In this document: positions 1 to 64,000 of the stretch, one piece after another
How the letters are laid out: each line of letters starts with the position of its first letter
How positions within the stretch are numbered: the stretch's first letter is position 1
Source of the DNA: Escherichia coli
Lineage (GTDB): Bacteria > Pseudomonadota > Gammaproteobacteria > Enterobacterales > Enterobacteriaceae
Direction: 5' to 3' (one strand)
Assembly: GCF_003991155.1 (NCBI RefSeq)
Contig: NZ_CP031293.1
DNA length: 64,000 nucleotides
The notes under the pieces: generated by a model
What the model was told of the DNA's origin: nothing
Databases searched by the model: none
Seen by the model: the letters and a program-made list of their open reading frames with translations, nothing else
Position numbers and translations under genes: made by a program

Positions 1-483
1 ATGCAGTGGGTGATGAACGCTTTTGAAAGCGCGGTGAAGAGTATTGCAATGGTGATTCTGATCATCGGTGCGGGTGGCGTGCTGAAGCAGACCATCATCG
101 ACACCGGCATTGGCGACACCATCGGCATGTTGATGTCCCACGGCAATATCTCGCCCTACATCATGGCATGGCTGATCACTGTGCTAATTCGTCTGGCGAC
201 GGGTCAGGGTGTCGTTTCGGCGATGACCGCCGCCGGGATTATCAGTGCTGCAATCCTTGATCCAGCAACCGGTCAGCTGGTTGGCGTGAATCCGGCGCTG
301 CTGGTGCTGGCGACGGCTGCGGGTTCCAACACCCTCACCCACATTAATGATGCCTCATTCTGGCTGTTCAAAGGTTACTTTGACCTGTCGGTAAAAGACA
401 CGTTGAAAACCTGGGGACTGCTGGAGCTGGTCAACTCCGTGGTTGGGCTGATTATTGTGTTGATTATTAGCATGGTAGCGTAA
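1..483 (+). CDS. gntP: GntP-family gluconate permease, C-terminal fragment (5' end lies outside window)
   Basis: ORF runs to window start; C-terminus is paralogous to the IdnT C-terminus in this window (shared ...[14 protein letters not shown]...TLxTW... motif); convergent with fimH as in K-12. Confidence 0.8.
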
Positions 484-540
484 AAGAACACCGGAGCCTG
501 CCAATGGCAGGCTCTGACTGATGACAAAGTCTAAAAATGT

Positions 541-590
541 GCCCGGCCAGTCCCCTCGCCCCTCCGGGGAGAGGGTTAGGGTGAGGGGAA
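541..590. repeat. REP-like palindromic element (CCCCTC...GGGGAGAGGGTTAGGGTGAGGGG)
   Basis: GC-rich imperfect palindrome in gntP-fimH intergenic region; same motif family seen at 41.57 kb and 45.67 kb. Confidence 0.6.
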
Positions 591-725
591 CAGACCAGCA
601 AAGTGCGCTTTGTTTATGCCAGATGCGACGCTGACGCGTCTTATCTGGCCTACAAAGGGCTAACGTGCAGGTTTTTAGCTTCAGGTAATATTGCGTACCA
701 GCATTAGCAATGTCCTGTGATTTCT

Positions 726-1628
726 TTATTGATAAACAAAAGTCACGCCAATAATCGATTGCACATTCCCTGCAGTCACCTGCCCTCCGGTACGTGCGTA
801 ATTTGCCGTTAATCCCAGACTTACCGCCGAAGTCCCTACTGCTCCTAACGATACCGTGTTATTCGCTGGAATAATCGTACCGTTGCGCGTCAACTGTACG
901 CCGACGCCCTGCGCGGGTGAAAACGAGGCGGTATTGGTGAAAATCGAGTTGCCCGCATCTGCGGTTGTGCCGGAGAGGTAATACCCCAGGTTTTGGCTTT
1001 TCGCACAATAAACGGTAAGAGGAATCGGCACTGAACCAGGGTAGTCCGGCAGAGTAACGGTGACATCACGAGCAGAAACATCGCAGCCGCCAGTGGGCAC
1101 CACCACATCATTATTGGCGTAAATATTCCACACAAACTGAAAATCATCGCTGTTATAGTTGTTGGTCTGTCGCAAAATAAGCACGGCCATTAATGAACCA
1201 GCTTTAATCGCCACCCCGCCAGCACTGCTCACAGGCGTCAAATAAAGCGCCACCGGCCACGGCTTATCCGTTCTCGAATTATAAACAACGCGCGGCGTTT
1301 CACTGGTGGTAGGAAATGGATAGCTACTACCACTATATTTTACGGTCCCGGAAAAATTAGATAACACGCCGCCATAAGCCGAGCCTCGTTGCAGTGTGAC
1401 ATAGTCTGTAATGGTTTCCGGATAATCGTTATGGCAAAAGATTTGCGTCGAAAGATCTACGACCAGGTTTTGCCCCACATTCACGGCAGGCGCAAGGTTT
1501 ACATAAACATTGGCGCTGCCACCGCCAATAGGGATAGCTGTACCATTGGCGGTTTTACAGGCGAATGACCAGGCATTTACCGACCAGCCCATCAGCAGTA
1601 CAGCAAACAGGGTAATAACTCGTTTCAT
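726..1628 (-). CDS. fimH: type 1 fimbrial adhesin FimH (mannose-binding)
   Basis: ORF 726..1637; signal peptide MKRVITLFAVLLMGWSVNAWSFACKTANG; start trimmed to the ATG giving 300 aa; last gene of fim cluster. Confidence 0.95.
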   Translation of the reverse strand: MKRVITLFAVLLMGWSVNAWSFACKTANGTAIPIGGGSANVYVNLAPAVNVGQNLVVDLSTQIFCHNDYPETITDYVTLQRGSAYGGVLSNFSGTVKYSGSSYPFPTTSETPRVVYNSRTDKPWPVALYLTPVSSAGGVAIKAGSLMAVLILRQTNNYNSDDFQFVWNIYANNDVVVPTGGCDVSARDVTVTLPDYPGSVPIPLTVYCAKSQNLGYYLSGTTADAGNSIFTNTASFSPAQGVGVQLTRNGTIIPANNTVSLGAVGTSAVSLGLTANYARTGGQVTAGNVQSIIGVTFVYQ

Positions 1629-1647
1629 TACAATCATCTCTTCGGGT

Positions 1648-2151
1648 TCAGCTGTAGGTATAGGTGATGCTAATCACTGCCTGAATGGTTCCCTGAGTGG
1701 CTCCACCATTTACGGTCAATGCTCTGACCTGTAACGGGAAGTGCGCTGATTGTGAGGAATCATCCACCTGAACTGTTTTGGTTGCGCCAGTATTCAATGT
1801 GTTGCCACTGTCATCCTGTAGCTCTAACTGGATGTTTTGCGCGGTCCCCTGATTTTTATAATATCCGGTACTGTCGGCTGCCCCGCTGAAGCTGGCAGTG
1901 ACCCTCGACGTTCCCACCGGACAATTAGTCAACTCAAGCGCAACATCATGCCAGGCCGATGCCGCCCCGGCAGACATAAGACTGAAAGAATAAAGATCGC
2001 CGAGATCAACCGTGGCATTGGTGGTGGAAACCGTGCACGGTTTGGCGACGACCTTACCGTTCACCGTGATGGTGACATCGGCTGCCTGTATCGTCGCACT
2101 TGCGAGCGCCAATATTGCCGCCAATAAATACCCACGTTTGCGCCATTTCAT
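1648..2151 (-). CDS. fimG: type 1 fimbrial minor subunit FimG
   Basis: ORF 1648..2157; signal peptide and pilin-like C-terminus; position between fimF and fimH. Confidence 0.9.
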   Translation of the reverse strand: MKWRKRGYLLAAILALASATIQAADVTITVNGKVVAKPCTVSTTNATVDLGDLYSFSLMSAGAASAWHDVALELTNCPVGTSRVTASFSGAADSTGYYKNQGTAQNIQLELQDDSGNTLNTGATKTVQVDDSSQSAHFPLQVRALTVNGGATQGTIQAVISITYTYS

Positions 2152-2163
2152 GAGCATCTCCAG

Positions 2164-2694
2164 TTACTGATATTCAAGAGTGAAGGTAGCCGTGGCATTA
2201 ATATGCCCCGCAGTGACAGGCACCTGTGTCGCCATTAGCCGGGCGTAAAAATTCAACGTATTTGGTTTACCCGGCGTCAGGGTCGTCCACGAAAGCGCGG
2301 ACGATGGGGCATTAAGGGGTATCTCATTTTGCTGCTCATTCAGAAGCTGTATTCCCAGTCCCGCAGCCGCTGACACCGTATTTTCAAGTGCAAGCAGGTT
2401 GGCATTGTGGCTATCTGCAACGCCGGTAAACCCAACCTTTACGGCAGAAACAGCGTTACCACAGGGTGACAGCAAAATACGAAATGGAACGACAGGAGTC
2501 GTCGCGCCAATGTTGTTAAATTGCTTCGCCGCGTTTTCCATCAGATCAACAGTAAAATTGGTTGATTCAGCGGCCACACTACAGCCGTTATCTCTGACAT
2601 AGCCGCGGATAGTAATCGTGCTATCCGCAGCCAAAGCGTGACTTACCGCCAGCCACAAAAAAGCGCACAGAAGATAAAAAGGTTTGTTTCTCAT
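2164..2694 (-). CDS. fimF: type 1 fimbrial minor subunit FimF
   Basis: ORF 2164..2697; signal peptide, pilin fold C-terminal ...TFTLEYQ; synteny. Confidence 0.9.
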
Positions 2695-2703
2695 CACGCC
2701 CCC

Positions 2704-5340
2704 TTAACGACATTCAGCTGATAGCTGGGTTAATAACTGCTGCTGACTCTCTGGTGGCAGTTGATAATTGGCGACACAGTGAGCATTTTCCTCTTCTCCC
2801 CATTTCACCTGAACTTTTCCCGCTAAAGGCATTCCGCTGAGGTAAACCTGACCATTATCCGCAACAATGCCGCTACTCTGGCTACTCTCTGATGTCACCA
2901 TCGCCCCAAACGGCAGCGGCTTATTATTGTGGGTCAGCGTCATGAGCAGTTTTATCCCAACGCGCGCTTTAAACTCTGCTCGCACGATCGCCCCACGGGT
3001 GGGAACAACGTTAGCGACCGCGTTATCTAAATCGACGTTATCAGCCAGGGTATTGGTATCCAGCGCTACTCTGTTTTCCCGATATTCAGTGGCATAAGGC
3101 AGCACGGCATAACCGCGCCAGTCGGTACGCACCCCCGTCTGGTTTTCGACTTTTGCATCTTTTGCGCCAGGCGCTTTAACAAGCACCACCGTATCGTTTA
3201 ACGGCTGCCCCAGCGTTACGCCATTGGCATGAGCCAGTACCCCACCGCTGACTCCGTAATAGAGCTGCTTAATATCATCGCTATGGCTGTAACCGATGTT
3301 GGCATTGCCGTAACCACCGCGATAATTCAGCGTGGCGTAGCCTGTACTTCCGCTATTACCATCGCCTCCCCCGGCATAGCCGGTTTGCACGCTATAGCTG
3401 AGGTTGTTGTCTGCCAGCAACGTACCGTATACACCGGCCAGATTGGTCATCCGACCGTTGAGATCGTGTGACATGCTGTAGCTGGCACTGGCATGTCGCC
3501 ACTGAGATTTACTGTCAGAACGCAGCCAGTGGCTGAAAGGAATATTGACGTTAAGCGCTAACATCTGATCCCGTCCTTTTTGCCAGGCGTTTTTCGTCAG
3601 GCTATAGCTGAGCGTCCAGTTAATATCTTCGAACGCAGTATTTAATCCAGCCTGGAATTGCTCATCGACATTACTCGTTCCCCAATAAGTTTGATGGCTA
3701 CCACTCAAATACAGTGTTGATGTGCGCCCGAGTTGCTGAGTAACGGTGAGTTGTAATTTCCCGCGTTTGTTATAAGCGAGATTGTAATAGTCGGTGAATT
3801 TCGGCTTAACCTGAATAACTCCGTCCTGTGTTTCGATGTTGTAGCCATTCATTCGACTGTATGTTGTATCAGCGAAATTAAAATATCCGCTGGTCGAATA
3901 ACGGTAACCCACTAACTGAATATTCGTGCCTGACTCATTGAGCGATTTGTTATAGAGAAAACGCACCGATTGTCCATCATGCTGACTGTCATCGGGAAGT
4001 GTGGAATTAGCCTGCGTCATATCCACAGACAGAGCGCCCAGTGCCCCCATGTTTTTCCCGATACCGAAATTAAACGCACGATAACGATCCGCCAGTTGCG
4101 TTCCACCATATATTGTCCAGCCAGCCGGAAGGCCGTGGAGTAATGTACTCTGGAAAAAGCGGGGTTTTTCCTGTTGCGCATTTCCACTACGGTATTCTCC
4201 TGCCGTAATGGAATAACGAGTATGCCCTTCACGTTGCAAAAGCGGGACTGACGAATAGGGTACGGTAAAAATCTGCGTGCTGCCGTCAGCCTCTTTGATC
4301 GTTACCTGCAAGTCACCACTATTACCTGCGGCATAGATATCGTTGATGGTAAAAGGCCCCGGTGGCACCGTACTATTATAAATGTCATACCCATTTTGTT
4401 TAATAGTGACCTGTGCAGTACCACGAGCAATACCGTGGATCACCGGGGCAAATCCTCTTTGGCTATCGGGTAACATATTGTCATCTGAGGCCAATTGTGC
4501 GCCGCGAAAGTTAATACCATCGAAAATATCGCCCTGAGTATAACCATCACCCAGCGTCAGCCGGGAACGTAACGGTATTATGTCTCGCTCAAGCCAGGTA
4601 TTGATATGCTGCCATTTATTTTTGCTACCTGATGAACTGTCGCTACTGTTATAACTCCAGGTGGTATTGTCGCGTAAACGCCACGCACCAATATTTAACC
4701 CACTCTGTAGGTTTAAATATGCATAATGGCTGTTACCCCCAATTCGATTCTGTACACTATTTCCGCTGAAATTATAATTGAGCAATCCGGCATTAATACC
4801 GGGATCCCATAACTCAGGAGGAATATAACCACGCGCGCGATTACTCATAAATGCCTGAGGGATCGTCAGGTTGAGTCGCTGCTGACCCACATCCAGTTGC
4901 GCAGTAGCGTCATGTATCATTGAGGTTAATGGCACGCAGGCATCATCCGCCAGCAGATTCATACCGGAGACAGAAGCCGTATTCAGCCCCATACTGGCAA
5001 GTTGCGCGCGTGTCAGGCAGGGAACAATCCCTTGTTCGCTGTCGCCCGTATTAAATGTGACATCACGCGTTGCCATATAACCATTATTCAAATAGATATC
5101 GACACGATACGTCCCTGGCGGTAATTCTTGCCCATTTTCAAAACGCGATAAATCAGCCACAGCCTGGGGATCATCCGCTAAAAAACGCGGGTTAAAATAG
5201 AGTTCGGCAGATGACAAAGGTGCCTGTGCGGTAAAAGCACAGGCAACAAAGAGCCGGACAAAAAAACCAGCCAAACGATGCTTACGAATATGCAAGCACT
5301 GTGTGTTTCGCTGGTAAAGTCTTAAATTCAGATATGACAT
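2704..5340 (-). CDS. fimD: outer-membrane usher FimD
   Basis: 878-aa ORF, usher family; between fimC and fimF. Confidence 0.95.
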   Translation of the reverse strand: MSYLNLRLYQRNTQCLHIRKHRLAGFFVRLFVACAFTAQAPLSSAELYFNPRFLADDPQAVADLSRFENGQELPPGTYRVDIYLNNGYMATRDVTFNTGDSEQGIVPCLTRAQLASMGLNTASVSGMNLLADDACVPLTSMIHDATAQLDVGQQRLNLTIPQAFMSNRARGYIPPELWDPGINAGLLNYNFSGNSVQNRIGGNSHYAYLNLQSGLNIGAWRLRDNTTWSYNSSDSSSGSKNKWQHINTWLERDIIPLRSRLTLGDGYTQGDIFDGINFRGAQLASDDNMLPDSQRGFAPVIHGIARGTAQVTIKQNGYDIYNSTVPPGPFTINDIYAAGNSGDLQVTIKEADGSTQIFTVPYSSVPLLQREGHTRYSITAGEYRSGNAQQEKPRFFQSTLLHGLPAGWTIYGGTQLADRYRAFNFGIGKNMGALGALSVDMTQANSTLPDDSQHDGQSVRFLYNKSLNESGTNIQLVGYRYSTSGYFNFADTTYSRMNGYNIETQDGVIQVKPKFTDYYNLAYNKRGKLQLTVTQQLGRTSTLYLSGSHQTYWGTSNVDEQFQAGLNTAFEDINWTLSYSLTKNAWQKGRDQMLALNVNIPFSHWLRSDSKSQWRHASASYSMSHDLNGRMTNLAGVYGTLLADNNLSYSVQTGYAGGGDGNSGSTGYATLNYRGGYGNANIGYSHSDDIKQLYYGVSGGVLAHANGVTLGQPLNDTVVLVKAPGAKDAKVENQTGVRTDWRGYAVLPYATEYRENRVALDTNTLADNVDLDNAVANVVPTRGAIVRAEFKARVGIKLLMTLTHNNKPLPFGAMVTSESSQSSGIVADNGQVYLSGMPLAGKVQVKWGEEENAHCVANYQLPPESQQQLLTQLSAECR

Positions 5341-5405
5341 TATTCCTCCGGTTTAAATCACCCGGCAGTCAATTCTTTTTATTCAGGCGAAAAAATCCCC
5401 CTGCG

Positions 5406-6131
5406 TTATTCCATTACGCCCGTCATTTTGGGGGTAAGTGCGCCATAATCATTTATTGTTCGGTAAGTAATATTGCTTCCTGCATCAGAAGGCAATTTAA
5501 CCGTGCTTTCGCCCATTGGAGGCACCAATGCATTTTCAAGAACCCGAGTTCCGGCATTCAACTCTGTTACCGTCAGGTAATAGGGTGTCGGGTTAATCAG
5601 CATCAGAGAATTCGCGCTACGACGAAATCTTAATTTTTCTGCGGCCTGATCGGGTGGCAACGCTAATTTAGCCGGACGATAGTACAGTTTAATGCGGCTG
5701 ATAATTGCGAGCTGTAGCGTATTCTCAGTCAATTTTGATTTATCCATTGACGGAATCGCTTTAACATTCATCCAGAATAAACTTTCCCGATCCTGTGGCA
5801 ATTGGTTATTTGTTGCATCAAGAATACGCAAGGTATTCTCTTTTTTTCCCTTCATCGCAAACAGAGGTGGCGTCACGATAAAACGGCCATCCTTTACACC
5901 ATCGGCATTTTCTACCCATGATTGAATTAAATAGGTGCTATTTTCATCATTATTTGTCACGGCAAGTTGCACTTGTTTTTGCCCTGCCGGATAAATTACG
6001 CGAGTCGCACCTAAGGCCACTCCCGCTTCAGCGCGTCCGGCAACCATCATTGCCATGAACATCAGGATACCTGCCAGCAAGCAGAATGTTATTTCCTGCG
6101 ATTTCCTTACATTGACGTTTTTATTACTCAC
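5406..6131 (-). CDS. fimC: periplasmic pilus chaperone FimC
   Basis: 241-aa ORF with signal peptide; PapD-like chaperone; synteny. Confidence 0.95.
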   Translation of the reverse strand: MSNKNVNVRKSQEITFCLLAGILMFMAMMVAGRAEAGVALGATRVIYPAGQKQVQLAVTNNDENSTYLIQSWVENADGVKDGRFIVTPPLFAMKGKKENTLRILDATNNQLPQDRESLFWMNVKAIPSMDKSKLTENTLQLAIISRIKLYYRPAKLALPPDQAAEKLRFRRSANSLMLINPTPYYLTVTELNAGTRVLENALVPPMGESTVKLPSDAGSNITYRTINDYGALTPKMTGVME

Positions 6132-6167
6132 TGTCCTGTTCCTGTTATCACATTATCTGCTGAACAA

Positions 6168-6707
6168 TTACTGATAGGTTAAAGAGAACCAGGCCTGGGC
6201 ATTGGCGATGCCGCCAGTAACCCGACGCCCGGTAGCACGATATTTGGCGATGAAATGTAGCGAAGTAGAGCCTGAGTAAAGCCGTTTCCAGTTTGCTGGA
6301 GGACGGTTAATCGGTACGAGGTTTCCTTCATCATCAAACAACGCTACGCCAATATTGGTGGCTATCCCTGGCCCCTCTCCCACGGAAAGCACATCCGGAT
6401 TTTTACCATCCGCGACACCGTGAAACGCCACACCCACACGTTCACTCACCACCGTGCTACATTCCCGTAAATGAATAACAAAAGGCACCGGTGCGCTATC
6501 TTCCCCTACCGCATGAAACCGGTTACTGCTGATTTGCCCCATATTGACCGTCATTTGTTTATCACCGGCTTCAATCCGGCAAGCTTCCGCAATAATGACG
6601 CCCTGAAATTGCATATTTCCGCCGGGCAGCGTGGTATTCCATTTATTTCCGGCCAGAGCAAACATTGGCAGCAACGACGCTAACAGAAATAATCTCTTCC
6701 TTTTCAT
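6168..6707 (-). CDS. fimI: fimbrial protein FimI
   Basis: ORF 6168..6839; start trimmed to internal ATG ([19 protein letters not shown], 179 aa) preceding a signal peptide; pilin-like C-terminus ...FSLTYQ. Confidence 0.85.
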
Positions 6708-6771
6708 CGTTATTTTTATCGCACAAGGGTGGGCATCCCTGCCCGTAATGACGTCCCTGAACCTGGGTAGG

Positions 6772-7320
6772 TTATTGATACTGAACCTTGAAGGTCGCAT
6801 CCGCATTAGCAGCACCCGGGGTTGCGACACCGGTTGCATAATAACGCGCCTGGAACGGAATGGTGTTAGTACCGTTATTCAGGGTTGTTTGCTCACTGAA
6901 TGTCGCACCGTCCAGCGTCAGCGCAGCACCCGTTCTGTCCAGGATCTGCACACCAACGTTTGTTGCACTACCTGCAGCAGAACTCTGCAGAGCCAGAACG
7001 TTGGTATGAGTCGCATCAATCGCCGTACCTAAAAAGGCAACAGCGGCTTTTGATGCAACATTGGTATCGCAATCATTCAGCTGAATGTTAAAACCGACAG
7101 CAGAACTGGTTGCTCCGTCCTGTGCCAGCGATGCGGTACGAACCTGTCCTAACTGAACGGTTTGATCAACAGAGCCTGCATCAACTGCGCAAGCGGCGTT
7201 AACAACTTCCCCTTTAAAGTGAACGGTCCCACCATTAACCGTCGTGGCAGCGGCCAGAGCCGCTGTAGAACTGAGGGACAGAGCCGACAGAACAACGATT
7301 GCCAGAGTTTTAATTTTCAT
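6772..7320 (-). CDS. fimA: major type 1 fimbrial subunit FimA
   Basis: 182-aa [26 protein letters not shown] signal peptide, C-terminal ...FKVQYQ; immediately downstream of the fim switch. Confidence 0.95.
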
Positions 7321-7439
7321 GCTGCTTTCCTTTAAAAAAACTATTTCTAAATCGACATGGGCAGTCGTTCTGTACGCTTTGTTTTGTCAACGAGTTTGAC
7401 TGCCAACACTGCACAGTTTCCCCCCAAAAGATGAAACAT

Positions 7440-7753
7440 TTGGGGCCATTTTGACTCATAGAGGAAAGCATCGCGCACAAACTTTTTCAGTTTATTTGTT
7501 GGCTTAATGTTCTATAGTTATCTTTATTTGCAGTTTTTTATATTGCATGAGGTGGTTTTTGGAGAGAAGAATGAGGAAGTTGCGTCGAGCTACAGAAACG
7601 TTAGCTTTACATATAGCGGAGGTGATGTGAAATTAATTTACAAGAGAAATAATTTACATATCAAACAGTTAGATGATTTTTGTCGTTTTTTAATATTTTT
7701 ATGCTTGAGAAAAAATACGTAACTTATTTATGATATAGACAGTTTGGCCCCAA
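7440..7753. promoter_or_regulatory. fimS: fimS invertible phase-variation switch (314 bp) flanked by 9-bp inverted repeats TTGGGGCCA (7440-7448) and TGGCCCCAA (7745-7753); contains the fimA promoter
   Basis: Exact inverted repeats 314 bp apart between fimE and fimA; sigma70-like TTGAGA (7705-7710) and TATGAT (7729-7734) lie at the fimE-proximal end on the + strand. Confidence 0.85.
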
Positions 7754-7800
7754 TTGTCTTGTATTTATTTGTTTTTTAACTTTATTATCAATAAGTTAAA

Positions 7801-8397
7801 TCAAACTTCTTCTCTTTTTAATTTTTCGTTTATGAGATTATTTCTTTCCCATAATCCGGCAAAACGAGCAGCATTACTGGCGGTATAACGCACTGTATGG
7901 CGAATATTTCGATGCCCGAGATAATCCTGAATTAAACGGGTATCTGCACCACGCTCCGCCAGTTCATAACCGCAAGCATGCCTTAACATATGAGGATGAG
8001 TCTGCGTTACGGTTCCAGCTTCAATACCTGCATCACGAATAATGCGATAGGCCTGCTGGCGAGAAAGCCGACTCCCGCGGCGAGAAATAAATATAGCGTC
8101 GGTCCGGTCAGCGCCTTTCCAGTTAGCACGTTCCAGGGTCCAGCGTTCCACGGCTTCACGCTCATCAAAACGTAACGGGTGAACGGTAGAAAATCCGTTC
8201 TTCAGTCGGCGAATATTTATTCGACCTTCATTAAGGTCAAGATCCTGATAATGCAGATCAAGCAGTTCACTAATACGCATCCCATGCCGATATGCCAACA
8301 GAATAAGACAATAATCTCTGGCTCCCGTTGCCCCGTAACAAACCGCCTGCATCATGGCCTGAACTTCTTTACCGGTAAGATAACGACGTTTACTCAC
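7801..8397 (-). CDS. fimE: tyrosine recombinase FimE (switch ON-to-OFF)
   Basis: 198-aa ORF; C-terminal HxxR...Y recombinase motifs (HMLRHACGYELA...LIQDYLGHRNIRHTVRYT); adjacent to fimS. Confidence 0.95.
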   Translation of the reverse strand: MSKRRYLTGKEVQAMMQAVCYGATGARDYCLILLAYRHGMRISELLDLHYQDLDLNEGRINIRRLKNGFSTVHPLRFDEREAVERWTLERANWKGADRTDAIFISRRGSRLSRQQAYRIIRDAGIEAGTVTQTHPHMLRHACGYELAERGADTRLIQDYLGHRNIRHTVRYTASNAARFAGLWERNNLINEKLKREEV

Positions 8398-8874
8398 AAT
8401 AGTAGTACTCCTAACTGAGATATATTTGAATGAATACCTATAGGAAACCTCAATCGGTCAAAATTAGCCCAATAGATAAAAAGATAACCACACACGAAGT
8501 GATGTGGCTATCAGTCAATTACATTAAATATCATACAAAAATAAAATATCACCGATGTGACAACATCTATTTTCATTGATTTGATTCAATATAACAATAG
8601 ATTGCAGAGGATTAACTTCCAGTTGCTTAAAAAATAAAGAAAAAAGTGTGGAAACAGGAGAATTTAAGTGATGTGTAAATTTATGAATGATTTTGTTTAT
8701 TTATTTTGAAGAACATAAACCATTGGATTTTGTATGGGTATGGTTAACTTAATGTTTATTATGATAATTAAGAATTACACTTACAATAACATCAATTAAT
8801 AAATGGTTAATCATTTTTGATATATCGTAAGAATAATGTAGTTTTTAACACCATCCATGGTATCTCAACTATCT

Positions 8875-9477
8875 CTATAAAACAGCGTGACGCTGTCGTC
8901 CTCTGGCTCTATCCCAGATGCCGTAAAAACGCCCTGCATTGCTGGCGGTATACCAGACAGTATGACGAATATTGCGATGCCCAAGATAATCCTGGATAAG
9001 TCGCGTATCTATTCCCATATTCGCCAAAGCAAAACCACACGAATGGCGTAACATGTGCGGATGAATCTCCAGTGACAACCCGGCATTACCACCAGAAGTC
9101 GAGATAATATGGTAAAACTGTTGCCGAGAAAGCGGATTCCCCTTACGTGATAAAAATACCCACTCGCTCTCAGAATGCGGATAAGAAGTACGGATACTCA
9201 ACCAGTTTTTTAAAGCCTGAACTTCTTTGTTCAATAGCGGGTGCGTTGTTGAAAAGCCTTTTTTTAATCGATGGATATATATACACTTTGCCTTAAGATC
9301 AATATCCGAAATCCTCAATCGGCAAATTTCACTCGCCCGGAAACCATGAATAAAACAAAGCAAAGTCAGACAATAATTACGTGCAGCATGAGGCCCGGTA
9401 TTTGCTGCTTTAAGGAGTGATTCGATTTCACTATGGGTAAGGAAGTTCCTTTTTTTGTTATCAGCCTTATTCTTCAT
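8875..9477 (-). CDS. fimB: tyrosine recombinase FimB (bidirectional switch)
   Basis: 200-aa ORF, paralogue of FimE (HMLRHSCGFALA...LIQDYLGHRNIRHTVWYT). Confidence 0.95.
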   Translation of the reverse strand: MKNKADNKKRNFLTHSEIESLLKAANTGPHAARNYCLTLLCFIHGFRASEICRLRISDIDLKAKCIYIHRLKKGFSTTHPLLNKEVQALKNWLSIRTSYPHSESEWVFLSRKGNPLSRQQFYHIISTSGGNAGLSLEIHPHMLRHSCGFALANMGIDTRLIQDYLGHRNIRHTVWYTASNAGRFYGIWDRARGRQRHAVL

Positions 9478-10490
9478 CGTTTTCCCTTATAATTACAGAC
9501 GCGCACTAGCTGTGCTGGGTTAGCAATAATCCAACATTTTAATCCTGATTATGTTTATAAAAGCGAACGTTTGCTTAATAACTAACGTAAGTGGACCAGT
9601 TCTTCTGAGCGAACTTAAATGGAGTAGCGATAGTTACTTATAATAACTTTGCCATACAAACGCCATGCTCTTGCATGCTATGTACCTTTATATATTTATC
9701 AATCTGATACGAATCTAATAATAACCCTCATCATTAATGCAACTAATCTTATCTATATATCATGTGATATGTTCTGTAACAAGTAAAATCAACATAAAAA
9801 ATTCAGCAAAATTTAATATTCGTTCAACTAGCCGTCTCACATATGACATTATTAGTCAACTGCATTTGCCACAAAATGGCTATTTCATGGAACGCAGTTA
9901 TTTCTTAGTGGCTATTATCATGCTAATTCTTAGGTCCCTAGCGATTATTCCTGCCTGGTTCATCAGCTTACGCCATGAGATTGTTACATTCCTTTTTATC
10001 CTGGAGATATGGGGGAACGCAGGCGACGCTTTTTCATCTACATCCGTTGGTAAATATGGCTTTGGTCACTACGACTTAAACCTTCCTCAATCACAGCTAT
10101 TCGCCGGGCGATACGGCAAACAAACTAAGTGAAACATCATCCTGAAAACACTAACATCAACAAGCCTCTCCAGATCGACATCAGGAGTGACCAGTTACAA
10201 GCCACAAACCAAGAAACATATTTCATGATGAGAATTATGCTCAGCCTGATGGCGGGTAAACACTTATTTTCACCAAGCTCACTGAGTTAGCTTGCAAAGC
10301 TTCCTTTGTTTAGATTCTAAATAAATTATTTATAAAACAAATAGTTAAAAGAAAGCCTTTAGTTTTTGAAGACCACCTCAAGTGTTCGTCTGGCTTCACA
10401 TGTCATCTTCCTCTTAGAAAAAGATCGACATATTTTGTGACACGAATTGCAAATCTGGTTTTGTTGTATGGATTGCGTGATTTTTGATCT

Positions 10491-10513
10491 GGTATAACAG
10501 GTATAAAGGTGCA
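10491..10513. promoter_or_regulatory. putative NanR operator (GGTATA-type repeats: GGTATAACAGGTATAAAGGTGCA) in the fimB-nanC intergenic region
   Basis: Tandem GGTATA hexamers seen in sequence; NanR is known to bind such repeats upstream of nanC and fimB. Confidence 0.5.
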
Positions 10514-10929
10514 CCACGATAGTCAATGAGACTGGGCATCTCGTAATCTATGGCAAACATCACTTCAGTTCTTTCTCATCGGGTGATGAAAACGCACTTC
10601 AGTCAGAAAGGAATATGAAAATGAGATCAACAGACACTCTATTTTATGACTCTGGGTAAAATGAATTGAGTAAGTGATATAGCTTACGAACATTCAAATC
10701 AATTAAACATCAGAATAGATTTTATACTCAGGTATTTAATCTGGCTCTCTGTTTATTTAAATAATGTGGAAAGAGAATTTTCACAGGAGACCTTATACAA
10801 AAAATATAAAATACAGCTACTCGTTGCCAAAGACACTATAAGCCTGGCAAAAAATATTACACAACATAAATGCTAATTGTTTATGCGGGCTTTGTATTGC
10901 TTTCTGTATCCTACAAATGAGTGAAATTT

Positions 10930-11646
10930 ATGAAAAAGGCTAAAATACTTTCTGGCGTATTATTACTGTGCTTTTCGTCACCATTAATTTCTCAGGCTGC
11001 GACACTGGACGTACGTGGTGGATATCGTAGCGGAAGCCATGCCTATGAGACTCGACTCAAAGTCAGTGAGGGATGGCAAAATGGATGGTGGGCAAGCATG
11101 GAAAGTAATACCTGGAATACCATTCATGATAATAAAAAGGAAAATGCCGCACTCAATGATGTTCAGGTTGAAGTTAATTACGCGATTAAACTTGATGATC
11201 AATGGACGGTGCGCCCGGGAATGTTAACGCATTTTAGCAGCAACGGCACACGCTACGGACCCTACGTAAAACTGTCCTGGGACGCGACAAAAGATCTTAA
11301 TTTTGGCATTCGCTATCGTTACGACTGGAAAGCTTACCGACAACAAGACTTATCCGGTGATATGTCTCGTGATAACGTTCATCGTTGGGATGGATATGTC
11401 ACTTACCATATTAATAGTGATTTCACCTTCGCATGGCAAACGACGCTATACAGCAAACAGAACGATTATCGCTATGCAAACCATAAGAAATGGGCGACGG
11501 AAAATGCATTTGTTCTACAATACCATATGACGCCCGATATTACGCCATACATAGAATATGACTACCTTGACCGCCAGGGTGTTTACAACGGCAGAGATAA
11601 TTTATCGGAAAACAGTTATCGCATTGGTGTGTCATTTAAACTGTAG
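10930..11646 (+). CDS. nanC: N-acetylneuraminic acid outer-membrane channel NanC
   Basis: ORF 10921..11646; signal peptide then beta-barrel-like sequence ending ...YRIGVSFKL; synteny with nanM/nanS. Confidence 0.9.
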   Translation: MKKAKILSGVLLLCFSSPLISQAATLDVRGGYRSGSHAYETRLKVSEGWQNGWWASMESNTWNTIHDNKKENAALNDVQVEVNYAIKLDDQWTVRPGMLTHFSSNGTRYGPYVKLSWDATKDLNFGIRYRYDWKAYRQQDLSGDMSRDNVHRWDGYVTYHINSDFTFAWQTTLYSKQNDYRYANHKKWATENAFVLQYHMTPDITPYIEYDYLDRQGVYNGRDNLSENSYRIGVSFKL

Positions 11647-11665
11647 TAGACAGGAGACAGTCACA

Positions 11666-12772
11666 ATGAATAAAACAATAATGGCGCTTGCTATCATGAT
11701 GGCTTCATTTGCCGCAAACGCGTCTGTATTACCGGAAACTCCTGTGCCATTTAAAAGTGGTACCGGAGCAATTGATAACGACACTGTCTACATTGGTTTA
11801 GGTAGCGCAGGTACAGCATGGTACAAGCTGGATACACAGGCCAAAGATAAAAAATGGACAGCGTTAGCTGCATTCCCTGGTGAACCGAGAGATCAAGCAA
11901 CCTCGGCATTTATTGATGGCAATCTGTATGTGTTTGGCGGCATTGGCAAAAACAGCGAGGGCTTGACTCAGGTATTTAATGACGTACACAAATACAACCC
12001 CAAAACCAATAGCTGGGTTAAATTGATGTCGCACGCGCCGATGGGCATGGCGGGTCATGTGACTTTTGTACACAACGGCAAGGCTTATGTTACTGGCGGT
12101 GTTAACCAGAATATCTTCAATGGCTATTTTGAAGATCTCAACGAAGCTGGAAAAGATTCAACCGCTATAGATAAAATCAACGCCCACTATTTTGACAAAA
12201 AAGCAGAAGATTATTTCTTCAATAAGTTTCTGTTGTCTTTTGATCCCTCAACACAGCAATGGAGTTACGCTGGCGAATCTCCCTGGTACGGGACGGCTGG
12301 TGCGGCGGTTGTGAATAAGGGTGATAAAACCTGGCTTATTAATGGCGAAGCCAAACCAGGATTGCGAACGGATGCCGTATTTGAACTTGATTTCACCGGT
12401 AATAATTTAAAATGGAATAAGCTTGCTCCCGTCGCATCACCAGATGGCGTCGCTGGCGGTTTTGCAGGCATGAGCAATGACTCACTTATATTTGCCGGAG
12501 GAGCTGGATTCAAAGGTTCACGAGAAAATTACCAGAACGGTAAGAACTATGCGCATGAAGGCCTGAAAAAATCATATAGCGCTGATATTCATCTTTGGCA
12601 TAACGGGAAATGGGATAAATCGGGCGAATTATCGCAAGGTCGGGCCTACGGAGTATCATTGCCCTGGAATAATAGTCTATTGATTATTGGCGGTGAAACT
12701 GCGGGTGGCAAAGCGGTGACGGATTCAGTTTTAATTTCTGTGAAGGATAATAAAGTCACAGTACAAAACTAA
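11666..12772 (+). CDS. nanM: N-acetylneuraminate mutarotase NanM (kelch-repeat, periplasmic)
   Basis: Start chosen at ATG 11666 preceded by AGGAGA; signal peptide MNKTIMALAIMMASFAANA; repeated GG-containing kelch blades. Confidence 0.9.
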   Translation: MNKTIMALAIMMASFAANASVLPETPVPFKSGTGAIDNDTVYIGLGSAGTAWYKLDTQAKDKKWTALAAFPGEPRDQATSAFIDGNLYVFGGIGKNSEGLTQVFNDVHKYNPKTNSWVKLMSHAPMGMAGHVTFVHNGKAYVTGGVNQNIFNGYFEDLNEAGKDSTAIDKINAHYFDKKAEDYFFNKFLLSFDPSTQQWSYAGESPWYGTAGAAVVNKGDKTWLINGEAKPGLRTDAVFELDFTGNNLKWNKLAPVASPDGVAGGFAGMSNDSLIFAGGAGFKGSRENYQNGKNYAHEGLKKSYSADIHLWHNGKWDKSGELSQGRAYGVSLPWNNSLLIIGGETAGGKAVTDSVLISVKDNKVTVQN

Positions 12773-12836
12773 CGCTTCAGGGCCCCGGTAAAGGGGCCCT
12801 GCTATCAATTTGTCATTTGTATTACGCGAAAATTAT

Positions 12837-13823
12837 ATGAACGCAATAATATCGCCCGATTATTACTATGTTCTTACCGTTGCTGGTCAGTCTAATGCCA
12901 TGGCGTATGGCGAAGGACTGCCATTACCGGACAGGGAAGATGCGCCTCATTCCAGAATTAAACAATTAGCGAGATTTGCGCATACGCATCCCGGAGGCCC
13001 GTCATGTCACTTTAACGACATTATTCCACTGACTCACTGCCCACACGATGTTCAGGATATGCAGGGTTATCACCATCCTCTGGCAACGAATCATCAAACA
13101 CAGTACGGCACCGTTGGCCAGGCACTGCATATAGCACGGAAATTACTGCCCTTCATTCCTGATAATGCAGGGATTCTCATCGTTCCGTGTTGCCGTGGCG
13201 GATCGGCTTTTACCGCAGGCAGCGAAGGGACATATTCAGAACGGCACGGAGCCAGCCATGATGCTTGTCGTTGGGGAACGGATACTCCGCTATACCAGGA
13301 TTTAGTCAGCAGAACGCGAGCCGCACTGGCAAAAAATCCGCAGAACAAATTCCTCGGCGTATGCTGGATGCAAGGCGAATTTGACTTAATGACCAGTGAC
13401 TACGCGTCACACCCTCAACACTTTAATCATATGGTTGAAGCCTTTCGTAGGGATCTAAAACAATACCATTCTCAGCTTAATAATATTACTGACGCACCGT
13501 GGTTTTGCGGCGATACCACCTGGTACTGGAAAGAAAAATTCCCTCATGCGTATGAAGCGATTTATGGCAATTATCAAAATAATGTTTTAGCCAATATTAT
13601 TTTCGTCGACTTCCAGCAACAAGGTGAAAGAGGACTGACGAACGCGCCTGATGAAGATCCGGACGATTTAAGCACGGGATATTACGGTTCAGCGTACCGG
13701 TCACCGGAGAACTGGACGACGGCACTGCGAAGCAGTCATTTCAGCGCGGCAGCCCGTCGGGGGATTATTTCTGACAGGTTTGTAGAAGCAATTTTGCGTT
13801 TGTCACATTTTCACAAAGAATAG
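12837..13823 (+). CDS. nanS: 9-O-acetyl-N-acetylneuraminate esterase NanS
   Basis: ORF 12810..13823 trimmed to MNAIISPDYYYVLTVAGQSNAMAYGEG (SGNH-type GQSN motif); synteny. Confidence 0.85.
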   Translation: MNAIISPDYYYVLTVAGQSNAMAYGEGLPLPDREDAPHSRIKQLARFAHTHPGGPSCHFNDIIPLTHCPHDVQDMQGYHHPLATNHQTQYGTVGQALHIARKLLPFIPDNAGILIVPCCRGGSAFTAGSEGTYSERHGASHDACRWGTDTPLYQDLVSRTRAALAKNPQNKFLGVCWMQGEFDLMTSDYASHPQHFNHMVEAFRRDLKQYHSQLNNITDAPWFCGDTTWYWKEKFPHAYEAIYGNYQNNVLANIIFVDFQQQGERGLTNAPDEDPDDLSTGYYGSAYRSPENWTTALRSSHFSAAARRGIISDRFVEAILRLSHFHKE

Positions 13824-13844
13824 TACACGCTATTCCTTGTGCAA

Positions 13845-14567
13845 TCAGGCCAACTCGCAATAAAGGCAGCAACTATGCTTGAAGCCCCTTCCCCGCCGGA
13901 TAAATAATATCCTTACGGCAATTGGTAACCGTATAAAAGGCCTGATGTTTTGAACTGCCGTTGACGGAGATGAAGTAATCTGCTTTTTTGGCAGCATCCA
14001 ATAACGCATCAATGGCAACGCGATCATTGTTGAGCTCAATTCATAGCGCTGGATACAATTTCAATAAGGCGTCTTTACCACGTTGCGTGGCATTTTTGTA
14101 ATACTGTAAAACACCCGCTTTTTCCCGCGGAGATTCCGATACAACGGAGACGTTACGCTTGCTGGTATGGTTTCTGTCGGGAGGGTACTACCGATATCCT
14201 TACAAGCGTAGAGCTGTTCCATCATGCGTGCCAACAACAACATACGGATATCCAACCGTTCCCAGCGACGTAGGAACATCTCGCGAATGTTAATCCAGTA
14301 CTGTAGTCGGCGATCGCTATCACCAGATTCACAATCATAAAGAACCTCTGCAATATCAAGAGTATACTTGAGAATTTATGTCGATTCATTTTTCGTGCAC
14401 AACATTTCGATAGCTTCGAGGGCATCATGGTATTCTTTGTGACTGAAGGTCCATGAAAGTAACGTATCGAGAATAATCCCTGTAGTTGCCAAAATGAGTT
14501 GATCACTACACAATGATTTGTTTGTACAGAAGGAACGATTATTATATGTTCTTGTAGGGCAGAGCAC
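13845..14567 (-). pseudogene. stop/frameshift-interrupted remnant of an unidentified gene (four short minus-strand ORFs in different frames)
   Basis: Consecutive 63-94-aa minus-strand ORFs that overlap or abut in shifting frames; no intact start/RBS context; lies at the left edge of the island. Confidence 0.35.
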
Positions 14568-14684
14568 GTTGCTACCGTAACAGCGTTGAAGATAATTTGG
14601 CCGAGACTGTAGTGGCCCAGTTTAAAAGGTAGCAGAATTTTAAAAGTGTCAGGTGCATAGAATTAAAAAAATGGAACTATAAAA

Positions 14685-16418
14685 ATGGAAATCATATTAC
14701 CAAAAAACACCTTATATGACAGAGAGCAAAATGTCTTTTTTGAAAAGGTTACGGCCTTAATTGGCGAAAATGGTGCTGGTAAGTCCTCGATTTTACAATC
14801 CGTATTTATTAACTGTTTAACAAAAAAATATCTACCAGAAACAAAGGTTGTTTGTTTTTCTTCTGGACAAAATGAGAAATACTCAACGTACTTCTCTGAT
14901 TATCTTTCTCATGAAAGGCAAGCAAATAGAGGTCTTAACTTAGATTGTTGTTATTACGATAAATCATGGTCAAAGTTACTAATATTCATATCCACAATTT
15001 GTAAATCAAATGGTCTTGTTAGAAATTTTTTATGTGAGAAAGGCTATATTGATGTATCAGATGATAAAAATGATGATATATCAAGCAAGCTTACATTGAC
15101 GGTCCGAGTAAATTCGGCTTACGTTAATCGAGTAAAAATGGCATTAGCACAAGAAGAACAAGGTATTGAAAATACTTTAAGGTATTCAGCTTATCATAGG
15201 ACTTTAGAAAGTTTCATTAATAATATTGTTAATGCTGATTATGATTTCGAGTCTCCACTTGAAGCTCAAGAGATCTTGCTAACTCATTCAAATTTTTTCA
15301 ATCCATCATTTGAGGAAGCAGAAGATTCCTTTTTTGATCCTATCATAACATTTTTCACTCAAGCAGCAGATAATGATTACTTTATAATAAAACCATCATT
15401 ACAGCTAGAGTTTAAAAATAATATCGAACTGAATGATATTAGTGATGGGGAATATCAAGTACTCTTTTTATACTCTCTGCTTGATATTTTTGATAGTCCT
15501 AATACTTTATTCTTATTAGATGAGATAGATTCCCATTTACATTACAAGAATATTGAGCTCTTATGGCATCGACTACATAGTATTAATGGTTATGCGATAA
15601 CAACCACCCATCTATTAGACTCAATTACAGCTACTGATAATGATTTTAAAAACTTAAAGATTGTTGATAAAGGAAAAATAAAAGAAGATGATAAAATAAA
15701 AACTATAATAGAACGTTTATCTGTCTTGACAAGAATATCAGACGTACAGTTCGAAGTGTGTCGTAAACTAGAAAACATAGTATTGATGGATGATTATAAT
15801 GATTGGACTATTTTTTATGCCTTAGCAAAGAAAAAAGGACTTGATGTATCAAAGTTAGATGGCCTCCATGCAATAAAACAGTCCTCTGGTTACGATAATT
15901 TAAATCAAGAGTTCGCAAAACCAAAAATAGAGTGGATTAATTCGCTTTTAAATGTAAATACTGATAAAAAAGTCAAAAGAATATTCATGATCTGCGACAA
16001 AGATGAGGCTCCAATTACCTATCAGAAAGATGGAGTTCAAGTCAATGGAAGTGAATATTCAAAACATATAGCGAAGTTAGAAAATAAAAACAAAAATAAA
16101 ATATATCTCCTTGCATGGAAAAGAAGAGAAATAAAAAACTACTTACTATCTTATACGGCATTGTCCCATCATGGATTTATCGAGCAAATAAACAATGGAG
16201 ATCTGCCAGCTAACAGTTATTTAAAAGAAAACGATCCTGGAGATAATTCAGCAATTAGCCGGCTTAACGTAAAACATTGCATCACAAAAATAATTGATTC
16301 TGATGGTATAGGATTAGATATATCAAAACTTTACTCATATATAGAACTTATACCACCTGCTGAGATCAGTGAAGATATAGTGAACATGTACAATTTTTTG
16401 GTGGAGAAATTAAAATGA
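14685..16418 (+). CDS. ABC-type (OLD/AAA_21-like) P-loop ATPase, 577 aa, with possible C-terminal TOPRIM/DUF4435-like nuclease region
   Basis: Walker A LIGENGAGKSS, signature-like ISDGEYQ, Walker B LFLLDEIDSHLH; C-terminal acidic motifs FMICDKDE and WKRREIKNYLL; very AT-rich; stop overlaps next gene start (ATGA at 16415-16418). Confidence 0.7.
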   Translation: MEIILPKNTLYDREQNVFFEKVTALIGENGAGKSSILQSVFINCLTKKYLPETKVVCFSSGQNEKYSTYFSDYLSHERQANRGLNLDCCYYDKSWSKLLIFISTICKSNGLVRNFLCEKGYIDVSDDKNDDISSKLTLTVRVNSAYVNRVKMALAQEEQGIENTLRYSAYHRTLESFINNIVNADYDFESPLEAQEILLTHSNFFNPSFEEAEDSFFDPIITFFTQAADNDYFIIKPSLQLEFKNNIELNDISDGEYQVLFLYSLLDIFDSPNTLFLLDEIDSHLHYKNIELLWHRLHSINGYAITTTHLLDSITATDNDFKNLKIVDKGKIKEDDKIKTIIERLSVLTRISDVQFEVCRKLENIVLMDDYNDWTIFYALAKKKGLDVSKLDGLHAIKQSSGYDNLNQEFAKPKIEWINSLLNVNTDKKVKRIFMICDKDEAPITYQKDGVQVNGSEYSKHIAKLENKNKNKIYLLAWKRREIKNYLLSYTALSHHGFIEQINNGDLPANSYLKENDPGDNSAISRLNVKHCITKIIDSDGIGLDISKLYSYIELIPPAEISEDIVNMYNFLVEKLK

Positions 16419-18322
16419 ACACCTCTTTATTTGAAGATCTACTTACACTAATCAAGAAAAAGAGTTCGATAAGGAATACAGAACAAGCAGTAGAGTTAAT
16501 TTCATTATTTATTTTTTTACATTATATAAAATTATATCTTTATGAAAATGATAAAAGATTTTCAGATATAAAAAACATATCAAGCAACAACATTAATGAA
16601 ATTAAATATTATTATCAGCAACTATATGAAAGTTTTATTTTCTCGATAGATATAAAAAATATAAACCACGACATGCTTGAAAAGCTCAGGAGTAAGATAG
16701 GTTTTTTAATTAATAACATCAATGACCATGAAATAATTAAATATATAGATTATTCTATTTCGCAGATACATTCACTTACAGAATTCTATCAATATGCAAA
16801 TTCTTATCAATCTTTAATTCTTAGGATGGTTAATGAATCGGGTCGTTCAGGTGAATATGTTACTCCATCTGCTTTAGTTCAGCTCATGGTTGAAATGTTA
16901 TCACCTACAGATGGCACATCAATCTACGACCCCGCATGTGGAACTGGGGGTTTATTAATAGAGTCAGCACGATATATTAAAGGCAACAGTTTAAACAAAA
17001 ACTTAAATTTAAATTATTCCCTTATTGGTAATGACACATCATCATTTGCCTGTCTAATCTCAATTGTTAACCTTTTAATCAATAAAGAATTTAATTTTGA
17101 AATAATACTAAAAGATAGCTTAGATATAAATTATAAGAATACAAAATATGACTTTATTTTAACTAACCCACCATTTGGGAAAAAGAGCGGTTGGGATAAT
17201 ATTCATATTGACACACATTATAAAGGACCTAATCTAGACTATTACTTCCTGGAGCATGTTATTGACTCTCTCGCTGTTAATGGCAAAGCAGCCATAATAT
17301 TACCAGAGCGTTTTTTATATGATGTGAGTAAAGAGTGCATCACTCTTAAAGATAAGATCTTCCAAAATTATAATTTAGATTGTATTTTATCTATACCGTC
17401 AGGTGCATTGCTTCCTTACACTGCAGTAAAATTATGTATTCTTTTTATAAGTAATCCTGGCCCAACAGATAGAATATTTTTCTACAATTTAAATAATGGT
17501 GAAAAATACTCACGTACAAATATTATAAAATTCGATGATTTTATAGATTTTTTAGAGTCAGCAAAAAATAGAACAATAACTGAACACTCCTGGATTATCA
17601 ATATTAGTGATACACCTTCATCTTATAACTTACTCTTAAAAGATAAAGAGCGAAACTCATATGAGTTTCTTAGTGATTCTATAGTTAACATTGAACAGAC
17701 AATACGTAATAATGAATTATTACTAACAGAGTTGTCTTTATTAAGAGAAAAAATAGCAATCTTAGAGTCAACAATAAAAAATCATTCGCATGAATATGAA
17801 TTTGAGAGACTTAAAGTTGGAAATATTGCAATAGTAAAATCCGGAAATTTATTACAAAAAAACAGGCTGTTACCCACTGGACCAATTCCTGTATACGGTG
17901 GAAATGGAGTTATTGGATATAACAATGAGGCAATGGTAAATGGTGAAAATATTATTATTGGTAAGGTCGGAGCTCTTTGCGGAAACGTTCGGTATGTTCA
18001 AGGTGATATTTGGGTGACAAATAACTCATTAATTATTAAGAATTATTTACCAAATAAAGTTTTAACACCCTACCTTGCAAAGTTATTATCTACTTTAAAC
18101 TTAAGAAAGCTCGCCGTTGGTACCGCTCAACAATATTTAACCACAACACAAATAAAAAATGTAGAAATTAGCATTCCACCTTTAACGACCCAGCATAAAT
18201 TAAATATGTGGCTTGATGAGTTAGATAATACCCTTGAACAATATAATAAGCTCATTGAAAAAATAATGAATGATAAGCGAGAACTTAAAGAGAATTTGTA
18301 TAAAGGTCTTTTAATAGAATAG
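16415..18322 (+). CDS. N6-adenine DNA methyltransferase (HsdM-like) fused to a single type I specificity (HsdS-like) target-recognition domain, 635 aa
   Basis: Motif I YDPACGTGGLL and motif IV LTNPPFGKK; C-terminal ~180 aa resemble an HsdS TRD plus conserved helix (...GKVGALCGNVRYVQGDIWVTNNSLIIK...); translationally coupled to the upstream ATPase. Confidence 0.75.
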   Translation: MNTSLFEDLLTLIKKKSSIRNTEQAVELISLFIFLHYIKLYLYENDKRFSDIKNISSNNINEIKYYYQQLYESFIFSIDIKNINHDMLEKLRSKIGFLINNINDHEIIKYIDYSISQIHSLTEFYQYANSYQSLILRMVNESGRSGEYVTPSALVQLMVEMLSPTDGTSIYDPACGTGGLLIESARYIKGNSLNKNLNLNYSLIGNDTSSFACLISIVNLLINKEFNFEIILKDSLDINYKNTKYDFILTNPPFGKKSGWDNIHIDTHYKGPNLDYYFLEHVIDSLAVNGKAAIILPERFLYDVSKECITLKDKIFQNYNLDCILSIPSGALLPYTAVKLCILFISNPGPTDRIFFYNLNNGEKYSRTNIIKFDDFIDFLESAKNRTITEHSWIINISDTPSSYNLLLKDKERNSYEFLSDSIVNIEQTIRNNELLLTELSLLREKIAILESTIKNHSHEYEFERLKVGNIAIVKSGNLLQKNRLLPTGPIPVYGGNGVIGYNNEAMVNGENIIIGKVGALCGNVRYVQGDIWVTNNSLIIKNYLPNKVLTPYLAKLLSTLNLRKLAVGTAQQYLTTTQIKNVEISIPPLTTQHKLNMWLDELDNTLEQYNKLIEKIMNDKRELKENLYKGLLIE

Positions 18323-18330
18323 ATCACAAT

Positions 18331-18357
18331 AGCAGGGTGTCCATAAAACACCCTGCT
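18331..18357. terminator. hairpin between convergent genes (AGCAGGGTG-loop-CACCCTGCT), possible bidirectional terminator
   Basis: Perfect 9-bp stem seen in sequence between the + strand MTase gene and the - strand hsdR; no clear U-tract. Confidence 0.4.
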
Positions 18358-18402
18358 ACTGGTTGCAAGTAAGTTGCAATATCTGTACTGCTGAAGCTAC
18401 TA

Positions 18403-21400
18403 TTAATAATGCTCCTCAATATACCCATACGCCTTCTGGAACAACTCTTTATCTTTCCCTAGTCCAAACTGGGCCAAGGTCAGTAAAAGCGCCTTTTGGA
18501 TTTCGCGCGGGCCACTGTTGGAATTTTGCCAGCCATCAAAGCGGGTAGCTTTCACAATTTTATCAATTTGCTCTACAACATCACCGATTAACTTAGGGGT
18601 AGTTTCCGGACGTGTTTCGAGGAAAAGCTTAGTCAACGCCTGTTTATTATCAGCTTCAGTTACTGGGCGCTCGCCCGTTTCGCGCTCGGCTTGAACGGTA
18701 TCTTTCGCTGCATCCAACAGGCCTTTCAACCAGTCAATGGCCTTGATAACACCAGCTTCATAGTCCTGACGCAGTTTTTCAAGGCGCTCGCCCAATGCCA
18801 CAAATTTAGGATCATGACTGCCGCGCAAACGTCCCATAAGATCAATCTCCAGGCGTTTGGCACGTTGTTCCTGCTCTTTAGCGGTCAGGGTAAAAATAGC
18901 GTGCTCGTCCATAACCAACTCGTCAATATCATCGCGAATACGATTGATATCAGTATGCTCATGGATCATCTTGATTGTTTCGGGGCCAAGGGCAGCCCAA
19001 ACAAGCGCACCTGTCTGCCCTACCGGACGCACCGATTCATAAATTTGCGCCAGCCATTTATAGTCCTGACGATAAGAGGTCAAAAAAGGATCTGGGTTGA
19101 TAGCTGACCATAACTTGGATAACACACCAAAGCTGGCAGCGAATTCATCGCGTTTCTCGTTGGTCGGCAGGCATTCCTGCGCGGCCATAATACCTTCAAA
19201 ACCAGCTATGGACCGATCCACACCAGGGAAGAAGGACAAACATTTATTCAGTTGTAACGGCAATAGCTCTTTAAATGCCTCAATTCCCTCTACAACTCCT
19301 TCAATTTCTTCAGGGTTATAGGCCAGAGCGGTACGCAGATTTTCGAAAACGCCGAGGTAGTCGATAATTAATCCCATGTCCTTGCGTACAGTATCGGTTT
19401 CGTACAACCGGTTGGTTCGGCACATGGCCTGAAGAAGAGTATGATCGCGTAGAGGCTTATCGAGGTACATGCAGTAGCAAATCGGGGCATCAAAACCCGT
19501 AAGCAGCTTGGCGGTTACGATAATAAGCTGTAATGGATGTTCAGGATCTTTAAAGCATTCAATCAGATCCTTTTGCACCTGTTCTTCGGCATCAATGTGC
19601 TGCCAGCGTTCAAAATCGACTTGTTTGACTGGCAGCTCCAACTCATCATGCCATTTAAGCCAATCCTTGTTGAGCTTGTCTTTTTTGCCACCCTCTTCAA
19701 CTTTAACCGGAGCCTGGTCAACGTTCATAACCACTTCAACCGCATCAAAACCAAGCTTTTCACCGAGCAAATAATACATCTGCACACAGGCTTCGCGATC
19801 GTATACCACAACCATGCCTTTCATCTTTTTCGGCATAACATGGTTGGTAAAATGCTCAGCAATATCATTACTCACCGCAGCCATACGCCTAGGGGATTTC
19901 AGCATGATTGCCAGCTTGCCTGCACGCCTGGACAATGCTGCTTTTTCTTCTTCATCCAGGTTGTTTTCGGTAGCCAGTTGCTCGAACTCTTCATTGATGG
20001 CATCACGATCCACTCGGAGTTCAGCCAGCCGAGGTTCGAACTTCACCGGGTTAGTTGCGCCATCCCGGATCGACTGCTTATAGCTATAGCGGCTCATATA
20101 GCGACCTGGATCTTCTTCGGCACCGAACAATTTGAACGTATTACGATCAATGCCAGAAATCGGAGTACCAGTCAGGCCATAGAAGTGGGCATTGGGCAAC
20201 GCCCAGCGCATTTTCTCGCCTAATCCCCCTTCCTGTGTACGGTGAGCTTCGTCAACCAACACAATGATATTGTCCCGGTTGTTCAGGCCATTAGGGTTGC
20301 TATCGTCAATTTCGATATCTTTAAATTTAAAGATGGTGGTGATTAAAATGCCACGGCTGTCTTGTTCTATGTATTCACCCAACTTTTTGCAGCTTTGCAC
20401 TTTAATCAGATTCTTAACGTCGGCTCCGCCAAAGGTCTCGTTAATTTGGCTGTCCAGATCTCGCCGGTCCACAACGATAAGTACCGTCGGGTTTTTTAAC
20501 GCATTATCGGCACGTAGCATTTTGGCGGCGTAAAGCATCAACAAGGATTTACCCGATCCCTGGAAATGCCAAATAAGACCTTTTTTTGGATAGCCTCTGC
20601 GAACACGCTCAACAATTTGTTTTGCAGCTTCAAATTGCGGATAACGCGGCAGGATTTTAACGCGTTTAGGTGGAGTATTTTTGCCCGTTTTGACGGTTGA
20701 AAATAATGCAAAAGATTCAAGTAACTGCAATAAGGTTTGTGGATTTAACAAACTCTCACAGCTGTTGAGTACCGATGCTAATCCCGGCAGAATTTCATCA
20801 CGAAGCTCAGTATTATGCCAGGGCCCCCAGTCTTTAACTCTGGCATTAATGGCACCATAGGCAAAGGTTTTTCCTTCGCTGGCAAAGCACAGCAAGTTAG
20901 GTACAAAGAAAGATTCAACATTTTTCCAGTAGTACTTTTTGCCACCCATGAAATCGGCAGCACCGTCTTGCCAGGTCACGCTGGGGCGTGTTGCGGTTTT
21001 AACTTCGCCCACTACTAGCGGTATGCCGTTCACATAAAGAACAATATCAAAATAGACTTCAGTGGCCGCGATATAGCGAACCTGCTGCGCCACCACAAAG
21101 TGGTTGTTCTCTATATTGTCAAAATCAATCAGATTGATGGTGATATGGTCGCCATTCTTACCAAAAGGCAAGGTTTTGTCGGCCATCAACCATTCCTGGA
21201 AGTTTTCATTGGCCTTTACCAAGCCGGTATGGCGGGCTTCTAAAACCACTCCTCGCAGTTTGTAAATGACCTCATCGGCATAGTCAGGCTGTCTGCCGAT
21301 ATCAGGGTTTAACGAACAAAGCGCGTCTTTTAGCCACTCATCAACGAAGATATCCTGCGCTTGTTTAGGCAGGTTTTCACCGTGGCAGTAAGTCCACTTG

Positions 21401-21465
21401 ACTCCGCTTAAACCTTTTAAACGGTCGATAATTCCATTTTCTGTGACGGTTTGTTCGTTAAACAA
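18403..21465 (-). CDS. hsdR: type I restriction enzyme R subunit (HsdR), 1020 aa
   Basis: N-terminal PD-(D/E)xK-like DIVLYVNGIPLVVGEVK; helicase motif I HFQGSGKS and DEAH box IVLVDEAHRTQ; directly follows hsdS. Confidence 0.9.
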   Translation of the reverse strand: MFNEQTVTENGIIDRLKGLSGVKWTYCHGENLPKQAQDIFVDEWLKDALCSLNPDIGRQPDYADEVIYKLRGVVLEARHTGLVKANENFQEWLMADKTLPFGKNGDHITINLIDFDNIENNHFVVAQQVRYIAATEVYFDIVLYVNGIPLVVGEVKTATRPSVTWQDGAADFMGGKKYYWKNVESFFVPNLLCFASEGKTFAYGAINARVKDWGPWHNTELRDEILPGLASVLNSCESLLNPQTLLQLLESFALFSTVKTGKNTPPKRVKILPRYPQFEAAKQIVERVRRGYPKKGLIWHFQGSGKSLLMLYAAKMLRADNALKNPTVLIVVDRRDLDSQINETFGGADVKNLIKVQSCKKLGEYIEQDSRGILITTIFKFKDIEIDDSNPNGLNNRDNIIVLVDEAHRTQEGGLGEKMRWALPNAHFYGLTGTPISGIDRNTFKLFGAEEDPGRYMSRYSYKQSIRDGATNPVKFEPRLAELRVDRDAINEEFEQLATENNLDEEEKAALSRRAGKLAIMLKSPRRMAAVSNDIAEHFTNHVMPKKMKGMVVVYDREACVQMYYLLGEKLGFDAVEVVMNVDQAPVKVEEGGKKDKLNKDWLKWHDELELPVKQVDFERWQHIDAEEQVQKDLIECFKDPEHPLQLIIVTAKLLTGFDAPICYCMYLDKPLRDHTLLQAMCRTNRLYETDTVRKDMGLIIDYLGVFENLRTALAYNPEEIEGVVEGIEAFKELLPLQLNKCLSFFPGVDRSIAGFEGIMAAQECLPTNEKRDEFAASFGVLSKLWSAINPDPFLTSYRQDYKWLAQIYESVRPVGQTGALVWAALGPETIKMIHEHTDINRIRDDIDELVMDEHAIFTLTAKEQEQRAKRLEIDLMGRLRGSHDPKFVALGERLEKLRQDYEAGVIKAIDWLKGLLDAAKDTVQAERETGERPVTEADNKQALTKLFLETRPETTPKLIGDVVEQIDKIVKATRFDGWQNSNSGPREIQKALLLTLAQFGLGKDKELFQKAYGYIEEHY

Positions 21466-21466
21466 T

Positions 21467-22633
21467 TTATTGTCCCCTCAGAAGAATATTCAAATAACTG
21501 GACTTGAGTTTACGAATTTTTTGAAGCCTTGATTTAGCTTCTCTATAACTGTTTTCGGCTAAATGTAATATATCCTTATATTTCCCAAGCTCTCTTGATG
21601 GTGGTATAACCATCTTCTGAGAATGTACATCGGCATCATTAACAGCCGGGAAACTTGTACCAACTGCCAAATTGGTTAATGAATAAGTGAATTGCTTCGA
21701 CAAAGTGAAATAATAAATAAAATCGGACAAATCATTTTTTGCCCTTAGAACAGTAAAACCTGTTGATGCTATTGAATCATTCAATATTTCAGACACATAA
21801 AACGTAGCTCTATGATTGGGTCTAACAGTGCTAACAACAATATCTTTTTCCTTAAGAATACGCCGAGCTCGGCTGGGGGCTTCAGCGAAATGGTATTCTT
21901 TAGGAGTATCGACAAAACCAGGAAAAGTCACTGAAGATATATCTATATACCTAATCAGCTTATTTTTATTGGCATCATTACTTAACAAGTCAAAATTAAT
22001 ATTTGATACATCCTTCAATCTAACTTTGTTATATCCAAATGGCAGTTTTTCTTTTCGATCAAATGTAGTCAACCGATCAATTAATCTTTGAAATAAATTT
22101 AATGCAGACCTTTCAGTCTCATTTGCACAATGTAATACTTGTTCGATTTTTTTTAAAGAATTTAAAAAATCAACTTGCAGATCCATTTCAGGAATAATAA
22201 ATTCCTGCTGACTTAAAACTTTCCATTTTATCGTTGGAGACAATGACCCCTCCGAAATTGCTACTGCACGATTCATGAAAGTATCAGACTGCATAATAAA
22301 GGGTAAAAACTCAGGTATTACAGTATTTGAATTTGCCTCCAGAACCATGGCATGAGCCGAACAGATACAATCCCAATCTGCTACCGCGACTTTACGTTGA
22401 TAAGCACGACGCTTACCAAAAATAATCTGGCCTTTTTTCACTAAAAGCTTCTGCCCTTCAACGTCACTGGGTGTACCATGACGTTTGATTTTCAGGCTGT
22501 CAGGGTCTAAATGCTCCAAACCGACATAAATTTCAAGGTCTGTCTCGCTCGGTTCCACTCGTTTAGAGATATGTTTAGCGATATCGCCAAACTTCACCAT
22601 TTGCCAGCCTTCAGGTAATTGCTGTTCTGTCAT
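21467..22633 (-). CDS. hsdS: type I restriction-modification specificity subunit (HsdS), two TRDs
   Basis: 388-aa protein with two variable regions separated by conserved spacer; second TRD coding region markedly AT-rich; abuts hsdM and hsdR. Confidence 0.85.
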   Translation of the reverse strand: MTEQQLPEGWQMVKFGDIAKHISKRVEPSETDLEIYVGLEHLDPDSLKIKRHGTPSDVEGQKLLVKKGQIIFGKRRAYQRKVAVADWDCICSAHAMVLEANSNTVIPEFLPFIMQSDTFMNRAVAISEGSLSPTIKWKVLSQQEFIIPEMDLQVDFLNSLKKIEQVLHCANETERSALNLFQRLIDRLTTFDRKEKLPFGYNKVRLKDVSNINFDLLSNDANKNKLIRYIDISSVTFPGFVDTPKEYHFAEAPSRARRILKEKDIVVSTVRPNHRATFYVSEILNDSIASTGFTVLRAKNDLSDFIYYFTLSKQFTYSLTNLAVGTSFPAVNDADVHSQKMVIPPSRELGKYKDILHLAENSYREAKSRLQKIRKLKSSYLNILLRGQ

Positions 22634-24133
22634 TTACTGCTCCACCTTGCTTTCAACGTTATATCCAAGCTCTGCAAGGCTCTGGAATAATTTATTAGTT
22701 TGCTTTTTCAACTGAGTACGGCTTACTTTCCACGCTTCAATCGCATGTTCAATATTATGTACTTCAGCGTTGTTTTGTGCTTGCACATACAGTGGAATTG
22801 AAAGGTTATAAAGGTTTTCTTTAATAGCTTCAATATTCACTAAAGAGGTTATATCGTTTTTTTTCTCCGGATTAAAATAAGCCTCGCATAATACCTCCAA
22901 ATCCTCATCGGATAAGCGACTATGAGCGCGTTCACGGGTAACATGCTCAACCCCGTTGATAAATAACACTTTATTTTTGCGTTCGGCAGGTTTATTGCAA
23001 TTAAGCACCACCACACAAGATTCCATCGGCGAGTTATAAAACAGATTTGGTCCCAAACCAATCACCGCTTCAATAATGTCCGATTCAATCACCTGTTTAC
23101 GAATGGCCTGCTCAGAATCACGGAACAGCACACCGTGTGGCCAGAGCATAGCAGCACGACCGGTATCGGGTTTTAAACTTTTAATTATATGGGTATAAAA
23201 AGCATAATCAGCGCAGCCCTGCGGTGGGACACCATAAAGATTTCGACCATACGGATCAGCAGCAAACTTGTCACGATTCCATTTTTTAATGGAGTACGGT
23301 GGGTTGGCAAAAATCACATCAAACTGCTTGAGCCGATCGTTTTCAATAAACTTTGGCTCAGCCAAAGTATCACCACGCAGCACATCAAACTCTTCAATAT
23401 CGTGCAGGAACATATTCATACGGGCGATTGCGGATGTCAGCAGGTTCACTTCCTGACCATAAAGGTGCACAGAGCGCCACTCTTCCCCTCTAGCACGCAG
23501 ATCCATCACTGCATTTAGCAACATCCCACCTGTGCCACACGTTGGATCATAGGCGGTTTCACCCGGTTTTAAGCCCATAATGCGCGTCATTAAATGCACG
23601 ACTGTTCGGTTGGTGTAGAACTCTGCTGCCGTATGACCGGAATCATCAGCGAACTTTTTAATCAGGTATTCGTAGGCCTCACCAAGATCATCCTGAGCGA
23701 CAGATTTAATGCCTAGCGGAATTTGACTGAAATGTTCAATCAGATCAGCCAGCAGATGATCGGGCAGGCGCTCTTTATTGGTCCACTGCGCATCACCGAA
23801 GACGCCATGTAAACGCGGATTATTGGCTTCAATTAGTCGAAGCGCATTCTGGATCGCTTCACCAATGTTTTTACTGGTATTGCGTACCTTTTCCCAACTG
23901 GCTTCAGAGGGAATGTTGAAACGGTGAAACATCGGCATGGCGGCATATTCAGCATCACCTTCATGGAGTTCCAGCGCTTCGTTATATTCTTCCAGATAGA
24001 CATCTGACAGGCGTTTGTAAAACAGCAACGGGAAGATATACTGCTTGTAGTCTGATGCGTCAATTTGGCCACGAAGAAATTCGGCGGCTCCCCAGAGCAG
24101 CTCTTCCAGCTTTTTATTACTCATAGTACTCAT
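22634..24133 (-). CDS. hsdM: type I N6-adenine methyltransferase subunit, paralogue B (499 aa)
   Basis: Motif I YDPTCGTGGMLL, motif IV FANPPYSIKKW; start overlaps stop of upstream hsdM paralogue (24130-24133). Confidence 0.85.
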   Translation of the reverse strand: MSTMSNKKLEELLWGAAEFLRGQIDASDYKQYIFPLLFYKRLSDVYLEEYNEALELHEGDAEYAAMPMFHRFNIPSEASWEKVRNTSKNIGEAIQNALRLIEANNPRLHGVFGDAQWTNKERLPDHLLADLIEHFSQIPLGIKSVAQDDLGEAYEYLIKKFADDSGHTAAEFYTNRTVVHLMTRIMGLKPGETAYDPTCGTGGMLLNAVMDLRARGEEWRSVHLYGQEVNLLTSAIARMNMFLHDIEEFDVLRGDTLAEPKFIENDRLKQFDVIFANPPYSIKKWNRDKFAADPYGRNLYGVPPQGCADYAFYTHIIKSLKPDTGRAAMLWPHGVLFRDSEQAIRKQVIESDIIEAVIGLGPNLFYNSPMESCVVVLNCNKPAERKNKVLFINGVEHVTRERAHSRLSDEDLEVLCEAYFNPEKKNDITSLVNIEAIKENLYNLSIPLYVQAQNNAEVHNIEHAIEAWKVSRTQLKKQTNKLFQSLAELGYNVESKVEQ

Positions 24134-25629
24134 ACCTCGAAACCTTCTTTGATAAGCAGGGCCTCCAGCTCCTCTTCTGCTTTTTCCAGCTCAGCCAGCT
24201 TCCGTTGAAAATCTTTGAGCGCCTCTTCCACAGTGATGGTTTCTTCTTCGAGTGGCTTTTGCACATAACGAGCAATATTTAGATTGAAGTCATTTTCTTC
24301 AATCTCCTTCAGAGAAACCCAGCGTGCAACGCCTTCGATTTCTTTTGCATCTGGCCCTTGTTGCGCCTGGTCATGATAGATTTGGTATATTTCATCGGCC
24401 TGCTTGTTGGACAGCGTATTCTGCGCACGTCCCTTGGTATAGATTTCTTCAGCATTGATGATCAATACATGATCTTTATGCGCGGCCGGACGTGATTTAC
24501 GCAGCACCAAAATACACGCAGGAATCCCAGTCCCATAGAACAGGTTGGAAGCAACACCAATAATCGCCACAATGCGATTCTCTTGCAGTAATTTGGTTCG
24601 AATTGCCCCCTCTGCGCCGCCACGAAACAGCACACCATGAGGTAATACGACTGCCATACGTCCATTGTCGTTAAGTGAAGCAAACATATGCTGCACCCAG
24701 GCAAAATCACCATTTGTTTTAGGCGCCAGGCCATATTGCTTACGGCCATAGGGATCGTTCGACCACAGATCGTATCCCCATTCTTTTAAGCTAAATGGTG
24801 GGTTGGCAACAACGCAGTCAAAGGTTTCTAAACGATCGCTTTTTAAAAATTTAGGTTCGCGTAAAGTATCCCCTCGGACAATATCGAAATCTTCCTGTCC
24901 ATGCAGGAACAGATTCATACGCGCAATAGCTTCCGTCGTTAAGTTCTTTTCCTGACCCTTGATTTTTAGTAAACGCGGATCACCACCATTTTCTTTTACA
25001 TGGTGGATGGTCTCAAGCAGCATACCACCGGTACCACAGGCGGGATCGTAGACACTCTCACCGGCTTTTGGATCAAGAATGTTAACCATCAAACGAACGA
25101 TAGTTCGTGGGGTATAGAACTCACCGGCTTTCTTATTGGCTTTGTCTGCAAAGCGTTTGATCAGATACTCGTATGCGCGCCCCATATCATCGTCACGGAC
25201 ACTAGAAACGCCAAGGTTCACCTTATTGAAGTGATTGAGTAACGTAGCCAGTAACTCATCAGAAAGGCGTTCTTTATTGGTCCAGCTGGCATCGCCAAAA
25301 ATGCCATGCAGTTTAGGGTTTGCCAGTTCTATACCACGGAAGGACTCTTTTAAAGCCTGACCGATGTCCTTGGTCTCAGCGAAAACATCGCGCCAGTGGC
25401 AATTTTCAGGTATCTGAATACGGTGAAACATCTTGCCCTTGGCAAGCTCTGCATCCCCAATGCTCTCCATCGCATCGGCAAATTCTTCGTCATACACGTC
25501 ACAAATGCGCTTGAAGAACAGGATGGGGAAAATGTACGTTTTGTAATCTGACGCATCAATGGGCCCTGTAATAATATGGGCTGCATGCCATAGATGGGCC
25601 TCGAGATCTTTTAGGTTAATCAGTGTCAT
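24130..25629 (-). CDS. hsdM: type I N6-adenine methyltransferase subunit, paralogue A (500 aa)
   Basis: ORF 24130..25731 trimmed to MTLINLKDLEAHLW; motif I YDPACGTGGMLL, motif IV VANPPFSLKEW; homologous over full length to paralogue B. Confidence 0.85.
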   Translation of the reverse strand: MTLINLKDLEAHLWHAAHIITGPIDASDYKTYIFPILFFKRICDVYDEEFADAMESIGDAELAKGKMFHRIQIPENCHWRDVFAETKDIGQALKESFRGIELANPKLHGIFGDASWTNKERLSDELLATLLNHFNKVNLGVSSVRDDDMGRAYEYLIKRFADKANKKAGEFYTPRTIVRLMVNILDPKAGESVYDPACGTGGMLLETIHHVKENGGDPRLLKIKGQEKNLTTEAIARMNLFLHGQEDFDIVRGDTLREPKFLKSDRLETFDCVVANPPFSLKEWGYDLWSNDPYGRKQYGLAPKTNGDFAWVQHMFASLNDNGRMAVVLPHGVLFRGGAEGAIRTKLLQENRIVAIIGVASNLFYGTGIPACILVLRKSRPAAHKDHVLIINAEEIYTKGRAQNTLSNKQADEIYQIYHDQAQQGPDAKEIEGVARWVSLKEIEENDFNLNIARYVQKPLEEETITVEEALKDFQRKLAELEKAEEELEALLIKEGFEV

Positions 25630-25872
25630 TGTTGTCTCTTTTCGATCCTGCAGTGCTTGAACTCTCAGCAACTCATGGATTTCACAGTAAAAAAGCAAGT
25701 AAAGCGATTCCACAACCACCTGAGCGTTCAATATGTATGACGCCTTTACCCAAGTTGCTTAAATCAAGGAAATTGCCAGAGATAATACTCTGGCATCAGA
25801 ATGATACCAAGTTGAAGGGCTGATTTCCGCATCAATACCTTGTGGTAATAGGGGATTACTCTTTTACCCTTA

Positions 25873-26910
25873 TTGGCGCAAAATGGCGGCATTTCCTCAT
25901 TTCTCCATCGGAGCATCTTACGCGCTATAACCACTCTCGTTTTTTCCTATTCCCATGCAGATGAAGCACTACGCAATGAACTTGAGAAGCATCTCTCCCC
26001 GCTGAAGCGAACCGGGAAGATCACAACATGGCACGATCGCCGCATCGTTCCTGGTCAGGAGTTCGAACGTCAGATCGACCACTATTTTTCGCAAGCAGAT
26101 ATCATCCTGATCCTGATCAGCAGTGACTTTATTGCTTCTGATTACTGCTATCAGGTAGAGATGAAAAACGCACTGGAACGGCATAACCGGGGCGAGGCAG
26201 TGGTCATTCCGGTAATTTTAAGAGACTGTGCATGGCATCAGTTAGAATTCGGCAGCATTATGGCGGCGACTATCGACGGTAAACCCATCACTAAGTTTGC
26301 CACCCACGATGAAGGCTACGTTCAGGTCGTCGAGGCTGTCTCGCGTGCCATTGCCCGGATGGAAGCCAAAAAACCACAGCAAACCATACATATCCCTTCA
26401 CCGGCTCCGGCGAATCCGATCTTTCAGGGAGTAGATTCCGTTTTTACACCGCGTTCAAGCAACCTTACTCTACCCAAGAAATTTACCGATCTGGATAAAG
26501 ATCGTGCCAGACGTGAGGGCTTTGAATATGTTGCCCGCTATTTTGAAAATTCGTTAGATGAACTCAAAAAGCGCCACCCCGGATTAGATATCGATTTTAA
26601 TCGGCTTGATACAGATTCATTCACCTGTGCCGTGTATATCAATGGCAGTAAGGTCGGCCAATGTGGCATCTGGCGAGGCAATCAACATCATGGAATGGGA
26701 GATATCTGTTATAGCCAGGATAATGTTGTTCGAAACAGTATTAACGAAACTCTAAGCCTTGCTGATAACGGCCAGACTCTTGGTTTTCGTGCTCTGATGG
26801 GAGGCTTCAGTCGAGGAACTTCACGAGACGAACTATTGACCAATGAAGGTATGTCGGAACATCTCTGGGAAATGTTCTTCGGGCTAATCAAGCAAAGAAT
26901 GTCCCGATAA
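25873..26910 (+). CDS. TIR-domain protein with uncharacterised ~180-aa C-terminal domain
   Basis: TIR-like N-terminus (VFSYSHADE..., WHDRRIVPGQEF, ADIILILISSDFIASDYCYQVEM with a Glu at the expected catalytic position); only in-frame start is TTG at 25873 and no clear Shine-Dalgarno, so the N-terminus is uncertain. Confidence 0.65.
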   Translation: MAQNGGISSFLHRSILRAITTLVFSYSHADEALRNELEKHLSPLKRTGKITTWHDRRIVPGQEFERQIDHYFSQADIILILISSDFIASDYCYQVEMKNALERHNRGEAVVIPVILRDCAWHQLEFGSIMAATIDGKPITKFATHDEGYVQVVEAVSRAIARMEAKKPQQTIHIPSPAPANPIFQGVDSVFTPRSSNLTLPKKFTDLDKDRARREGFEYVARYFENSLDELKKRHPGLDIDFNRLDTDSFTCAVYINGSKVGQCGIWRGNQHHGMGDICYSQDNVVRNSINETLSLADNGQTLGFRALMGGFSRGTSRDELLTNEGMSEHLWEMFFGLIKQRMSR

Positions 26911-26925
26911 TTTGCCATATCACAG

Positions 26926-26947
26926 TCGGGCATACTGCCCGATTTTT
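26926..26947 (+). terminator. rho-independent terminator downstream of the TIR gene
   Basis: Stem TCGGGCA/TGCCCGA with 3-nt loop followed by TTTTT. Confidence 0.65.
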
Positions 26948-27094
26948 GTGCTGTCATTATTGGCAATATCTCAATAGGCGTTGAGAAATGGTGCAATTTA
27001 ATCTTGCCAGAGCGCTGTTACTTGGGGACGAAATTAATGGGCTCCTGCTGTAGTTACAGCAACGCCTGTAAATACAAAAATAGGCGTTGCAAAT

Positions 27095-28150
27095 TCATGC
27101 TGGCAAATACGTTTTCTTAAGCGGCACCAATAGCTTAGTCTCTATATCCACTTGCTCATAGTTTTCAACTAACGCGCGTACCAAATCATCCAGCGTCCAT
27201 AGCGTCAACGGGATTGTAGAACGATCGGCCTCATAACGCGCATCCTTGCTGAATCCGCCGGTACTGACATACAGCCCGCGATCGTCTTTATGGCGGCCAC
27301 CGATAAAGCTACGGATTTGCTGGCTGCTCATCTGTTCCCGCCGGTGCTTCACCTCAACAATAATGCGCGGATTTTCAAACCCAAATCCGTCAGGCGAAGC
27401 AATGATGTCTTTCCCACGGTCAGCACCCGCAGGCGATACCTGAGTTTTATATCCCATGCTGCGTAACACGCCAGCGACCAGATTCTGCATCTCATCCCAG
27501 TCGAGACGGTTGATACGATCCTTGATGCCTTCAAAAGCGATCATTTCCATGTCGCGCAGAGGATTAGAAACGACCTCATCCTCTTCACCTGAAACAGGTA
27601 CTTCCGGCACGATATCTGAGACAGGCTTATTGCCCTGCACTAATTCATTCACAGCAAAATCAGGCACCTGAAAAACTGTCAGCGTTGAACCAAGGGTGTT
27701 TCTAGTTGCATCACTCAGACTATCGCGCTTAATCTCTTCCGCATTCCACTTCACTTTACGGGCGATGCCCATGCCATCTTCAAGCCACTCGGCATGAAAC
27801 TCAAAATCTGACGCTATTTTCCCTATTAAATAGGTCCGATTAGAAGGTGAATAAGTGATAGCCCAGTCGCCTTTCTGCATTTCATTCACAAAGCGCCAGA
27901 CCTGAGAAGCTCCAGAACGAACTGTGCCTGGCTTAGTCTGTGGCTCAAGCTCCTGATACCGGGTAAACAACTGCTCTCTTGAGCATCCAGGTTTCACATA
28001 GGGAGCGAGCTGCGACCAACCAATTGCAACAACCTGTTTGTCTCTGAAGTCGTCGTACAATTTTCCGCCATCACCGCGGATCATCCACATCTTAGTCGCC
28101 ACAATAATTCCTTCTGAAAATACTTCATCGTTATACCGGGACGTGATCAT
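27095..28150 (-). CDS. Mrr-family (PD-(D/E)xK) restriction endonuclease with N-terminal PUA/EVE-like putative modified-base reader; probable type IV enzyme
   Basis: C-terminal domain alignable with E. coli Mrr catalytic region (DIIASPDGFG...IIVEVKHRR...LYVSTGGFS); start set at ATG 28150 preceded by AAGGTGG; N-terminal RFVNEMQKGDWAITYS resembles EVE-domain core. Confidence 0.7.
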   Translation of the reverse strand: MITSRYNDEVFSEGIIVATKMWMIRGDGGKLYDDFRDKQVVAIGWSQLAPYVKPGCSREQLFTRYQELEPQTKPGTVRSGASQVWRFVNEMQKGDWAITYSPSNRTYLIGKIASDFEFHAEWLEDGMGIARKVKWNAEEIKRDSLSDATRNTLGSTLTVFQVPDFAVNELVQGNKPVSDIVPEVPVSGEEDEVVSNPLRDMEMIAFEGIKDRINRLDWDEMQNLVAGVLRSMGYKTQVSPAGADRGKDIIASPDGFGFENPRIIVEVKHRREQMSSQQIRSFIGGRHKDDRGLYVSTGGFSKDARYEADRSTIPLTLWTLDDLVRALVENYEQVDIETKLLVPLKKTYLPA

Positions 28151-28212
28151 TCCATTCAGCCACCTTATCCAGGGGAAAAACACCGATAAGATGGCTAATC
28201 AAAATGTCTGTT

Positions 28213-31200
28213 CTAAACCTGACGCCTATCAAGACTATTATAAATAGCCTCAATCTCACCTTTCAGGTTATCACCAGAGTAAACCATCGATGTATCGTAT
28301 CGTTCATATCGCGCTTCCCGTGTCGCACTAAACCAGTTGAACGATCCCACGCATAGCAAACCATCATCACCAATAACAATTTTGCTATGAACACGGTTTA
28401 CCAGCTTTGTAGCAATACCCAGCGCATTCAGTTTCTCCAGCGCCGCTTTAAGGTTCTGCTGCTTCTCTTTTCGCTTCTCAAAATCTTTATGTTCAGTGTT
28501 GTAGCTTCTGTCAGTGACTATCGTGACGTTAATACCACGTGAACACGCCGCAATCATGGAATCAAGAAAACCCGTTTGCTCCAGCTTTTGCCAGGTCAGC
28601 CATGGAGAAACTATCGTGATGTGTTTATCGGTATTTTCAAACGTCTGATTCAGGAAGTTATCATGCTGCTCCACACCATGAAGTGTGTAGATTTTGGTCT
28701 CGGAAGTTTTTAAATCCTTACGCTCTTTATAATCAAAAGAGAGCGCATTCTTCTCGAACTCAAAGAGATATTTTGCCAGCAATCCTCGCGGAGATGAGGG
28801 AGCCTGGATCTCAAACAGATCCATATCGCCGAAGACCAGGAAGCTATCCTTCGCACGGGAGACTGCAACATTCAGCATGCTGTTATCGCTATCAATAAAC
28901 CCGCCGTCTTCATGTTTTGAATAGACTGGCGAGAATATAACAATCGCTCTTTCCGCTCCCTGAAGAGAGTGCACGGTGCCCACTGTGAGCGACTTTTCAT
29001 TCGCGCCCGTACTGATACCTTGTTTACCCAGCGCCTGTTTTATAGTGGATACCTGCGCGCTAAAAGGCGTCACGATACCGACAACTTCATGAAGCGATTT
29101 GCCGTAATGCGCTTCAATATTTTGCTGGTTCTCTGCCAACCAGGCCGCTATCGTTTCAGCCTCAAGCAAATTATATCTACTTCCACTACTTGCCTGCTCT
29201 CCTTTACCATCAATATGGAGATAACCCATTGCGGGCATTAAATTGCTCTCTTCACGCCCTCTTTTAGGCAACAACTTACCGTGATAGCAGAGCGTATTAC
29301 AGTATCCAATAATATTATCGAAGCACCGGCGGTGTTCATATAGGTACATACCACGAGCCAGTTCGGGATCATATTGATAGCGCGAAGCAAACTGCGCTAT
29401 TTTCATAACGCTGCCAGATGCGGCACTTTTACCAAGGTCTGCGATTGCCGTATATTTCTCGGTAATCTCTTCTTGCGTACTGCCAGACAGAATTTTTTCC
29501 GCCAGCATGTTACCGACATCAATCGCGGGAGCAATACTCCATATTGGCGGGATCTGCTCCGTATCGCCAATCACTAATGCCTTCTTAGCTAATGCAAACG
29601 AGGCAGCAGCCACTTCAGGAAGCACCTGCCCGGCTTCATCGACAATGAGTAAATCGGCAAAATCATACAAATAACTTTTCTCGAATTTACGTTGTCCTTT
29701 GTGCTCACTTATCTGCATATTGCCGGGCAGCATATAGCATGTCATCACCACACATGGAGTGAGTTTCATTCGACGTTGCCAACGGGCGGTTACCCCTTTA
29801 GCGCCTTGTTTCTTCTTCTCTTCCTGCAGATCATCAATTCTGGCCATATCCATCAGCCAACGACCTTCCCAGTAGTGAGTCGTCAGTAAAAATGCAGGGA
29901 AGCGAATCTGCGTATCAGCCAGTTCATCGGCCTGTGAGAAGCTCAGTTCCTCGTCGCCCTCATACCCTAAATCAAATGCCAGCCTCTGCCACTCCTGAAC
30001 CGCCTGCTGTTCTTTAAGAACGATTTCATGGGCGGAGTCAATCTGCTGCCGGTATGTTGTTTGCTCGCGCTCAGCGGAATTGAGCAGCCCATCAATATTA
30101 CGTTCGATAGTTTCAGGATCAGACCACTGATTTCCTGCAATCAGCGCGCCTAATTTATCTTCGAGAAACAGCTGTATTTGGTACTGTCGCTTATTGCGAA
30201 CCGCCGGGAGCCAGGAAAATAATGAATAGATCAGTGATTCACCGGCGCGATATTTTTTCCATTCCGTTTTAGCACTCTTCAGTAGAGTGACTTTTTGTTC
30301 TTGTCCGGAAAGTAATTTATTTAAATTATCGAGATATTGCTCAATATCATTAGCAATAAGCTCACGCGCAGCCCGAATCTGGCTTAACATTTGCCATGTT
30401 GCGTTCAGTCTTATCAGTTGCTCGGATTTTGCTGCCAACTGACCATGCAGGAGTTCAATGATCTTTTCAGGGGATGAACACTCTTTTTCAGGAAAGGCTG
30501 CCTTAGCCTTCTCCAGATAAAACAGCAGTGCATCCTCTACATACTCTTTTGACTCAACCTGGGTGAAGAAATCTTCAGTTTGATATTTTTTGGCTGCCTC
30601 AGCTTTACGAGTGCTTGAGGGAAAATAAGCGCCGAAGCTTTTCAGCTCTGGCAACCATCGTCCGGCCATCGCACCTGAACCTTGCGAAAAGTCTTTCCCG
30701 AATGCCTCAATAATGTTCGTTACAGCCTGGTTATTCGTTGAAGTCGCGATAATAACCGGAGGCTCAGATTTTTCGAGAGCTGCTCTGGCCCACTGCGTGG
30801 CGATGATAGAAAGCACCAGCGTGGTTTTTCCGGTTCCCGGAGGTCCATTAACAGCAAGGATATCGCCATGTCTTGCATCCAGAAAATGGCTTAAGGCATC
30901 GCGCTGAGCCTTTGCCAGCGGAAACTTATCTCCGGAGTGTCCAAGCCTGTCGCTGAATTTTGCTCCTGGGGCCAGCAAAGACTCTGCAGCATGAACCTCT
31001 CGCGAGGCGAAGCGATTGAAGAGCGGCACATCCTTCTTGCAAACAAGCAGGTGATCATAAAGAGAAAGGATATGGAAACTGGCACCGCCAGATTGCGCCG
31101 TTTTAACAATATAACCGTGCTCAGCGAGTACATATTGCTCAGGATTTTTAATCCAGTCGCCGGCAACATTCTTCAGCAGCCTCTCTGAATCATCCAGATA

Positions 31201-31728
31201 TTGACGCCACTCCTGCTGCAAGGCTGCATATCGTGCTTCCCGTTCTTCATCCGTTTCGGCAGTCTTATCAATGCTGTCATCAAAGTTGATAGAGAACGAG
31301 GTATGGATTGTCTTGTATTTGTCATACTGCCCAATATCACCAATCGAAAATGCTCCTTTTGGCAAAGGTTCAAGCAGGTCTCTGGGAATGGAGGTCGCTG
31401 GCGTCGGATATAAAAAACCCTCACGGCTTAGCAAGGCTGGCGTCACTAGCGGGGTAACAATATCAGGTGCGCCTGCGGAACGGTCCTTACCATGCTGCAG
31501 TAACCGAAAATAAACTTTTGGGCGCAAGACGACATCGACCGTTTCGACATCGTCTTTTTCTCCCTCAAAAAATTTACTGACAATCGCTTCGTCAAGACGT
31601 CCCGCCGCTATCCCATGCCAGTGAGTGAAATTTTTGGCGTCTTTCCGTTCAAAACTGCCCTTTCCTGACTCAGCATCTGCAAGCGAGTTGCGCCAGTATG
31701 AGGCAAACCCTAAAGCATTTTCATCCAT
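28213..31728 (-). CDS. SF1 (Upf1/DNA2-like) helicase fused to C-terminal PLD-family nuclease, 1171 aa; architecture resembles type II Mokosh
   Basis: Walker [13 protein letters not shown], Walker [10 protein letters not shown], helicase motifs [16 protein letters not shown] and [12 protein letters not shown]-terminal HKD motif [20 protein letters not shown]. Confidence 0.75.
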
Positions 31729-32053
31729 TACCAGTCCTATGACTCAATGAAATCCATTGATTTATCGAATATAAAATCACCGTATGGATAACTATTGTCC
31801 ACGTTGAAAGGCTGGCTGCAATGTTTTGTTCACGCTTCGATACAAATACTCAGGTTATACGGAGTTCAGAAAACGACCATATCATGTTGCATGGCACATA
31901 AAAGCTTTATAACCGAAGCAGCAAAGGATTACCGGCTGCGCAGCACGCCCCGAAAGCCCGTGAGCCCTGCTGGACAGCGTTCAGTGCAATATTGGAGCCT
32001 GTAAGTTCAGAAAATATCGCTGTCGAAGATGGTTCTGTATGTAGGCGCGCCAG

Positions 32054-32431
32054 CTATCGTTTTGTCCGATGCTTGCGAATAAAAGCATTCAAAATGTCGC
32101 CTTCACCATGCATGACAGAAAAAGAATATTCACATTCTTTCTTTATCAAGATTCCACATAATTCCTGGTGCAAATCAACATTAACTCCCTTTCCTTTCTG
32201 CGCTTTCTTCACACCGAGCTCACATGAACTGATTAATTCAACGTTACAGGGTTTCTTCAAACAATTCACACCATCAATTAAGCCATGGAGAATGCATCTA
32301 TTTGCGGTCGTATCACTGTAGGAGAAAGTCAGATATTTTATTTTTCCTTCGCATTCCAGCACAATTTCCGCCGAACCTTCACGTGTTGCAGCATCACAAC
32401 CTCCTGTTGAATATATTTTTACCATCTTCAT
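32054..32431 (-). CDS. small RNase HI-like protein (125 aa) lacking the catalytic acidic residues
   Basis: Alignable by eye with E. coli RNase HI (VKIYSTGGC vs VEIFTDGSC; TTANR vs TTNNR; NVDLHQEL vs NVDLWQRL) but D10, E48, D70 positions are T, I, S/C; good SD (AAGGGG) before ATG. Confidence 0.6.
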   Translation of the reverse strand: MKMVKIYSTGGCDAATREGSAEIVLECEGKIKYLTFSYSDTTANRCILHGLIDGVNCLKKPCNVELISSCELGVKKAQKGKGVNVDLHQELCGILIKKECEYSFSVMHGEGDILNAFIRKHRTKR

Positions 32432-32499
32432 TTTGTAACTTTCCCCTTACCAAACGAATCGCGACATCCTATATCAAAGGCATTCTCGTCAAAACTTAA

Positions 32500-33279
32500 T
32501 TATCTCAGTAAATTCTTCCGATGCCACTCCAGATAACAATACGATTCAACAGAAAACGCCTTTATTTTCTCCGGCAACAAACATTGCTCTTTAACGCTAA
32601 TATCCAGCGCCTTACTAATTAATAAATGCCCATCGTTCTCAAACGAAATCCATCCCTGATCGAATAGAATATCAATATGCGCAGCCAATATAATTCCATT
32701 AAAAGGATCAAGACGTTCATTTCCATTCTCGCAGGCAGCCCACGGCTTTATATGGCTGGCACGCAGTAAAGGTGCAAAAGTCGTTCCCGTAACAGGGCAT
32801 GCCGGATACAACATGAGACAATTTTTCCGAAAGGTACCTTGCCCCAGCCGTGCCGCAATCAGCTGCTCGCGTACGGTATCTTCAATACTTTTATCCTGCT
32901 GAATAGCAAGACAGTCTCGTTGTGCCTGTTCATCTCCAGCAGAAGATATTAACGAAAGAACGCGCTGCTCAATCGCACTGTCTGAAAGCACACTCATTCG
33001 CTGATACACACGCTGCGCTGAATGAGAAAGCGCAGCAGGAGCGCCCTGCTCGTCAAGCCAGCCGACACGTACATCACTAAGCCAGGAATCAAAACGGTCA
33101 CGACTATTTTTCAGACTATTGTGAAACTCACTGGCAGTTTTGCCCGCTCCAAATCGAGGATAAAACAAGGCAAAAGCCTCTTTCCATTTCTGAACACCCA
33201 GTCCTGCGGGTGGTTGAGATTTTCCGTACTTCGACAAATACCACGCCACTTCAAGCAAATCGTCTTCAGAGCTATTCAA
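32500..33279 (-). CDS. HNH-family endonuclease with uncharacterised N-terminal domain (259 aa)
   Basis: C-terminal HNH-like motif ...ASHIKPWAACENGNERLDPFNGIILAAHIDILFDQGWISF; TTG start (first in-frame ATG is ~100 codons in). Confidence 0.6.
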   Translation of the reverse strand: MNSSEDDLLEVAWYLSKYGKSQPPAGLGVQKWKEAFALFYPRFGAGKTASEFHNSLKNSRDRFDSWLSDVRVGWLDEQGAPAALSHSAQRVYQRMSVLSDSAIEQRVLSLISSAGDEQAQRDCLAIQQDKSIEDTVREQLIAARLGQGTFRKNCLMLYPACPVTGTTFAPLLRASHIKPWAACENGNERLDPFNGIILAAHIDILFDQGWISFENDGHLLISKALDISVKEQCLLPEKIKAFSVESYCYLEWHRKNLLR

Positions 33280-33621
33280 TATTACGTCCTGTTTTTGCAG
33301 AGTAAATTATCACCAGATTATATCTGAAAAGATCGTTTACTAAACTGATCTGCTTACCTGCAAAACGGTACTGCAAACGCTAATACTCAGAACCATTAAG
33401 AGGAACAAGCAGGTGCATTCCGCTGCCATCGGTCAGTTTGTATTGCTTATCCCCTGCCTCTAGGTACAAGCATTTTCGAAACGGAAATACCATCATCTGT
33501 TGGTAGATGTACGTTGAAGTTGGTTCGCCTTGAGAGAGTTAATATAGCGGGAATGATAGGTAAATACTGGATTCCAGGCACAAAAAAAGCCGCCCTTGAG
33601 CGACTCGATTTGCATACGATG

Positions 33622-33706
33622 TGGTGCCGAAGGCCGGACTCGAACCGGCACGTATTTCTACGGTTGATTTTGAATCAACTGCGTCTACCGATTTCGCCAC
33701 TTCGGC
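33622..33706 (-). tRNA. leuX: tRNA-Leu (CAA anticodon), 85 nt
   Basis: Reverse complement folds as cloverleaf: acceptor GCCGAAG.../...CTTCGGCACCA, anticodon loop with CAA, long variable arm; adjacent to ahr as in K-12. Confidence 0.95.
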
Positions 33707-33901
33707 ACTGAAGAGGTATGCGGAAAACGTTGTGGATTATACCTGTCGCACGCCACCATGCAAGCGCCAGCTTGCTCGCACCTCGCTAAGTGCTGAAATT
33801 TTCAGCATTGCATACAGCGATGTGTAACCTTTGTCACACTCCAGGCACCCCGCCCTGCCATGCTCTACACTTCCCAGACAACACCCGAGAAGGACCAAAA
33901 A

Positions 33902-34921
33902 ATGTCGATGATAAAAAGCTATGCCGCAAAAGAAGCGGGCGGCGAACTGGAAGTTTATGAGTACGATCCCGGTGAGCTGAAGCCACAAGATGTTGAAGTG
34001 CAGGTGGATTACTGCGGGATCTGTCATTCCGATCTGTCAATGATCGATAACGAATGGGGATTTTCACAATATCCGCTGGTTGCCGGGCATGAGGTGATTG
34101 GGCGCGTGGTGGCGCTCGGGAGCGCCGCGCAGGATAAAGGTTTGCAGGTCGGTCAGCGTGTCGGGATTGGCTGGACGGCGCGTAGCTGTGGTCACTGCGA
34201 CGCCTGTATTAGCGGTAATCAGATCAACTGCGAGCAAGGTGCGGTGCCGACGATTATGAATCGCGGTGGCTTTGCCGAGAAGTTGCGTGCGGACTGGCAA
34301 TGGGTGATTCCACTGCCAGAAAATATTGATATCGAGTCCGCCGGGCCGCTGTTGTGCGGCGGTATCACGGTCTTTAAACCACTGTTGATGCACCATATCA
34401 CTGCTACCAGCCGCGTTGGGGTAATTGGTATTGGCGGGCTGGGGCATATCGCTATAAAACTTCTGCACGCAATGGGATGCGAGGTGACAGCCTTTAGTTC
34501 GAATCCTGCGAAAGAGCAGGAAGTACTGGCGATGGGTGCCGATAAAGTGGTGAATAGCCGCGATCCGCAGGCACTGAAAACACTTGCGGGGCAGTTCGAT
34601 CTCATTATCAACACCGTCAACGTCAGCCTCGACTGGCAGCCTTATTTTGAGGCGCTGACGTATGGCGGTAATTTCCACACCGTCGGTGCGGTCCTCACGC
34701 CGCTGTCTGTTCCGGCCTTTACGTTAATTGCGGGCGACCGCAGCGTCTCTGGTTCAGCAACCGGCACACCTTATGAGCTTCGTAAGCTGATGCGCTTTGC
34801 GGCCCGCAGCAAGGTTGCGCCGACCACCGAACTGTTCCCGATGTCGAAAATAAACGACGCCATCCAGCATGTGCGCAACGGTAAGGCGCGTTACCGCGTG
34901 GTTCTGAAAGCCGATTTTTGA
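33902..34921 (+). CDS. ahr: NADPH-dependent aldehyde reductase Ahr (YjgB), zinc alcohol dehydrogenase family
   Basis: ORF 33860..34921 trimmed to [18 protein letters not shown] and CGICHSD zinc-binding motifs, GIGGLGH Rossmann motif. Confidence 0.9.
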
Positions 34922-34924
34922 AAA

Positions 34925-35488
34925 TCATTCGCAGCGCTGATCTGAGGCGCTGCCCCCTTTCGCACATATTCTGTCTTGTCGTATCGCCAGCACGGCCTGC
35001 CGACATTGTTCGGTGACATTGGCAATATCATGGTTGATATCAATGCGCACAATATCCTGTTCATCTGCTTGTGGACGCTCCAGCGCCTCAAACTGACTTT
35101 TTAGTAACGCTACCGGCATAAAATGCCCAGCCCGCCGCTGCATTCGCGCGAGAATAGTTTCATAGTCGCCATCTAACCAGAGGAAATGAACATGGGGGCT
35201 ACCCTTGCGTAAAATATCACGATACTGTTTTTTTAATGATGAACAGACAATAAATCCTGTTTCATTCTTTTTATAAAGACTGTATGAAGCATCATTTAAG
35301 CGTTCCAGCCAGGGAAGTCGATCTTCATCAGATAATGGAATACCCTGCGACATTTTATCTATATTTTTGGCTGGATGAAGATCGTCACCATCAATAAATT
35401 TAGCAGATAATAACGTGGCAACCTTGCTACCAATTAATGTTTTACCACTCCCTGAAACGCCCATCAAAATAAAGCTTTCACCCGCCAT
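34925..35488 (-). CDS. idnK: gluconokinase (thermosensitive, IdnK)
   Basis: 187 aa; P-loop GVSGSGKT; divergent from idnD. Confidence 0.9.
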   Translation of the reverse strand: MAGESFILMGVSGSGKTLIGSKVATLLSAKFIDGDDLHPAKNIDKMSQGIPLSDEDRLPWLERLNDASYSLYKKNETGFIVCSSLKKQYRDILRKGSPHVHFLWLDGDYETILARMQRRAGHFMPVALLKSQFEALERPQADEQDIVRIDINHDIANVTEQCRQAVLAIRQDRICAKGGSASDQRCE

Positions 35489-35589
35489 TTAAAATCTCCT
35501 GAATCATCTTACCTGCTGCGATACTACGCCTGGTGGCATAATAATTTCACGTTTTTTTATTTCTGCTGATAAGAATTACAAGGCACATC

Positions 35590-35620
35590 ACGTTATGCGT
35601 AACATAATAATGTAACAATT
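35590..35620. promoter_or_regulatory. putative LacI-family (IdnR/GntR) operator in the idnK-idnD divergent promoter region
   Basis: Near-palindromic GTTATGCGTAAC and repeat TGTAACA seen in the 216-bp divergent intergenic region. Confidence 0.35.
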
Positions 35621-35704
35621 TTCTGACGTGATCTTCATCACAAATAATGACAATTAAAACCGCTTAAATGCTTCCGAGGTGTCTACCTGACCAGTGAGGA
35701 ATTT

Positions 35705-36736
35705 ATGCAAGTGAAAACACAGTCCTGCGTTGTTGCGGGCAAGAAAACTGTTGCCGTTACCGAGCAGACGATAGATTGGAATAATAATGGAACATTAGTA
35801 CAAATAACCCGAGGTGGAATTTGCGGTTCCGATTTACATTATTATCAGGAAGGAAAAGTAGGTAATTTCATGATAAAGGCACCGATGGTGTTAGGTCATG
35901 AAGTTATCGGTAAAGTTATTCATAGCGACTCATCAGAATTACATGAAGGGCAAACGGTAGCCATTAATCCGTCTAAACCGTGCGGTCACTGCAAATACTG
36001 CATTGAACATAACGAGAATCAGTGTACAGATATGCGTTTTTTTGGCAGTGCCATGTATTTCCCTCATGTTGATGGTGGTTTTACCCGTTATAAAATGGTC
36101 GAAACGTCGCAATGTGCCCCTTATCCGGCCAAAGCTGACGAAAAGGTTATGGCTTTTGCCGAACCTTTAGCCGTCGCGATTCATGCCGCACATCAGGCCG
36201 GCGAGTTACAGGGCAAGCGAGTATTTATTTCCGGTGTTGGGCCCATTGGCTGCCTGATTGTCAGTGCAGTGAAAACACTGGGGGCCGCGGAAATTGTCTG
36301 TGCTGATGTGAGTCCCCGTTCCCTTTTGCTGGCCAAAGAGATGGGGGCGGATGTGCTCGTAAACCCACAAAACGACGATATGGATCACTGGAAAGCGGAA
36401 AAAGGCTATTTCGATGTCAGCTTTGAAGTGTCCGGTCATCCTTCATCAGTGAATACCTGTCTGGAGGTCACTCGTGCACGCGGCGTAATGGTGCAGGTAG
36501 GGATGGGAGGCGCGATGGCAGAATTCCCAATGATGACGTTGATTGGTAAGGAGATTTCACTCAAAGGCTCTTTCCGTTTTACCAGCGAATTTAATACCGC
36601 AGTGTCATGGCTGGCGAATGGCGTTATCAATCCACTGCCTTTACTGAGTGCTGAATATCTCTTCACTGACCTGGAAGAGGCGCTACGTTTCGCCGGTGAT
36701 AAAACCCAGGCAGCAAAAGTCCAGCTTGTTTTCTAA
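35705..36736 (+). CDS. idnD: L-idonate 5-dehydrogenase
   Basis: 343 aa zinc-dependent MDR dehydrogenase (GICGSDLHYY, GHEVIG); operon position. Confidence 0.9.
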   Translation: MQVKTQSCVVAGKKTVAVTEQTIDWNNNGTLVQITRGGICGSDLHYYQEGKVGNFMIKAPMVLGHEVIGKVIHSDSSELHEGQTVAINPSKPCGHCKYCIEHNENQCTDMRFFGSAMYFPHVDGGFTRYKMVETSQCAPYPAKADEKVMAFAEPLAVAIHAAHQAGELQGKRVFISGVGPIGCLIVSAVKTLGAAEIVCADVSPRSLLLAKEMGADVLVNPQNDDMDHWKAEKGYFDVSFEVSGHPSSVNTCLEVTRARGVMVQVGMGGAMAEFPMMTLIGKEISLKGSFRFTSEFNTAVSWLANGVINPLPLLSAEYLFTDLEEALRFAGDKTQAAKVQLVF

Positions 36737-36759
36737 GAGATAAATAAAGGAATAATACA

Positions 36760-37524
36760 ATGAACGATCTATTTTCACTGGCAGGAAAAAATATCTTGAT
36801 TACCGGTTCAGCACAGGGCATTGGCTATTTACTGGCAACCGGCCTGGGTAAATATGGCGCACAAATAATTATTAATGATATTACTGCCGAACGCGCAGAA
36901 CTTGCTGTAGAAAAACTCCACCAGGAGGGTATTCAGGCCGTTGCCGCACCTTTTAATGTTACTCATAAACATGAAATTGATGCCGCCGTTGAACATATCG
37001 AAAAGGACATCGGCCCCATTGATGTGCTGGTGAATAACGCCGGTATCCAGCGCCGTCATCCTTTTACTGAGTTCCCTGAACAAGAGTGGAATGATGTGAT
37101 CGCAGTAAACCAGACCGCCGTGTTCCTGGTGTCGCAAGCGGTAACTCGTCACATGGTTGAACGCAAGGCGGGTAAAGTTATTAATATTTGCTCGATGCAA
37201 AGCGAACTGGGACGTGACACCATCACCCCTTATGCCGCATCGAAAGGAGCGGTAAAAATGCTCACCCGCGGCATGTGCGTCGAGCTGGCGCGCCACAATA
37301 TTCAGGTCAACGGTATTGCGCCGGGCTATTTCAAAACAGAAATGACTAAAGCACTGGTTGAGGACGAAGCCTTCACCGCCTGGTTGTGCAAACGGACCCC
37401 CGCCGCACGCTGGGGCGATCCGCAGGAACTGATTGGTGCTGCGGTGTTCCTTTCTTCAAAAGCCTCTGATTTCGTAAACGGCCACCTGTTGTTTGTTGAT
37501 GGCGGCATGTTAGTGGCTGTTTAA
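36760..37524 (+). CDS. idnO: 5-keto-D-gluconate 5-reductase (SDR family)
   Basis: 254 aa; TGSAQGIG Rossmann motif, catalytic YAASK. Confidence 0.9.
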   Translation: MNDLFSLAGKNILITGSAQGIGYLLATGLGKYGAQIIINDITAERAELAVEKLHQEGIQAVAAPFNVTHKHEIDAAVEHIEKDIGPIDVLVNNAGIQRRHPFTEFPEQEWNDVIAVNQTAVFLVSQAVTRHMVERKAGKVINICSMQSELGRDTITPYAASKGAVKMLTRGMCVELARHNIQVNGIAPGYFKTEMTKALVEDEAFTAWLCKRTPAARWGDPQELIGAAVFLSSKASDFVNGHLLFVDGGMLVAV

Positions 37525-37588
37525 CAGCCACCACCCTACGTGCAGCGCGAAAGCGCTGCTTTTCTGGCACTAATAAGAGATAAAGACT

Positions 37589-38908
37589 ATGCCATTAATC
37601 ATTATTGCGGCAGGCGTCGCGCTGCTTCTTATCCTGATGATCGGCTTTAAAGTTAACGGCTTTATTGCCCTCGTTCTGGTCGCTGCCGTCGTCGGATTTG
37701 CCGAAGGGATGGATGCACAGGCCGTCCTGCACTCTATACAAAATGGTATCGGCAGCACGCTCGGCGGGCTGGCAATGATCCTCGGTTTCGGGGCCATGTT
37801 AGGCAAGCTGATTTCTGATACGGGCGCGGCACAACGTATCGCCACTACGCTGATTGCTACTTTTGGTAAAAAACGCGTGCAATGGGCGCTAGTGATCACC
37901 GGTCTGGTTGTGGGCCTCGCCATGTTTTTTGAAGTGGGTTTTGTCCTGCTGCTGCCGTTGGTATTTACCATCGTGGCATCATCTGGATTACCCCTGTTGT
38001 ATGTTGGCGTACCGATGGTAGCAGCGCTCTCTGTAACCCACTGTTTTCTGCCGCCACATCCAGGGCCTACTGCCATCGCGACTATCTTTGAGGCTAATCT
38101 CGGAACGACTTTACTGTATGGATTTATCATTACCATTCCGACAGTTATTGTCGCAGGACCGCTGTTTTCTAAACTGCTAACTCGCTTTGAGAAAGCACCA
38201 CCGGAAGGCTTATTTAATCCTCATCTGTTTAGCGAAGAGGAGATGCCCTCCTTCTGGAACAGTATTTTCGCTGCCGTGATCCCGGTCATCCTGATGGCTA
38301 TCGCCGCCGTTTGTGAAATTACGTTACCGAAAACTAACACCGTGCGCCTCTTCTTTGAATTTGTCGGTAACCCTGCCGTTGCGCTGTTTATTGCCATTGT
38401 TATTGCGATTTTCACACTGGGCCGACGTAATGGACGCACCATCGAGCAAATCATGGATATCATTGGGGATTCTATAGGCGCTATCGCGATGATTGTGTTT
38501 ATTATCGCTGGCGGCGGCGCGTTTAAGCAGGTATTAGTAGATAGCGGTGTCGGGCAGTATATTTCACACTTAATGACCGGAACTACACTTTCGCCGTTAT
38601 TGATGTGCTGGACTGTTGCGGCGCTGTTGCGTATCGCTCTGGGCTCTGCCACAGTCGCGGCCATTACCACCGCGGGTGTGGTGTTGCCGATTATCAACGT
38701 TACCCATGCCGATCCCGCTTTAATGGTACTGGCAACCGGTGCGGGCAGCGTGATCGCGTCACACGTAAACGACCCTGGCTTCTGGCTATTTAAAGGGTAT
38801 TTTAATCTGACGGTTGGTGAAACGTTGCGTACCTGGACGGTGATGGAAACCCTTATTTCTATTATGGGTTTGCTGGGCGTGTTAGCCATTAACGCCGTAT
38901 TGCACTGA
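37589..38908 (+). CDS. idnT: L-idonate/5-ketogluconate/gluconate transporter (GntP family)
   Basis: 439-aa polytopic membrane protein, paralogue of the gntP fragment at 1..483. Confidence 0.9.
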   Translation: MPLIIIAAGVALLLILMIGFKVNGFIALVLVAAVVGFAEGMDAQAVLHSIQNGIGSTLGGLAMILGFGAMLGKLISDTGAAQRIATTLIATFGKKRVQWALVITGLVVGLAMFFEVGFVLLLPLVFTIVASSGLPLLYVGVPMVAALSVTHCFLPPHPGPTAIATIFEANLGTTLLYGFIITIPTVIVAGPLFSKLLTRFEKAPPEGLFNPHLFSEEEMPSFWNSIFAAVIPVILMAIAAVCEITLPKTNTVRLFFEFVGNPAVALFIAIVIAIFTLGRRNGRTIEQIMDIIGDSIGAIAMIVFIIAGGGAFKQVLVDSGVGQYISHLMTGTTLSPLLMCWTVAALLRIALGSATVAAITTAGVVLPIINVTHADPALMVLATGAGSVIASHVNDPGFWLFKGYFNLTVGETLRTWTVMETLISIMGLLGVLAINAVLH

Positions 38909-38974
38909 AAGAATAAAATATTGTGATGTAGTTTCGGGGGAAGATTGAAGATTCCCCCGACGTTGGGAGAAGTT

Positions 38975-39973
38975 ATGCGCAATCACAGAATTTCTTTACA
39001 GGATATCGCTACGCTGGCTGGCGTAACAAAAATGACCGTGAGTCGTTATATCCGCTCGCCGAAAAAGGTGGCAAAGGAAACAGGCGAGCGCATCGCCAAA
39101 ATTATGGAAGAGATCAATTATATCCCTAATCGCGCTCCCGGCATGTTGTTGAATGCACAAAGTTATACCCTCGGTATCTTGATTCCGTCATTTCAAAATC
39201 AACTCTTCGCTGACATTCTCGCGGGAATAGAATCCGTCACCTCTGAGCATAATTATCAGACCCTTATTGCTAATTACAATTACGATCGCGATTCCGAAGA
39301 AGAGTCGGTGATTAACCTGCTCTCTTATAACATTGACGGGATTATACTTTCGGAAAAATATCACACCATCAGGACGGTGAAATTTCTGCGTTCAGCCACC
39401 ATTCCGGTCGTGGAATTGATGGATGTACAGGGAGAACGGCTGGATATGGAGGTCGGTTTTGATAATCGGCAGGCCGCTTTTGACATGGTGTGTACCATGC
39501 TGGAGAAGCGAGTCAGGCACAAAATTCTGTATCTCGGTTCCAAAGATGACACCCGCGATGAACAGCGTTATCAGGGGTATTGCGATGCGATGATGCTGCA
39601 TAATCTTTCCCCATTACGCATGAATCCACGCGCCATCTCATCCATTCATTTAGGAATGCAGTTAATGCGTGATGCCCTTAGCGCAAACCCGGATTTAGAC
39701 GGTGTATTTTGCACCAATGACGATATTGCGATGGGTGCGCTTCTGCTGTGCCGCGAGCGAAACCTCGCCGTGCCAGAACAAATTTCCATTGCGGGTTTTC
39801 ATGGGCTGGAGATTGGCAGGCAAATGATCCCAAGCCTCGCCAGCGTAATTACTCCCCGTTTTGATATTGGTCGGATGGCCGCCCAAATGTTGCTGAGCAA
39901 AATTAAGAATAACGATCACAACCACAACACTGTTGACCTCGGGTATCAGATTTATCACGGTAACACGCTTTAG
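38975..39973 (+). CDS. idnR: LacI-family transcriptional regulator IdnR
   Basis: ORF 38945..39973 trimmed to [26 protein letters not shown] (HTH); periplasmic-binding-like effector domain. Confidence 0.9.
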
Positions 39974-40050
39974 GTTATTTTCTCTTCATTACACATATTC
40001 TCTTTGCCGGACGTTGCCTATACTCCAGGCAGGAAACTGGAGGAAATCTC

Positions 40051-41553
40051 ATGAGCGAACCCCTGTTAATTGCCCGCACGCCGGACACAGAACTGTTTTT
40101 ACTGCCGGGAATGGCTAACCGTCACGGGCTGATTACTGGCGCAACGGGGACGGGTAAAACTGTCACGTTGCAAAAACTGGCAGAGTCATTGTCGGAAATC
40201 GGTGTTCCGGTGTTTATGGCCGATGTGAAAGGCGATCTGACCGGCATCGCGCAGGCAGGAACGGCGTCGGAAAAACTGCTCGCAAGGCTTAAAAATATCG
40301 GCGTCAACGACTGGCAACCGCATGCCAATCCGGTGGTGGTGTGGGATATCTTTGGCGAGAAAGGCCATCCGGTGCGGGCGACGGTTTCGGATCTGGGGCC
40401 GCTGTTGCTGGCACGACTGTTGAATCTCAACGATGTGCAATCTGGCGTGCTGAATATTATCTTCCGCATTGCGGACGATCAGGGATTGTTGCTGCTCGAC
40501 TTTAAAGATTTGCGGGCGATTACCCAGTACATCGGCGATAACGCCAAATCCTTCCAGAATCAGTACGGTAATATCAGTAGCGCATCGGTTGGTGCCATCC
40601 AGCGCGGGCTGTTATCGCTGGAACAGCAAGGCGCGGCGCACTTTTTTGGTGAGCCGATGCTGGATATCAAAGACTGGATGCGTACCGATGCCAACGGTAA
40701 AGGCGTTATCAATATCCTCAGCGCCGAGAAGCTTTATCAGATGCCGAAACTGTACGCCGCCAGCCTGCTGTGGATGCTTTCAGAATTGTATGAACAATTG
40801 CCTGAAGCGGGCGATCTGGAGAAACCAAAACTGGTGTTTTTCTTCGACGAGGCACATCTGCTGTTTAACGATGCACCGCAGGTACTGCTGGATAAGATTG
40901 AGCAGGTGATAAGGCTTATTCGCTCAAAAGGCGTGGGCGTCTGGTTCGTTTCGCAAAACCCGTCTGATATTCCGGATAATGTGCTCGGGCAGCTAGGTAA
41001 TCGCGTTCAGCACGCTTTGCGGGCTTTTACGCCAAAAGATCAGAAAGCAGTGAAGGCAGCGGCGCAAACCATGCGGGCCAATCCGGCATTTGATACCGAA
41101 AAGGCAATCCAGGAACTGGGGACCGGCGAGGCGTTAATCTCGTTTCTCGATGCAAAAGGAAGTCCTTCTGTGGTGGAACGGGCGATGGTGATCGCACCTT
41201 GTTCGCGAATGGGGCCGGTGACGGAAGATGAGCGTAATGGCCTGATTAATCACTCCCCGGTGTATGGCAAATATGAAGATGAGGTGGACCGCGAGTCCGC
41301 CTATGAGATGCTGCAAAAAGGCTTTCAGGCCAGTACCGAGCAGCAAAATAATCCCCCCGTGAAAGGGAAAGAGGTGGCGGTGGATGACGGTATTCTTGGT
41401 GGATTGAAGGATATTTTGTTTGGCACTACCGGACCACGCGGCGGGAAGAAAGATGGTGTGGTGCAAACAATGGCGAAAAGCGCCGCTCGCCAGGTGACGA
41501 ATCAGATTGTACGCGGGATGTTGGGGAGTTTGCTGGGGGGGAGAAAAAGGTAA
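40051..41553 (+). CDS. yjgR: DUF853-family P-loop NTPase YjgR
   Basis: 500 aa; Walker A GATGTGKT; synteny. Confidence 0.85.
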
Positions 41554-41564
41554 GTCAGACGTGA

Positions 41565-41650
41565 TCTGTGCCCCTCACCCTAACCCTAACCCTAACCCTA
41601 ACCCTAACCCTCTCCCCAAAGGGGCGAGGGGACCGTTCGAACTCGTATTT
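41565..41650. repeat. REP-like element containing a (CCCTAA)5 hexanucleotide microsatellite (41578-41607)
   Basis: CCCCTCACCCTAACCCTAACCCTAACCCTAACCCTAACCCTCTCCCCAAAGGGGCGAGGGG; other copies of this element in the window (541-590, 45669-45705) carry one CCCTAA unit. Confidence 0.8.
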
Positions 41651-41695
41651 GACTTTGTCAACAATAATAAAGGGAGCTTTCGCTCCCTTGTTAGA

Positions 41696-64000: not shown

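Follow-up and report, generated by a model that had tools for sequence, protein, structure and literature searches.

The 314 bp at positions 7440-7753 of the window (the whole 64-kb stretch of E. coli DNA that was analyzed) are almost certainly the canonical E. coli fimS phase-variation switch, assembled in the phase-OFF orientation. The orientation itself is supported by four concordant checks, none of which relies on a promoter motif. The same allele was found in the inverted, phase-ON form in another strain, E20. The finding is an instance of what is already known, that is, textbook promoter-inversion phase variation, for which OFF is the usual orientation in assemblies.

The fimS element is defined by its length of 314 bp and by its 9-bp repeats (PMC2647292, PMC9993118). 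In the window, this AT-rich element lies upstream of fimAICDFGH, in the interval separating fimE from fimA, as the open reading frames and the RefSeq annotation of identical (100%) DNA show. One strain with the identical DNA is 2016C-3878, which is annotated with the same gene layout. We use the repeat names IRL and IRR as in PMC9993118. The parts of the switch are the following:

7440-7753, no strand assigned: fimS, the 314-bp invertible element, phase-OFF here (repeats, MG1655 collinearity, in-silico BstUI assay and the ON form of E20)
7440-7448, no strand assigned: IRR, the fimA-proximal 9-bp inverted repeat, TTGGGGCCA on the plus strand
7472-7475, no strand assigned: BstUI site (CGCG), the sole CGCG inside fimS and the one at which the OL4/OL20 amplicon is cut once
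7659-7671, plus strand: IHF consensus match inside fimS, candidate IHF-2 site, WATCAANNNNTTR
7705-7734, plus strand: putative fimA promoter, PfimA, with -35 hexamer TTGAGA (7705-7710), an 18-nt spacer and -10 hexamer TATGAT (7729-7734)
7745-7753, no strand assigned: IRL, the fimE-proximal 9-bp inverted repeat, TGGCCCCAA on the plus strand
7786-7798, plus strand: IHF consensus match, candidate IHF-1 site, 33 bp outside IRL (consensus scan)

Both repeats are perfect, TGGCCCCAA being the exact reverse complement of TTGGGGCCA, and a search of the 64-kb window returned only two exact copies of this 9-mer in either form, those at 7440-7448 and 7745-7753. The IHF consensus was matched six times in the window, and two of these six matches are at the switch. 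Published work places IHF-2 within fimS and IHF-1 adjoining IRL (PMC9993118), so that the two candidate sites occupy the expected positions. The drawing of the OFF state in PMC9993118 has the BstUI site lying between LRP-2 and IRR. An Rfam scan of the fim region gave no match to an RNA family. The first-pass annotation, which was made from the sequence without database searches, had given the same limits for fimS, had placed fimA on the minus strand at 6772-7320 and had reported the two hexamers where they are listed above; the repeats, the open reading frames and a motif scan showed all of these positions to be correct.

The neighboring fim genes that matter for the switch are all on the minus strand:

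6772-7320, minus strand: fimA, major subunit of type 1 fimbriae, the first gene of fimAICDFGH (176 of 182 residues identical to K-12; Pfam Fimbrial, E = 2.5e-33)
7801-8397, minus strand: fimE, tyrosine recombinase biased to ON-to-OFF inversion, intact, 198 aa, with a GTG start (Pfam Phage_integrase)
8875-9477, minus strand: fimB, tyrosine recombinase inverting both ways, intact, 200 aa (Pfam Phage_integrase)

FimE shares 197 of its 198 residues with the K-12 protein, has no internal stop and matches Phage_integrase (PF00589) with E = 3.5e-55. The corresponding figures for FimB, also free of internal stops, are 199 of 200 residues and E = 1.6e-58 for the same family. The remaining operon genes, as far as fimH, follow downstream of fimA. 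Directly past the fimA stop codon, at 6727-6761 on the minus strand, the 35-nt small RNA FimR2 (b4838 in MG1655) is present in unchanged form.

The RefSeq annotation of MG1655 includes neither fimS nor its promoter and was therefore unable to settle the orientation, so published assay primers were used instead. The OL4/OL20 PCR with BstUI digestion, an orientation assay of the Dorman laboratory (PMC9993118), was run in silico; it is independent of the promoter motif. The published amplicon of about 726 bp is cut by BstUI into 539 and 187 bp when the switch is OFF and into 433 and 293 bp when it is ON (PMC9993118). The window yields an OL4/OL20 amplicon of 727 bp with one BstUI cut, giving 188 and 539 bp, which is the published OFF pattern. 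When 7440-7753 was inverted in silico, the fragments became 434 and 293 bp, the published ON pattern. MG1655, put through the same in-silico assay, gave 540 and 188 bp and is thus also OFF. The primers published for a phase-OFF right end probe converge in the window at 7421-7555, over 135 bp; in the natural ON strain E20 the same primers lie on one strand and give no product. The first-pass annotation had suggested from the promoter motif that the switch is in the OFF orientation, and the BstUI assay, the probe primers, the collinearity with MG1655 and the promoter position given in PMC9993118 all bear this out.

That annotation had also described the plus-strand site as the only good sigma70-like promoter inside fimS, pointing away from fimA. 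The site is as described: TTGAGA-N18-TATGAT matches 10 of 12 consensus positions, is 10 nt inward of the fimE-side repeat and, in the present orientation, reads toward fimE and away from fimA. The word "only" was slightly too strong, since a second, weaker site with 9 of 12 matches (TTGATA-N18-TAAATT, minus strand, 7664->7635) faces fimA in the OFF orientation. This weak site, at 7635-7664, overlaps the IHF-2 consensus, stands at chance level and has no sign of function. A promoter scan of 7300-7900 found these 2 sites, and shuffled sequences gave 2.2 +/- 1.3, so that motif matches are at the level of chance in this AT-rich DNA. For this reason the motif is no basis for the OFF call, and the identification of PfimA rests on homology to the characterized K-12 switch. 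In the alignment, MG1655 has the same two hexamers and the same spacer, and this identity, together with the positions given in PMC9993118 and PMC2647292, makes the hexamers the probable PfimA. We infer that the site is active as a promoter; its transcription start would be at about 7741. Full-text literature searching for both hexamers together with fimA returned nothing relevant, a search for transcription-start data on PfimA returned reviews only, and one on "orientational control" of fimE with antisense gave nothing usable.

In the published OFF arrangement, the Fis site is 50 bp from the right-hand repeat, at the end that is named the "fimA promoter-distal end" (PMC9993118). Because the fimA-side end is thus called promoter-distal, the promoter in the OFF state belongs at the fimE-side end, in agreement with the proposal of the first-pass annotation that it lies at the fimE-proximal end here. 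Neither the published positions nor MG1655 map the fimA promoter to the other end of the element in this orientation.

A comparison with a phase-ON sequence, which had been suggested as a check, was also carried out. Complete E. coli genomes were searched with an ON construct made in silico, and this led to strain E20 (NZ_CP121147.1), which is 100% identical to the construct over 615 bp in a single piece. From fimC to fimB, every difference between E20 and the window falls inside 7449-7744, and the two are identical at 3615 of 3615 positions once 7440-7753 is inverted in silico. E20 has TTGAGA-N18-TATGAT on the same strand as fimA, about 139 nt before the fimA start codon (ATG). The FimA, FimE and FimB protein accessions are common to E20 and 2016C-3878, the strain with the 100% match. 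Since the identical allele is naturally ON in E20, the comparison shows that this sequence can invert, with the crossover inside the 9-bp repeats.

According to published work, FimB inverts the switch both ways, and FimE acts mainly from ON to OFF and is dominant when both are present (PMC2647292, PMC9993118, PMC9096935). In the window, FimB (in both directions) and FimE (from ON to OFF) would cut and rejoin the DNA within the 9-bp repeats, flipping the 296 bp between them. The promoter carried by fimS would read into fimA when the switch is ON; when the switch is OFF, the promoter would lie beside the fimE-side repeat and fire toward the 3' end of fimE. With its promoter facing away, fimA would be left without one, and so no type 1 fimbriae would be made. 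The OFF orientation is also reported to join a Rho-dependent terminator inside fimS to fimE, with the result that the fimE mRNA is shorter and destabilized (PMC9993118, PMC2647292). A scan of 7300-7900 found no intrinsic terminator-like site, which is consistent with the reported Rho-dependent terminator, and the fimS of the window presumably has this function as well. Since FimB and FimE are intact, the repeats perfect and fimS of full length, the switch is not visibly locked, and judged by its parts it looks fully competent.

The frequency of each orientation was determined in 5426 complete E. coli genomes by megablast with the 615-bp query, a genome being counted as OFF when it had the orientation of the window over at least 80% of the query. 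The region was matched in 4719 of the 5426 genomes, the other 707 having no megablast match. The orientation was OFF in 4457 genomes and inverted (ON) in 249, and neither full form was present in 13. OFF thus accounts for about 95% of the classifiable complete genomes, and the present orientation is for that reason the ordinary, default state. The reference genome of UTI89 has been described as OFF as well (PMC6458436). The dominance of FimE is reported to make wild-type populations mostly OFF (PMC9993118, PMC9096935).

OFF would be the orientation of the template molecules that dominated the assembly, and it is a reasonable inference, drawn from a consensus assembly that gives one orientation, that most of the sequenced population was OFF with type 1 fimbriae unexpressed. 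The orientation of an assembly could also say little about the biology, if the culture held a substantial mixture of ON and OFF cells and the assembler or polisher simply took one path. It is true that fimS is heterogeneous within cultures, that libraries can hold both orientations (PMC6458436) and that the assembly offers a single orientation only. However, consensus assemblers normally go with the majority of the reads, populations with FimE are reported to be strongly OFF-biased, and a ratio of 4457 to 249 across independent assemblies fits an OFF bias and not a coin toss. We regard such an arbitrary choice as unlikely, with some small chance left to it, and it would touch the statement about the majority only, leaving the OFF call for the given sequence unaffected. 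A doubt of another kind concerns the promoter. If TTGAGA/TATGAT were not the fimA promoter and the true one were elsewhere, for example at 7664->7635, the orientation could be ON. The chance level of the motif matches and the presence of a minus-strand site with 9 of 12 matches facing fimA would allow this. Yet the published BstUI assay calls the orientation OFF without any motif, PMC9993118 puts the promoter-distal end on the fimA side when the switch is OFF, the window is collinear with MG1655, for which the in-silico assay gave OFF, and the UTI89 reference genome is separately described as OFF, so that a misassigned promoter with the switch actually ON is extremely improbable. The site at 7664->7635 in particular was ruled out as the real fimA promoter by the BstUI assay, the assay of MG1655 and the probe primers.

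Even with the OFF orientation accepted, the switch might be locked in it by a defect in cis or in trans that blocks inversion, in the manner reported for the O157:H7 deletion or the Fis-dependent lock of EPEC. EPEC strain E2348/69 has been reported to be locked OFF in a Fis-dependent way (PMC9096935), a lock through a trans-acting factor would be compatible with the sequence here, and six of the 12 substitutions that set this fimS allele apart from K-12 are in 7509-7536, at the Fis/LRP-2 end. On the other hand, fimS has its full 314 bp, without the shortening of about 16 bp that is seen in the O157 matches (599 against 615 bp); neither inverted repeat has a mismatch; both recombinases are intact, FimB and FimE each differing from K-12 in one residue; and the identical allele, accompanied by FimB and FimE of the same accessions, is ON in E20. 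A locked switch is therefore very unlikely. Of a lock in cis we saw no sign, and the repeats, the recombinases and the ON form of E20 led us to judge a locked-OFF switch unlikely.

A competent switch assembled in the OFF orientation has some practical consequences. With an intact, switch-competent fim operon, the strain is best counted as capable of forming type 1 fimbriae, although its switch is OFF. When the assembly is used as a mapping reference, discordant read pairs are to be expected at 7440-7753 from an ON minority. The ratio of 4457 OFF to 249 ON provides a baseline against which orientation calls in other assemblies can be judged.

Some features elsewhere in the window may be mentioned. 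A defense-type island is present at about 14685-33279, between nanS and the leuX tRNA. The names of its genes are those of the RefSeq annotation of 2016C-3878; identity to that strain was verified for positions 1-25000, and beyond them the coordinates of the open reading frames are in register. The island contains the following genes, all named from that annotation:

14685-16418: AAA ATPase
16415-18322: N6 DNA methylase
18403-21465: type I restriction-modification R
21467-22633: type I restriction-modification S
22634-25731: type I restriction-modification, two M genes
about 25927-26910: TIR-domain protein
about 27095-28084: restriction endonuclease
28213-31728: AAA-domain protein, 1171 aa
32500-33279: HNH endonuclease

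A tRNA-Leu(CAA) gene, which by its position we take to be leuX, is at 33622-33706 on the minus strand, about 24 kb from fimB. Work by Ritter and colleagues (Ritter et al., of 1997) is said to have found that leuX affects the expression of FimB. Strain 2016C-3878, 100% identical to the window over the first 25 kb, carries next to leuX an additional element of about 12 kb that includes an integrase and that the window does not have. Two Rfam matches above the gathering score, both unrelated to fimS, are a magnesium riboswitch (RF01056, 62293-62408, minus strand, 125.8 bits) and Ysr276 (RF02850, 44703-44897, minus strand, 184.2 bits).

Among known systems, the phase-ON switch of E20 is of the same allele and differs from that of the window in having the interior, 7449-7744, reverse-complemented. 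The switch of O157:H7 is at the same locus and is OFF in assemblies; its matches span 599 bp of the 615-bp query at about 94.6-94.8% identity, whereas the fimS of the window is of full length. In O157:H7, a 16-bp deletion in fimS is reported to leave the switch locked OFF.

The switch of K-12 is the closest point of reference. Twelve substitutions (96% identity), all within 7476-7737 and accompanied by no structural difference, distinguish the fimS of the window from that of K-12 MG1655. Half of them (six of the 12) are in 7509-7536, at the promoter-distal end, and one is at 7737, in the stretch from the -10 hexamer to the repeat. Alleles of fimS that differ in switching have already been described. 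At its promoter-distal end, fimS carries a Fis site and an overlapping LRP-2 site (PMC9993118). That the 12 substitutions alter the switching bias or the strength of the promoter, or that 7664->7635 gives low-level transcription of fimA in the OFF state, is not indicated by our results, and we consider it quite doubtful; an altered switching bias or promoter strength would make the OFF state of a lineage with the 12-substitution allele either firmer or less firm than that of K-12. In its architecture, the element of the window is like that of K-12: the length of 314 bp, the 9-bp inverted repeats and the place between fimE and fimA are the same, and the BstUI site and both IHF consensus positions are shared. 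The MG1655 reference also has the switch in the same orientation, its fimE-fimA intergenic region aligning uninverted with that of the window from end to end at 98% identity.

Follow-up and report, generated by a model that had tools for sequence, protein, structure and literature searches.

A defence island at the leuX gene of Escherichia coli: a probable cargo variant of hotspot #37 with remnants of an integrase and of a dpd gene at its edges

We report that the interval between nanS and leuX in the window (the whole 64,000-nucleotide stretch of E. coli DNA analysed here) is very probably one cargo variant of defence hotspot #37, an immobilised island that occupies positions 13802-33621 and arose through serial integrations at the leuX attB site, followed by deletion and module replacement. 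It is an island of a known kind and ordinary for the leuX locus. Hotspot #37 is anchored by leuX, and the anchoring tRNA gene typically has an arm-type integrase beside it (Raleigh review, PMC12707154). In E. coli the hotspot is occupied in 97.3% of cases; one or more defence systems are present in 97.4% of the occupied copies, the system types number 31, and 68% of occupied copies lack a detectable mobile element (Hochhauser et al. 2023, PMC10121019). The supplement of the same study also lists islands that carry Mokosh_II and RM_type_I but no integrase. The island resembles the hotspot in its site between nanS and leuX/ahr, in its variable occupancy, in several systems standing side by side, in contents that are replaced between strains and in the presence of recognised type I restriction-modification (R-M) and Mokosh II systems. 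It differs in nothing essential: there is a ~100-bp integrase stub where the typical state of the review has an arm-type integrase.

An accessory island between nanS and leuX

The features of the locus are as follows.

12837-13823, plus strand: nanS, core flank (annotated in RefSeq for a strain whose island is identical)
13876-14522, minus strand: decayed remnant of dpdD, about 200 codons from its 3' end, interrupted by in-frame stops and a frameshift
14685-16418, plus strand: OLD-like protein, N-terminal ABC ATPase and putative C-terminal Toprim-like domain (GC 0.31)
16415-18322, plus strand: type I-like N6-adenine methyltransferase fused to a single S-subunit target recognition domain, TRD (motif IV NPPF; GC 0.29)
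18403-21465, minus strand: hsdR, 1,020 aa (NCBIfam TIGR00348, 5e-143, above cutoff; PADLOC REase_I, 3e-110)
21467-22633, minus strand: hsdS, two TRDs (PADLOC Specificity_I, 9e-203)
22634-24133, minus strand: hsdM2, predicted m4C-forming subunit (motif IV NPPY; IFANPPYS in the alignment)
24130-25629, minus strand: hsdM1, predicted m6A-forming subunit (motif IV NPPF; VVANPPFS in the alignment)
25927-26910, plus strand: stand-alone TIR protein, ThsB-like, TIR_2 plus Y4lF C-terminal domain (Pfam TIR_2, 9e-14; PADLOC ThsB1, 2e-153)
27095-28084, minus strand: Mrr-cat restriction endonuclease, PADLOC PDC-S02 candidate (Pfam Mrr_cat, 3e-23, residues 224-337; PDC-S02, 1e-82)
28213-31728, minus strand: mkoC, Mokosh type II, Upf1-like SF1 helicase with C-terminal PLD nuclease (PADLOC MkoC, 1684 bits, residues 1-1169 of 1171)
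32054-32431, minus strand: 125-aa ORF, weakly RNase H-like (Pfam RNase_H, 2e-4; no PADLOC match)
32500-33279, minus strand: HNH_2 endonuclease (Pfam HNH_2, 4e-12; PADLOC HNH, 9e-21)
33351-33450, minus strand: 5' remnant of a P4-type (DUF4102/arm-type) integrase, K-12 intB homologue (blastn and alignment to K-12 intB, 13KWH46 and A10)
33622-33706, minus strand: leuX, tRNA-Leu(CAA), hotspot anchor (ARAGORN; Rfam tRNA, 59 bits)

The nanS-leuX interval measures 19.8 kb, and the 3' end of leuX points towards the island. Homology to K-12 ends at 13801, 22 nt inside the 3' end of nanS, and restarts at 33351; homology to strain 13KWH46 on the nanS side likewise ends at 13801. Between both edges lie 11 intact ORFs of nucleic-acid-targeting or defence type: the ABC-type ATPase, the N6-methyltransferase with half an S subunit, hsdR, hsdS and two hsdM genes, followed by the TIR, Mrr-cat, 1,171-aa helicase-PLD, 125-aa and HNH proteins. 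A sequence-only reading had described a leuX-adjacent accessory island of stacked nucleic-acid-targeting genes, and this description holds, with the whole island present in ~100 of 5,426 complete E. coli genomes (~2%). Its remark on patchy composition is likewise borne out: GC ranges from 0.29 to 0.49 across the island, with the ATPase and methyltransferase genes at its low end, 0.36 for hsdS (0.34 in the distal half) and 0.45-0.47 for hsdR, hsdM1 and hsdM2, against 0.55 for the flanking ahr. The PADLOC search that it proposed recognised the type I R-M and Mokosh II systems.

Single modules are more widespread than the whole. In the same 5,426 genomes the type I block is found in 109, the block of mkoC, the 125-aa ORF and the HNH gene in ~141 (in which the latter two co-occur), the Mrr-like gene in ~148 and mkoC by itself in ~905. 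At this site K-12 reads leuX-intB-...-yjhR-nanS and carries the ~40-kb KpLE2 element, so that the stated difference from K-12 is confirmed. KpLE2 has the same two boundaries, its intB is homologous to the integrase stub and its pseudogene yjhR is a decayed relative of mkoC (70% DNA identity over the 3' 1.2 kb of mkoC), but it consists of IS elements, fec, sgc, yjh and nanXY genes and is without the R-M, TIR and OLD-like genes of the present island. Strain 13KWH46 has window positions 27052-34000 in common and bears DISARM-like genes instead of the distal part. In A10, a newer primase-helicase element separates the stub from leuX and brings its own 20-nt leuX 3' repeat. Strains with wholly different distal parts share the leuX-proximal block (integrase stub, HNH gene, 125-aa ORF, mkoC and Mrr-like gene). 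These alignments to other E. coli genomes, as the sequence-only reading had suggested, define the boundaries and show the cargo to be strain-variable. In some sister strains mkoC, the TIR gene, the ATPase/methyltransferase pair or hsdM are interrupted by frameshifts, truncations or IS insertions, so that parts of the island are decaying and not maintained.

Remnants at both edges and the origin of the island

No intact tyrosine integrase adjoins leuX; the stub alone is present. The earlier statement that there is no integrase beside the tRNA gene therefore stands for an intact gene, but not for the ~100 bp of P4-type integrase 5' end that survive there. This stretch aligns at ~85% with the beginning of intact integrase genes from other E. 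coli genomes, and a 49-bp deletion in the window copy takes away the start codon. In 13KWH46 and A10, PGAP calls the stub 'DUF4102 domain-containing protein, missing C-terminus'.

The left edge, already described as a degraded pseudogene, now has an identity. Its translation matches the NCBIfam DpdD profile NF041061 (5e-33, profile positions 496-697 of 704) and the PADLOC DpdD model (1e-50), corresponding to the C-terminal third of DpdD, and on these matches we identify it as what is left of a Dpd 7-deazaguanine modification/restriction cluster once present here. Dpd clusters are known at leuX, as in S. Montevideo. In contrast to those, the decayed fragment of ~650 bp stands alone here, and none of dpdA, dpdB, dpdC or the other dpd genes occurs among the island ORFs, so that the island does not contain a Dpd system. 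The remnant is confined to the 102 genomes with this island and is absent from the Salmonella copy of the neighbouring block.

We propose that successive integrations at leuX attB would have built the island, with deletion and in-place replacement of modules thereafter; the integrase stub by leuX and the DpdD stub by nanS are scars at its two edges. Spread or replacement would now go only by homologous recombination in the nanS/fim and leuX/ahr flanks, following transduction or conjugation, which we infer because the integrase and att sites are missing.

It is highly improbable that the block is a still autonomous or mobilisable element (a P4-like satellite, an IME or an integrase-only island) with overlooked mobility genes. 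The block does abut the 3' end of a tRNA gene that serves P4-type integrases as a target, the very same place is taken by an integrase in K-12 and many other strains, and P4-like satellites occupy hotspot #37 in some genomes (PMC10121019). Yet the integrase is reduced to its startless stub, and the other island ORFs of at least 80 aa have no similarity to recombinases, transposases, primases, relaxases or capsid proteins. As the sequence-only reading had noted for the far boundary, the leuX 3' end is not repeated: the island holds no copy at up to 3 mismatches in 23 nt or up to 2 mismatches in 14 nt, and we found no long direct or inverted repeats bracketing it. Moreover, three unrelated island types share one breakpoint on the nanS side, which misfits an element-specific att site. 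That the region is ancestral chromosome lost by most E. coli lineages is less credible still: its flanks are syntenic core genes and mobility genes are absent, but it is restricted to the ~2% of genomes above, falls to a GC of 0.29 against 0.55 in its flank, holds the scars of two other systems, and has near-identical blocks in Salmonella (87-93% DNA identity) and type I proteins 86-88% identical to those of Aliivibrio.

Restriction-modification and other defence genes

The type I genes lie in the order M1-M2-S-R on the minus strand. M1 and M2 are 46-47% identical to each other and match, over their full lengths, chains A (980 bits) and B (1012 bits), respectively, of the PacII M1M2S structure (PDB 7VRU, PMC9613975). 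The order M1(NPPF)-M2(NPPY)-S-R is the rule for m4C/m6A type I systems (Morgan et al. 2016, PMC5100572), and the tandem hsdM pair is, on its motifs, gene order and matches to PacII, of this PacII-type M1M2S subclass and not a duplication. A further likeness is the combination of conserved C-side components with variability in the other TRD: in PADLOC the N-terminal TRD of HsdS corresponds to the S portion of an M2-S fusion model, variation and a high AT content mark the distal TRD (21467-~22190), and A10, which has a different S protein, differs from the window exactly at 21465-22190. The S subunit of the window is unlike that of PacII, and the formation of m4C is here predicted from sequence. 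At the two half-sites that HsdS recognises, M1 would form m6A and M2 m4C, and HsdR would translocate along and cut unmodified DNA. The HsdR product is 86% identical to that of Aliivibrio, where the gene arrangement is the same.

The 1,171-aa protein of mkoC carries a Walker A motif GPPGTGKT and an HSK motif; its helicase part matches IGHMBP2-family models and its C-terminus also matches the PLD models of MkoB and DrmC. In Mokosh type II, one protein begins with a COG1112/Upf1-like helicase and ends with a PLD nuclease (Millman et al. 2022), and the end-to-end model match assigns the gene to Mokosh type II (MkoC); at the sequence level we detected no difference from that system.

The TIR, Mrr-like and HNH proteins match candidate or generic families only. 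Thoeris was rejected for the TIR gene: the protein shares with ThsB the TIR domain and the PADLOC model match, but it differs in its Y4lF C-terminal domain and as a solo gene, and no ThsA (SIR2/SLOG or Macro) is found in the island or in the three homologue contexts sampled, in which a constant partner is also absent. It is probably an NADase or a signal producer, and its gene is truncated in sister lineages. The Mrr-cat enzyme is probably type IV-like and modification-dependent; both it and the HNH endonuclease have a further, unassigned domain at the N-terminus. Homologues of the HNH endonuclease that are ~60% identical over the HNH half carry a DNA-SBD_ScoMcrA domain, and their partners vary between contexts; the enzyme is probably modification-dependent as well, its HNH half being related to enzymes of the ScoMcrA type.

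The OLD-like ATPase and its methylase partner

The pair formed by the OLD-like ATPase and the methylase-S fusion (M.S) is the sole mildly novel part of the island. With Walker A (GENGAGKS), Walker B (LLDEID) and an ABC signature, the first protein is an ABC-type ATPase, and its best structural matches belong to the OLD family, the closest being GajA, OLD and AriB. As in that family (P2 Old/class 1 OLD, GajA, PARIS AriA-AriB, the retron Eco8 effector), an ABC ATPase is followed by a putative Toprim-like domain in one chain of ~580 aa. A DxD motif is conserved in the latter, but its first acidic residue is Asp, and sequence matches in PADLOC and NCBIfam are weak and confined to the ATPase domain. 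Among these matches, Gabija, PARIS, Septu, MADS and Menshen were rejected (E 1e-14 to 1e-5): GajB, AriB, PtuB, Mad genes and the NsnA/C partners are all absent, and the neighbour of the ATPase is the N6-methyltransferase. The partner is thus a type I-like methylase, as opposed to the UvrD helicase of Gabija, a separate AriB or a retron. The fusion matches Pfam N6_Mtase (9e-42) and Methylase_S (1e-17) as well as PADLOC MTase_I (5e-63) and Specificity_I (9e-28), and its start overlaps the ATPase stop by 4 nt.

The two genes would be co-transcribed, and most likely they provide an accessory nuclease linked to type I restriction, which either protects the type I enzyme from anti-restriction proteins or serves as the nuclease partner of M.S. 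In all eight contexts examined, an ATPase homologue lies directly upstream of a type I-like methylase with an adjoining hsdR. A tentative but plausible reading is that the pair, instead of being an independent locus, belongs to the neighbouring type I system as an accessory module, in which a latent OLD-type nuclease would be restrained by a type I methylase complex and freed when phage anti-restriction proteins attack it, leading to abortive infection in the manner of a PrrC/EcoprrI- or PARIS-like guard. This is consistent with type IB operons of conjugative plasmids, transposons and chromosomes, where the homologue is inserted between hsdR and hsdM and at most a few bases separate it from its neighbours, and with Aliivibrio and Raoultella, where the order is M..S-R-ATPase-M.S on one strand; the Salmonella arrangement is that of the window. 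The pair and the M1-M2-S-R system travel together in Salmonella and Aliivibrio; at least seven nuclease/methylase-type loci are indeed present, as first claimed, but not all of them are independent. The nearest folds also agree, since the ATPases of GajA, OLD and AriB gate a nuclease.

ABC-ATPase-controlled nucleases have been tied to type I loci in published work, namely PrrC, RloC and RloA/B, of which RloB is Toprim-like (PMC12065111). The present locus resembles PrrC (EcoprrI), RloC and Campylobacter RloA/RloB in having an ABC-type ATPase gene within or beside an hsd operon together with a predicted nuclease domain or partner. However, the ATPase has no sequence similarity to PrrC, RloC or TIGR04435 above family thresholds, and its putative effector domain is Toprim-like and not an anticodon nuclease. 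Against an accessory module speaks the orientation of the pair, inverted relative to hsdR in the window and in Salmonella, so that they are not co-transcribed. Its GC of 0.30 is also far from that of the hsdR and hsdM genes, and its two proteins share 59% and 37% identity with their Aliivibrio counterparts, far less than the 86-88% of R and M2, which indicates different histories for the pair and the type I genes.

More doubtful is a self-contained two-gene R-M system, in which an M.S dimer would methylate a symmetric site and the ATPase/Toprim protein would restrict in place of HsdR. The two genes overlap and are always adjacent, the methylase has its own specificity domain, and next to the Acinetobacter pair lie mcrBC and an integrase, HsdM and HsdS being absent from the stretch examined. 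Nevertheless, hsdR is nearby in every context examined, and in type IB operons the ATPase is an extra gene beside R, M and S, which argues against it being the primary restriction subunit.

New in the present analysis are the integrase scar, the DpdD identity, the PacII-type and MkoC assignments and the OLD-like reading of the ATPase. The sequence-only reading was without the identity of hotspot #37, the DpdD origin of the left-edge gene and the double hsdM as a defined subclass.

In summary, we propose that the units of the island would form a layered anti-phage barrier, composed of the type I R-M system, the ATPase/M.S pair, MkoC, the Mrr-cat and HNH endonucleases and the solo TIR protein. 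Occupancy without an integrase, as seen here, is the majority state at hotspot #37 (PMC10121019; PMC12707154).

The leuX site and the edges of the island

The single tRNA gene in the window (ARAGORN) is tRNA-Leu(CAA), leuX, which lies on the minus strand, and its 3' end therefore faces lower coordinates. With the island left out, the window differs from E. coli MRY15-117 by one mismatch in 40 kb; the RefSeq gene order in that strain is fim, nanC, nanM, nanS (ending at 13823), eleven genes, leuX, ahr and idn. In the same near-identical genome PGAP calls treR partial, its N-terminus missing, at the equivalent of window ~62575-63525.

Features of the island and its tRNA (window coordinates)
13802-33621, whole island, from nanS to leuX
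13876-14522, minus strand, DpdD remnant at the left edge
14685-16418, OLD-like ABC-ATPase/Toprim gene
16415-18322, N6-adenine methylase fused to an S-subunit domain (M.S)
18403-25629, minus strand, hsdR/hsdS/hsdM2/hsdM1 (type I block)
25927-26910, TIR gene
27095-28084, Mrr-like gene
28213-31728, mkoC
32054-32431, minus strand, 125-aa ORF
32500-33279, HNH gene
33351-33450, integrase 5' stub at the right edge
33622-33706, minus strand, tRNA-Leu(CAA)

In a blastn search of the window, homology to K-12 stops at 13801 and starts again at 33351, and between the same flanks K-12 holds the ~40 kb KpLE2 element (intB, IS elements, fec, sgc, yjh genes and yjhR), so the sequence-only reading was right that content differs from that strain. 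The patchy composition it described is also borne out, with GC ranging from 0.29 in M.S and 0.31 in the ATPase gene through 0.36 in hsdS and 0.45-0.49 in most other island genes to 0.55 in the flanking ahr. A copy of the leuX 3' end was sought in the island with 23 nt at up to three mismatches and with 14 nt at up to two, and direct or inverted repeats were sought bracketing it; none was found, in agreement with the reported lack of a leuX repeat at the far boundary. Taken together, the K-12 content, the GC spread and these empty repeat searches make the earlier description of the island correct. An Rfam scan of the island returned nothing beyond the tRNA.

The reported lack of an integrase beside the tRNA 3' end needs qualification: only a 5' stub is left, its start codon deleted, yet an integrase remnant is present. 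Window 33351-33621 aligns with the stretch that follows leuX in K-12 and reaches as far as the first codons of intB; relative to strain 13KWH46 a 49-bp deletion takes out the stub's start codon. In 13KWH46 and in strain A10 the corresponding stub is labelled by PGAP as a partial DUF4102 protein (arm-type integrase N-terminal), and other strains have intact integrase genes whose 5' ends the stub matches at ~85%.

The left edge is indeed a degraded pseudogene. Sensitive blastn for an intact version in E. coli returned only decayed copies, and only in island-bearing genomes; its identity as DpdD comes instead from profile matches, the minus-strand conceptual translation of 13876-14522, with stops and one frameshift, matching the last ~200 DpdD positions (5e-33, NCBIfam; 1e-50, PADLOC). 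A lost ThsA partner of the TIR protein was considered for this remnant and rejected, since the remnant is DpdD. A dpd cluster is known at leuX in Salmonella Montevideo. The left junction (13801/13802) lies 22 nt inside the nanS 3' end, so that the last ~7 NanS codons are island-encoded, and the breakpoint is identical against K-12 and against 13KWH46. These two strains carry cargo unrelated to that of the island behind the same nanS breakpoint.

Right-hand cargo and turnover at a known hotspot

The 1,171-aa product of mkoC matches the PADLOC MkoC model end to end (1684 bits) and is thereby identified as Mokosh type II, in which a Upf1-like helicase is joined to a PLD nuclease. In K-12 the pseudogene yjhR, adjoining nanS (K-12 record L002:40812-42031), shares ~70% DNA identity with the 3' 1.2 kb of mkoC (window 28214-29434), and so KpLE2 seems to retain what is left of a Mokosh type II gene. 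The 327-aa TIR protein (TIR_2 and Y4lF) matches the ThsB model at 2e-153, but differs from Thoeris in having no ThsA, which was sought beside it in the island and in three other genera and found in none. The Mrr-cat enzyme matches PADLOC candidate PDC-S02, and the HNH half of the HNH_2 enzyme is related to ScoMcrA-type enzymes.

The 125-aa ORF shows weak similarity to RNase H (Pfam, 2e-4), with Thr apparently at the position of the first catalytic Asp of RNase HI. In E. coli the HNH gene is never without it, yet two sampled contexts of HNH homologues (Yersinia and Salmonella) lack it. A conserved partner in other genomes was sought for the TIR protein and likewise for the HNH protein, and neither has one; a conserved system of the 125-aa ORF and HNH is unsupported, as HNH has no constant partner there.

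Occurrence of island parts among 5,426 complete E. coli genomes
Whole island: ~100
DpdD stub: 102
ATPase/M.S pair: 102
Type I block: 109
TIR and Mrr-like segment (at least 80% of the segment): 99
mkoC-ORF-HNH block: ~141
mkoC: ~905

In ST131, mkoC is the first cargo gene by the integrase of a tRNA-Phe island; the gene therefore moves as cargo next to an integrase at a tRNA site other than leuX as well. The copy in ST131 strain MB1159 (record L005:20001-25503) is 96.5% identical; it lies at the end of a pathogenicity island that carries pap, next to an intact arm-type integrase. Strain 13KWH46 has window 27052-34000 in common, its distal part consisting of DISARM-like genes, fosA7.5 and an ISL3 element. 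In A10 (record L004:39508-39730) the integrase stub and leuX are separated by a primase-helicase element, and 20 nt by the stub, TGGTGCCGAAGGCCGGACTC, repeat the leuX 3' end. This second element shows directly that leuX continues to receive insertions and that these displace the older island inward. Sister strains also show frameshifted mkoC, a truncated TIR gene, split ATPase/methylase genes and IS insertions, the last of which indicate that decay of the island is ongoing. Depending on the strain, IS100/IS21-family, ISEc12, IS3-family, IS1 and IS621 (IS110-family) elements break mkoC, type I genes or the Mrr-like gene (database matches H61, H87, H111, H124, H136 and H153).

Hochhauser et al. 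(2023; PMC10121019) mapped 41 E. coli defence hotspots, of which #37 is occupied in 97.3% of genomes, carries at least one defence system in 97.4% of occupied copies, holds 31 system types and lacks a detectable mobile element in 68% of cases; their supplement includes integrase-less islands with Mokosh_II and RM_type_I. A 2025 EcoSal review (PMC12707154) names leuX as the anchor of #37, with type I, Dpd, BREX and DISARM listed as occupants. The finding thus rediscovers, correctly, a locus and a phenomenon that had been described before. As a whole the island is already known, and its systems either belong to established families (PacII-type type I, Mokosh II) or have been catalogued as candidates (PDC-S02, the ThsB-like TIR). 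At this level the finding matters little, being once more the best-documented E. coli defence hotspot, including the known puzzle of cargo turnover without mobility genes.

The island nonetheless provides a worked example of island formation, with two scars (the integrase 5' stub and the DpdD 3' stub) and a fixed breakpoint inside nanS, and sister strains that display module replacement as well as tandem insertion of a newer element at leuX. Site-specific insertion at leuX would have occurred repeatedly, deletions would then have removed integrases and att sites, and internal modules would have been replaced; present-day exchange, we infer, would proceed only via the conserved flanks. The scars, the nanS breakpoint and the sister strains support this sequence of accretion, decay and flank-mediated exchange as a route to 'mobility-less' defence islands. 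Functionally, the island may act as a layered barrier, in which type I restriction with m4C/m6A modification would be joined by Mokosh II, by an OLD-like accessory that brings its own methylase, by a solo TIR protein and by a pair of endonucleases that probably depend on modification.

The type I system and the OLD-like ATPase

The two hsdM genes, hsdS and hsdR on the minus strand form one type I system. In alignment, motif IV is NPPF in the upstream M and NPPY in the downstream M; M1 and M2 are 46-47% identical and match, over their full length, chains A and B of PDB 7VRU, the PacII M1M2S methyltransferase (980 and 1012 bits). The order M1-M2-S-R is exactly that of the subclass defined by Morgan et al. 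(2016; PMC5100572), in which NPPF-M1 makes m6A and NPPY-M2 makes m4C. The AT-rich distal half of hsdS is the stretch that differs in A10, which is ordinary TRD swapping. In Aliivibrio salmonicida a 294-aa ORF without a Pfam match lies between M1 and M2 (record L012:404-1288) and is missing from the window; Morgan et al. (PMC5100572) describe such additional ORFs, inserted between the M genes, as common.

Only one part of the island, the OLD-like ATPase that is linked to type I methylases, belongs to no described family. Its DxD (D438/D440) and RRE motifs are invariant in 33 homologues, and none of the sequence profiles run on its C-terminal Toprim-like domain recognises that domain; the Toprim assignment is moderately supported. 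The family, with ~800+ homologues, is widespread in Gammaproteobacteria, and in eight of the eight independent contexts examined, from which we judged the linkage qualitatively, a type I-like methylase gene follows immediately downstream of the ATPase gene and an hsdR adjoins it.

Genomic contexts of the ATPase gene
Pseudomonas aeruginosa: hsdR-ATPase-hsdM-hsdS type IB operon
E. coli: hsdR-ATPase-hsdM-hsdS type IB operon, beside Tn7-like tniQ/tniB genes
Shewanella and Vibrio: hsdR-ATPase-hsdM-hsdS type IB operons on conjugative plasmids
Raoultella: M-S-R-ATPase-M.S
Acinetobacter: HsdR-McrBC-ATPase-M.S
Aliivibrio: M1-x-M2-S-R-ATPase-M.S
Salmonella: same arrangement as the window

Between Aliivibrio and the window, identity is 86% for HsdR, 88% for M2 and 79% for M1 (over the ~130 residues fetched), and only 59% for the ATPase and 37% for M.S. 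From the recurring contexts and these identities, the left 11 kb is a composite that recurs and no chance stacking, although its two halves, the ATPase/M.S pair and the type I block, have different histories. The family is rare on plasmids (four records, each a type IB operon) and absent from the phage collection searched, so phages are not its vehicle. The type IB operons have a variable fifth gene after hsdS (compared records L009:11599-13551, L018:14524-16542 and L030:11566-12708), whose product is a SIR2-family protein in Shewanella and, in Pseudomonas and E. coli, a protein of 650-672 aa without a Pfam match; this position may be a further effector slot.

Nucleases that sit in hsd loci and are gated by an ABC ATPase form a theme already published, comprising PrrC, RloC and RloA/B, of which RloB, like DUF4276, is Toprim-like; the ATPase of the island falls within this theme. 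It is conceivable, though we hold the idea only tentatively and think it rather doubtful, that the ATPase represents a distinct, undescribed guard-type class of the OLD family, built as an accessory into type I restriction-modification operons throughout the Gammaproteobacteria (hsdR-ATPase-hsdM-hsdS or R-ATPase-M.S). Phage anti-restriction proteins that inhibit the type I enzyme would then unleash the ATPase nuclease, leading to abortive infection. If so, the ATPase/M.S pair and the PacII-type system would be one two-layer unit and not two stacked loci. With its tight linkage to type I methylases, the ATPase is the only part of the island that deserves experimental attention, and if it guards type I restriction-modification from anti-restriction it would constitute a new class within the OLD, PARIS and PrrC theme.

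Follow-up and report, generated by a model that had tools for sequence, protein, structure and literature searches.

Homology identifies a decayed dpdD 3′ remnant at the nanS-side boundary of the Escherichia coli leuX island

We found that positions 13845–14486 on the minus strand of a 64-kb E. coli window (the whole stretch of DNA analysed, to which all positions refer unless another sequence is named) hold, judged by homology, what is left of the 3′ part of dpdD; this pseudogene, which belongs to a known gene family and has no annotation, is designated dpdD′ here. Very probably, this segment is a non-functional fossil of a Dpd island that formerly occupied leuX, the interior of which was replaced by other genes before the surviving edge drifted. 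The remnant is inert today and marks a former occupant only. In this respect it is an ordinary case, as the gene family, the hotspot and the replacement dynamics have all been described before (PMC5699537, PMC12707154); it is an unannotated dpdD pseudogene fragment at a known hotspot subject to a known replacement process. The locus provides a coordinate-level example of defence-hotspot turnover, in which the interior is replaced and the edges decay.

A variable defence island between nanS and leuX

The gene order in the window runs from the fim genes, fimE/fimB and nanC-nanM-nanS through the island to leuX, ahr and idnK/D/O/T. The nanS–leuX interval comprises ~19.8 kb of variable DNA of low GC content (down to 0.30). 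It has the marks of a genomic island: a tRNA gene forms one boundary, and the content between nanS and leuX differs among other strains. Its main landmarks are listed below.

12837–13823, plus strand: nanS, encoding a sialate O-acetylesterase, with which the core genes end on this side of the island (annotated so by RefSeq in genomes that are 100% identical).
13797–13798, unstranded: core/variable junction, the left (nanS-side, leuX-distal) island boundary (junction alignment and megablast).
14685–33279: present island cargo, mixed defence genes (PADLOC scan and RefSeq annotation of an identical genome).
33622–33706, minus strand: leuX, tRNA-Leu(CAA), the island anchor and right boundary (ARAGORN and RefSeq annotation).

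The cargo encodes an ABC-type AAA ATPase, an M/S-fusion N6-methylase and a type I restriction-modification (R-M) system (hsdR, hsdS and two hsdM), together with a ThsB-like TIR protein, a PDC-S02 restriction endonuclease, a MkoC-like protein (Mokosh), a hypothetical protein and an HNH endonuclease. According to a previous survey, leuX is E. coli defence hotspot #37 and the most highly occupied defence island, with systems residing there “with replacement”; the same work reports Dpd in 2% of enterobacterial genomes (PMC12707154). The Dpd system inserts 7-deazaguanine derivatives into DNA and restricts unmodified DNA. Modification is assigned to dpdA, dpdB and dpdC and restriction to dpdD–K, although DpdD itself has no known specific role (PMC10164549).

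nanS and the ATPase gene are separated by an 861-bp spacer (13824–14684), in which RefSeq calls nothing or, in some assemblies, “hypothetical proteins” of 63–143 aa. RefSeq locus tags jump by one number at this spacer in L001 and L027 (RS01605→RS01595; RS24970→RS24960), which suggests that a feature was once called in the spacer and later dropped.

Homology of the joined reading frames to DpdD

An earlier sequence-only reading had listed four short minus-strand ORFs at this end of the island (13845–14039, 14061–14279, 14222–14506 and 14376–14567) and proposed that they represent one former gene. All four ORFs are present, and their joined frames do have a homologue: a search with them led to DpdD rather than to independent small genes.

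13845–14486, minus strand: dpdD′, decayed 3′ remnant corresponding to about residues 500–720 of ~720 (joined-frame, NCBIfam, tblastn and HMM evidence).

Against NCBIfam NF041061 (DpdD equivalog, 704 positions), the frame-corrected remnant scored 161 bits (E = 5e-47) over profile positions 496–704 of 704. This score, which reflects coverage of the last ~30% of the profile, falls below the curated cut-off of 300 bits for a full-length member, and intact DpdD proteins score 504–596 bits on the same profile. Searching with the joined frames retrieved three proteins carrying the precomputed annotation PF28109 (DpdD), among them P0003, a 250-aa protein that is 67% identical to the query and aligns to positions 460–704 of NF041061. 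PF28109 appears just in such precomputed annotations; scans of the joined frames and of P0003 against a local copy of Pfam-A returned no match. An exhaustive phmmer search of 1.84 billion representatives yielded 903 matches at E ≤ 0.001 and revealed that P0003 corresponds to the C-terminal ~250 residues of ~715-aa proteins, three of which were scanned against NF041061 and reached 504–529 bits (cut-off 300).

The same relationship was observed at the DNA level. tblastn of the remnant region against P0003 produced E values of 2e-53 and 3e-30, far beyond chance, and three full-length DpdD proteins (~716–723 aa) each aligned to three collinear segments in three frames:

14480–14094, minus strand: segment 1, residues ~505–635.
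14121–13885, minus strand: segment 2, residues 627–705.
13894–13859, minus strand: segment 3, residues 701–714.

A Hidden Markov Model built from 100 full-length DpdD proteins recovered 14486–14097, 14094–13885 and 13894–13856, in that order, and detected no further DpdD piece, including the N-terminal part, elsewhere in the 64-kb window. Likewise, tblastn with the D2 proteins DpdA, DpdB, DpdE–K and QueD and their 283-aa neighbour, and with DpdG–K from two other clusters, identified no dpd gene in the window apart from dpdD′. In contrast to a Dpd system, which spans dpdA–K, the window lacks co-located dpdA/dpdB and dpdE–K. Because dpdA and dpdB are missing, both 7-deazaguanine modification (dPreQ0/dADG) of carrier DNA and restriction of unmodified DNA would be expected to be absent. 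Rfam (E ≤ 1) detected no RNA family within 13500–15000, and the counts from promoter and terminator scans were near those of shuffled sequence (5 versus 2.7 ± 1.7 and 2 versus 1.0 ± 1.0, respectively).

A dpdD pseudogene could be entered in the annotation of the spacer, which RefSeq leaves blank in about 100 complete genomes, and the locus calls for caution in surveys that count Dpd from dpdD matches alone.

Lesions along the ancestral reading frame

The ORFs had been described as consecutive and in shifting frames, and this description needs adjustment. Three of them (14376–14567, 14061–14279 and 13845–14039) share one frame and are separated by stops, and the fourth (14222–14506) overlaps two of these in another frame; what stands is the idea of a single former gene broken by stops and frameshifts. 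The ancestral DpdD frame is followed solely by 14376–14567 (from 14486 down) and 14061–14279 (down to ~14097), and the ORFs 14222–14506 and 13845–14039 are off-frame by-products without a family match. Across 14094–13885, the ancestral frame instead corresponds to a 42-aa ORF at 13873–14001, which had been outside the earlier list and on its own matches DpdD (E = 8e-12).

We placed the lesions by codon-by-codon DNA alignment to the closest relative, L009, the locus of P0003 in an SRA assembly (74.5% nucleotide identity). The ancestral path on the minus strand is as follows:

14486–14099, minus strand: frame −3, with TAA at 14376–14378 (CAA in L009).
~14098, minus strand: 1-bp deletion, changing frame −3 to −2.
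14097–13886, minus strand: frame −2, with TGA at 14041–14043 (TCA in L009).
~13886, minus strand: 1-bp deletion, changing frame −2 to −1.
13885–13859, minus strand: frame −1.
~13858, minus strand: 1-bp deletion, followed by the last four codons.
13845–13847, minus strand: native dpdD stop codon TGA, retained.

Relative to L009, the remnant has accordingly accumulated two nonsense codons and three 1-bp deletions, and the N-terminal ~500 codons are gone. After these five repairs the C-terminus reads …AAFIRELA*, with the last eight residues identical to those of P0003. No uninterrupted ORF spans the remnant, and the lesions recur in independent complete genomes; since the identical sequence is found in dozens of complete genomes, both sequencing error and an uninterrupted alternative reading are excluded.

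Boundaries of the remnant

On the nanS side, homology to ~5000 E. coli genomes ends at ~13797–13801 (megablast query_to = 502 in ~4900 genomes). Alignment of the window at this point with a K-12-type strain (L017) and with EC21Z-144 (L018) places the core/variable junction at 13797/13798. The remnant is located at this junction, which bears out the placement of a decayed gene at the left boundary of the island. The final eight codons and the stop codon of nanS (13798–13823) come from non-core DNA, yielding a chimeric C-terminus in which the usual …EAILQFWRER* is replaced by …EAILRLSHFHKE*.

13814–13839, minus strand: hairpin just 3′ of dpdD, CAAGGAATAG-N6-CTATTCTTTG, with one mismatch.

The nanS stop codon (13821–13823) sits inside one arm of this hairpin. 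A AAGGAATAG-N6-CTATTCCTT hairpin likewise follows dpdD in E. coli D2 (L019, 23768–23791) and in L009, and DNA homology with L009 extends past the dpdD stop codon to 13813. The hairpin is probably the native dpdD terminator.

The extent first proposed for the decayed gene, 13845–14567, was accurate at its lower end, as the native stop codon ends exactly at 13845, and too generous at its upper end, where DpdD homology ceases at 14486.

14487–14510, unstranded: 5′ breakpoint interval of dpdD′, between the end of DpdD profile homology (14486) and the start of foreign-block homology (14511).
14511–14684, plus strand: upstream region of the ATPase block, with ~84% nucleotide identity to Salmonella enterica and K. 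aerogenes loci.

The upper third of ORF 14376–14567 extends into ATPase-block DNA and lies outside the dead gene. The Salmonella and Klebsiella loci carry the same ATPase/methylase/type I R-M block without a dpdD remnant; their ~84% identity was measured over 14511–19000, beyond which the gene order is the same. These two foreign loci share with each other a further ~400 bp leftward that is absent from E. coli, and the E. coli join at 14487–14510 is therefore a breakpoint cutting both partners. A plasmid search with the ATPase block returned just one weak match, to a Vibrio ATPase.

In the K-12-type strain L017, positions 3128–4841, equivalent to the window from ~13900 onward, hold a frameshifted gene for a phosphorothioate-dependent restriction endonuclease and the yjhR helicase pseudogene. 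The window and K-12-type strains (KpLE2 region) both have defence-gene fossils directly after nanS, at the leuX-distal end. The K-12-type fossils belong to unrelated families, and the native nanS end …QFWRER* is intact there, whereas it is cut in the window. At the nanS end of the leuX region, the remains of decayed defence genes recur.

Intact dpd islands at leuX and relatives of the remnant

A blastn search with a foreign dpdJ-K-D segment revealed that 47 of the 5426 complete E. coli genomes have an annotated intact dpd cluster at leuX, in the same orientation. The expectation that the identity of the decayed gene could name an earlier occupant of the site was borne out in this way, the occupant being a Dpd island that is still intact at leuX in these 47 other genomes. 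The E. coli D2 locus (L019) runs through ahr, leuX, integrase, a hypothetical gene, dpdA, dpdB, dpdE-F-G-H-I-J-K and dpdD to a convergent queD. Here dpdD closes the dpd series and points away from leuX, and the window agrees in both position and orientation, dpdD′ and leuX both lying on the minus strand. dpdD is also terminal in two dpd clusters outside E. coli. A dpd cluster of S. Montevideo is likewise located at leuX (PMC5699537); the remnant thus shares the hotspot with the D2 and S. Montevideo clusters, and its orientation relative to leuX is that of D2.

Compared with DpdD of D2 (WP_000332369.1), the remnant is alike in the C-terminal ~210 residues (51% identity over D2 residues 512–722 of 723), in the position of the stop codon and in the hairpin. 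Unlike intact DpdD, it consists of the last ~30% of the gene, contains two nonsense codons and three frameshifts, belongs to a distinct sequence lineage and is non-functional. It is closer to P0003, with 72% amino acid identity over 212 aligned columns. The L009 locus of P0003 is, like the remnant, a deletion derivative that keeps the 3′ part of dpdD, with homology running through the stop codon and the hairpin. However, L009 has an open frame of 250 codons and retains the convergent queD, and its dpdD is cut at about residue 459 and fused to a dpdJ/K piece, whereas the remnant is cut at about residue 500, has lost queD, abuts nanS and bears many lesions. Within L009 (2893–4282), queD is 96% identical in amino acid sequence to the queD of the D2 island and the dpdD parts are just 65% identical, a mosaic arrangement.

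Neither the 5426 complete E. coli genomes nor the GTDB species representatives yielded an intact dpdD of the remnant’s own lineage. Scanning the latter with the reconstructed protein retrieved one distant gammaproteobacterial locus (34% identity), and a blastn (“distant”) search of the complete E. coli genomes with the spacer returned the 102 carriers of the fossil only, with no intact close DNA relative. We also considered a stand-alone protein family consisting of the DpdD C-terminus, represented by entries of 256–278 aa, and rejected it: in the three checked from the 50% library (L024, L025 and L026), the proteins start <60 bp from the ends of contigs <2 kb and are truncated gene calls.

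Distribution and ongoing decay

Of the 5426 complete E. coli genomes, 102 carry the fossil, in every case flanked by nanS and the ATPase gene and at 97.9–100% identity; it was seen in E. coli alone and at one site. All seven sampled variants have three lesions in common: the TGA at 14041–14043 and the two deletions at ~14098 and ~13858. Other lesions are lineage-specific among the seven, namely TAA/CAA at 14378, an inserted T at 14345, a deleted A at 13989, an inserted A at 13891 and a TAA at 14053. The fossil continues to gather damage.

A Tajima relative-rate test with D2 as the outgroup counted 35 unique amino acid changes in the remnant versus 6 in P0003 (p = 6e-6), and the excess persisted with three other outgroups. 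This faster amino acid change fits relaxed constraint. Polymorphism among the seven E. coli variants, with 9 synonymous and 12 non-synonymous differences, is too sparse to indicate neutrality on its own, and a control segment of nanS is similar (8 and 9, respectively).

An integrase fossil at the leuX end

RefSeq annotation of an identical genome shows no intact integrase beside leuX. What is found there is a 171-bp fossil with an in-frame stop codon:

33281–33451, minus strand: int′, P4-type tyrosine integrase fossil beside leuX, residues ~15–69 of 414.

In tblastn, int′ is 63% identical in amino acid sequence to the integrase of the E. coli D2 island (E = 3e-13), and nucleotide identity is 82% over 33351–33451. 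The start codon and the first 14 codons are missing, the frame contains a TAG, and the fossil is cut off by the HNH endonuclease gene (32500–33279). The suggestion that the decayed gene may have “occupied or mobilised” the island holds for occupation: dpdD′ is former cargo and not a mobiliser, and it is at the opposite end, at 33281–33451, that a P4-type integrase fossil lies. From the two fossils we infer that an old integrase-borne island has kept its two ends while its interior was replaced, so that a Dpd system as the earlier occupant and a P4-type integrase as the earlier mobiliser would persist just as fossils at opposite island ends. P4-family integrases also serve leuX islands with different cargo, which leaves int′ without a specific link to the Dpd island.

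An attR repeat of the leuX 3′ end was sought across 13001–33500, including the nanS boundary; this interval contains no 11- or 12-nt match and one chance 10-mer. A missing attR repeat is consistent with a distal deletion into nanS.

History of the locus and alternative explanations

The identity, lesions, boundaries and distribution of the remnant, and the intact dpd islands at the same site, are matters of observation, and we infer the order of the deletion and replacement events as follows. A P4-integrase island of the type leuX-int-dpdA/B-dpdE..K-dpdD-(queD...) would once have filled the leuX–nanS interval, its dpdD directed away from leuX. The inner part of this island, reaching from close to the integrase start to roughly codon 500 of dpdD, would then have been lost and replaced by other defence modules, with the ATPase/methylase/type I R-M block brought against the break at 14487–14510. 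A second deletion would have run from the dpdD hairpin through at least the last 23 nt of nanS. The surviving 640 bp would since have drifted without selection, acquiring two nonsense codons and three 1-bp deletions, with further lesions that differ among strains.

The strongest alternative concerns where the truncation took place. The fragment may have been broken before it reached E. coli, arriving at the margin of a larger leuX-island segment from a different enterobacterium through recombination between conserved flanks. Because the nearest relative, P0003/L009, is itself truncated and the intact E. coli type is just 51% identical, decay within E. coli is only the likelier course. An imported fragment would also account for the lack of any intact copy of the remnant’s lineage (72% identical to P0003 and 51% to E. 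coli DpdD) in the 5426 complete E. coli genomes and for the absence of this lineage from GTDB species representatives. In addition, the neighbouring modules are common to several genera at ~84% nucleotide identity, and truncated dpdD copies do occur elsewhere (L009). However, the remnant abuts E. coli-specific nanS sequence, with the junction inside that gene, is found in E. coli alone and at one site, and is missing beside the adjacent block in Salmonella and Klebsiella. We consider import unlikely, although it deserves to be kept in view, and it would alter the history of the remnant and not its identity.

A second alternative grants the homology and disputes the loss of function, proposing that the C-terminal segment of DpdD is still a small functional protein in some strains, for example a regulatory or anti-restriction domain. 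Some strains do have an ancestral-frame ORF of 143–186 codons, annotated by RefSeq as a hypothetical protein (143 aa); L005, L006 and L008 keep 179–186 codons of that frame open, and two independent remnants (the window and L009) retain the C-terminal part. In the window, however, the frame is broken by the TAA at 14376–14378, and all sampled strains lose it at ~14098, before the most conserved C-terminal block. The indels are polymorphic among strains, and the amino acid rate is strongly accelerated. Retention of the 3′ end is trivially explained, since dpdD is the terminal gene of the cluster, and the “C-terminal-only” DpdD proteins in databases are contig-edge truncations. A surviving small protein is therefore highly improbable. 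A broader version, in which a function maintains either that part of DpdD or the bare DNA, for example by buffering transcription or carrying a promoter between the convergent nanS and the ATPase/methylase/type I R-M block, has only the slimmest chance of being correct; if true, it would explain both the persistence of a ~640-bp piece in 102 genomes and the open 250-codon C-terminal frame of L009.

Finally, there is a negligible probability that the ORFs lack a common origin, being separate small genes or frames open by chance between genes: none of the four matches a family alone, the local Pfam-A scan is empty and RefSeq leaves the 861 bp unannotated, but the region shows collinear homology to one family over three frames (E values of 1e-30 to 1e-53) and conserves the stop codon and the downstream hairpin. 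A decayed dpdD fossil remains by far the best reading of 13845–14486.

Other features of the present island

The segment 14511–25731, encoding the ATPase, the M/S-fusion methylase, hsdR, hsdS and two tandem hsdM, also occurs as a unit in S. enterica and K. aerogenes. PADLOC assigned it weak MADS-like matches (mad3, mad2 and mad5) beside the type I R-M matches, and the block may therefore constitute one composite system instead of two. At the other end of the island, strain 2016C-3878 (NZ_CP029747.1, L010), which is otherwise identical, has an extra ~12-kb element at leuX, in the equivalent of window positions ~33300–33700, carrying a site-specific integrase and phage baseplate-like genes.

Follow-up and report, generated by a model that had tools for sequence, protein, structure and literature searches.

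A translationally coupled OLD-like ATPase-Toprim protein and fused methyltransferase-specificity protein in Escherichia coli: a candidate abortive-infection module related to Type I restriction systems

In a window of 64,000 nucleotides of Escherichia coli DNA, two neighbouring genes on the plus strand raise the question whether an ATPase with a putative nuclease domain and a one-polypeptide methyltransferase form a restriction-modification (R-M) system of an unusual kind, or serve defence in another way. The first gene (14685-16418, 577 aa) encodes an ABC-type ATPase with a C-terminal Toprim-like domain, and the second (16415-18322, 635 aa; Pfam and PADLOC) an HsdM-like methyltransferase with one target-recognition domain (TRD), hereafter the M-S fusion. 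RefSeq annotates both ORFs with identical coordinates as 'AAA family ATPase' and 'N-6 DNA methylase'. As described in the first-pass annotation, the genes share an ATGA stop/start overlap (16415-16418), which is preceded by a Shine-Dalgarno GGAG at 16403-16406, and they lie in an AT-rich block, with a GC content of 0.30 between 15 and 18 kb compared to 0.41-0.48 in the flanks. The cassette is carried by 102 of 5,426 complete E. coli genomes. A conserved leader/promoter region of ∼190 nt 5' of the ATPase gene (14495-14684, plus strand) aligns well among E. coli, Salmonella and Enterobacter, and sequences farther upstream do not align well. This leader matched no Rfam family, and a promoter scan of it gave no signal above chance. 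At the other end, a 9-bp inverted repeat, AGCAGGGTG...CACCCTGCT (18331-18359, unstranded), between the M-S gene and a convergent hsdR is a possible bidirectional terminator; a terminator-like site was predicted at 18369-18352 on the minus strand.

The product of gene 1 has the architecture of the OLD family, an ABC ATPase head followed by a C-terminal Toprim-like domain, with intact motifs. In the head, the Walker A sequence GENGAGKSS (aa 27-35, 14763-14789) follows the GxNGxGKS pattern present in all three ATPase clades, the ABC signature-like ISDGEYQ (aa 252-258, 15438-15458) corresponds to SDGE(Y/F)Q, conserved in 37/37 compared ATPases, and at the Walker B/D-loop LFLLDEIDSHLH (aa 275-286, 15507-15542) DExDSHLH is invariant across all ATPase clades. 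The C-terminal domain (aa 326-577, 15660-16415) comprises a Toprim-like core and a helical subdomain. Its first acidic motif, D369-D-Y-N-D373 (VLMDDYNDW, 15789-15803), was placed by motif mapping only, as was the identity of its spacing with E377...D381 of TsOLD; among 66 diverse family members D373, W374 and F377 are invariant and position 369 is D or E. In the alignments, the DxD motif D438-K-D440 (ICDKDE, aa 436-441; 15996-16004) is invariant at both aspartates, which match the OLD metal-A ligands D431/D433 by order. The alignment also places the motif RREIKNYLL (aa 480-488, 16122-16148; EIKNYLL, aa 482-488), where W478, R480, R481, E482, K484 and Y486 are invariant among close relatives, while the wider-family consensus is RREIENYLL. 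Because the usual glutamate of EIENYL is replaced by lysine in this subfamily, the nuclease competence of the protein is not certain. The Walker A, signature-like, Walker B, ICDKDE and EIKNYLL sequences, all on the plus strand, are read directly from the translation, as previously proposed.

The C-terminal half had been suggested to be of TOPRIM/DUF4435 type, which the predicted fold supports and the profile searches do not. Pfam matched the gene 1 product with AAA_21/SMC_N at aa 13-301 only; the C-terminal domain matched neither DUF4435 nor any other Pfam profile, and no profile-level sequence match to OLD classes 1-3 and 5 or to HEC-04 was obtained for it. The best PADLOC match was AriA (1e-14), the AriAB profile scored 1e-6 on the ATPase part, and its sole match to the RREIKNYLL stretch was in a relative (E = 0.02). 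None of the PrrC, RloC and AAA_13 models matched. An AF2 model of the protein (pLDDT 87) gave GajA, TsOLD and retron Eco8 as top Foldseek matches over its full length, and the C-terminal 250 aa have an OLD/AriB-type Toprim fold in the predicted structure.

The product of gene 2 represents the core of a Type I methyltransferase reduced to a single-chain relic, in which an HsdM-like catalytic domain is joined to one TRD with helices on either side. The SAM-binding motif I YDPACGTGGLL (aa 171-181, 16925-16957) and the catalytic motif IV NPPFGKK (aa 251-257, 17165-17185) were identified on the plus strand by translation and alignment. Pfam matched N6_Mtase at aa 131-399 and one Methylase_S at aa 462-617 (TRD, 17798-18265, plus strand), and PADLOC matched MTase_I (5e-63) and Specificity_I (9e-28), which confirms the proposed fusion of an HsdM-type enzyme to a single TRD. 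Long helices flank the TRD at aa about 425-465 and 595-635. HsdM_N (PF12161) was undetected in this protein and in its ∼57 full-length relatives of 618-649 aa, and identity of the M domain with the neighbouring HsdM proteins is low throughout, at 24-29%. In clade A1, which includes this fusion, motifs I and IV are kept in 8/8 members, which implies continuing selection for catalysis or base flipping in this clade. In clade A2, SG[VI]PFGK replaces NPPF and no other (N/D/S)PP(F/Y/W) motif is present; these fusions are predicted to be catalytically dead, yet the ATPase and Toprim motifs of their partners are intact. Therefore, methylation-based self-protection cannot be the general mechanism of the family.

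The minus strand at 18403-25629, outside the pair, encodes a complete Type I system in the order hsdM-hsdM-hsdS-hsdR, with hsdR (18403-21465) indeed convergent with the M-S gene, followed by hsdS (21467-22633) and two hsdM genes (22634-24133 and 24130-25629). The surroundings form a dense defence island with a ThsB-like TIR protein, PDC-S02, MkoC and an HNH nuclease.

Related loci were examined in Enterobacterales, Vibrio, Acinetobacter, Pseudoalteromonas, Snodgrassella, Cellvibrio and Psychrobacter. Every ATPase-Toprim relative examined directly adjoins an HsdM-type methyltransferase gene, which covers ∼24 Type IB operons, the distant P0213 and P0215, the longer P0139 and all loci with an M-S fusion, and no family member without a methyltransferase neighbour was seen among these loci. 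Overlapping or abutting genes are found in all three clades, whose deep divergence leaves as little as about 30% identity in the C-terminal domain. Since the pair is kept as a unit in every related locus examined, it is not a product of chance, and the translational coupling that had been read from the overlap is genuine. Two unrelated neighbours, namely an abortive-infection protein of OLD-like type acting by itself and a methyltransferase with an orphan or regulatory role, placed side by side by chance, would suit the density of the island and the ability of class 1 OLD proteins to work alone, but against this constant linkage such a reading is extremely improbable.

Most relatives of gene 1 are found within complete Type IB operons of the order hsdR-ATPase-hsdM-hsdS (∼24). 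The HsdR of these operons retains the D...EAK nuclease motif and the HsdS TRDs vary as in a working R-M system; therefore, the Toprim protein is an add-on in a PrrC-like position. The form with the M-S fusion is located immediately 3' of hsdR in 12 of the 15 evaluable loci (80%), with a gap of 0-22 nt in seven of these 12, and three fusion loci stand alone, with no hsdR within 10 kb; the Psychrobacter locus is a stand-alone clade A2 cassette. Constant co-occurrence with a canonical hsdR, named in the first-pass annotation, jointly with a missing nuclease fold, as evidence against the proposed module, was thus largely observed, as the other relatives examined are all in Type IB operons. At least four families are represented among the HsdRs next to fusion cassettes, with <30% identity between those compared pairwise. 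V. pacinii and Vibrio AND4 share HsdRs of 99% identity and carry cassettes from different clades, and therefore the cassette was swapped within a constant backbone. In Vibrio, Snodgrassella and others, as well as in all Type IB operons, the cassette directly adjoins the stop codon of hsdR or overlaps with it. The cassettes of E. coli, Salmonella and Enterobacter run convergently to hsdR, behind a leader of their own. Copies of the neighbouring Type I system without the cassette exist as well. The adjacency to hsdR could stem from a shared operon or an insertion hotspot and not from function.

On one reading of this adjacency, the ATPase-Toprim protein and the methyltransferase would be auxiliary subunits that work with the adjacent HsdR complex and not as an independent sensor; they might degrade DNA after a single Type I cut, or supply a second specificity sharing HsdR. 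The position at the hsdR stop codon, the 5'-3' exonuclease activity of OLD enzymes in vitro and the engineered EcoKI M-S fusion, which functions with HsdR, are consistent with this. However, Type I families are defined by failure of cross-complementation, and with HsdRs of at least four families one M-S lineage is therefore unlikely to serve all of them. Together with the divergence of the M domain and its undetected HsdM_N, the stand-alone loci, the Type I system lacking a cassette and the convergent arrangement with its own leader, this makes an auxiliary role quite improbable. The simpler alternative offered earlier, that the fusion shares the convergent hsdR and the ATPase is unrelated, is poorly supported for the same reasons (HsdR diversity, undetected HsdM_N, three loci without hsdR) and because the ATPase gene has a methyltransferase neighbour in all loci examined.

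In the cross-genus comparison, conservation within the M-S fusion is highest in the TRD, with a mean pairwise identity of 0.48 versus 0.41 for the catalytic domain, whereas among the Type I relatives HsdM identity is 0.87 and that of the HsdS TRDs about 0.2-0.3. Among the E. coli strains compared, HsdR is 100%, the M-S fusion 97% and the neighbouring HsdS 30-32% identical, and the M-S TRD is 96% identical between strains that differ in HsdS to this extent. Thus, the neighbouring hsdS changes specificity between strains and the M-S TRD does not. This conservation could simply reflect one fixed DNA target.

One alternative, in line with the first-pass annotation, is a new kind of R-M system in which (M-S)2 would methylate a fixed, probably symmetric bipartite host site and direct the OLD-type ATPase-Toprim protein, in place of the HsdR translocase, to unmethylated incoming DNA. 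The intact motifs of clade A1, the translational coupling, which suits co-assembly at fixed proportions, and the three stand-alone loci agree with this, as does the existence of MADS, a methylation-based defence with non-HsdR machinery that both proteins partially match. It is nevertheless unlikely, since clade A2 lacks motif IV while its nucleases look active, so that the stand-alone Psychrobacter cassette would be suicidal, the TRD is undiversified compared to HsdS in sister operons and next door, complete Type I systems lie beside the cassette in 80% of the loci, and the Type IB-embedded form already has an apparently working HsdR nuclease. The conserved TRD and the degenerate pocket of clade A2 would be accommodated by a Type IV-like nuclease, in which the TRD, together with a pocket of methyltransferase type, would detect a fixed feature of foreign DNA (a modified base or a phage-specific site), independently of methylation by the system itself, and recruit the Toprim domain. 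The cassette does co-occur with McrBC, Mrr-like and GmrSD-like genes, and a variant ATPase of the family has an extra N-terminal domain of 165 aa with no assigned function. However, a known reader domain was undetected and the integration of the relatives into functional Type IB operons, in which HsdS varies, is left unexplained, which renders this reading very improbable. Of the earlier proposal of an R-M-like module, it is retained that the pair is coupled and not a canonical R-M arrangement, but not that the ATPase replaces HsdR, given clade A2 without NPPF, the conserved TRD and hsdR beside 12 of 15 cassettes. No description of a family combining ATPase-Toprim and M-S fusion was found in the literature searched.

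The pair is tentatively interpreted, with a likelihood somewhat short of even, as a portable abortive-infection module from Type I restriction systems, like PrrC, Ronin and PARIS, in which the M-S fusion restrains or senses for the nuclease. On this analysis the methyltransferase most likely acts as the sensor or bait of the nuclease and not as a conventional R-M enzyme. Through its helices, the M-S protein would form an (M-S)2 dimer, a clamp similar to the Type I M2S1 core, and, co-produced with the ATPase-nuclease, would bind it and keep it latent. A phage anti-Type I factor, either a DNA mimic (Ocr/ArdA) or an Stp-like inhibitor, would occupy or distort this core and thereby free or activate the ATPase-nuclease, which might then cut tRNA, like AriB, or DNA, like OLD/GajA, and halt growth of the infected cell. 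In the Type IB-embedded relatives the resident functional HsdM/HsdS would take the bait role, as EcoprrI does for PrrC, and in the fusion form the nuclease would bring its own dedicated bait, as in Ronin, and this would allow it to follow any Type I system or to stand alone. Methylation by this M-S fusion, whose motifs are intact, may still happen but would not be the purpose of the system. The evidence counted for a bait module consists of the methyltransferase linkage, the add-on position in Type IB operons, the varied HsdR neighbours, cassette exchange, motif IV loss in clade A2, the conserved TRD, the undetected HsdM_N and the precedents PrrC/EcoprrI, Ronin, PARIS and HEC-04; counted against it are the motifs I and IV kept in clade A1, a possible hotspot adjacency, a fixed DNA target and the lysine of EIKNYL.

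[quoted passage not shown] OLD classes are distinguished by their genetic context (solo, UvrD-like helicase, retron, split genes, archaeal membrane partner), and HEC-04 is a fused ATPase-Toprim protein embedded in another defence system that requires both active sites; unlike gene 1, none of these has a methyltransferase partner. PARIS (OLD 'class 4'), in which the anti-restriction protein Ocr triggers abortive infection, has the same two enzymatic modules as AriA ABC ATPase and AriB DUF4435 Toprim, with fused AriAB variants, whereas here they form one chain with a methyltransferase partner that PARIS lacks; moreover, the C-terminal domain of gene 1 matches no Pfam profile, DUF4435 included, and only marginal matches to the AriAB profile are obtained. 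MADS (methylation-associated defence system, mad1-8) also unites methyltransferase, specificity element and ATPase in one locus. The M-S fusion matches mad2 (2e-28) and weakly MAD5, and the ATPase mad3 (2e-13), but these matches are partial and far under the NCBIfam cut-offs (59 vs 720 bits), and the mandatory mad6-8 are absent from the locus of the cassette. Fused M-S enzymes (EcoKI engineered as 'Type IMS', and the corresponding M-S portion of Type ISP, IIB and IIG enzymes) unite HsdM with a specificity domain in a single chain, like gene 2, which differs in lacking a dedicated HsdR, in its OLD-like ATPase-nuclease partner, in the undiversified TRD of its family and in having one clade predicted to be catalytically dead. 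PrrC in the EcoprrI Type IC locus, and RloC, are ABC-ATPase-headed nucleases inside a Type I hsd operon, equivalent in position to the Type IB-embedded relatives; PrrC stays latent under the control of the R-M enzyme until an anti-restriction factor of the phage sets it free. Its nuclease domain is not Toprim and it relies on the resident enzyme, while the fusion form brings its own M-S partner. In Ronin (ronA, hsdS and hsdM; 'decoy immunity'), an HsdM/HsdS core of Type I that lacks an HsdR of its own is closely tied to a toxic effector, which is a 61-aa membrane protein in place of an ATPase-nuclease; HsdM and HsdS come from separate, typical Type I genes and are not fused. The trigger of Ronin is experimentally established, and that of the present pair is proposed by analogy. 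Ronin occurs beside other R-M or BREX systems or in genomes without any Type I system, and the decoy function of its HsdMS is independent of methylation, methyltransferase catalysis being dispensable (Silas et al., 2023, preprint).

The window covers a region of the E. coli chromosome in which the fim and nan genes are followed by a variable island and then by tRNA-Leu. The gene pair is placed just past nanS, at the beginning of a dense defence island that also contains a convergently oriented Type I system that has two hsdM genes in tandem (18403-25629, minus strand), a ThsB-like TIR protein, a PDC-S02 Mrr-like nuclease, MkoC and an HNH nuclease. Gene 1 (14685-16418, plus strand, 577 aa) encodes an ATPase, and gene 2 (16415-18322, plus strand, 635 aa) encodes an HsdM-like methyltransferase joined to one target-recognition domain (TRD), referred to as the M-S fusion. 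The two genes overlap in an ATGA at 16415-16418, with a GGAG 8 nt upstream of the second start, and the GC content across the pair is 0.30 compared with 0.41-0.48 around it. The two ORFs, their overlap and the AT-rich block described in the first-pass annotation are real, both ORFs are the same in RefSeq, and all motifs quoted there could be found in the translations. The pair was identified in 102 of 5,426 complete E. coli genomes (∼2%), every time on the chromosome, and the cassette is also present in Salmonella, Enterobacter, Klebsiella, Acinetobacter and Vibrio. No homolog was found in phage genomes, and only four matches were obtained on plasmids, of which the one inspected belongs to a form embedded in a Type IB operon.

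The remaining genes of the island are located at 25927-26907 (plus strand) and at 27095-28084, 28213-31725 and 32500-33276 (all minus strand), after which tRNA-Leu follows. The ThsB-like TIR protein was matched by PADLOC with an E-value of 1.6e-153, and MkoC corresponds to Mokosh type II (1682 bits). No ThsA was found near the TIR gene. In Salmonella, the TIR gene likewise lies after the Type I system, and some E. coli strains have a truncated copy. In one strain, E. coli CUVET16-465 (NZ_CP150994.1, 4125233-4129232), the match to the pair falls one base short of the query length, and the annotation lists an HsdM-family methyltransferase and an S subunit as two genes in place of the fusion, which reflects either a natural frameshift or an assembly error.

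Approximately 190 nt upstream of the ATPase start (14495-14684) are kept in E. coli, Salmonella and Enterobacter, while the remainder of the ∼860-nt gap after nanS is not. Rfam searches yielded nothing above chance, including within 14495-14684, and promoter-like sites did not exceed the shuffled expectation. The M-S and hsdR genes converge on an 80-nt intergenic gap, in which a 9-bp perfect inverted repeat (18331-18359) is likely a terminator shared by both genes.

The N-terminal part of gene 1 is an ABC-type ATPase, for which Pfam AAA_21/SMC_N matches were restricted to the first 300 aa. Its Walker A, signature-like and Walker B/D-loop motifs are conserved across all clades of the family. 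The C-terminal domain (CTD, aa 326-577) was recognized by no sequence profile, and Foldseek searches with the CTD alone gave weak results. With the full-length AlphaFold model (pLDDT 87), the nearest PDB structures were the OLD-family proteins GajA, Thermus OLD (TsOLD) and retron Eco8. The conserved CTD motifs VLMD369DYND373W, ICD438KD440E, RRE482IKNYLL and K530 fit, in order and spacing, the metal-A and metal-B ligands and the basic residue of TsOLD and BpOLD, as judged by motif mapping and not by superposition; in TsOLD these are E377/D431/D433, D381/S478/E480 and R487, respectively. Based on the model and the motifs, it is considered rather probable that the ATPase C-terminus is a Toprim-like domain. 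The first-pass annotation had proposed a TOPRIM/DUF4435-type nuclease, of which the Toprim-like part is retained; a DUF4435/AriB match was obtained neither for the CTD nor for 20 relatives, and the similarity is at the fold level only.

The CTD defines a small family, for which 121 representatives (50% identity) were obtained from 1.84 billion proteins. Most of these carry the domain C-terminally and are about 565-750 aa long; the remaining representatives are shorter records and probably fragments. The subfamily of gene 1 carries EIKNYL compared with EIENYL in the wider family. A longer variant of 731-747 aa (P0129, P0133, P0139, P0146, P0158 and P0168) has an extra N-terminal domain of ∼165 aa (IKWIKNIKRD...WAYFD...LHWP...); the one context seen (locus L058, 8001-10226) is a Type IB operon, where it is preceded by a GmrSD_N gene.

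For gene 2, Pfam identified N6_Mtase at residues 131-399 (9e-42) and one Methylase_S domain at 462-617. By its N6_Mtase match and the presence of motif I (DPACGTGG) and motif IV (NPPF), the protein is an HsdM-type gamma-class N6-adenine methyltransferase. HsdM_N (PF12161) was not detected by Pfam in gene 2 or in any of ∼57 full-length relatives; in the same search it was present in all but one of the canonical HsdM matches, the exception being a short 421-aa record. A separate HsdS with two variable TRDs is absent from the pair, which has the one fused TRD instead. No other region of the fusion is as conserved as this TRD, which has a mean pairwise identity of 0.48 compared with 0.41 for the catalytic domain; the N-terminal region, the linker and the C-terminal helix reach 0.21-0.23. 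Between E. coli strains, HsdR is 100% identical and the neighbouring HsdS (21467-22633, minus strand) 30-32%, which is a swapped specificity, compared with 97% for the fusion and 96% for its TRD. In Salmonella the identities are 98% for HsdR, 32% for HsdS, 89% for the ATPase and 79% for the M-S fusion. The possibility that the M-S TRD is a copy of a TRD of the neighbouring HsdS was rejected, as it has no significant similarity to the HsdS of the window.

The most informative result came from gene neighbourhoods, for which 37 loci were taken from a species-level genome collection and from additional contigs. An HsdM-type methyltransferase gene adjoins the ATPase gene in all 37 of them, and this adjacency in every examined locus contradicts chance neighbourhood of the two genes, which we regard as hardly credible. 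Two architectures were observed. In ∼24 loci, referred to as architecture B, the gene order is HTH-hsdR-ATPase-hsdM-hsdS with all genes abutting. Here HsdR belongs to the EcoAI (Type IB) family and its D...EAK nuclease motif is invariant, HsdM is on average 87% identical between loci, and the HsdS TRDs are only about 20-30% identical. These loci are therefore best described as working restriction-modification (R-M) systems to which a gene has been added at a position like that of PrrC; the idea that the Toprim domain replaces a lost HsdR nuclease was rejected in view of the invariant motif. Members whose CTD is only 28-38% identical to that of the window are likewise found in Type IB operons beside hsdM. 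Architecture B occurs on a conjugative Shewanella plasmid and on islands beside mnmG/gidB with mobI, DUF927 and rhuM, which resemble trmE islands of the MGIVchHai6 type. Downstream of hsdS, these operons contain a variable gene (L005, 13524-15542; L048, 13566-14708). It often encodes a protein of 672 aa that NCBIfam does not match and that precedes RhuM; on the Shewanella plasmid pS22302 a SIR2-family protein is found in this place.

In architecture A, to which the window belongs, the ATPase gene is followed by the M-S fusion. Of the 15 loci that were independent and evaluable, 12 have a complete Type I system next to the cassette, which usually comes directly after hsdR. No dedicated HsdR is encoded within the pair itself; in the window, the adjacent hsdR (18403-21465, minus strand) is part of a complete system, which has two hsdM genes and an hsdS of its own. 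At seven architecture A loci, hsdR and the ATPase gene are separated by 0-22 nt, and such tight junctions would suit an auxiliary subunit, or a second specificity sharing the neighbouring HsdR. Several observations make this reading quite unlikely: the HsdRs beside the cassettes fall into at least four families, those compared pairwise being <30% identical, HsdM_N is missing from the fusions, no hsdR was found within 10 kb at three architecture A loci (Psychrobacter, Pseudoalteromonas shioyasakiensis and Cellvibrio), and the cassettes of E. coli, Salmonella and Enterobacter, which carry a conserved ∼190-nt leader of their own, are oriented convergently to hsdR.

In the Type I system next to the cassette, two tandem hsdM paralogs (22634-25629, minus strand; 499 aa each in RefSeq) are located upstream of hsdS and hsdR, both with intact motif I and NPP(Y/F), and to our knowledge no Type I family with two M genes has been described. 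Salmonella, Enterobacter and several Vibrio share the hsdM-hsdM-hsdS-hsdR order. The hsdM beside hsdS varies along with HsdS (80-94% identity), and the distal hsdM and hsdR are 98-100% identical. Between E. coli and Vibrio (the window, L011 and L037), HsdR and both HsdM proteins are 86-90% identical, far closer than the distance between the hosts suggests, and the module therefore probably moved between these genera recently. The ATPase (46-59%) and the M-S fusion (34-42%) are much more diverged in the same comparison.

In the tree of the ATPase, three clades are separated: B, A1, which includes the window, and A2. All eight A1 fusions, including that of the window, keep DPACGT(G/S)G and NPPFG(K/R). 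In contrast, the six A2 fusions, encoded directly 3' of the ATPase genes (L036-L039, L042 and L045), carry DPAMGTG(G/R) and SG[VI]PFGK, and (N/D/S)PP(F/Y/W/H) occurs nowhere in them. Amino-methyltransferases cannot work without the Asn/Asp of motif IV, and because this residue is lost, the A2 fusions are predicted from their sequences to be catalytically dead methyltransferases. The motifs of their partner ATPases and Toprim domains are intact. In Psychrobacter (L042, clade A2) the cassette stands alone among housekeeping genes, and in V. pacinii and Vibrio AND4, whose HsdRs are 99% identical, the cassettes belong to A1 and A2, respectively.

These results bear on the restriction-modification reading of the first-pass annotation. 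A new type of R-M system, with a Toprim nuclease in place of HsdR, would agree with the intact A1 motifs and with the stand-alone loci; it is at odds with clade A2, with the conserved TRD and with the working HsdR already present in the related architecture B, and we consider it unlikely. The same low probability is given to its narrower form, in which an A1 pair would be self-contained, a single-chain (M-S)2 enzyme marking a fixed site and guiding an OLD-type ABC-ATPase/Toprim nuclease, and not an SF2 translocase-nuclease, to unmarked DNA, with A2 as a derived sensor version. If true, this would be the first OLD-family nuclease acting as the restriction subunit of an R-M system. A nuclease that reads a modification or another feature is considered very unlikely. 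An ordinary R-M role for the fusion is argued against by the dead sister clade, the conserved TRD, the missing HsdM_N and the exchange of cassettes, and the evidence favours a guard/bait module over a new restriction enzyme. In this model, which is favoured tentatively, with a confidence just short of even, the ATPase-Toprim protein would depend on the methyltransferase core of a Type I enzyme to regulate it or to sense for it.

For architecture B, the resident HsdM/HsdS would serve the nuclease as EcoprrI serves PrrC. For architecture A, the cassette would bring a reduced core of its own, in which two M-S proteins probably dimerise to (M-S)2 via the helices flanking the single TRD; this would allow the cassette to sit behind any Type I system or alone. 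We infer a complex of the nuclease with the core, for which the trigger would be a phage anti-restriction factor binding to the core; the nuclease would then be released or activated to act on its substrate, and the infected cell would be stopped in an abortive outcome. Three natural forms of the family can be placed in a series: the nuclease within a working Type IB operon, the portable cassette whose own M-S fusion is still catalytic, and the cassette in which the methyltransferase has turned into a pseudo-enzyme. This series makes the guarding of a restriction system testable with defined mutants. The embedded form is located on a conjugative plasmid and on islands similar to the IncC-mobilised trmE genomic islands, which also carry resistance genes. 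Given this distribution and that of the cassette, there may be consequences for phage therapy and for plasmids whose transfer depends on anti-restriction genes.

The arrangement is unusual, as stated in the first-pass annotation, and probably undescribed: neither the family nor its accession numbers were described in the full-text literature and supplement searched, and the ABC-ATPase classification of Krishnan et al. (2020) may mention it. In NCBIfam, all matches were fragmentary and far below the cut-offs, among them MAD2 of MADS (59 bits against a cut-off of 720) and the 'restriction system-associated AAA ATPase' TIGR04435 (34 against 300 bits), so that membership of these families was rejected, and the mandatory MADS genes mad6, mad7 and mad8 are absent at the locus of the pair. 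Profiles for PARIS, Gabija, Septu, HEC and PDC gave only weak matches to the ATPase domain of gene 1. AriA was the best PADLOC match (only 53 bits, E = 1e-14, aa 22-297), and AriB/DUF4435 gave no match to the CTD. 'Type IMS' denotes an M-S fusion that assembles with a separate HsdR to restrict DNA; the fusion of the pair has a single TRD, and its partnership with an HsdR appears unlikely from the diverse families of the neighbouring HsdRs.

Guarding logic is known so far from PrrC, Ronin and PARIS; the latter, which is characterised by activation by Ocr and by tRNA cleavage, senses Ocr directly, by means of AriA and AriB, which are structural relatives of gene 1. The proposed model matches that of PrrC and the experimentally shown logic of Ronin. 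The pair shares with PrrC and RloC the placement within or beside a Type I hsd locus, but it lacks a PrrC-type anticodon nuclease: no PrrC, RloC or AAA_13 match was obtained in Pfam, NCBIfam or PADLOC, and the CTD is modelled as a Toprim fold. With Ronin, the likeness is one of analogy and consists of an M-S fusion without its own hsdR and an overlapping effector gene. In Ronin, experiments showed that an HsdMS decoy holds RonA and that methyltransferase catalysis is dispensable, and an upstream non-coding region was reported to be required for activity. However, ronA encodes a 61-aa transmembrane effector, while no small gene is annotated beside the pair and the linked gene encodes the 577-aa ATPase-Toprim protein. 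By its architecture, an ABC ATPase with a C-terminal Toprim-like domain, gene 1 is a member of the OLD family. The OLD classes are defined by gene context, as solo genes (class 1) or with UvrD-like GajB (class 2), a retron RT/ncRNA (class 3), split AriA/AriB (class 4) or an archaeal membrane partner (class 5). Gene 1 fits none of these, as its partner in every examined locus is an HsdM-type methyltransferase. The pair is therefore seen as joining an OLD/PARIS-like effector to a guarding logic centred on Type I systems, and the family would add an OLD class with a Type I methyltransferase core as its obligate partner.

Follow-up and report, generated by a model that had tools for sequence, protein, structure and literature searches.

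The 64,000-nucleotide stretch of DNA analyzed here (hereafter the window) most probably carries, at an estimated probability of about 0.93, a complete Type I restriction-modification (R-M) operon of the PacII kind with two methyltransferases, hsdM1-hsdM2-hsdS-hsdR, which sits on an E. coli chromosome within the leuX defence island and specifies an m4C/m6A M1M2S enzyme together with HsdR. By comparison with characterized relatives, we infer an m4C/m6A chemistry, a CCC half-site, an N5 or N6 spacer, and restriction activity in this strain, the predicted site being C(m4C)C-N5/6-(m6A half-site). The two-hsdM arrangement is already known from a subclass described in 2016, and the locus is a rediscovery of that arrangement rather than a new kind of enzyme.

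Canonical Type I enzymes rely on a single hsdM, whose product forms a homodimeric M2S methyltransferase that deposits m6A on both strands. The m4C/m6A two-methyltransferase Type I subclass was defined by Morgan et al. 2016 (PMC5100572). Within its M1M2S enzymes, M1 (NPPF motif) generates m6A and M2 (NPPY motif) generates m4C, the genes are ordered M1, M2, S, R with M1 upstream, and the M1 and M2 proteins of one system are 45-55% identical and 62-73% similar, each sorting with its own family (PMC5100572). The active-site loop reads N-S-P-M-E in M2 vs. G-T-A-I-P in M1, with the NSPME form proposed to narrow the pocket, and the S subunit combines an N-terminal target recognition domain (TRD1) acting as the conserved reader of the cytosine half-site with a variable TRD2 (PMC5100572). 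M1 and S alone leave partial m6A activity in PacII-type systems, and lone M2-type gene systems are not known (PMC5100572). In the ten published systems, the two methylated bases are spaced 7 bp from each other. The prototype, PacII from Pseudomonas alcaligenes NEB 585, recognizes C(m4C)C-N5-RTTGY (PMC5100572), and structures of its M1M2S-DNA heterotrimer are available (7vru and 7vs4; Zhu et al. 2022, PMC9613975).

The ORF map of the window places four consecutive open reading frames on the minus strand. The first, hsdM1 (also M(A); 24130-25629), encodes 499 amino acids with NPPF at residue 276 and the loop GTGIP at residues 366-370. It is followed by hsdM2 (also M(B); 22634-24133), which encodes 499 amino acids, or 496 from an ATG at 24124, with NPPY at residue 277 and the loop NSPME at residues 367-371, and then by hsdS (21467-22633; 388 amino acids; PADLOC Specificity_I profile PDLC03103, 672 bits) and hsdR (18403-21465; 1020 amino acids; TTG start), which encodes the restriction subunit with translocase and nuclease functions. 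The mechanical ORF of hsdM1 extends to a TTG at 25731, and the length of 499 amino acids is counted from the ATG, from which the N-terminus is identical to that of M1.PacII (PDB 7vru_A). For hsdR, the PGAP annotation agrees with the CDS of 3063 nucleotides. The gene order proposed from the sequence-only reading, i.e., hsdM(A)-hsdM(B)-hsdS-hsdR on the minus strand, was thus borne out. The overlapping or abutting junctions that it had described can also be read directly: hsdM1 and hsdM2 share an ATGA overlap (GAG GTA TGA / ATG AGT), the ATG of hsdS directly follows the TAA stop of hsdM2, and one base separates the TAA stop of hsdS from the TTG start of hsdR. One caveat applies to the first of these junctions, as the RefSeq/PGAP start for hsdM2 is the second ATG (window position 24124, MSNKK...), where Shine-Dalgarno spacing is better, and with this start the two M genes are separated by a 5-nucleotide gap instead of overlapping. 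A promoter and terminator scan of positions 18100-26000 yielded 18 sites vs. 14.6 ± 4.5 expected from shuffled sequence, i.e., not above chance and without bearing on where the operon begins or ends, so that transcription as an operon is predicted from gene packing.

All four proteins matched Type I family models for M, S, and R subunits, with PADLOC MTase_I and Specificity_I profiles reaching up to ~670 bits. HsdR is full length and scores well above the family cutoff (TIGR00348, 477.9 bits; cutoff 284.55), and the two M proteins fall just under the cutoff of the TIGR00497 hsdM equivalog (229 and 228 bits; cutoff 242.75). The RefSeq proteins of the locus are WP_061092747.1 (M1), WP_197665280.1 (M2), WP_072275279.1 (S), and WP_061092745.1 (R), and the RefSeq names for both M genes are generic (subunit M or class I SAM-dependent DNA methyltransferase). 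Aligned with each other by BLASTP, M1 and M2 are 46% identical with 66% positives over all 499 residues (E = 3e-162), in line with the earlier description of two full-length homologues sharing about half of their residues. Motifs I and IV are intact in both, as had also been proposed, with GTGG at residue 199/200 and NPPF or NPPY at 276 or 277, and all catalytic residues are kept, so that neither paralogue carries inactivating substitutions. The locus accordingly departs from the canonical situation in which one hsdM supplies both protomers, and encodes two distinct, conserved M genes.

Comparison with PacII assigned each M protein to its own side of the published pair. M1 is 84.8% identical to M1.PacII (7vru_A; 980 bits, ungapped over residues 1-499) vs. 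46.1% to M2.PacII, and M2 is 88.8% identical to M2.PacII (7vru_B; 1012 bits) vs. 43.9% to M1.PacII. Among the PacII residues validated by mutagenesis or structure, 41 of 43 are kept (12/12 in M1, 20/22 in M2, and 9/9 in TRD1 of S). These include the cytosine cage of M2 (F172, P279, Y280, and F365), as well as M2 R29 and its partner M1 E170 (PacII numbering; R29 corresponds to R21 in the window M2). The two substitutions, R11 to T and D19 to E, map to the N-terminal helix of M2 that contacts TRD2 or DNA. The NSPME loop of M2 is the published M2 loop, and GTGIP in M1 is one conservative change away from GTAIP. The locus therefore displays the defining features of the subclass, i.e., gene order, NPPF/NPPY pair, range of M1/M2 identity, loops, and a conserved TRD1 next to a variable TRD2. 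The suggestion that two distinct M genes reflect a heteromeric methyltransferase or sub-functionalization is supported, since this class has been shown experimentally to form M1M2S (PMC5100572, PMC9613975) and its PacII subunits share 85-89% identity with the M proteins of the window. Absent from the sequence-only reading were the prior description of the subclass, its division of labor between adenine and cytosine, and the use of NPPF/NPPY as the published diagnostic of that division.

The specificity subunit is a composite of a PacII-like and an unrelated half. Its N-terminal 193 amino acids match S.PacII (7vru_C, E = 2.5e-89), and the C-terminal half has no match there. TRD1 (22199-22633, minus strand; approximately residues 1-145), predicted to read 5'-CCC-3' from its likeness to S.PacII, shares 88% identity with the equivalent CCC-reading domain of that protein and keeps the base contacts R75, R76, and H94, the backbone contacts Y78, Q79, and K81, and the M2-interface residues N121, E128, and K136 (residue roles from PMC9613975). 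For TRD2 (21599-22051, minus strand; approximately residues 195-345, bounds derived from the PacII domain map), the putative reader of the adenine half-site, no similarity to TRD2 of S.PacII was found, and its target is different from the RTTGY of PacII. Its best solved relatives are the TRD1 domains of 3okg and 5ybb (E ~7e-22); these were rejected as guides to specificity, being too distant. The G+C content of the TRD2 stretch is low (0.38-0.40) vs. ~0.46 in the M genes.

Based on PacII homology, M1 would bind S first, via its C-terminal tail, and M2 would then be recruited to yield an asymmetric M1M2S heterotrimer clamping a bipartite DNA site. In this complex, TRD1 would read 5'-CCC-3' and offer the central C to M2 for conversion to N4-methylcytosine, and TRD2 would read the adenine half-site on the other strand and offer its adenine to M1 for conversion to N6-methyladenine. 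With HsdR attached, unmethylated sites would trigger ATP-driven translocation and cleavage, as for other Type I enzymes.

The operon is uncommon yet consistently placed in E. coli. A search of 5426 complete E. coli genomes with its DNA matched 109-111 of them (~110), always in the leuX defence island; the two M genes lie under the match in every match listed, and both were present in the four loci inspected (4/4). Strains 2016C-3878, AR Bank #0349, and FDAARGOS_1268 are among those that carry an identical copy of the locus. This mosaic island at a tRNA-Leu varies in G+C content and holds several further defence genes. A megablast search of PLSDB with the operon returned no match, and a plasmid origin was rejected on this basis and because all E. 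coli copies are chromosomal. The M(NPPF)-M(NPPY)-S-R order was also found on plasmids of Exiguobacterium, Mycobacterium, and Streptomyces (three loci; Bacillota and Actinomycetota), so that both genes are kept at homologous loci elsewhere as well as across E. coli alleles. In a neighbor-joining tree, the window M2 groups in one clade with the downstream NPPY genes from these three genera. In Rhizobium, a more distant relative is an M-S-R system whose only M gene is of the NPPF type.

Within E. coli, different parts of the operon have distinct histories. BLASTN alignment to the window is lost over 21465-22650 in strain RM14516 and over 21465-22955 in strain DG341; the S proteins of these strains are only 29-33% identical to the window S, while M1 and R are 99.6-99.8% identical. 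Hence, hsdS and the 3' end of hsdM2 (21465-22955) are replaced as a cassette in other E. coli strains, the C-terminal tail of M2 being exchanged along with S, while M1 and R show almost no change. Purifying selection acts strongly on both M genes. For M1, dN/dS vs. other E. coli alleles is 0.06-0.07 at a dS of 0.01-0.03, corresponding to only 5-12 nucleotide differences, whereas M2 has a dN/dS of 0.01-0.02 at a dS of ~0.15, synonymous changes being numerous and replacements nearly absent; for hsdR, dN/dS between E. coli alleles is 0.02-0.05. The sharp contrast in dS between M1 and M2 points to recombination inside the operon. An invariant M1 (99.6-99.8%) apparently assembles with three S proteins with very different coiled-coil regions which, if true, bears on how far the four-helix bundle tolerates partner swapping. 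The TRD1 domains of RM14516 and DG341 also differ strongly from the CCC reader, H94 being lost in one and the R75/R76 motif in the other. We tentatively raise the possibility, which we hold to be somewhat doubtful, that these domains could recognize m4C half-sites other than the three known ones (CCC, GCC, and TCY), and that the window S, which joins a CCC-type TRD1 to a TRD2 with no relation to that of PacII, may specify an uncatalogued bipartite m4C/m6A sequence.

These data allow other explanations of the paired M genes to be weighed. The operon could be of the canonical Type I kind with an hsdM that was duplicated and is redundant, in which case one copy would be decaying or non-functional and the active enzyme a homodimeric M2S. 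Such a reading draws on the fact that canonical Type I enzymes need one M gene, and on the partial m6A activity of M1 with S (PMC5100572), which would make M2 dispensable for some adenine methylation, but it is very improbable given that both ORFs are full length with motifs I and IV intact, that M2 retains 20 of its 22 functional residues and evolves at a dN/dS of 0.01-0.02 with a dS of ~0.15, and that the pair is kept across phyla. An inactive or decaying paralogue was rejected on the same grounds (intact motifs, 41/43 validated residues, and dN/dS of 0.01-0.07). We consider just as improbable a chance juxtaposition, in which M1 would be left over from a partly deleted second Type I system beside an intact M2-S-R. 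The same arrangement of an upstream NPPF gene overlapping or abutting a downstream NPPY gene occurs in Pseudomonas (PacII), Exiguobacterium, Mycobacterium, and Streptomyces, M1 travels with R at ~99.7% identity across E. coli alleles, and no lone M2-type systems are known (PMC5100572). In the loci examined, close homologues of M2-S-R had an M1-type gene beside them. These observations outweigh the mosaic nature of the tRNA-Leu island, with its other defence genes and variable G+C content, and the recombination within the operon indicated by the dS of M1 (0.01-0.03) vs. M2 (~0.15), both of which speak for such an accident. A fusion of two unrelated systems was likewise rejected, since synteny holds between phyla as well as among E. 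coli alleles.

The remaining alternative accepts the heteromeric M1M2S enzyme and questions its chemistry: both subunits could methylate adenine, or M2 could have another target, the m4C assignment of PacII being non-transferable. NPPY motifs are common among m6A methyltransferases generally, the base specificity of this allele rests on homology, and R11 and D19 of M2.PacII are substituted here. However, M2 is 88.8% identical to M2.PacII, with the cytosine cage complete and the NSPME loop retained, and TRD1 is 88% identical to the CCC reader with all three base contacts; the strand that a CCC half-site offers to M2 contains no adenine. This alternative is therefore also very unlikely, if by a hair less so than the other two, and an m4C/m6A enzyme of the PacII type remains the preferred reading.

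Placed next to characterized enzymes, the locus resembles PacII in its M1-M2-S-R order, NPPF/NPPY motifs, NSPME loop, CCC contacts, and M1-M2 interface residues. It differs from PacII in three respects: S and R of PacII are flanked by its two M genes (genome description in PMC5100572), whereas the four genes are contiguous here; the unrelated TRD2 implies a different adenine half-site and a different full recognition sequence; and the host is E. coli, with the operon in the leuX island. Sen483I from Salmonella enterica SL483 (CCC-N5-RTAG; Table 1 of PMC5100572) belongs to the same subclass, and shares with the window locus the CCC type of m4C half-site and an enterobacterial host. If the window TRD2 were the same as that of Sen483I, RTAG would be expected as the adenine half-site. 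A literature search on Sen483I, and on PacII with E. coli, retrieved no paper characterizing the E. coli enzyme of this locus or describing m4C/m6A methylation by it. The resemblance to EcoR124 (7bst) and EcoKI (2y7c) extends to the M, S, and R subunit types, a bipartite site, an S subunit with two TRDs, and an M2S-like architecture, with M1 matching the HsdM of EcoR124 at 197 bits and that of EcoKI at 93 bits. Unlike the window locus, with two M genes at 46% identity and a predicted heterodimer with split base specificity, these two enzymes use one M gene, a homodimer, and m6A on both strands.

Taken together, the presence of this operon predicts that E. coli strains with a copy in the leuX island would carry N4-methylcytosine at CCC-containing bipartite sites. 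Such m4C would bear on the interpretation of methylomes and on transformation barriers in the carrier lineages, as well as on gene annotation, given the generic RefSeq names of both M genes. The E. coli allele series, in which M1 and R are constant while S and the M2 tail are swapped, may in turn offer a panel for studies of specificity and assembly in this subclass.

The four genes of the operon lie on the minus strand in the order M(A)-M(B)-S-R, and, as the sequence-only reading had described, every junction is overlapping or abutting. hsdM1 (M(A), 24130-25629) encodes 499 aa from its ATG, hsdM2 (M(B), 22634-24133) also 499 aa, hsdS (21467-22633) 388 aa, and hsdR (18403-21465) 1020 aa from a TTG start, with all four proteins matching Type I subunit models in profile searches. 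Read from the sequence, ATGA forms the overlap of hsdM1 with hsdM2, the hsdS ATG directly follows the hsdM2 stop (TAA), and the hsdR TTG lies 1 base from the hsdS stop. The hsdM2 start itself is ambiguous: the ATG at 24133 overlaps the hsdM1 stop but has a GAGG only 1 nt upstream, while the second ATG, nine bases downstream (24124), which is the RefSeq (PGAP) start at an identical E. coli locus, has a GAGG ~10 nt upstream and would leave a gap of 5 nt between the two genes instead of an overlap. A promoter and terminator scan of the operon region gave counts not above chance.

The two M proteins are homologous over their full length yet diverged (BLASTP, 46% identity, 66% positives, E = 3e-162), in agreement with an earlier by-eye estimate of about half, and both retain intact motifs I and IV. 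Motif I is GTGG in both; for motif IV, M(A) has NPPF and M(B) has NPPY, and the active-site loop is GTGIP (366-370) in M(A) and NSPME (367-371) in M(B). Searching full texts for paired NPPF and NPPY motifs retrieved Morgan et al. 2016, who described a class of systems in which M1, the upstream gene (NPPF), makes m6A and M2, the downstream gene adjoining S (NPPY), makes m4C (PMC5100572). Within one such system, M1 and M2 share 45-55% identity, the active-site loop of M2 is N-S-P-M-E and the corresponding loop of M1 G-T-A-I-P, and the N-terminal target-recognition domain of S (TRD1) reads the cytosine half-site and is highly conserved between systems, while the C-terminal one (TRD2) is variable (PMC5100572). 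More than 300 of these systems were in REBASE by 2016, one of them from Salmonella (Sen483I) (PMC5100572), and the M1M2S-DNA structure of the prototype, PacII, was solved in 2022 (PDB 7vru, 7vs4; Zhu et al. 2022, PMC9613975). The class is thus already known, and the window operon has every one of its sequence-level defining features.

Comparison with PacII assigned each M protein to a distinct subunit. M(A) aligned ungapped and end to end with M1.PacII (7vru_A; 980 bits, 84.8% identity) but was only 46.1% identical to M2.PacII, whereas M(B) matched M2.PacII (7vru_B; 1012 bits, 88.8% identity) and was only 43.9% identical to M1.PacII. The suggestion of a heteromeric, sub-functionalised methyltransferase made by the sequence-only reading was therefore correct. 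Residues 1-150 of S are 88% identical to TRD1 of S.PacII, whereas the C-terminal half has no match in S.PacII, its nearest solved relatives among PDB sequences being 3okg and 5ybb (E ~7e-22). We then compared individual residues, all validated by structure or mutagenesis in Zhu et al. (PMC9613975). M1 keeps 12 of 12 (D25, R252, E170, F171, N276 to F279, S280, R336, T367, R401), and TRD1 of S keeps 9 of 9, among them the residues contacting the CCC bases (R75, R76, and H94). M2 keeps 20 of 22, including the cytosine cage (PacII F180, P287, Y288, F373), motif IV N285, R410, and R29, a residue that in PacII bonds to E170 of M1 and is stacked against the target adenine (PMC9613975). The two substitutions in M2 (T for R11, E for D19) fall within the N-terminal helix, and a search for inactivating substitutions in either paralogue found none at catalytic positions.

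Homologous loci outside E. coli also keep both M genes. A tblastn search of plasmids with M(B) yielded three records at ~54% identity with two matching places each (Exiguobacterium, Mycobacterium, and Streptomyces), all annotated as M-M-S-R with overlapping genes, and ten records at ~40-44% identity with one place each; in a Rhizobium relative, the system is M-S-R with just one M gene. Among the aligned M genes, NPPF occurs in every upstream gene, and NPPY, NSPME, and FY(T/S)NR in every downstream gene. A neighbour-joining tree with the single-M relative as root groups the downstream genes in a single clade. Conservation of the two-gene architecture across three phyla rules out chance juxtaposition. 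A DNA search of plasmids with the operon returned no match.

Within E. coli, the operon DNA matched 109-111 of 5426 complete genomes, always on the chromosome, with 40 operon records at ≥99% identity and two M genes under every match among those listed. Strains RM14516 and DG341 have the same defence island but other S alleles: M1 (99.6-99.8%) and R (99.7%) are nearly identical to the window proteins, and S shares only 29-33% identity with its window counterpart. The DNA block that could not be aligned (21465-22650 for RM14516, 21465-22955 for DG341) takes in hsdS together with the 3' end of hsdM2; the latter codes for the M2 C-terminal tail, which in the PacII structure lies packed against the coiled coil of S (PMC9613975). 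Between E. coli alleles, dN/dS was 0.06-0.07 for M1 (dS 0.012-0.031, based on only 5-12 nucleotide differences), 0.01-0.02 for M2 codons 1-300 (dS 0.15-0.17), and 0.02-0.05 for R (dS 0.026-0.072). Such strongly purifying selection indicates that both M paralogues are maintained, and the uneven dS along the operon shows recombination within it, centred on S. M1 is near-invariant though paired with S proteins of very different coiled-coil regions, while the M2 tail swaps with S. The DG341 M2 allele reads NSPMP instead of NSPME. The operon copy of P19_598 (NZ_CP067241.1) is identical except that an IS3-family transposase interrupts it, and the feature name 'subunit M N-terminal ...' suggests a split in one of its hsdM genes. 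A more divergent variant (~91% identical) in Z1323HEC0009, also at leuX, directly adjoins a tyrosine integrase and leuX (10398-12419 in L008, the label for this strain), lacks the further defence genes found in the window island, and has a 231-nt HTH gene overlapping the hsdM1 start that may be a controller-like regulator.

These observations bear on other explanations for two M genes. That one is a decaying duplicate is contradicted by the intact motifs, the retained functional residues, and the low dN/dS, and its derivation from the remnant of a second system is contradicted by synteny across phyla and by the way M1 and R stay together among E. coli alleles. It is unlikely that a heteromeric enzyme would methylate adenine with both of its subunits, since M(B) is 89% identical to the m4C subunit and TRD1 is, by sequence, a CCC reader.

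The operon sits in a defence island (~14.6-33.6 kb, G+C mosaic from 0.30 to 0.49) between nanS and leuX, the window order being fim-nanCMS, island, and tRNA-Leu(CAA) (leuX, 33622-33706, minus strand), which forms the island boundary. In E. coli K-12 this position is occupied by KpLE2. Immediately beside hsdR lies a translationally overlapping gene pair (14685-18322, plus strand, G+C ~30%), which other E. coli alleles also keep beside the operon. Its products are a 577-aa ABC/AAA_21-type ATPase (weak AriA, mad3, PtuA, and AbiLi-like matches) and a 635-aa fusion of an N6-adenine methylase with a single S-type TRD (MTase_I PDLC03021, 212 bits; Specificity_I, 95 bits). No recognised PADLOC system covered this pair, a possible defence module of methylase plus ATPase in which no nuclease is obvious. 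Divergent from hsdM1 is a TIR-domain gene (25873-26910, plus strand; ThsB PDLC00420, 508 bits), annotated at 651 nt in RM14516 and DG341 versus 984-1038 nt; no ThsA match was found among the neighbouring genes scanned. Further along (27095-31728, minus strand) are two additional defence genes of the island, for an Mrr-like restriction endonuclease (candidate system PDC-S02, 276 bits) and a 1171-aa helicase-plus-PLD protein matching the Mokosh protein MkoC over its full length (1684 bits).

Judged on sequence, the window encodes a close orthologue of the PacII prototype in which TRD2 has been swapped, and the methylation chemistry, motif, and restriction activity of this enzyme can be predicted by homology. 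M1 would dock first on S via its C-terminal tail and M2 be recruited next, giving a heterotrimer in which TRD1 would read CCC and hand the central C to M2 for m4C, while TRD2 would read an adenine-containing half-site and hand it to M1 for m6A; HsdR would add restriction of the classical Type I kind. A distance of 7 bp separates the methylated positions in the ten published systems, which have an N5 or N6 spacer (PMC5100572), and the length of S (388 aa here, 383 for S.PacII) leads us to expect a similar spacer. Dozens of RefSeq genomes already carry identical, annotated copies of the operon, and our literature search found no paper characterising this E. coli enzyme. Within this known class, the exact recognition sequences of the window S allele and its E. 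coli sister alleles might still be uncatalogued.

Follow-up and report, generated by a model that had tools for sequence, protein, structure and literature searches.

PacII from Pseudomonas alcaligenes is the prototype of the m4C/m6A two-methyltransferase Type I restriction-modification (R-M) systems and has the target CCC-N5-RTTGY (Morgan et al. 2016, PMC5100572). The subgroup is defined by the gene order M1(NPPF)-M2(NPPY)-S-R, in which m6A is made by M1 and m4C by M2, the two methyltransferases being 45-55% identical to each other; the specificity subunit recognises the cytosine half-site through a first target-recognition domain (TRD1) that is strongly conserved between systems, and the adenine half-site through a second (TRD2) that is diverse (PMC5100572). 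Sen483I from Salmonella enterica SL483 (CCC-N5-RTAG) and Pme5I (CCC-N6-TGCG) are other characterised members of the CCC type (PMC5100572, Table 1). The structures of the PacII complex (7VRU and 7VS4, of which 7VRU is the M1M2S methyltransferase) identify the residues of TRD1 that contact CCC and those that form the M2 interface, and they place the C-terminal tail of M1 against the connector helices of S (PMC9613975). The E. coli operon described below closely resembles PacII in its methyltransferases and in TRD1 of its specificity subunit, and is unrelated to it in sequence over the remainder of that subunit.

Organisation and class of the operon

The operon sits in a defence island next to the tRNA-Leu gene leuX on the E. 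coli chromosome; in the 64,000-nucleotide stretch of DNA that was analysed (the window), tRNA-Leu(CAA) occupies positions 33622-33706. In strain 2016C-3878 the hsdS locus is flanked by nanC/nanM/nanS-fimB on one side and by an integrase on the other. A gene for a methyltransferase-TRD fusion (16415-18322) adjoins the operon. The four genes lie on the minus strand in the order M1-M2-S-R, all abutting or overlapping, with hsdS in third place:

24130..25629, minus strand: hsdM1, putative m6A methyltransferase subunit; 499 aa, NPPF motif IV at aa 276, Pfam HsdM_N and N6_Mtase
22634..24133, minus strand: hsdM2, putative m4C methyltransferase subunit; 499 aa (496 aa if the ATG at 24124 is the start)
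21467..22633, minus strand: hsdS, specificity subunit; 388 aa, Pfam Methylase_S
18403..21465, minus strand: hsdR, restriction/translocase subunit; 1020 aa, Pfam HSDR_N, SWI2_SNF2, ResIII and T1R_D3-like, NCBIfam hsdR at 478 bits

The hsdM1 and hsdM2 genes overlap by 4 nt, and hsdR starts one base past the hsdS stop with a TTG codon, where all relatives compared have ATG; this start might lower the expression of R. All four open reading frames are full length with complete domain sets, so that the M1-M2-S-R system is intact, and it is probably active. A 533-aa form of M1 with a TTG start was considered and dropped, the 499-aa form aligning from 1 to 499 with PacII M1 and agreeing with RefSeq.

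Each methyltransferase scores about twice as high against its own PacII counterpart as against the other subunit (M1, 980 bits to chain 7vru_A and 475 bits to chain B; M2, 1012 bits to chain 7vru_B and 456 bits to chain A), which supports a PacII-like assignment. M1 and M2 are paralogues of 45.8% identity. M2 carries NPPY as motif IV at aa 277, the active-site loop NSPME at aa 367 (375 in PDB numbering, which adds 8) and R21 as the equivalent of PacII R29; the corresponding loop of M1 is GTGIP at aa 366, one substitution away from the G-T-A-I-P of PacII. The window operon thus has every sequence-level feature by which the PacII-like subgroup is recognised, and by all sequence criteria it is a PacII-like two-methyltransferase m4C/m6A Type I R-M system, in which M1 and M2 would carry out the m6A and m4C chemistry. 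This corrects any annotation of the locus as an ordinary Type I system whose hsdM has been duplicated. Membership of Type IC, the EcoR124I family, was considered and rejected: the M subunits reach only 178-197 bits against EcoR124II M (7bst), compared with about 1000 bits against PacII, a search of the window HsdS against solved structures returned no EcoR124 match at E<=1e-3, and only the M-S-R gene order is held in common with EcoR124.

The domain boundaries of HsdS were set from the published boundaries of S.PacII together with an alignment to S.PacII:

22199..22633, minus strand: TRD1, constant cytosine-half-site domain, aa 1-145; predicted CCC reader
22055..22198, minus strand: CR1, central connector helix, aa 146-193; varies between alleles, the most AT-rich part
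21593..22054, minus strand: TRD2, variable domain predicted for the adenine half-site, aa 194-347; Pfam Methylase_S at aa 200-356
21470..21592, minus strand: CR2, C-terminal connector helix, aa 348-388; varies between alleles

HsdS aa 1-193 matches S.PacII (7vru_C) at E=2.5e-89, and TRD1 is about 90% identical to that of S.PacII (14 differences in 145 aa), retaining the residues that contact the bases (R75, R76, H94) and the backbone (Y78, Q79, K81) as well as those of the M2 interface (N121, E128, K136). TRD1 is therefore predicted to bind CCC and to offer its central C to M2 for N4-methylation. The likeness to PacII, which lies in gene order, in the scores of M1 and M2 and in TRD1, does not extend to the rest of the specificity subunit: CR1, TRD2 and CR2 of S.PacII are unrelated in sequence to the window hsdS, the alignment being weak past aa 145 and stopping at aa 193, and the closest solved relative of the window TRD2 is TRD1 of the S subunit of T. 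tengcongensis (3okg/5ybb, E~7e-22). The two systems also differ in host, E. coli against Pseudomonas alcaligenes, and in the TTG start of the window hsdR.

Since CR1, TRD2 and CR2 are unlike those of S.PacII, the adenine half-site of the window system, and perhaps its spacer, are expected to differ from those of PacII. The predicted target is C(m4C)C-N5/6 followed by an adenine half-site, and a literature search found no published E. coli motif for this hsdS allele. Among E. coli lineages the expected target would take the form CCC-N(5-6)-X with only the second half varying, a restriction explained by TRD1 being a constrained cytosine-recognising domain. Sen483I and Pme5I, likewise enterobacterial or gammaproteobacterial two-methyltransferase systems, present, when compared by their published targets, the same picture as the E. 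coli alleles described here, with the CCC half in common and the m6A half and spacer varying. Such an expectation helps in reading E. coli methylomes, where m4C signal may otherwise lack an explanation.

Alleles on one E. coli backbone

TRD1 is present in 54 of 5426 E. coli genomes (blastn), and at least four cassette types, the cassette being everything past TRD1, occur on one E. coli backbone among these 54 carriers. The full hsdS allele of the window is found in 41 of them, strains 2016C-3878, AR Bank #0349 and CREC-544 included (39 complete genomes at 100% identity, two others at 99.8-99.9%), and the other 13 match only from hsdS nt 1 to nt 414-448, at 86-92%. Those 13 genomes have this M1-M2-S-R locus as well, in most cases beside the same neighbours. 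In two sibling E. coli loci, L002 and L004, the DNA of M1, M2 and hsdR matches that of the window at 95-100% almost throughout, except for the 3' end of M2 in L002, where identity goes down to 76-87%; the last ~100 aa of M2 are themselves mosaic between alleles. At the protein level M1 of these two loci is 99.6-99.8% identical to that of the window, M2 96-98% and R 99.5-99.8%, and over the sibling alleles as a whole hsdR is 98.4-99.8% identical in protein.

From about nt 415 onwards the hsdS genes of L002 and L004 cannot be aligned with that of the window, the 42-51% identity being noise, until the hsdR start codon is reached. At the protein level TRD1 of the sibling E. coli alleles is 91-95% identical, and past aa 145 the S proteins of different alleles are 18-23% identical. 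Against L004 the differing codons number 2 of 81 in nt 1-243 and 25 of 57 in nt 244-414, 20 of the 25 being synonymous; orthologues from other genera differ from the window at 31-32 of the latter 57 codons, a divergence to which that of L004 is comparable. The tract that distinguishes the window from its siblings is accordingly delimited as follows:

21466..22391, minus strand: tract differing from sibling E. coli alleles; a divergent TRD1 tail (hsdS nt ~244-414), then a non-homologous cassette (nt ~415-1167)

Its left boundary is sharp and lies inside TRD1, at hsdS nt ~243 (window ~22391), and its right boundary is the hsdS stop and hsdR start (21466), homology returning at hsdR nt 2. The exchanged unit is the TRD1 tail, a helix, TRD2 and a second helix, not TRD2 alone, and the central spacer is not the crossover site. 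The first-pass annotation of this DNA had described hsdS as a domain-swap mosaic on the strength of base composition; the comparison of sibling alleles supports a mosaic, but composition is not what proves it and the boundaries had been drawn in the wrong places. The accompanying claim, that half of the recognition sequence had been changed, likewise gains support from the comparison, with the amendment that the unit takes both helices along and that spacer length may change too.

A protein search with aa 150-388 returned S proteins of 388 aa with 60-66% identity over the whole cassette, carried by Xenorhabdus sp., Aestuariirhabdus sp. and uncultured sources, and full-length 388-aa homologues with the same pair of TRDs occur in Xenorhabdus and other bacteria at 70-76% identity. 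Both of the orthologue loci that were examined are M1-M2-S-R operons with gene lengths identical to those of the window, although their operon backbone is just ~80% identical to it in DNA; in protein they are 91-94% identical to the window over TRD1, 51-62% over CR1, 66-69% over TRD2 and 47-70% over CR2. The pairing of the two TRDs is old and widespread in the family, and the combination is not newly built in E. coli: bacteria of other genera have orthologues with the same pairing, so the E. coli allele is not a fresh assembly of unrelated parts. A match of both TRDs to a single known HsdS had been named beforehand as a finding that would tell against a mosaic, and the 388-aa homologues are such a match, if a weak one at 70-76%; the mosaicism seen among the E. 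coli alleles stands nevertheless. As to direction and source, we infer that a tract from an unsampled family member more likely replaced the tract of the E. coli backbone, or that the reverse happened in the sibling alleles. A plasmid source was sought by tblastn in PLSDB, where the best identities were 34% for the cassette and 43% for TRD1 and no donor was found. The TRD of the adjacent methyltransferase-TRD fusion was rejected as a donor, with 27% identity over 74 aa (E=0.63). Remoter relatives of TRD2 (37-47% identity) are found in S subunits without a PacII-like TRD1, at the first or at the second TRD position; in 45 of 120 matches the domain is N-terminal.

It is proposed that the locus is a PacII-like system in which TRD1 is kept constant and the CR1-TRD2-CR2 cassette is swapped by homologous recombination, a reading that we hold to be very probably right. 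Everything past TRD1 (CR1, TRD2 and CR2) would be replaceable. The conserved TRD1 would provide the left homology arm, with the crossover near hsdS nt 243, and the conserved 5' end of hsdR would provide the right arm, with the junction at 21466. Each exchange should then supply another m6A half-site and perhaps another spacer length, with the CCC half retained. The proposal bears on predicting where DNA transfer is hindered between lineages whose cassettes differ.

Base composition of hsdS

The earlier reading had rested on an AT-rich second TRD at 21700-22100, set against a first TRD and a conserved spacer that were less AT-rich. A compositional contrast within hsdS is indeed present: GC is 0.427 and GC3 0.385 in TRD1 (nt 1-429), and the values for all of hsdS past TRD1 are 0.328 and 0.241 (Fisher p=8e-4; p=4e-3 at third codon positions). 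It is not confined to TRD2, however, the individual values of GC and GC3 being 0.273 and 0.140 in CR1, 0.344 and 0.263 in TRD2, and 0.333 and 0.279 in CR2. The spacer therefore contradicts its description, having the lowest GC of any part of hsdS and lacking conservation between alleles. The interval 21700-22100 does lie inside hsdS and has a GC of 0.319, but it spans aa 179-311, that is the end of the central helix and most of TRD2, and the low-GC tract is longer, beginning inside TRD1 (nt 299, window 22335) and ending with the stop codon at 21467. Uniform composition, which had been put forward as the result that would speak against a swap, was not what the GC check along hsdS revealed: a single change point is best placed at nt 299, and its likelihood is reached in only 12 of 1000 codon shuffles. 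This point and the identity breakpoint at nt ~243 agree just approximately.

The low GC of the cassette recurs wherever the locus was compared. Cassette GC is 0.328 in the window, 0.335 in L002, 0.377 in both L004 and L005, 0.378 in L006 and 0.363 in L007, and the M and R genes range from 0.45 to 0.51 across loci, which puts the cassette 8-14 GC points under its own operon in all six loci. The contrast extends to L006, whose M and R genes have a GC3 of 0.54-0.62 (M2 and R ~0.62) and whose cassette has a GC3 of 0.32, and the AT-rich cassettes include the orthologous ones of two loci outside E. coli. Since all alleles examined have an AT-rich cassette, low GC is not evidence of a recent swap in this strain; AT-richness is a standing trait of the variable part of hsdS across the family and does not mark the date of a recent exchange. 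Low GC by itself would not prove a swap, and TRD swaps are poorly dated by base composition alone. The AT-richness of the cassette likely reflects either a history different from that of the M and R genes or faster, AT-biased evolution.

The last of these possibilities can be extended into an explanation that dispenses with exchange as the source of the low GC, in which AT-richness is unrelated to any swap and is simply a standing property of a fast-evolving, weakly constrained part of hsdS. Its causes would be AT-biased mutation under relaxed or diversifying selection, or selection of rare codons for low expression of S, with the GC of TRD1 held higher by strong purifying selection; it is compatible with cassette exchange having taken place. 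We consider it possible, though on balance we doubt it. The deficit of 8-14 points common to the six loci, L006 included, speaks for it, and so do the strongly differing rates along the gene that appear in the orthologues (91-94% identity over TRD1 against 47-70% over CR1, TRD2 and CR2) and the drop in GC3, which begins within TRD1 already. It leaves unexplained, however, why non-homologous cassettes stand on a protein backbone that is 96-99.8% identical, and why the proportion of differing codons jumps abruptly from 2 of 81 to 25 of 57 inside TRD1. The deficit is moreover mostly synonymous, which resembles a separate history rather than local drift.

This last point comes from a recoding test, in which codons for the amino acids of the cassette were chosen anew at the frequencies found in M1, M2 and R. 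The expected GC is 0.425, against 0.328 observed, and the expected GC3 is 0.458, against 0.241 observed, so that about 4 points of the deficit are due to amino-acid composition and about 10 to synonymous codon choice. The same test largely refutes the view that the low GC is a by-product of a coiled-coil and TRD sequence rich in Lys, Asn, Ile and Phe. Such a bias is present, in that the FYMINK fraction is 0.327 in the cassette and 0.266 in TRD1 and the recoded cassette falls below the recoded TRD1 (GC 0.425 against 0.466), yet of the roughly 14 points that the cassette lies below its operon it covers only about 4, and as an explanation it is very improbable. An internal promoter for hsdR as the cause of the AT-richness is also unsupported: a consensus scan of hsdS gave no promoter-like site on the minus strand, and the total of 18 sites is not above the 14.2±3.6 of shuffled sequences. 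Chance fluctuation is scarcely credible even for a gene of just 1167 nt and with 6% of the 735-nt windows across the 64 kb at a GC of 0.326 or less (mostly in neighbouring genes of ~30% GC), given the Fisher and codon-shuffle values above, the absence from hsdR, M1 and M2 of any 735-nt window below a GC of 0.411 (mean 0.465, sd 0.014) and the repetition of the pattern in five other loci.

Probable specificity exchange, compared with other Type I systems

Hybrid hsdS genes of the classical kind are represented in type IA by StySQ and StySJ, which derive from StySB and StySP, and in type IC by EcoR124I, EcoDXXI and EcoprrI. In the classical families crossovers occur in a central region that is conserved, and each family has constant connector regions. 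The window hsdS is like these genes in that one TRD is kept and the other replaced, which would change half of a bipartite target. It is unlike them in that TRD2 moves together with the connector helices and the crossovers map to TRD1 and to the hsdS/hsdR boundary, and it does not possess the conserved central and C-terminal regions which by the classical criterion are the sites of recombination. Swapping of one TRD is textbook Type I biology, and the pattern of a constant TRD1 and a variable TRD2 was noted previously by Morgan et al. (PMC5100572); what is added for the subgroup is small and consists of the breakpoints in TRD1 and at the hsdR start and of the non-conserved connector helices. 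The case is one of ordinary specificity shuffling in a known but rare type of system and would not surprise an R-M specialist.

Reshuffling of TRDs within the cell is a further way in which hsdS genes vary. Phase-variable hsdS systems are common in other bacteria, among them SpnD39III of pneumococcus and the hsdS inversions of Mycoplasma and Bacteroides, and the modularity of TRDs yields alternative specificities there as it would here. A local shufflon, with silent hsdS' copies and inverted repeats through which a recombinase would reshuffle the TRDs, is an extremely improbable account of this locus, even with a tyrosine integrase gene ~11 kb from hsdS: tblastn over the whole 64-kb window found no second copy of TRD1 or of the cassette, a search over 14-27 kb found no inverted or direct repeats involving hsdS save one chance-like 18-nt pair at 89%, and the allele is the same in 39 genomes, with the two more at 99.8-99.9%. 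The window therefore differs from SpnD39III-type shufflons in having no silent copies, inverted repeats or dedicated invertase, its variation being between strains and not within a cell.

The exchange of a CR1-TRD2-CR2 cassette by homologous recombination, which we favour for the E. coli alleles, could be taken further, with the unit of exchange throughout the family being a self-contained helix-TRD2-helix cassette whose source is a low-GC pool that circulates separately. We regard this extension as rather unlikely. If it were true, the nearly invariant m4C TRD1 and the 5' end of hsdR would be fixed homology arms, and a single exchange would change the adenine half-site and the spacer length at once; the four-helix bundle, to which S contributes its connector helices and M1 and M2 their C-terminal tails, would have to accept essentially unrelated connectors. 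If the extension were general, the concept of 'conserved regions' that is applied to Type I families would not be applicable to the two-methyltransferase subgroup. Within E. coli, the C-terminal tail of M1 is 100% identical between alleles whose CR1 and CR2 are ~20% identical.

Mosaicism at the 3' end of hsdM2

The mosaic structure of the two-methyltransferase M1M2SR operon is not confined to its specificity gene; the C-terminal ~100 amino acids of M2 are mosaic as well, like hsdS. The corresponding segment, in which GC falls to 0.35-0.375, is as follows.

22634-22999, minus strand: mosaic 3' end of hsdM2, with identity to the sibling alleles differing by locus

Over these last ~100 residues M2 is 83-84% identical to its counterparts at the sibling E. 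coli loci L002 and L005 and 96% identical to that of a third, L004, while the remainder of M2 has 95-100% DNA identity to the sibling loci. The M2 tail and the S cassette (the exchanged CR1-TRD2-CR2 part of hsdS) do not strictly co-vary, since L004 combines a near-identical M2 tail with a different cassette.

Start codon of hsdR and the S gene of L003

At the other end of hsdS, around positions 21465-21469, the hsdS stop codon is separated by a single base from a TTG start codon for hsdR (TAA-A-TTG). The hsdR start is ATG in all of the sibling E. coli alleles and in two orthologous loci from outside the species, and this ATG lies six bases past the hsdS stop in L002 but abuts that stop codon at the other four of the five compared loci. 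The TTG-for-ATG difference coincides exactly with the right-hand recombination junction, and the TTG start might reduce HsdR expression.

The L003 locus is that of three Korean clinical E. coli genomes. Its S gene (7001-8121) appears to be disrupted there, because the annotation splits it into two CDS (7001-7660 and 7678-8121) and its single-frame translation contains stops.

Neighbouring genes and the tRNA-Leu site

The operon is flanked by the following features.

14685-18322, plus strand: two overlapping genes, GC about 30%, convergent with hsdR
Within 25873-33279: ThsB-like TIR protein (508 bits)
27095-28183: PDC-S02 / Mrr-cat endonuclease
28213-31728: MkoC-like helicase-PLD protein, 1171 aa (1684 bits)
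32500-33279: HNH endonuclease
33622-33706, minus strand: tRNA-Leu(CAA)
33622-35057: region of the tRNA and an annotated site-specific integrase, the latter starting at about 33786 on the plus strand

The first gene of the overlapping pair encodes an AAA ATPase of 577 aa, for which the matches (AriA, AbiLi, PtuA and MADS3-like) are weak, and the second a 635-aa fusion of an N6-adenine methyltransferase and a single TRD (Methylase_S, residues 462-617). Neither protein has an identified nuclease domain, and the pair falls below every curated family threshold. It also adjoins the operon in L002, L004 and L005 and is missing from L003, where IS110 and IS3 elements take its place.

Further defence genes occupy 25873-33279, between the operon and tRNA-Leu; no ThsA was identified near the ThsB-like TIR gene. 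The integrase of the window sits 5' of tRNA-Leu(CAA) rather than within the island at the tRNA 3' end. An integrase follows the tRNA 3' end in L003 and L005, with an HTH gene and M1 directly after it.

Another low-GC stretch, at 52500-54400 (GC 0.32 at 53-54 kb), bears no relation to the hsdS finding and covers the following ORF.

52734-54386, minus strand: 550-aa ORF

What the first reader, a model, noticed from the sequence alone, without database searches (positions are those of the whole stretch)
25873..26910. Solitary TIR-domain protein with unknown C-terminal domain and a non-ATG start
The TIR core motifs are present, including a Glu at the expected catalytic position (...SDYCYQVEM...), followed by ~180 aa with no recognisable motif. 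No ThsA-like SIR2/SLOG partner, cyclase or reverse transcriptase is nearby, so this is not a canonical Thoeris, CBASS, Pycsar or retron arrangement. The only in-frame start is TTG at 25873 with no evident Shine-Dalgarno, so the gene may have a damaged 5' end. It is followed by a clean intrinsic terminator.
Basis: partly seen in the sequence, partly recalled or inferred. Interest (0 to 1): 0.6.

Follow-up and report, generated by a model that had tools for sequence, protein, structure and literature searches.

The report
Start-codon-dead TIR defence gene copy
This is a real TIR-domain immune-type gene from a widespread but untested family, but in this E. coli lineage its ATG start has mutated to ATA and its small partner gene is deleted, so it is most likely a silenced, decaying copy rather than a working new defence system.

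Summary
The ORF at 25873-26910 is real, and its N-terminal half is a canonical TIR domain with the catalytic Glu conserved. The C-terminal about 150 aa is not motif-free: it is Pfam PF27176 ("Y4lF"), a frataxin-like alpha/beta sandwich found almost only fused to TIR.

The family is large and spread across phyla. It sits in defence islands next to type I R-M, BREX, Mokosh, SIR2-HerA and type VI retrons. No ThsA, cyclase or other universal partner accompanies it.

The true start, by homology, is 25927. Relatives have ATG, TTG or GTG there; this E. coli lineage has ATA. The TTG at 25873 is only the mechanical ORF start.

The 93%-identical Salmonella island has ATG plus a tightly linked 102-aa downstream gene. 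Here a 336-bp deletion leaves 18 homologous codons of that gene.

All 100 E. coli genomes with this allele keep its 5' end, and all six alleles read share ATA. Forty-two also carry a frameshifting 232-bp deletion. Others carry a 1-bp deletion or nonsense codons.

Polymorphism within the lineage is 16 nonsynonymous to 6 synonymous, against 17:28 fixed versus Salmonella (p = 0.01).

Verdict: a recently silenced copy of an uncharacterised TIR-sensor defence gene. Interest is modest.

The parts
25927..26910 (+). TIR-Y4lF coding sequence as defined by homology (327 codons plus TAA stop); RefSeq WP_024179470.1
   Evidence: PGAP annotation of the identical sequence. In the 40-sequence alignment the first aligned residue is Met or a GTG/TTG start in every other sequence. 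PADLOC ThsB model position 2 aligns to ORF residue 20.
25927..25929 (+). Mutated initiation codon ATA (ATG in close relatives with an identical upstream sequence)
   Evidence: Salmonella L096, Hafnia L016, Citrobacter L037, Mixta L032, Enterobacter L006 and E. coli allele L012 all have ATG after ...ggagcatcttacgc(g/a)ct. None of 80 species-level loci has ATA. All 6 sampled alleles of this E. coli lineage have ATA.
25873..25926 (+). In-frame 18-codon leader from the TTG; the mechanical ORF start, not part of the protein in relatives
   Evidence: Most relatives have a stop codon in this frame 14 codons before the ATG. The open frame is shared with the ATG-bearing Salmonella allele, so it predates the ATA mutation. 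No Shine-Dalgarno precedes the TTG (sequence).
25911..25914 (+). GGAG Shine-Dalgarno-like element 12 nt upstream of the homologous start
   Evidence: Sequence; conserved in the enterobacterial relatives.
25927..26370 (+). TIR domain (residues 1-148) with catalytic Glu78 at 26158-26160
   Evidence: Pfam TIR_2 9e-14. The AF2 model has pLDDT above 90. Foldseek hits include MAL, RPS4, AbTir, SPARTA and Cat1 TIR domains. The best PDB sequence hit is Cat1 at 5.7e-12. E78 is conserved in 39/40 sequences.
26371..26451 (+). Low-complexity, poorly conserved linker (residues 149-175)
   Evidence: pLDDT is about 44-54. Mean pairwise identity is 11%, against 49% for the TIR domain.
26452..26907 (+). C-terminal Y4lF domain (PF27176), frataxin-like helix/6-strand sheet/helix, beginning with the conserved RSSNL motif
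26924..26950 (+). Intrinsic terminator-like hairpin plus T-run
   Evidence: also present in the Salmonella island.
26988..27053 (+). Remnant (21 codons) of the 102-aa partner gene; 336-bp deletion junction at 27041/27042
   Evidence: BLAST and alignment against Salmonella L096. tblastn matches residues 1-18 only in the window, L001, L010 and L011, but the full length in 9 other enterobacterial taxa. Translation.

Best explanation
The gene is a copy of a widespread, experimentally uncharacterised bacterial immune-type gene. It encodes an N-terminal TIR NAD+-cleaving domain joined by a floppy linker to a C-terminal frataxin-like 'Y4lF' domain.

The inferred mechanism for intact relatives is as follows. 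The protein sits idle in the cytoplasm. The Y4lF domain, in some lineages together with a small adjacent protein such as the 102-aa one, detects a phage cue. The TIR domains then self-associate into composite active sites that use Glu78 to cleave NAD+. The infected cell stops supporting phage growth (abortive infection).

In this window the system is most likely switched off. The ancestral ATG start is now ATA, and AUA initiates at roughly 1-2% of AUG in E. coli. The partner gene has been deleted. Sister strains carrying the same allele have gone on to accumulate frameshifts, a large deletion and stop codons.

Shown directly: the domain identities, the start-codon change, the partner deletion, the decay in the lineage, and the defence-island context.

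Inferred only: NADase activity, phage sensing by the Y4lF domain, and the loss of expression.
For: TIR identity and conserved catalytic Glu.

Y4lF domain and its fold.

Defence-island context. In the window the gene lies between a type I R-M system and Mrr-like PDC-S02, MkoC and HNH genes. Elsewhere it lies by SIR2-HerA and RmrA. In 21 of 80 loci it is next to type I R-M. In 6 loci it sits inside BREX. In 7 loci it follows a type VI retron.

No universal partner: 34 of 80 loci have no same-strand neighbour within 120 bp.

Start codon: ATA here, against 62 ATG, 9 TTG and 6 GTG in 80 species. The upstream sequence is identical in the ATG-bearing relatives.

AUA initiates at 1-2% of AUG, range 0.02-3% (bioRxiv 10.1101/063800).

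Partner loss: 336-bp deletion. The partner is strictly linked to TIR-Y4lF in Salmonella, Klebsiella, Yersinia, Enterobacter and others.

Decay. 100 of 5426 E. coli genomes carry this 5' end. 42 of them lack 26471-26702. L010 has a 1-bp deletion. PGAP flags PCN033 and 7CC as 'frameshifted; internal stop'. Within-lineage polymorphism is 16 N (including 3 nonsense) to 6 S, against fixed differences of 17 N to 28 S; Fisher p = 0.0096.
Against: This particular allele still has an intact 327-codon frame, with no nonsense or frameshift. It is identical in about half of the carrier genomes, although they may be clonal.

ATA and the upstream TTG can both initiate weakly. A toxic NADase might need only trace expression.

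No expression data exist here. No member of the family has, to my knowledge, been tested for NADase or anti-phage activity.

The MK-style contrast rests on only five sampled alleles.

The fixed differences (17 N : 28 S) show the gene was under purifying selection for most of its history. Silencing is therefore recent, and its consequence is not proven.
Confidence: 0.68

Rival explanations
1. The gene is functional as it stands. The ATA at 25927 (or the TTG at 25873) gives deliberately low translation of a dangerous NADase, much as infC uses AUU. The window carries a working single-gene abortive-infection system.
For: The 327-codon frame is intact. PGAP calls it a normal CDS from the ATA. The SD-like GGAG is retained. 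Near-cognate codons do initiate at about 1-2%. Many family members stand alone without an operon partner.
Against: None of 80 species-level homologues uses ATA. At least 42 of 100 genomes with the same allele have additional disabling lesions. Polymorphism within the lineage looks neutral, including three nonsense codons. The linked partner gene present in the nearest relatives is deleted.
Confidence: 0.17
2. It is an orphan Thoeris ThsB. The TIR makes a nucleotide signal that activates a ThsA-type effector encoded elsewhere in the genome.
For: The best PADLOC hit is a ThsB model over its full length, 2e-153. ThsB families are very diverse (bioRxiv 10.64898/2026.01.22.701046).
Against: No ThsA-like protein (SIR2-SLOG, Macro-TM, SLOG or caspase) is among the ten flanking ORFs. 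None appears as a recurrent neighbour in 80 species-level loci or in the other contexts read. Foldseek's top PDB hits are canonical TIRs and include no ThsB structure. A remote receptor gene would be unprecedented for Thoeris.
Confidence: 0.06
3. It is a host-directed virulence TIR protein, like TcpC or BtpA, that interferes with animal TLR/MyD88 signalling.
For: E. coli and Salmonella do carry such TIR mimics (background knowledge). The fold resembles MAL/MyD88 TIRs.
Against: The family is spread through free-living Nostoc, Acidobacteria, Geobacter, Halomonas, Rhizobiales and marine Rhodobacterales. It is embedded in R-M, BREX and retron loci. No secretion signal or transmembrane segment is seen. 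The catalytic Glu is under strong conservation.
Confidence: 0.03

Closest known systems
Thoeris ThsB (TIR signal-generating component)
   Same: TIR protein in a defence island. It matches the PADLOC ThsB model PDLC00420 end to end. A conserved catalytic Glu is present.
   Different: No ThsA effector is present in the window or in any of more than 90 related loci. It carries a dedicated C-terminal Y4lF domain. It is often solitary, or paired with small unrelated ORFs.
Cat1 (CRISPR-associated TIR-CARF NADase, PDB 9mud)
   Same: It is the best solved-structure sequence match to the TIR domain, 5.7e-12. It has the same N-terminal TIR plus C-terminal regulatory domain layout and a similar size (263 vs 327 aa).
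   Different: The C-terminal domain here is a frataxin-like sandwich, not a CARF Rossmann-like fold. There is no type III CRISPR context. The ligand, if any, is unknown.
[quoted passage not shown] 2024, PMC11350192)
   Same: These are chromosomal E. coli one-gene TIR systems. Their unannotated non-TIR part senses phage structural proteins such as portal or tail fibre. Defence depends on the TIR active site and is abortive-infection-like.
   Different: [quoted passage not shown] That suggests a C-terminal TIR, the opposite order to this protein. The accession list is not available, so identity with any tested cluster could not be checked.
TIR-SAVED / TIR-STING CBASS effectors and SPARTA TIR-APAZ
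   Same: The TIR NADase is held inactive by a fused sensor domain and activated by oligomerisation. There is a weak PADLOC hit to SAVED_TIR at 1e-8. SPARTA and TIR-STING appear among the fold hits.
   Different: No cyclase or Argonaute partner is present. The sensor domain is unrelated to SAVED, STING or APAZ.
Frataxin / CyaY / Nqo15 fold
   Different: Identity is only 7-16%. There is no Pfam or PDB sequence match. Nothing suggests a role in iron-sulfur biology; this is a fold resemblance only.

Membership tests
TIR domain superfamily (enzymatic NADase-type TIR) | Sequence match to TIR profile models | tested here: met
   Pfam TIR_2 9e-14 and TIR 2e-7; PDB profile hits to Cat1, TLRs and plant TIRs.
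TIR domain superfamily (enzymatic NADase-type TIR) | Flavodoxin-like TIR fold | tested here: met
   The AF2 model is confident over residues 1-148. Foldseek probability is 1.00 to MAL, RPS4, AbTir, SPARTA and Cat1 TIRs.
TIR domain superfamily (enzymatic NADase-type TIR) | Conserved catalytic glutamate | tested here: met
   E78 is present in 39/40 homologues and aligns with the Glu of Cat1's DELEQA segment.
TIR domain superfamily (enzymatic NADase-type TIR) | NAD+ cleavage activity | not testable with these tools
   Needs a biochemical assay.
Thoeris (types I-IV) | TIR-domain ThsB-like protein | tested here: met
   PADLOC ThsB PDLC00420, 2e-153, 317 of 319 model positions.
Thoeris (types I-IV) | Adjacent ThsA effector (SIR2-SLOG, Macro-TM, SLOG or caspase-like), as defined in bioRxiv 10.64898/2026.01.22.701046 | tested here: not met
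   PADLOC scan of the ten flanking ORFs finds only R-M, PDC-S02, MkoC, HNH and ATPase. No such neighbour recurs in 80 loci.
Pfam PF27176 (Y4lF) TIR-associated C-terminal domain family | Match to the PF27176 model | tested here: inconclusive
   The label is precomputed on homologues 64-95% identical over the full length. The Pfam copy available for direct scanning lacks this model. Membership follows from 95% identity to P0001.
CBASS / Pycsar | Adjacent oligonucleotide or cyclic-nucleotide cyclase | tested here: not met
   No cyclase among the neighbours.
Retron with TIR effector | Adjacent retron reverse transcriptase | tested here: not met
   None in the window. Seven Rhodobacterales relatives do lie directly after HTH_VI + RT_VI.
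Pseudogene / silenced gene | Loss of the canonical initiation codon relative to orthologues | tested here: met
   ATG>ATA at 25927.
Pseudogene / silenced gene | Frameshift or premature stop in this copy | tested here: not met
   The window allele has an intact 327-codon frame. Sister alleles do carry such lesions.
Pseudogene / silenced gene | Relaxed selection in the lineage carrying the lesion | tested here: met
   16 N: 6 S polymorphisms against 17 N: 28 S fixed, p = 0.0096. 42 of 100 genomes have the 232-bp deletion.
Pseudogene / silenced gene | Absence of protein expression | not testable with these tools
   Needs Ribo-seq or proteomics.
Frataxin/CyaY family | Sequence-profile membership | tested here: not met

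The most novel reading that the evidence does not exclude
TIR-Y4lF and the strictly linked 102-107-aa protein form an undescribed two-component defence module. The small protein would restrain or tune a frataxin-fold-gated TIR NADase, in a toxin/antitoxin-like way.

In the E. coli lineage the 336-bp deletion of the partner would have made the TIR protein harmful. That would have selected for the ATG>ATA start-codon knock-down seen in the window. The locus would then be a natural record of forced silencing of an immune effector.
Probability: 0.2. Interest if true: 0.55.

Novelty: new member of a known kind. Interest (0 to 1): 0.3.

Why it matters
For this window, the practical point concerns annotation and interpretation. 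The RefSeq CDS is called from an ATA codon and looks intact. Comparative evidence says it is a silenced remnant, so it should not be counted as an active defence system. It should also not be cloned 'with native promoter' as a representative of its family, because a negative phage screen on this allele would be uninformative.

For the family, there are about 3,400 50%-identity clusters at E < 1e-30, in many phyla. The work defines a two-domain architecture, TIR plus a frataxin-like Y4lF domain. It also defines the true N-terminus, a conserved RSSNL motif and lineage-specific small partners. Recurrent placement inside R-M, BREX and type VI retron loci gives concrete constructs for testing a probably new phage-sensing domain.

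Tried and rejected
A 10-sequence alignment worked.
- Sequence searches for the C-terminal domain gave nothing significant: PDB profile and Pfam. The available Pfam copy lacks PF27176.
- Profile search of the big protein database with the C-domain alignment returned mostly fragments. It revealed no new fusion partners beyond the rare CHAT and guanylate-cyclase cases seen by Foldseek.
- The full-text search for 'Y4lF' found no paper.
- Wang et al. 2024 tested 32 E. coli TIR clusters, but the accession table (Supplementary Data 2) is not held. I could not tell whether this family was tested or is one of TIR-V, TIR-VI or TIR-IX.
- PADLOC, NCBIfam and Pfam gave no annotation for the 102-aa partner or for the other small neighbour families.
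- Rfam found no RNA family in 25600-27200.
- I considered a compensatory upstream start. The open frame back to the TTG at 25873 is shared with the ATG-bearing Salmonella allele, so it is not a response to the ATA mutation.
- I considered RosmerTA membership, because of a weak RmrT hit at E = 0.048 and RmrA neighbours. I rejected it: in those loci RmrA pairs with its own 239-aa gene on the opposite strand.

Full report
**Where the window is.** The window is E. coli chromosome. The finding lies in a variable defence island between nanS and the leuX tRNA-Leu gene. PADLOC scans of the ten ORFs flanking the finding place the following genes in that island:
- an AAA ATPase and an HsdM/HsdS-like ORF (14685-18322);
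- a type I R-M operon with hsdR, hsdS and two tandem hsdM paralogues (18403-25731, minus strand);
- the finding itself (plus strand);
- a convergent Mrr-like gene, PADLOC candidate PDC-S02 (27095-28183);
- a full-length MkoC, Mokosh type II (28213-31728);
- a 125-aa ORF and an HNH endonuclease.

None of these is a ThsA, a nucleotide cyclase or a reverse transcriptase.

**The observation.** The 345-codon ORF 25873-26910 exists.
- Pfam TIR_2 matches at 9e-14 and TIR at 2e-7 over ORF residues 24-131.
- A 40-sequence profile's best solved-structure hit is the TIR domain of Cat1, the CRISPR-associated TIR NADase (5.7e-12). Animal and plant TIRs follow.
- An AlphaFold2 model (mean pLDDT 88.6) has a confident TIR fold for residues 1-148. 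Residues about 150-185 form a disordered linker, and a confident second domain follows.
- Foldseek against the PDB returns MAL, RPS4, AbTir, SPARTA and Cat1 TIR domains.
- The terminator is real by the simple criteria: a 9-bp stem plus T-run at 26924-26944, -15.9 kcal/mol, z = -4.1.

**The C-terminal half.** It is not unrecognisable.
- Homologues from 64% to 95% identity carry the recent Pfam family PF27176, 'Y4lF'.
- The PADLOC ThsB model PDLC00420 covers the whole protein at 2e-153.
- Modelled alone, the domain is confident (pLDDT 89, pTM 0.84): a long helix, a six-stranded antiparallel sheet and a C-terminal helix.
- In AFDB50 the domain occurs almost exclusively behind a TIR domain. Rare exceptions are annotated as CHAT-domain or guanylate-cyclase-domain proteins.
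- Across the family, mean pairwise identity is 49% for the TIR domain, 35% for the Y4lF domain and 11% for the linker. The C-domain begins with a conserved RSSNL motif.

**The family and its neighbours.** The family is large.
- 3,431 representatives of 50%-identity clusters match at E < 1e-30. Most of the best ones are 305-345 aa and collinear with the query.
- A scan of one genome per species returned 423 confirmed loci. The 80 kept span Gamma-, Beta- and Alphaproteobacteria, Cyanobacteria, Acidobacteria, Verrucomicrobia, Planctomycetota, Bacteroidota and Desulfobacterota.

I called ORFs within 8 kb of each gene and clustered them. No neighbour is universal.
- The commonest neighbours are type I R-M subunits, in 21 of 80 loci.
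- Six loci place the gene inside a type I BREX cluster, between pglX and pglZ; BrxC was confirmed.
- Seven Rhodobacterales loci place it directly after a type VI retron, HTH_VI + RT_VI.
- Other contexts include SIR2-HerA, RmrA/RosmerTA and MkoC fragments.
- 34 of 80 loci have no same-strand gene within 120 bp on either side.
- The rest have one of several unrelated small ORF families immediately adjacent.

This is the signature of a self-contained defence-island gene with lineage-specific accessories. It is not the signature of Thoeris, which by definition pairs ThsB with a ThsA effector.

**The start codon.** All 39 other sequences in the alignment begin 2-4 residues before the FSYSH strand. 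In window coordinates that is 25927.
- At that codon, 62 of 80 species-level loci have ATG, 9 have TTG and 6 have GTG. The other three alignments begin a few codons later. None has ATA.
- The window has ATA.
- The preceding 19-20 bases (ggagcatcttacgcgct) are identical in Salmonella, Hafnia, Mixta and Citrobacter, which all read ATG. The change is therefore a clean G>A transition in the initiation codon.
- PGAP nevertheless annotates the CDS from this ATA, as WP_024179470.1, 327 aa.
- The TTG at 25873 is simply the first canonical start after a stop. It has no Shine-Dalgarno.
- The open upstream frame is shared with the ATG-bearing Salmonella allele, so it is not compensatory.
- In E. coli reporters, AUA initiates at 1-2% of AUG, with a range of 0.02-3% across constructs (bioRxiv 10.1101/063800).

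**The missing partner.** The nearest ATG-bearing relative is P0001 from Salmonella enterica, 95% identical at the protein level. It sits in the same island, about 93% identical in DNA and with the same gene order. The one difference is a 102-aa ORF 77 bp downstream of the TIR gene on the same strand.
- The window retains that ORF's ATG and 18 homologous codons (26988-27041).
- A 336-bp deletion then joins it to the sequence before the Mrr-like gene. The remnant reads MVQFNLARALLLGDEINGLLL*.
- The small gene lies directly after TIR-Y4lF genes, with gaps of 16-83 bp and at 58-81% identity, in Salmonella, Enterobacter ludwigii, Rouxiella, Chimaeribacter, Serratia quinivorans, Hafnia, Erwinia, Pantoea and Enterobacillus.
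- Starting instead from its own homologues, it is again found directly after a TIR-Y4lF gene in Klebsiella pneumoniae, in another Salmonella locus and in Yersinia, with otherwise different flanks.
- It has no Pfam, PADLOC or NCBIfam annotation.

It is therefore a genuine, strictly linked partner in this subclade. It is dispensable family-wide, because many members lack it.

**Decay in the lineage.**
- Exactly 100 of 5,426 complete E. coli genomes carry this allele's 5' end at 99% identity or more.
- All six alleles I read (window, L010, L011, L093, L094, L095) have ATA. L001, L010 and L011 also show the partner deletion.
- Only 58 of the 100 retain the segment across 26471. The other 42 have a 232-bp deletion, 26471-26702, which shifts the frame.
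- L010-type alleles have a 1-bp deletion at 26577. PGAP then calls a 238-aa protein from the TTG.
- PGAP marks the PCN033 and 7CC copies as pseudogenes, 'frameshifted; internal stop'.
- Among five alleles there are 22 polymorphic coding sites. Sixteen are nonsynonymous, including Q56*, E107* and Q167*, and six are synonymous. Fixed differences from Salmonella are 17 nonsynonymous to 28 synonymous. Fisher p = 0.0096.

So the gene evolved under purifying selection until recently. It has drifted since the lineage acquired the ATA and the partner deletion. The window's allele is the least damaged form: its frame is intact.

**Interpretation.** The best-supported reading is that the locus is a recently silenced copy of a TIR-Y4lF defence gene (confidence about 0.68 for silenced or non-functional).

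For intact relatives I commit to an abortive-infection NADase model. The Y4lF domain, with small partners in some lineages, gates TIR self-association in response to a phage cue, and Glu78-dependent NAD+ cleavage follows. The grounds are:
- the conserved catalytic residue;
- the N-terminal TIR plus C-terminal regulator layout shared with Cat1, TIR-SAVED and TIR-STING;
- the absence of any receptor-type partner;
- the precedent of one-protein E. coli TIR systems that sense portal or tail-fibre proteins (PMC11350192).

That mechanism is inference. No member of the family has been assayed as far as I could find.

**Rivals.**
- A functional weak-start gene (0.17).
- An orphan ThsB signalling to a remote ThsA (0.06).
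- A host-directed TIR mimic (0.03).

**Novelty and interest.** The gene is annotated in RefSeq. Its family has Pfam and PADLOC models. Its general kind, a bacterial TIR effector fused to a sensor, is well known. I file it as a new member of a known kind.

New here are the correct N-terminus, the start-codon loss, the deleted partner, the population-level decay, the frataxin-like fold of the Y4lF domain and the R-M/BREX/retron-VI associations.

A specialist would find the family mildly interesting as an untested sensor domain. The copy in this window is not, except as a caution against treating it as active.

Noticed in passing
window 22634-25731 (minus strand): The type I R-M operon carries two tandem hsdM paralogues, 499 aa each and 47% identical, both with NPPY/NPPF motifs. 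They lie ahead of one hsdS and one hsdR. The Salmonella island has the same layout.
   Followed up: partly
window 14685-18322 (plus strand): An AAA ATPase (AriA/PtuA-like) is followed by a 635-aa ORF that combines a type I methyltransferase with a specificity-subunit domain. In strain LWY24, PGAP splits this ORF into two CDSs. It may be a separate ATPase-plus-MTase defence module.
   Followed up: no
window 28213-31728 (minus strand): Full-length MkoC, the helicase + PLD protein of single-gene Mokosh type II (PADLOC E = 0, 1169 of 1171 aa).
   Followed up: partly
window 27095-28183 (minus strand): A Mrr-like nuclease matches the PADLOC candidate single-gene system PDC-S02 (1e-82). Its homologue carries Pfam DUF8426 + Mrr_cat. 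It is convergent with the TIR gene.
   Followed up: partly
window 32054-32431 (minus strand): A 125-aa ORF matches only the N-terminal half of RNase HI (NCBIfam NF001236, 1e-10, residues 1-69). It may be a truncated or divergent RNase H-like gene beside an HNH endonuclease.
   Followed up: no
window about 26098-26112: An in-frame ATCCTG hexamer repeat inside the TIR coding region (encoding the IILILI strand) varies among E. coli alleles: +12 bp in PCN033 and 7CC, -6 bp in WP4-S18-ESBL-07.
   Followed up: partly
L055, L057, L069, L079, L084, L088, L091 (Rhodobacterales), e.g. L055 928-3123: A complete type VI retron (HTH_VI + RT_VI) sits directly upstream of, and roughly abuts or overlaps, the TIR-Y4lF gene. 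This suggests the TIR protein may serve as an added effector of type VI retrons there.
   Followed up: partly
L033-L041 (Pseudomonas flavescens, Halomonas, Marinobacter, Osedax symbiont): The TIR-Y4lF gene is inserted inside type I BREX clusters between pglX and pglZ. In some of these loci a 101-aa ORF lies immediately upstream.
   Followed up: partly
L102-L105 (Klebsiella pneumoniae, Salmonella enterica): A BrxR-like WYL regulator lies divergent from a putative three-gene unit: a 171-aa ORF, TIR-Y4lF and the 106-107-aa partner.
   Followed up: no
window 25911-25929 and relatives: The enterobacterial members keep an unusually long spacing of 12-13 nt between the GGAG and the start codon. This may be a built-in way of keeping translation low.
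   Followed up: no

Follow-up and report, generated by a model that had tools for sequence, protein, structure and literature searches.

Rho-dependent transcripts of Escherichia coli have been found to end directly after stable stem-loops that are devoid of U-rich tails (Dar and Sorek 2018, PMC6061677). The 3' end of the Mrr-like restriction endonuclease gene analysed here resembles such transcript ends in that a stable, GC-rich hairpin lies just downstream of the coding sequence and a U-rich tract is absent, while it resembles intrinsic terminators, including bidirectional ones, in that the GC-rich hairpin is situated a few nucleotides from the stop codon and between two convergent genes. The gene is contained in the 64-kb stretch of E. 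coli DNA that was analysed in this study and is referred to below as the window, for which an original prediction had drawn attention to an 11-nt motif present twice in direct orientation around a short palindrome, and had proposed that this arrangement could be a terminator for the Mrr-like gene or a protein-binding site. We consider it likely that the spacer between the two convergent genes comprises two independent gene-end elements and nothing that requires a direct repeat, the hairpin of the Mrr-like gene probably having a terminator or protective role and the first copy of the motif being a chance match.

The locus and its modules

The stretch at 26850-27150 of the window is 100% identical to many complete E. 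coli genomes and belongs to an island site flanked by nanS/fim on one side and a tRNA-Leu on the other. In a locus identical to the window (L001), an AAA ATPase gene, an N6 methylase gene and a type I R-M system (hsdR, hsdS and two hsdM genes) are followed by a TIR gene on the plus strand, the Mrr-like gene (annotated as 'restriction endonuclease') and a gene for a 1171-aa helicase-PLD protein, both on the minus strand, and then by a hypothetical gene and an HNH gene. The left member of the convergent pair is the ThsB-like TIR-domain gene (25927..26910, plus strand), a RefSeq CDS in L001 whose product matches Pfam TIR_2 (5e-14) and, over its full length, PADLOC ThsB1 (2e-153), with no ThsA-like gene among its annotated neighbours in this locus. 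Its partner is the Mrr-like gene (27095..28084, minus strand; RefSeq CDS, Pfam Mrr_cat 2e-23, PADLOC candidate family PDC-S02 1.4e-82), beyond which the helicase-PLD gene (28213-31728, minus strand) is assigned by PADLOC to MkoC of Mokosh type II. The Pfam domains of all three proteins agree with the PADLOC calls, and the TIR and Mrr-like genes are convergent.

The spacer between these two genes measures 184 nt and occurs in 100 of 5426 E. coli genomes, at a single place in each, as does a 49-nt hairpin query (E of 1 or less). Small open reading frames in the spacer are confined to frames of 21-38 aa that are without support; a distant search of a plasmid collection with the 184-nt spacer returned only chance matches of 27-38 nt (E of 0.1 or more), and an Rfam scan of 26000-28000 yielded no relevant match.

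The genes for the HNH endonuclease, the hypothetical protein, MkoC (Mokosh type II) and the Mrr-like protein (PDC-S02) form a constant block beside the tRNA-Leu (window 27095-31728 onward; L030), and the slot beyond the Mrr-like gene varies by genome, being occupied by the TIR gene with the type I R-M system, by a DUF3780/DUF1156/PLD system, by PLD with BREX or by HsdR. Alignments place the zone in which homology breaks off, separating the Mrr-gene module from the variable DNA beside it, at 27021..27052: genomes of the HB-Coli0 type align with the window only from 27052, and in the metagenome contigs L054 and L060 the alignment extends no further than 27040 and 27021, respectively. The TIR and Mrr-like genes are thereby shown to be separate modules joined at approximately 27021-27052 and not a functional pair. 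The HB-Coli0 and Citrobacter spacers beyond the hairpin (L030 5833-6008; L005 5021-5190) are mutually homologous though their neighbouring genes differ, and both retain, in TCGAGTGAATATTTAGTACC, the relic of a PLD-like gene's 3' end, the gene being intact in the BREX context designated type C (L036 3588-3650); this relic hints that the BREX-adjacent arrangement may be ancestral.

The TIR gene is divergent from an hsdM gene of the type I R-M system (24130-25731, minus strand), and of two TIR homologues (L033, L034) a 75%-identical one in strain G749 is likewise divergent from hsdM and another lies beside a DEAD/DEAH helicase, which suggests a recurring linkage of TIR and type I R-M genes. This hsdM is one of two full-length hsdM-like genes arranged in tandem (22634-24133 and 24130-25731, minus strand) with a 4-nt overlap, upstream of hsdS and hsdR, a two-methylase type I R-M layout that is unusual. 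In many strains the TIR gene is truncated, frameshifted or internally deleted (residues ~183-259 missing) and the adjacent Mrr-like gene is intact, examples being M11957 (L002), PCN033 (L003), A10 (L032) and the metagenome loci L044, L047, L048 and others; this pattern suggests that the TIR gene is decaying, or that it is dispensable on its own. The Mrr-like gene is itself interrupted by IS621 (IS110 family) in GF60 (L004 2431-2529) and 258E (L031 6787-8056), apparently at the same position (window ~27833) despite different neighbouring defence systems. Elsewhere in the window, positions 41572-41611 consist of 6.7 tandem copies of CCCTAA, the complement of the telomere-type hexamer TTAGGG; this array maps to ~L001 34720-34760, inside a hypothetical-protein CDS in the CP4-like part of the island.

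The stem-loop at the 3' end of the Mrr-like gene

The Mrr-like gene is followed by a conserved 3' stem-loop (27059..27090, minus strand), identified from an inverted repeat, from folds, from nine distinct variants and from an RNAalifold consensus. Its arms are GCAACGCCT(GT) at 27059-27069 and (AY)AGGCGTTGC at 27080-27090, of which GCAACGCCT (27059-27067) and AGGCGTTGC (27082-27090) constitute a 9-nt inverted repeat without mismatches, its halves separated by 14 nt. The hairpin begins 4 nt past the TGA stop codon, the gene (minus) strand reading TGA-AUUU-GCAACGCCU[A/G]U...loop...ACAGGCGUUGC, and the stem comprises 9-11 bp, of which 5-6 are G-C pairs. The second copy of the 11-nt motif (27079-27089) is the arm proximal to the stop codon, and the inverted partial copy that had been noted originally is the other arm.

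Among the 100 E. coli genomes with the junction, position 27081 within the stem is C in 49 and T in 50, and one genome (GF60) is different again, also with C. The T allele, carried by the window, forms 9 bp and an A.C mismatch on the gene strand, and the C allele forms 11 perfect bp; the window and C alleles have loops of 14 and 10 nt, respectively, and those of HB-Coli0 (4 nt) and Citrobacter (3 nt) are shorter. The predicted folding energy is -14.4 kcal/mol (z -3.2) for the window allele, -19.7 kcal/mol (z -5.2) for the perfect 11-bp stem of the C allele and -17.6 to -21.3 kcal/mol (z -3.7 to -5.5) for the other variants, and T at 27081 weakens the hairpin on the gene strand. Folding of the minus-strand 3' end, which the original prediction had named as its check, gives a stable hairpin across the variants (-14 to -21 kcal/mol, z -3.2 to -5.5). 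A window is expected to contain 0.23 perfect 11-bp hairpins, the form that the C allele takes, and the inverted repeat is beyond chance, unlike the direct repeat.

When the nine distinct variants were aligned, 92.6% of cells were paired as against 25-58% with a slid partner, and RNAalifold predicted the same helix on its own. Seven of the 11 pairs are invariant and there is one compensatory pair change; pair 16-43 is A-U in four sequences, G.U in three, U-A in one and U.U in one, the last being GF60, in which the Mrr-like gene is broken by IS621. The G.U cases pair on the gene-sense strand only. Shuffle controls for covariation were not significant with these nine variants, and the covariation is suggestive and no proof. 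Insertions and deletions alter the loop (3, 4, 9, 10 and 14 nt) and leave the stem intact, a pattern that favours a single-strand hairpin over a DNA operator of fixed geometry.

The core stem ACGCCTGT/ACAGGCGT is present after the Mrr-like gene in every neighbour context examined, i.e. TIR with type I R-M, the DUF1156/PLD system, PLD with BREX, HsdR and an IS-like flank. In HB-Coli0 and 258E, where the neighbour is the DUF3780/DUF1156/PLD system, the hairpin is a perfect 24-nt palindrome, CTACGCCTGTATATACAGGCGTAG, and in Citrobacter sp. NCU1, whose Mrr-like protein is 98% identical and whose neighbour is a type I HsdR, it reads ACGCCTGTTT-TTT-AAACAGGCGT. A metagenome scan using the pattern ACGCCTGTN{0,14}AYAGGCGTNGMAAA matched 43 loci; in 27 of these the matched hairpin lies a few nucleotides from where an Mrr-like gene of 98-100% amino-acid identity ends, and the remainder are unrelated chance hairpins. 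In type C contigs a convergent PLD-like gene, with BrxL and PglZ behind it, ends 27 nt past the hairpin, which is the sole element in the convergent gap of ~60 nt, and in type D contigs the hairpin, a 14-nt palindrome and the flank as far as window 27040 or 27021 are kept before the sequences diverge.

Among related loci the hairpin was found only beside the Mrr-like gene, and on this comparison it travels with that gene and not with the TIR gene. Most Mrr-like homologues of ~83% amino-acid identity, from other Enterobacterales (L007-L029), bear a different conserved 3' hairpin, AGCCATAYCGGTG...ACTGRTATGGCTTTAT, so that the present hairpin is confined to a narrow clade. A conserved TGTACGGATTTTAACTTGTGGGTACAAGTGCGGGTATAA segment comes after the AGCCATAYCGGTG..ACTGRTATGGCTTTAT hairpin in those homologues.

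The direct repeat, the short palindrome and rival readings

The motif AATAGGCGTTG does occur exactly twice on the plus strand, as had been claimed, with each copy one base away from its predicted position (26973-26983 in place of 26974-26984, and 27079-27089 in place of 27078-27088). The first copy (26973..26983, plus strand) lies within a weak local hairpin, TCTCAA-TAGGCG-TTGAGA (26969-26986), and the local fold around it is not separable from shuffles (z -0.2 and -1.1). This copy is seen in the TIR context only, outside every Mrr-side shared flank, and is absent beside TIR homologues elsewhere: because the 3' flanks of the homologues at 75-77% nucleotide identity (L033, L034) are unrelated and without the motif, it could not be linked to the TIR gene family. 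In 49 of the 100 genomes with the junction the sequence of the second copy is AACAGGCGTTG, and only 50 show the exact match to the first, the others agreeing at 10 of 11 positions. C at 27081 is also the base in HB-Coli0, Citrobacter sp. NCU1 and metagenome types C and D; since all outgroups have C, the T is derived, and the exact 11-nt match results from this recent C-to-T change. The sole other near-copy of AATAGGCGTTG in the window (18634-18644) was rejected as a third motif site and taken as chance because it is located within the hsdR coding sequence. In all loci compared the motif is found at homologous positions and otherwise at just a few scattered single sites, and the notion of a dispersed element found no support in this search of the window and related loci. 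An alternative pairing of the first copy with CAACGCCT was rejected as a working hypothesis, this competitor being 76 nt away as opposed to 14 nt for the real partner and the first copy showing no variation that would bear on it.

The palindrome GCTGTAGTTACAGC, with a 5-bp stem and a 4-nt loop as read in the sequence, is also present as predicted but at 27047-27060 and not at 27050-27063, where it adjoins the main hairpin. The inverted partial copy does not lie inside it, as had been thought: CAACGCCT, at 27060-27067, abuts the palindrome with an overlap of 1-2 nt. Window-type and type D flanks contain GCTGTAGTTACAGC and it is missing from the HB-Coli0, type C and Citrobacter flanks, for which reason it is no conserved part of the element.

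Several other readings of these sequences were weighed. That the direct AATAGGCGTTG copies are regulatory or partition-like protein sites (iteron-like), or the target-site duplication of a small inserted element, could be argued from the exact 11-mer twice within 184 nt, from a weak extension of the match to 17 of 22 positions and from the best direct self-alignment in the spacer alone (p ~0.02 for the window allele, a nominal value uncorrected for the number of spacers a reader looks at). For an ancestral-like allele, however, the p of this self-alignment is ~0.27. Non-tandem exact direct repeats of at least 11 nt within 150 nt number 6 in the 64-kb window where Markov simulations give 2.4 +/- 1.4, and the direct repeat is no more than chance; half of the genomes match at 10 of 11 positions only, and all outgroups bear the mismatching C. 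The 95 nt between the copies are single-copy, have no matches elsewhere and are without terminal inverted repeats (by eye), whereby the small inserted element was rejected, and the motif is undispersed. This reading is accordingly given very little probability, and a palindrome flanked by two direct repeats is an artefactual description, the copies residing in different homology modules and matching exactly only in the derived allele. The palindromic arms could alternatively be a double-stranded DNA operator at which a dimeric protein regulates the Mrr-like or MkoC genes, with half-sites ACGCCTGT/ACAGGCGT that are perfectly symmetric and strongly conserved, but the half-site spacing varies (0-4, 3, 9-10 and 14 nt) in a manner incompatible with fixed dimer geometry, the conserved 8-nt arms being spaced 4 nt apart in HB-Coli0, 7 nt in Citrobacter and 9-10 nt in the window, C and D types. 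The site is moreover at the 3' end of the operon and not at a promoter, the sole overlapping promoter-like match (27106..27077, minus strand) having been rejected since the T at 27081, which is specific to the window, is needed for its -10 hexamer. An inter-arm distance that varies among homologues (loops of 3, 4, 9-10 and 14 nt) suits an RNA hairpin and not an operator of fixed spacing, and the protein-binding site that had been proposed is thus unsupported; we find an operator highly implausible.

The neighbourhood of the hairpin raises two further readings. At least five different neighbouring systems abut the Mrr-like gene, and homology breakpoints lie 7-40 nt from the hairpin in several contexts, as might be expected of a recombination site at the fixed edge of a defence-cassette exchange slot, functionally like integron attC. 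The breakpoints nevertheless do not coincide (27021, 27040, 27052 and ~27055), HB-Coli0 and Citrobacter retain ~190 nt of homologous flank beyond the hairpin, including the relic of the PLD-like gene 3' end, and no recombinase adjoins the hairpin in the loci with neighbouring genes listed. The R''/R' consensus of attC sites is RYYYAAC/GTTRRRY, which the hairpin arms do not fit by eye, and an attC-like site was rejected. Such a recombination site is most improbable, and there is scarcely any likelihood that the hairpin marks, and perhaps promotes, the exchange point of the variable tRNA-Leu slot where unrelated defence systems replaced one another. The hairpin might instead act mainly on the plus strand, as a bidirectional or incoming-strand terminator that keeps antisense transcripts out of the Mrr-like gene, which we regard as unlikely. 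The near-perfect palindrome folds on both strands and in the window allele is more stable on the plus strand (-19.9 kcal/mol) than on the minus strand (-14.7 kcal/mol), the HB-Coli0 hairpin was called as a plus-strand terminator by the scan, with the T-run tail CAAATTTTTC, and the type C hairpin stands alone between two convergent genes. Against this, the plus-strand tail in the window, AAATTCAT, has no T run, in the Citrobacter and type D variants the tail reads AAAAC and the plus strand has an A.C mismatch in place of the G.U wobble, and the TIR gene already possesses a strong terminator upstream.

Termination and likeness to known gene ends

The TIR gene is predicted to end in its own canonical intrinsic terminator (26924..26950, plus strand), detected by the terminator scan as the stem-loop AGTCGGGCATACTGCCCGATT followed by TTTTGT, with 9 pairs, a loop of 3 and a T-rich tail (-15.1 kcal/mol, z -4.8; tail score -4.96). 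On the minus strand of the window the hairpin of the Mrr-like gene was not called by the same scan, a U tract (at least 5 T in 8) being absent 3' of the stem. Its gene-strand tail is UGUAACUA, and the tail scores (-2.7 in the window, -3.5 in HB-Coli0 and -2.7 in Citrobacter) are just slightly better than random (mean -2.07), the TIR terminator scoring -5.0. With regard to the other hallmarks of an intrinsic terminator, a GC-rich stem-loop does occur soon after the stop codon, and a short loop (~3-8 nt) is found in HB-Coli0 and Citrobacter, the loop of the window type being 10-14 nt. The original prediction of a terminator for the Mrr-like gene had therefore singled out the right object, a stable and conserved hairpin 4 nt past the stop, which is not of the canonical intrinsic type as it has no U tract.

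Returning to the reading that we prefer, the Mrr-like gene, as the last of the HNH, hypothetical, MkoC and Mrr-like module beside the tRNA-Leu, ends in the conserved GC-rich stem-loop at 27059-27090, and in the transcript this hairpin would most likely serve as a weak, U-poor terminator, as a block to 3'-to-5' exonucleases after Rho-dependent termination, or as both. Given that it is a near-perfect palindrome, it would also be expected to form in transcripts entering from the convergent neighbour. The hairpin would in this way provide the MkoC and Mrr-like transcription unit with a 3' boundary, and in E. coli and its relatives it offers a handy landmark for where the variable defence-gene slot of the tRNA-Leu island has its fixed edge. 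What had been noticed is an ordinary conserved gene-end hairpin of the Mrr-like gene together with a coincidental match 106 nt away; removal of the direct repeat as a false lead is of little significance beyond annotation.

Among the known structures with which the hairpin may be compared, intrinsic terminators are approached by the HB-Coli0 form, whose loop measures 4 nt and whose stem is followed by a T run on one strand, whereas the Mrr-gene strand is without a U tract and the window loop, at 10-14 nt, is long. Unlike REP/BIME elements, the hairpin occupies a single place per genome (in the 100 of 5426 genomes) and has no Rfam match, and its sequence is presumably unlike the REP consensus; like them, it is an intergenic imperfect palindrome at a gene 3' end that could stabilise the upstream mRNA. 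It differs from the class of Dar and Sorek in that the C-over-G bias is missing in two homologous contexts, the downstream minus-strand C/G ratio (rut-type bias) being 0.84-0.90 in the HB-Coli0 and Citrobacter flanks. In the window this ratio is 1.5-1.75 over 27060-26943, and the hairpin is followed on the gene strand by a C-rich, G-poor stretch.
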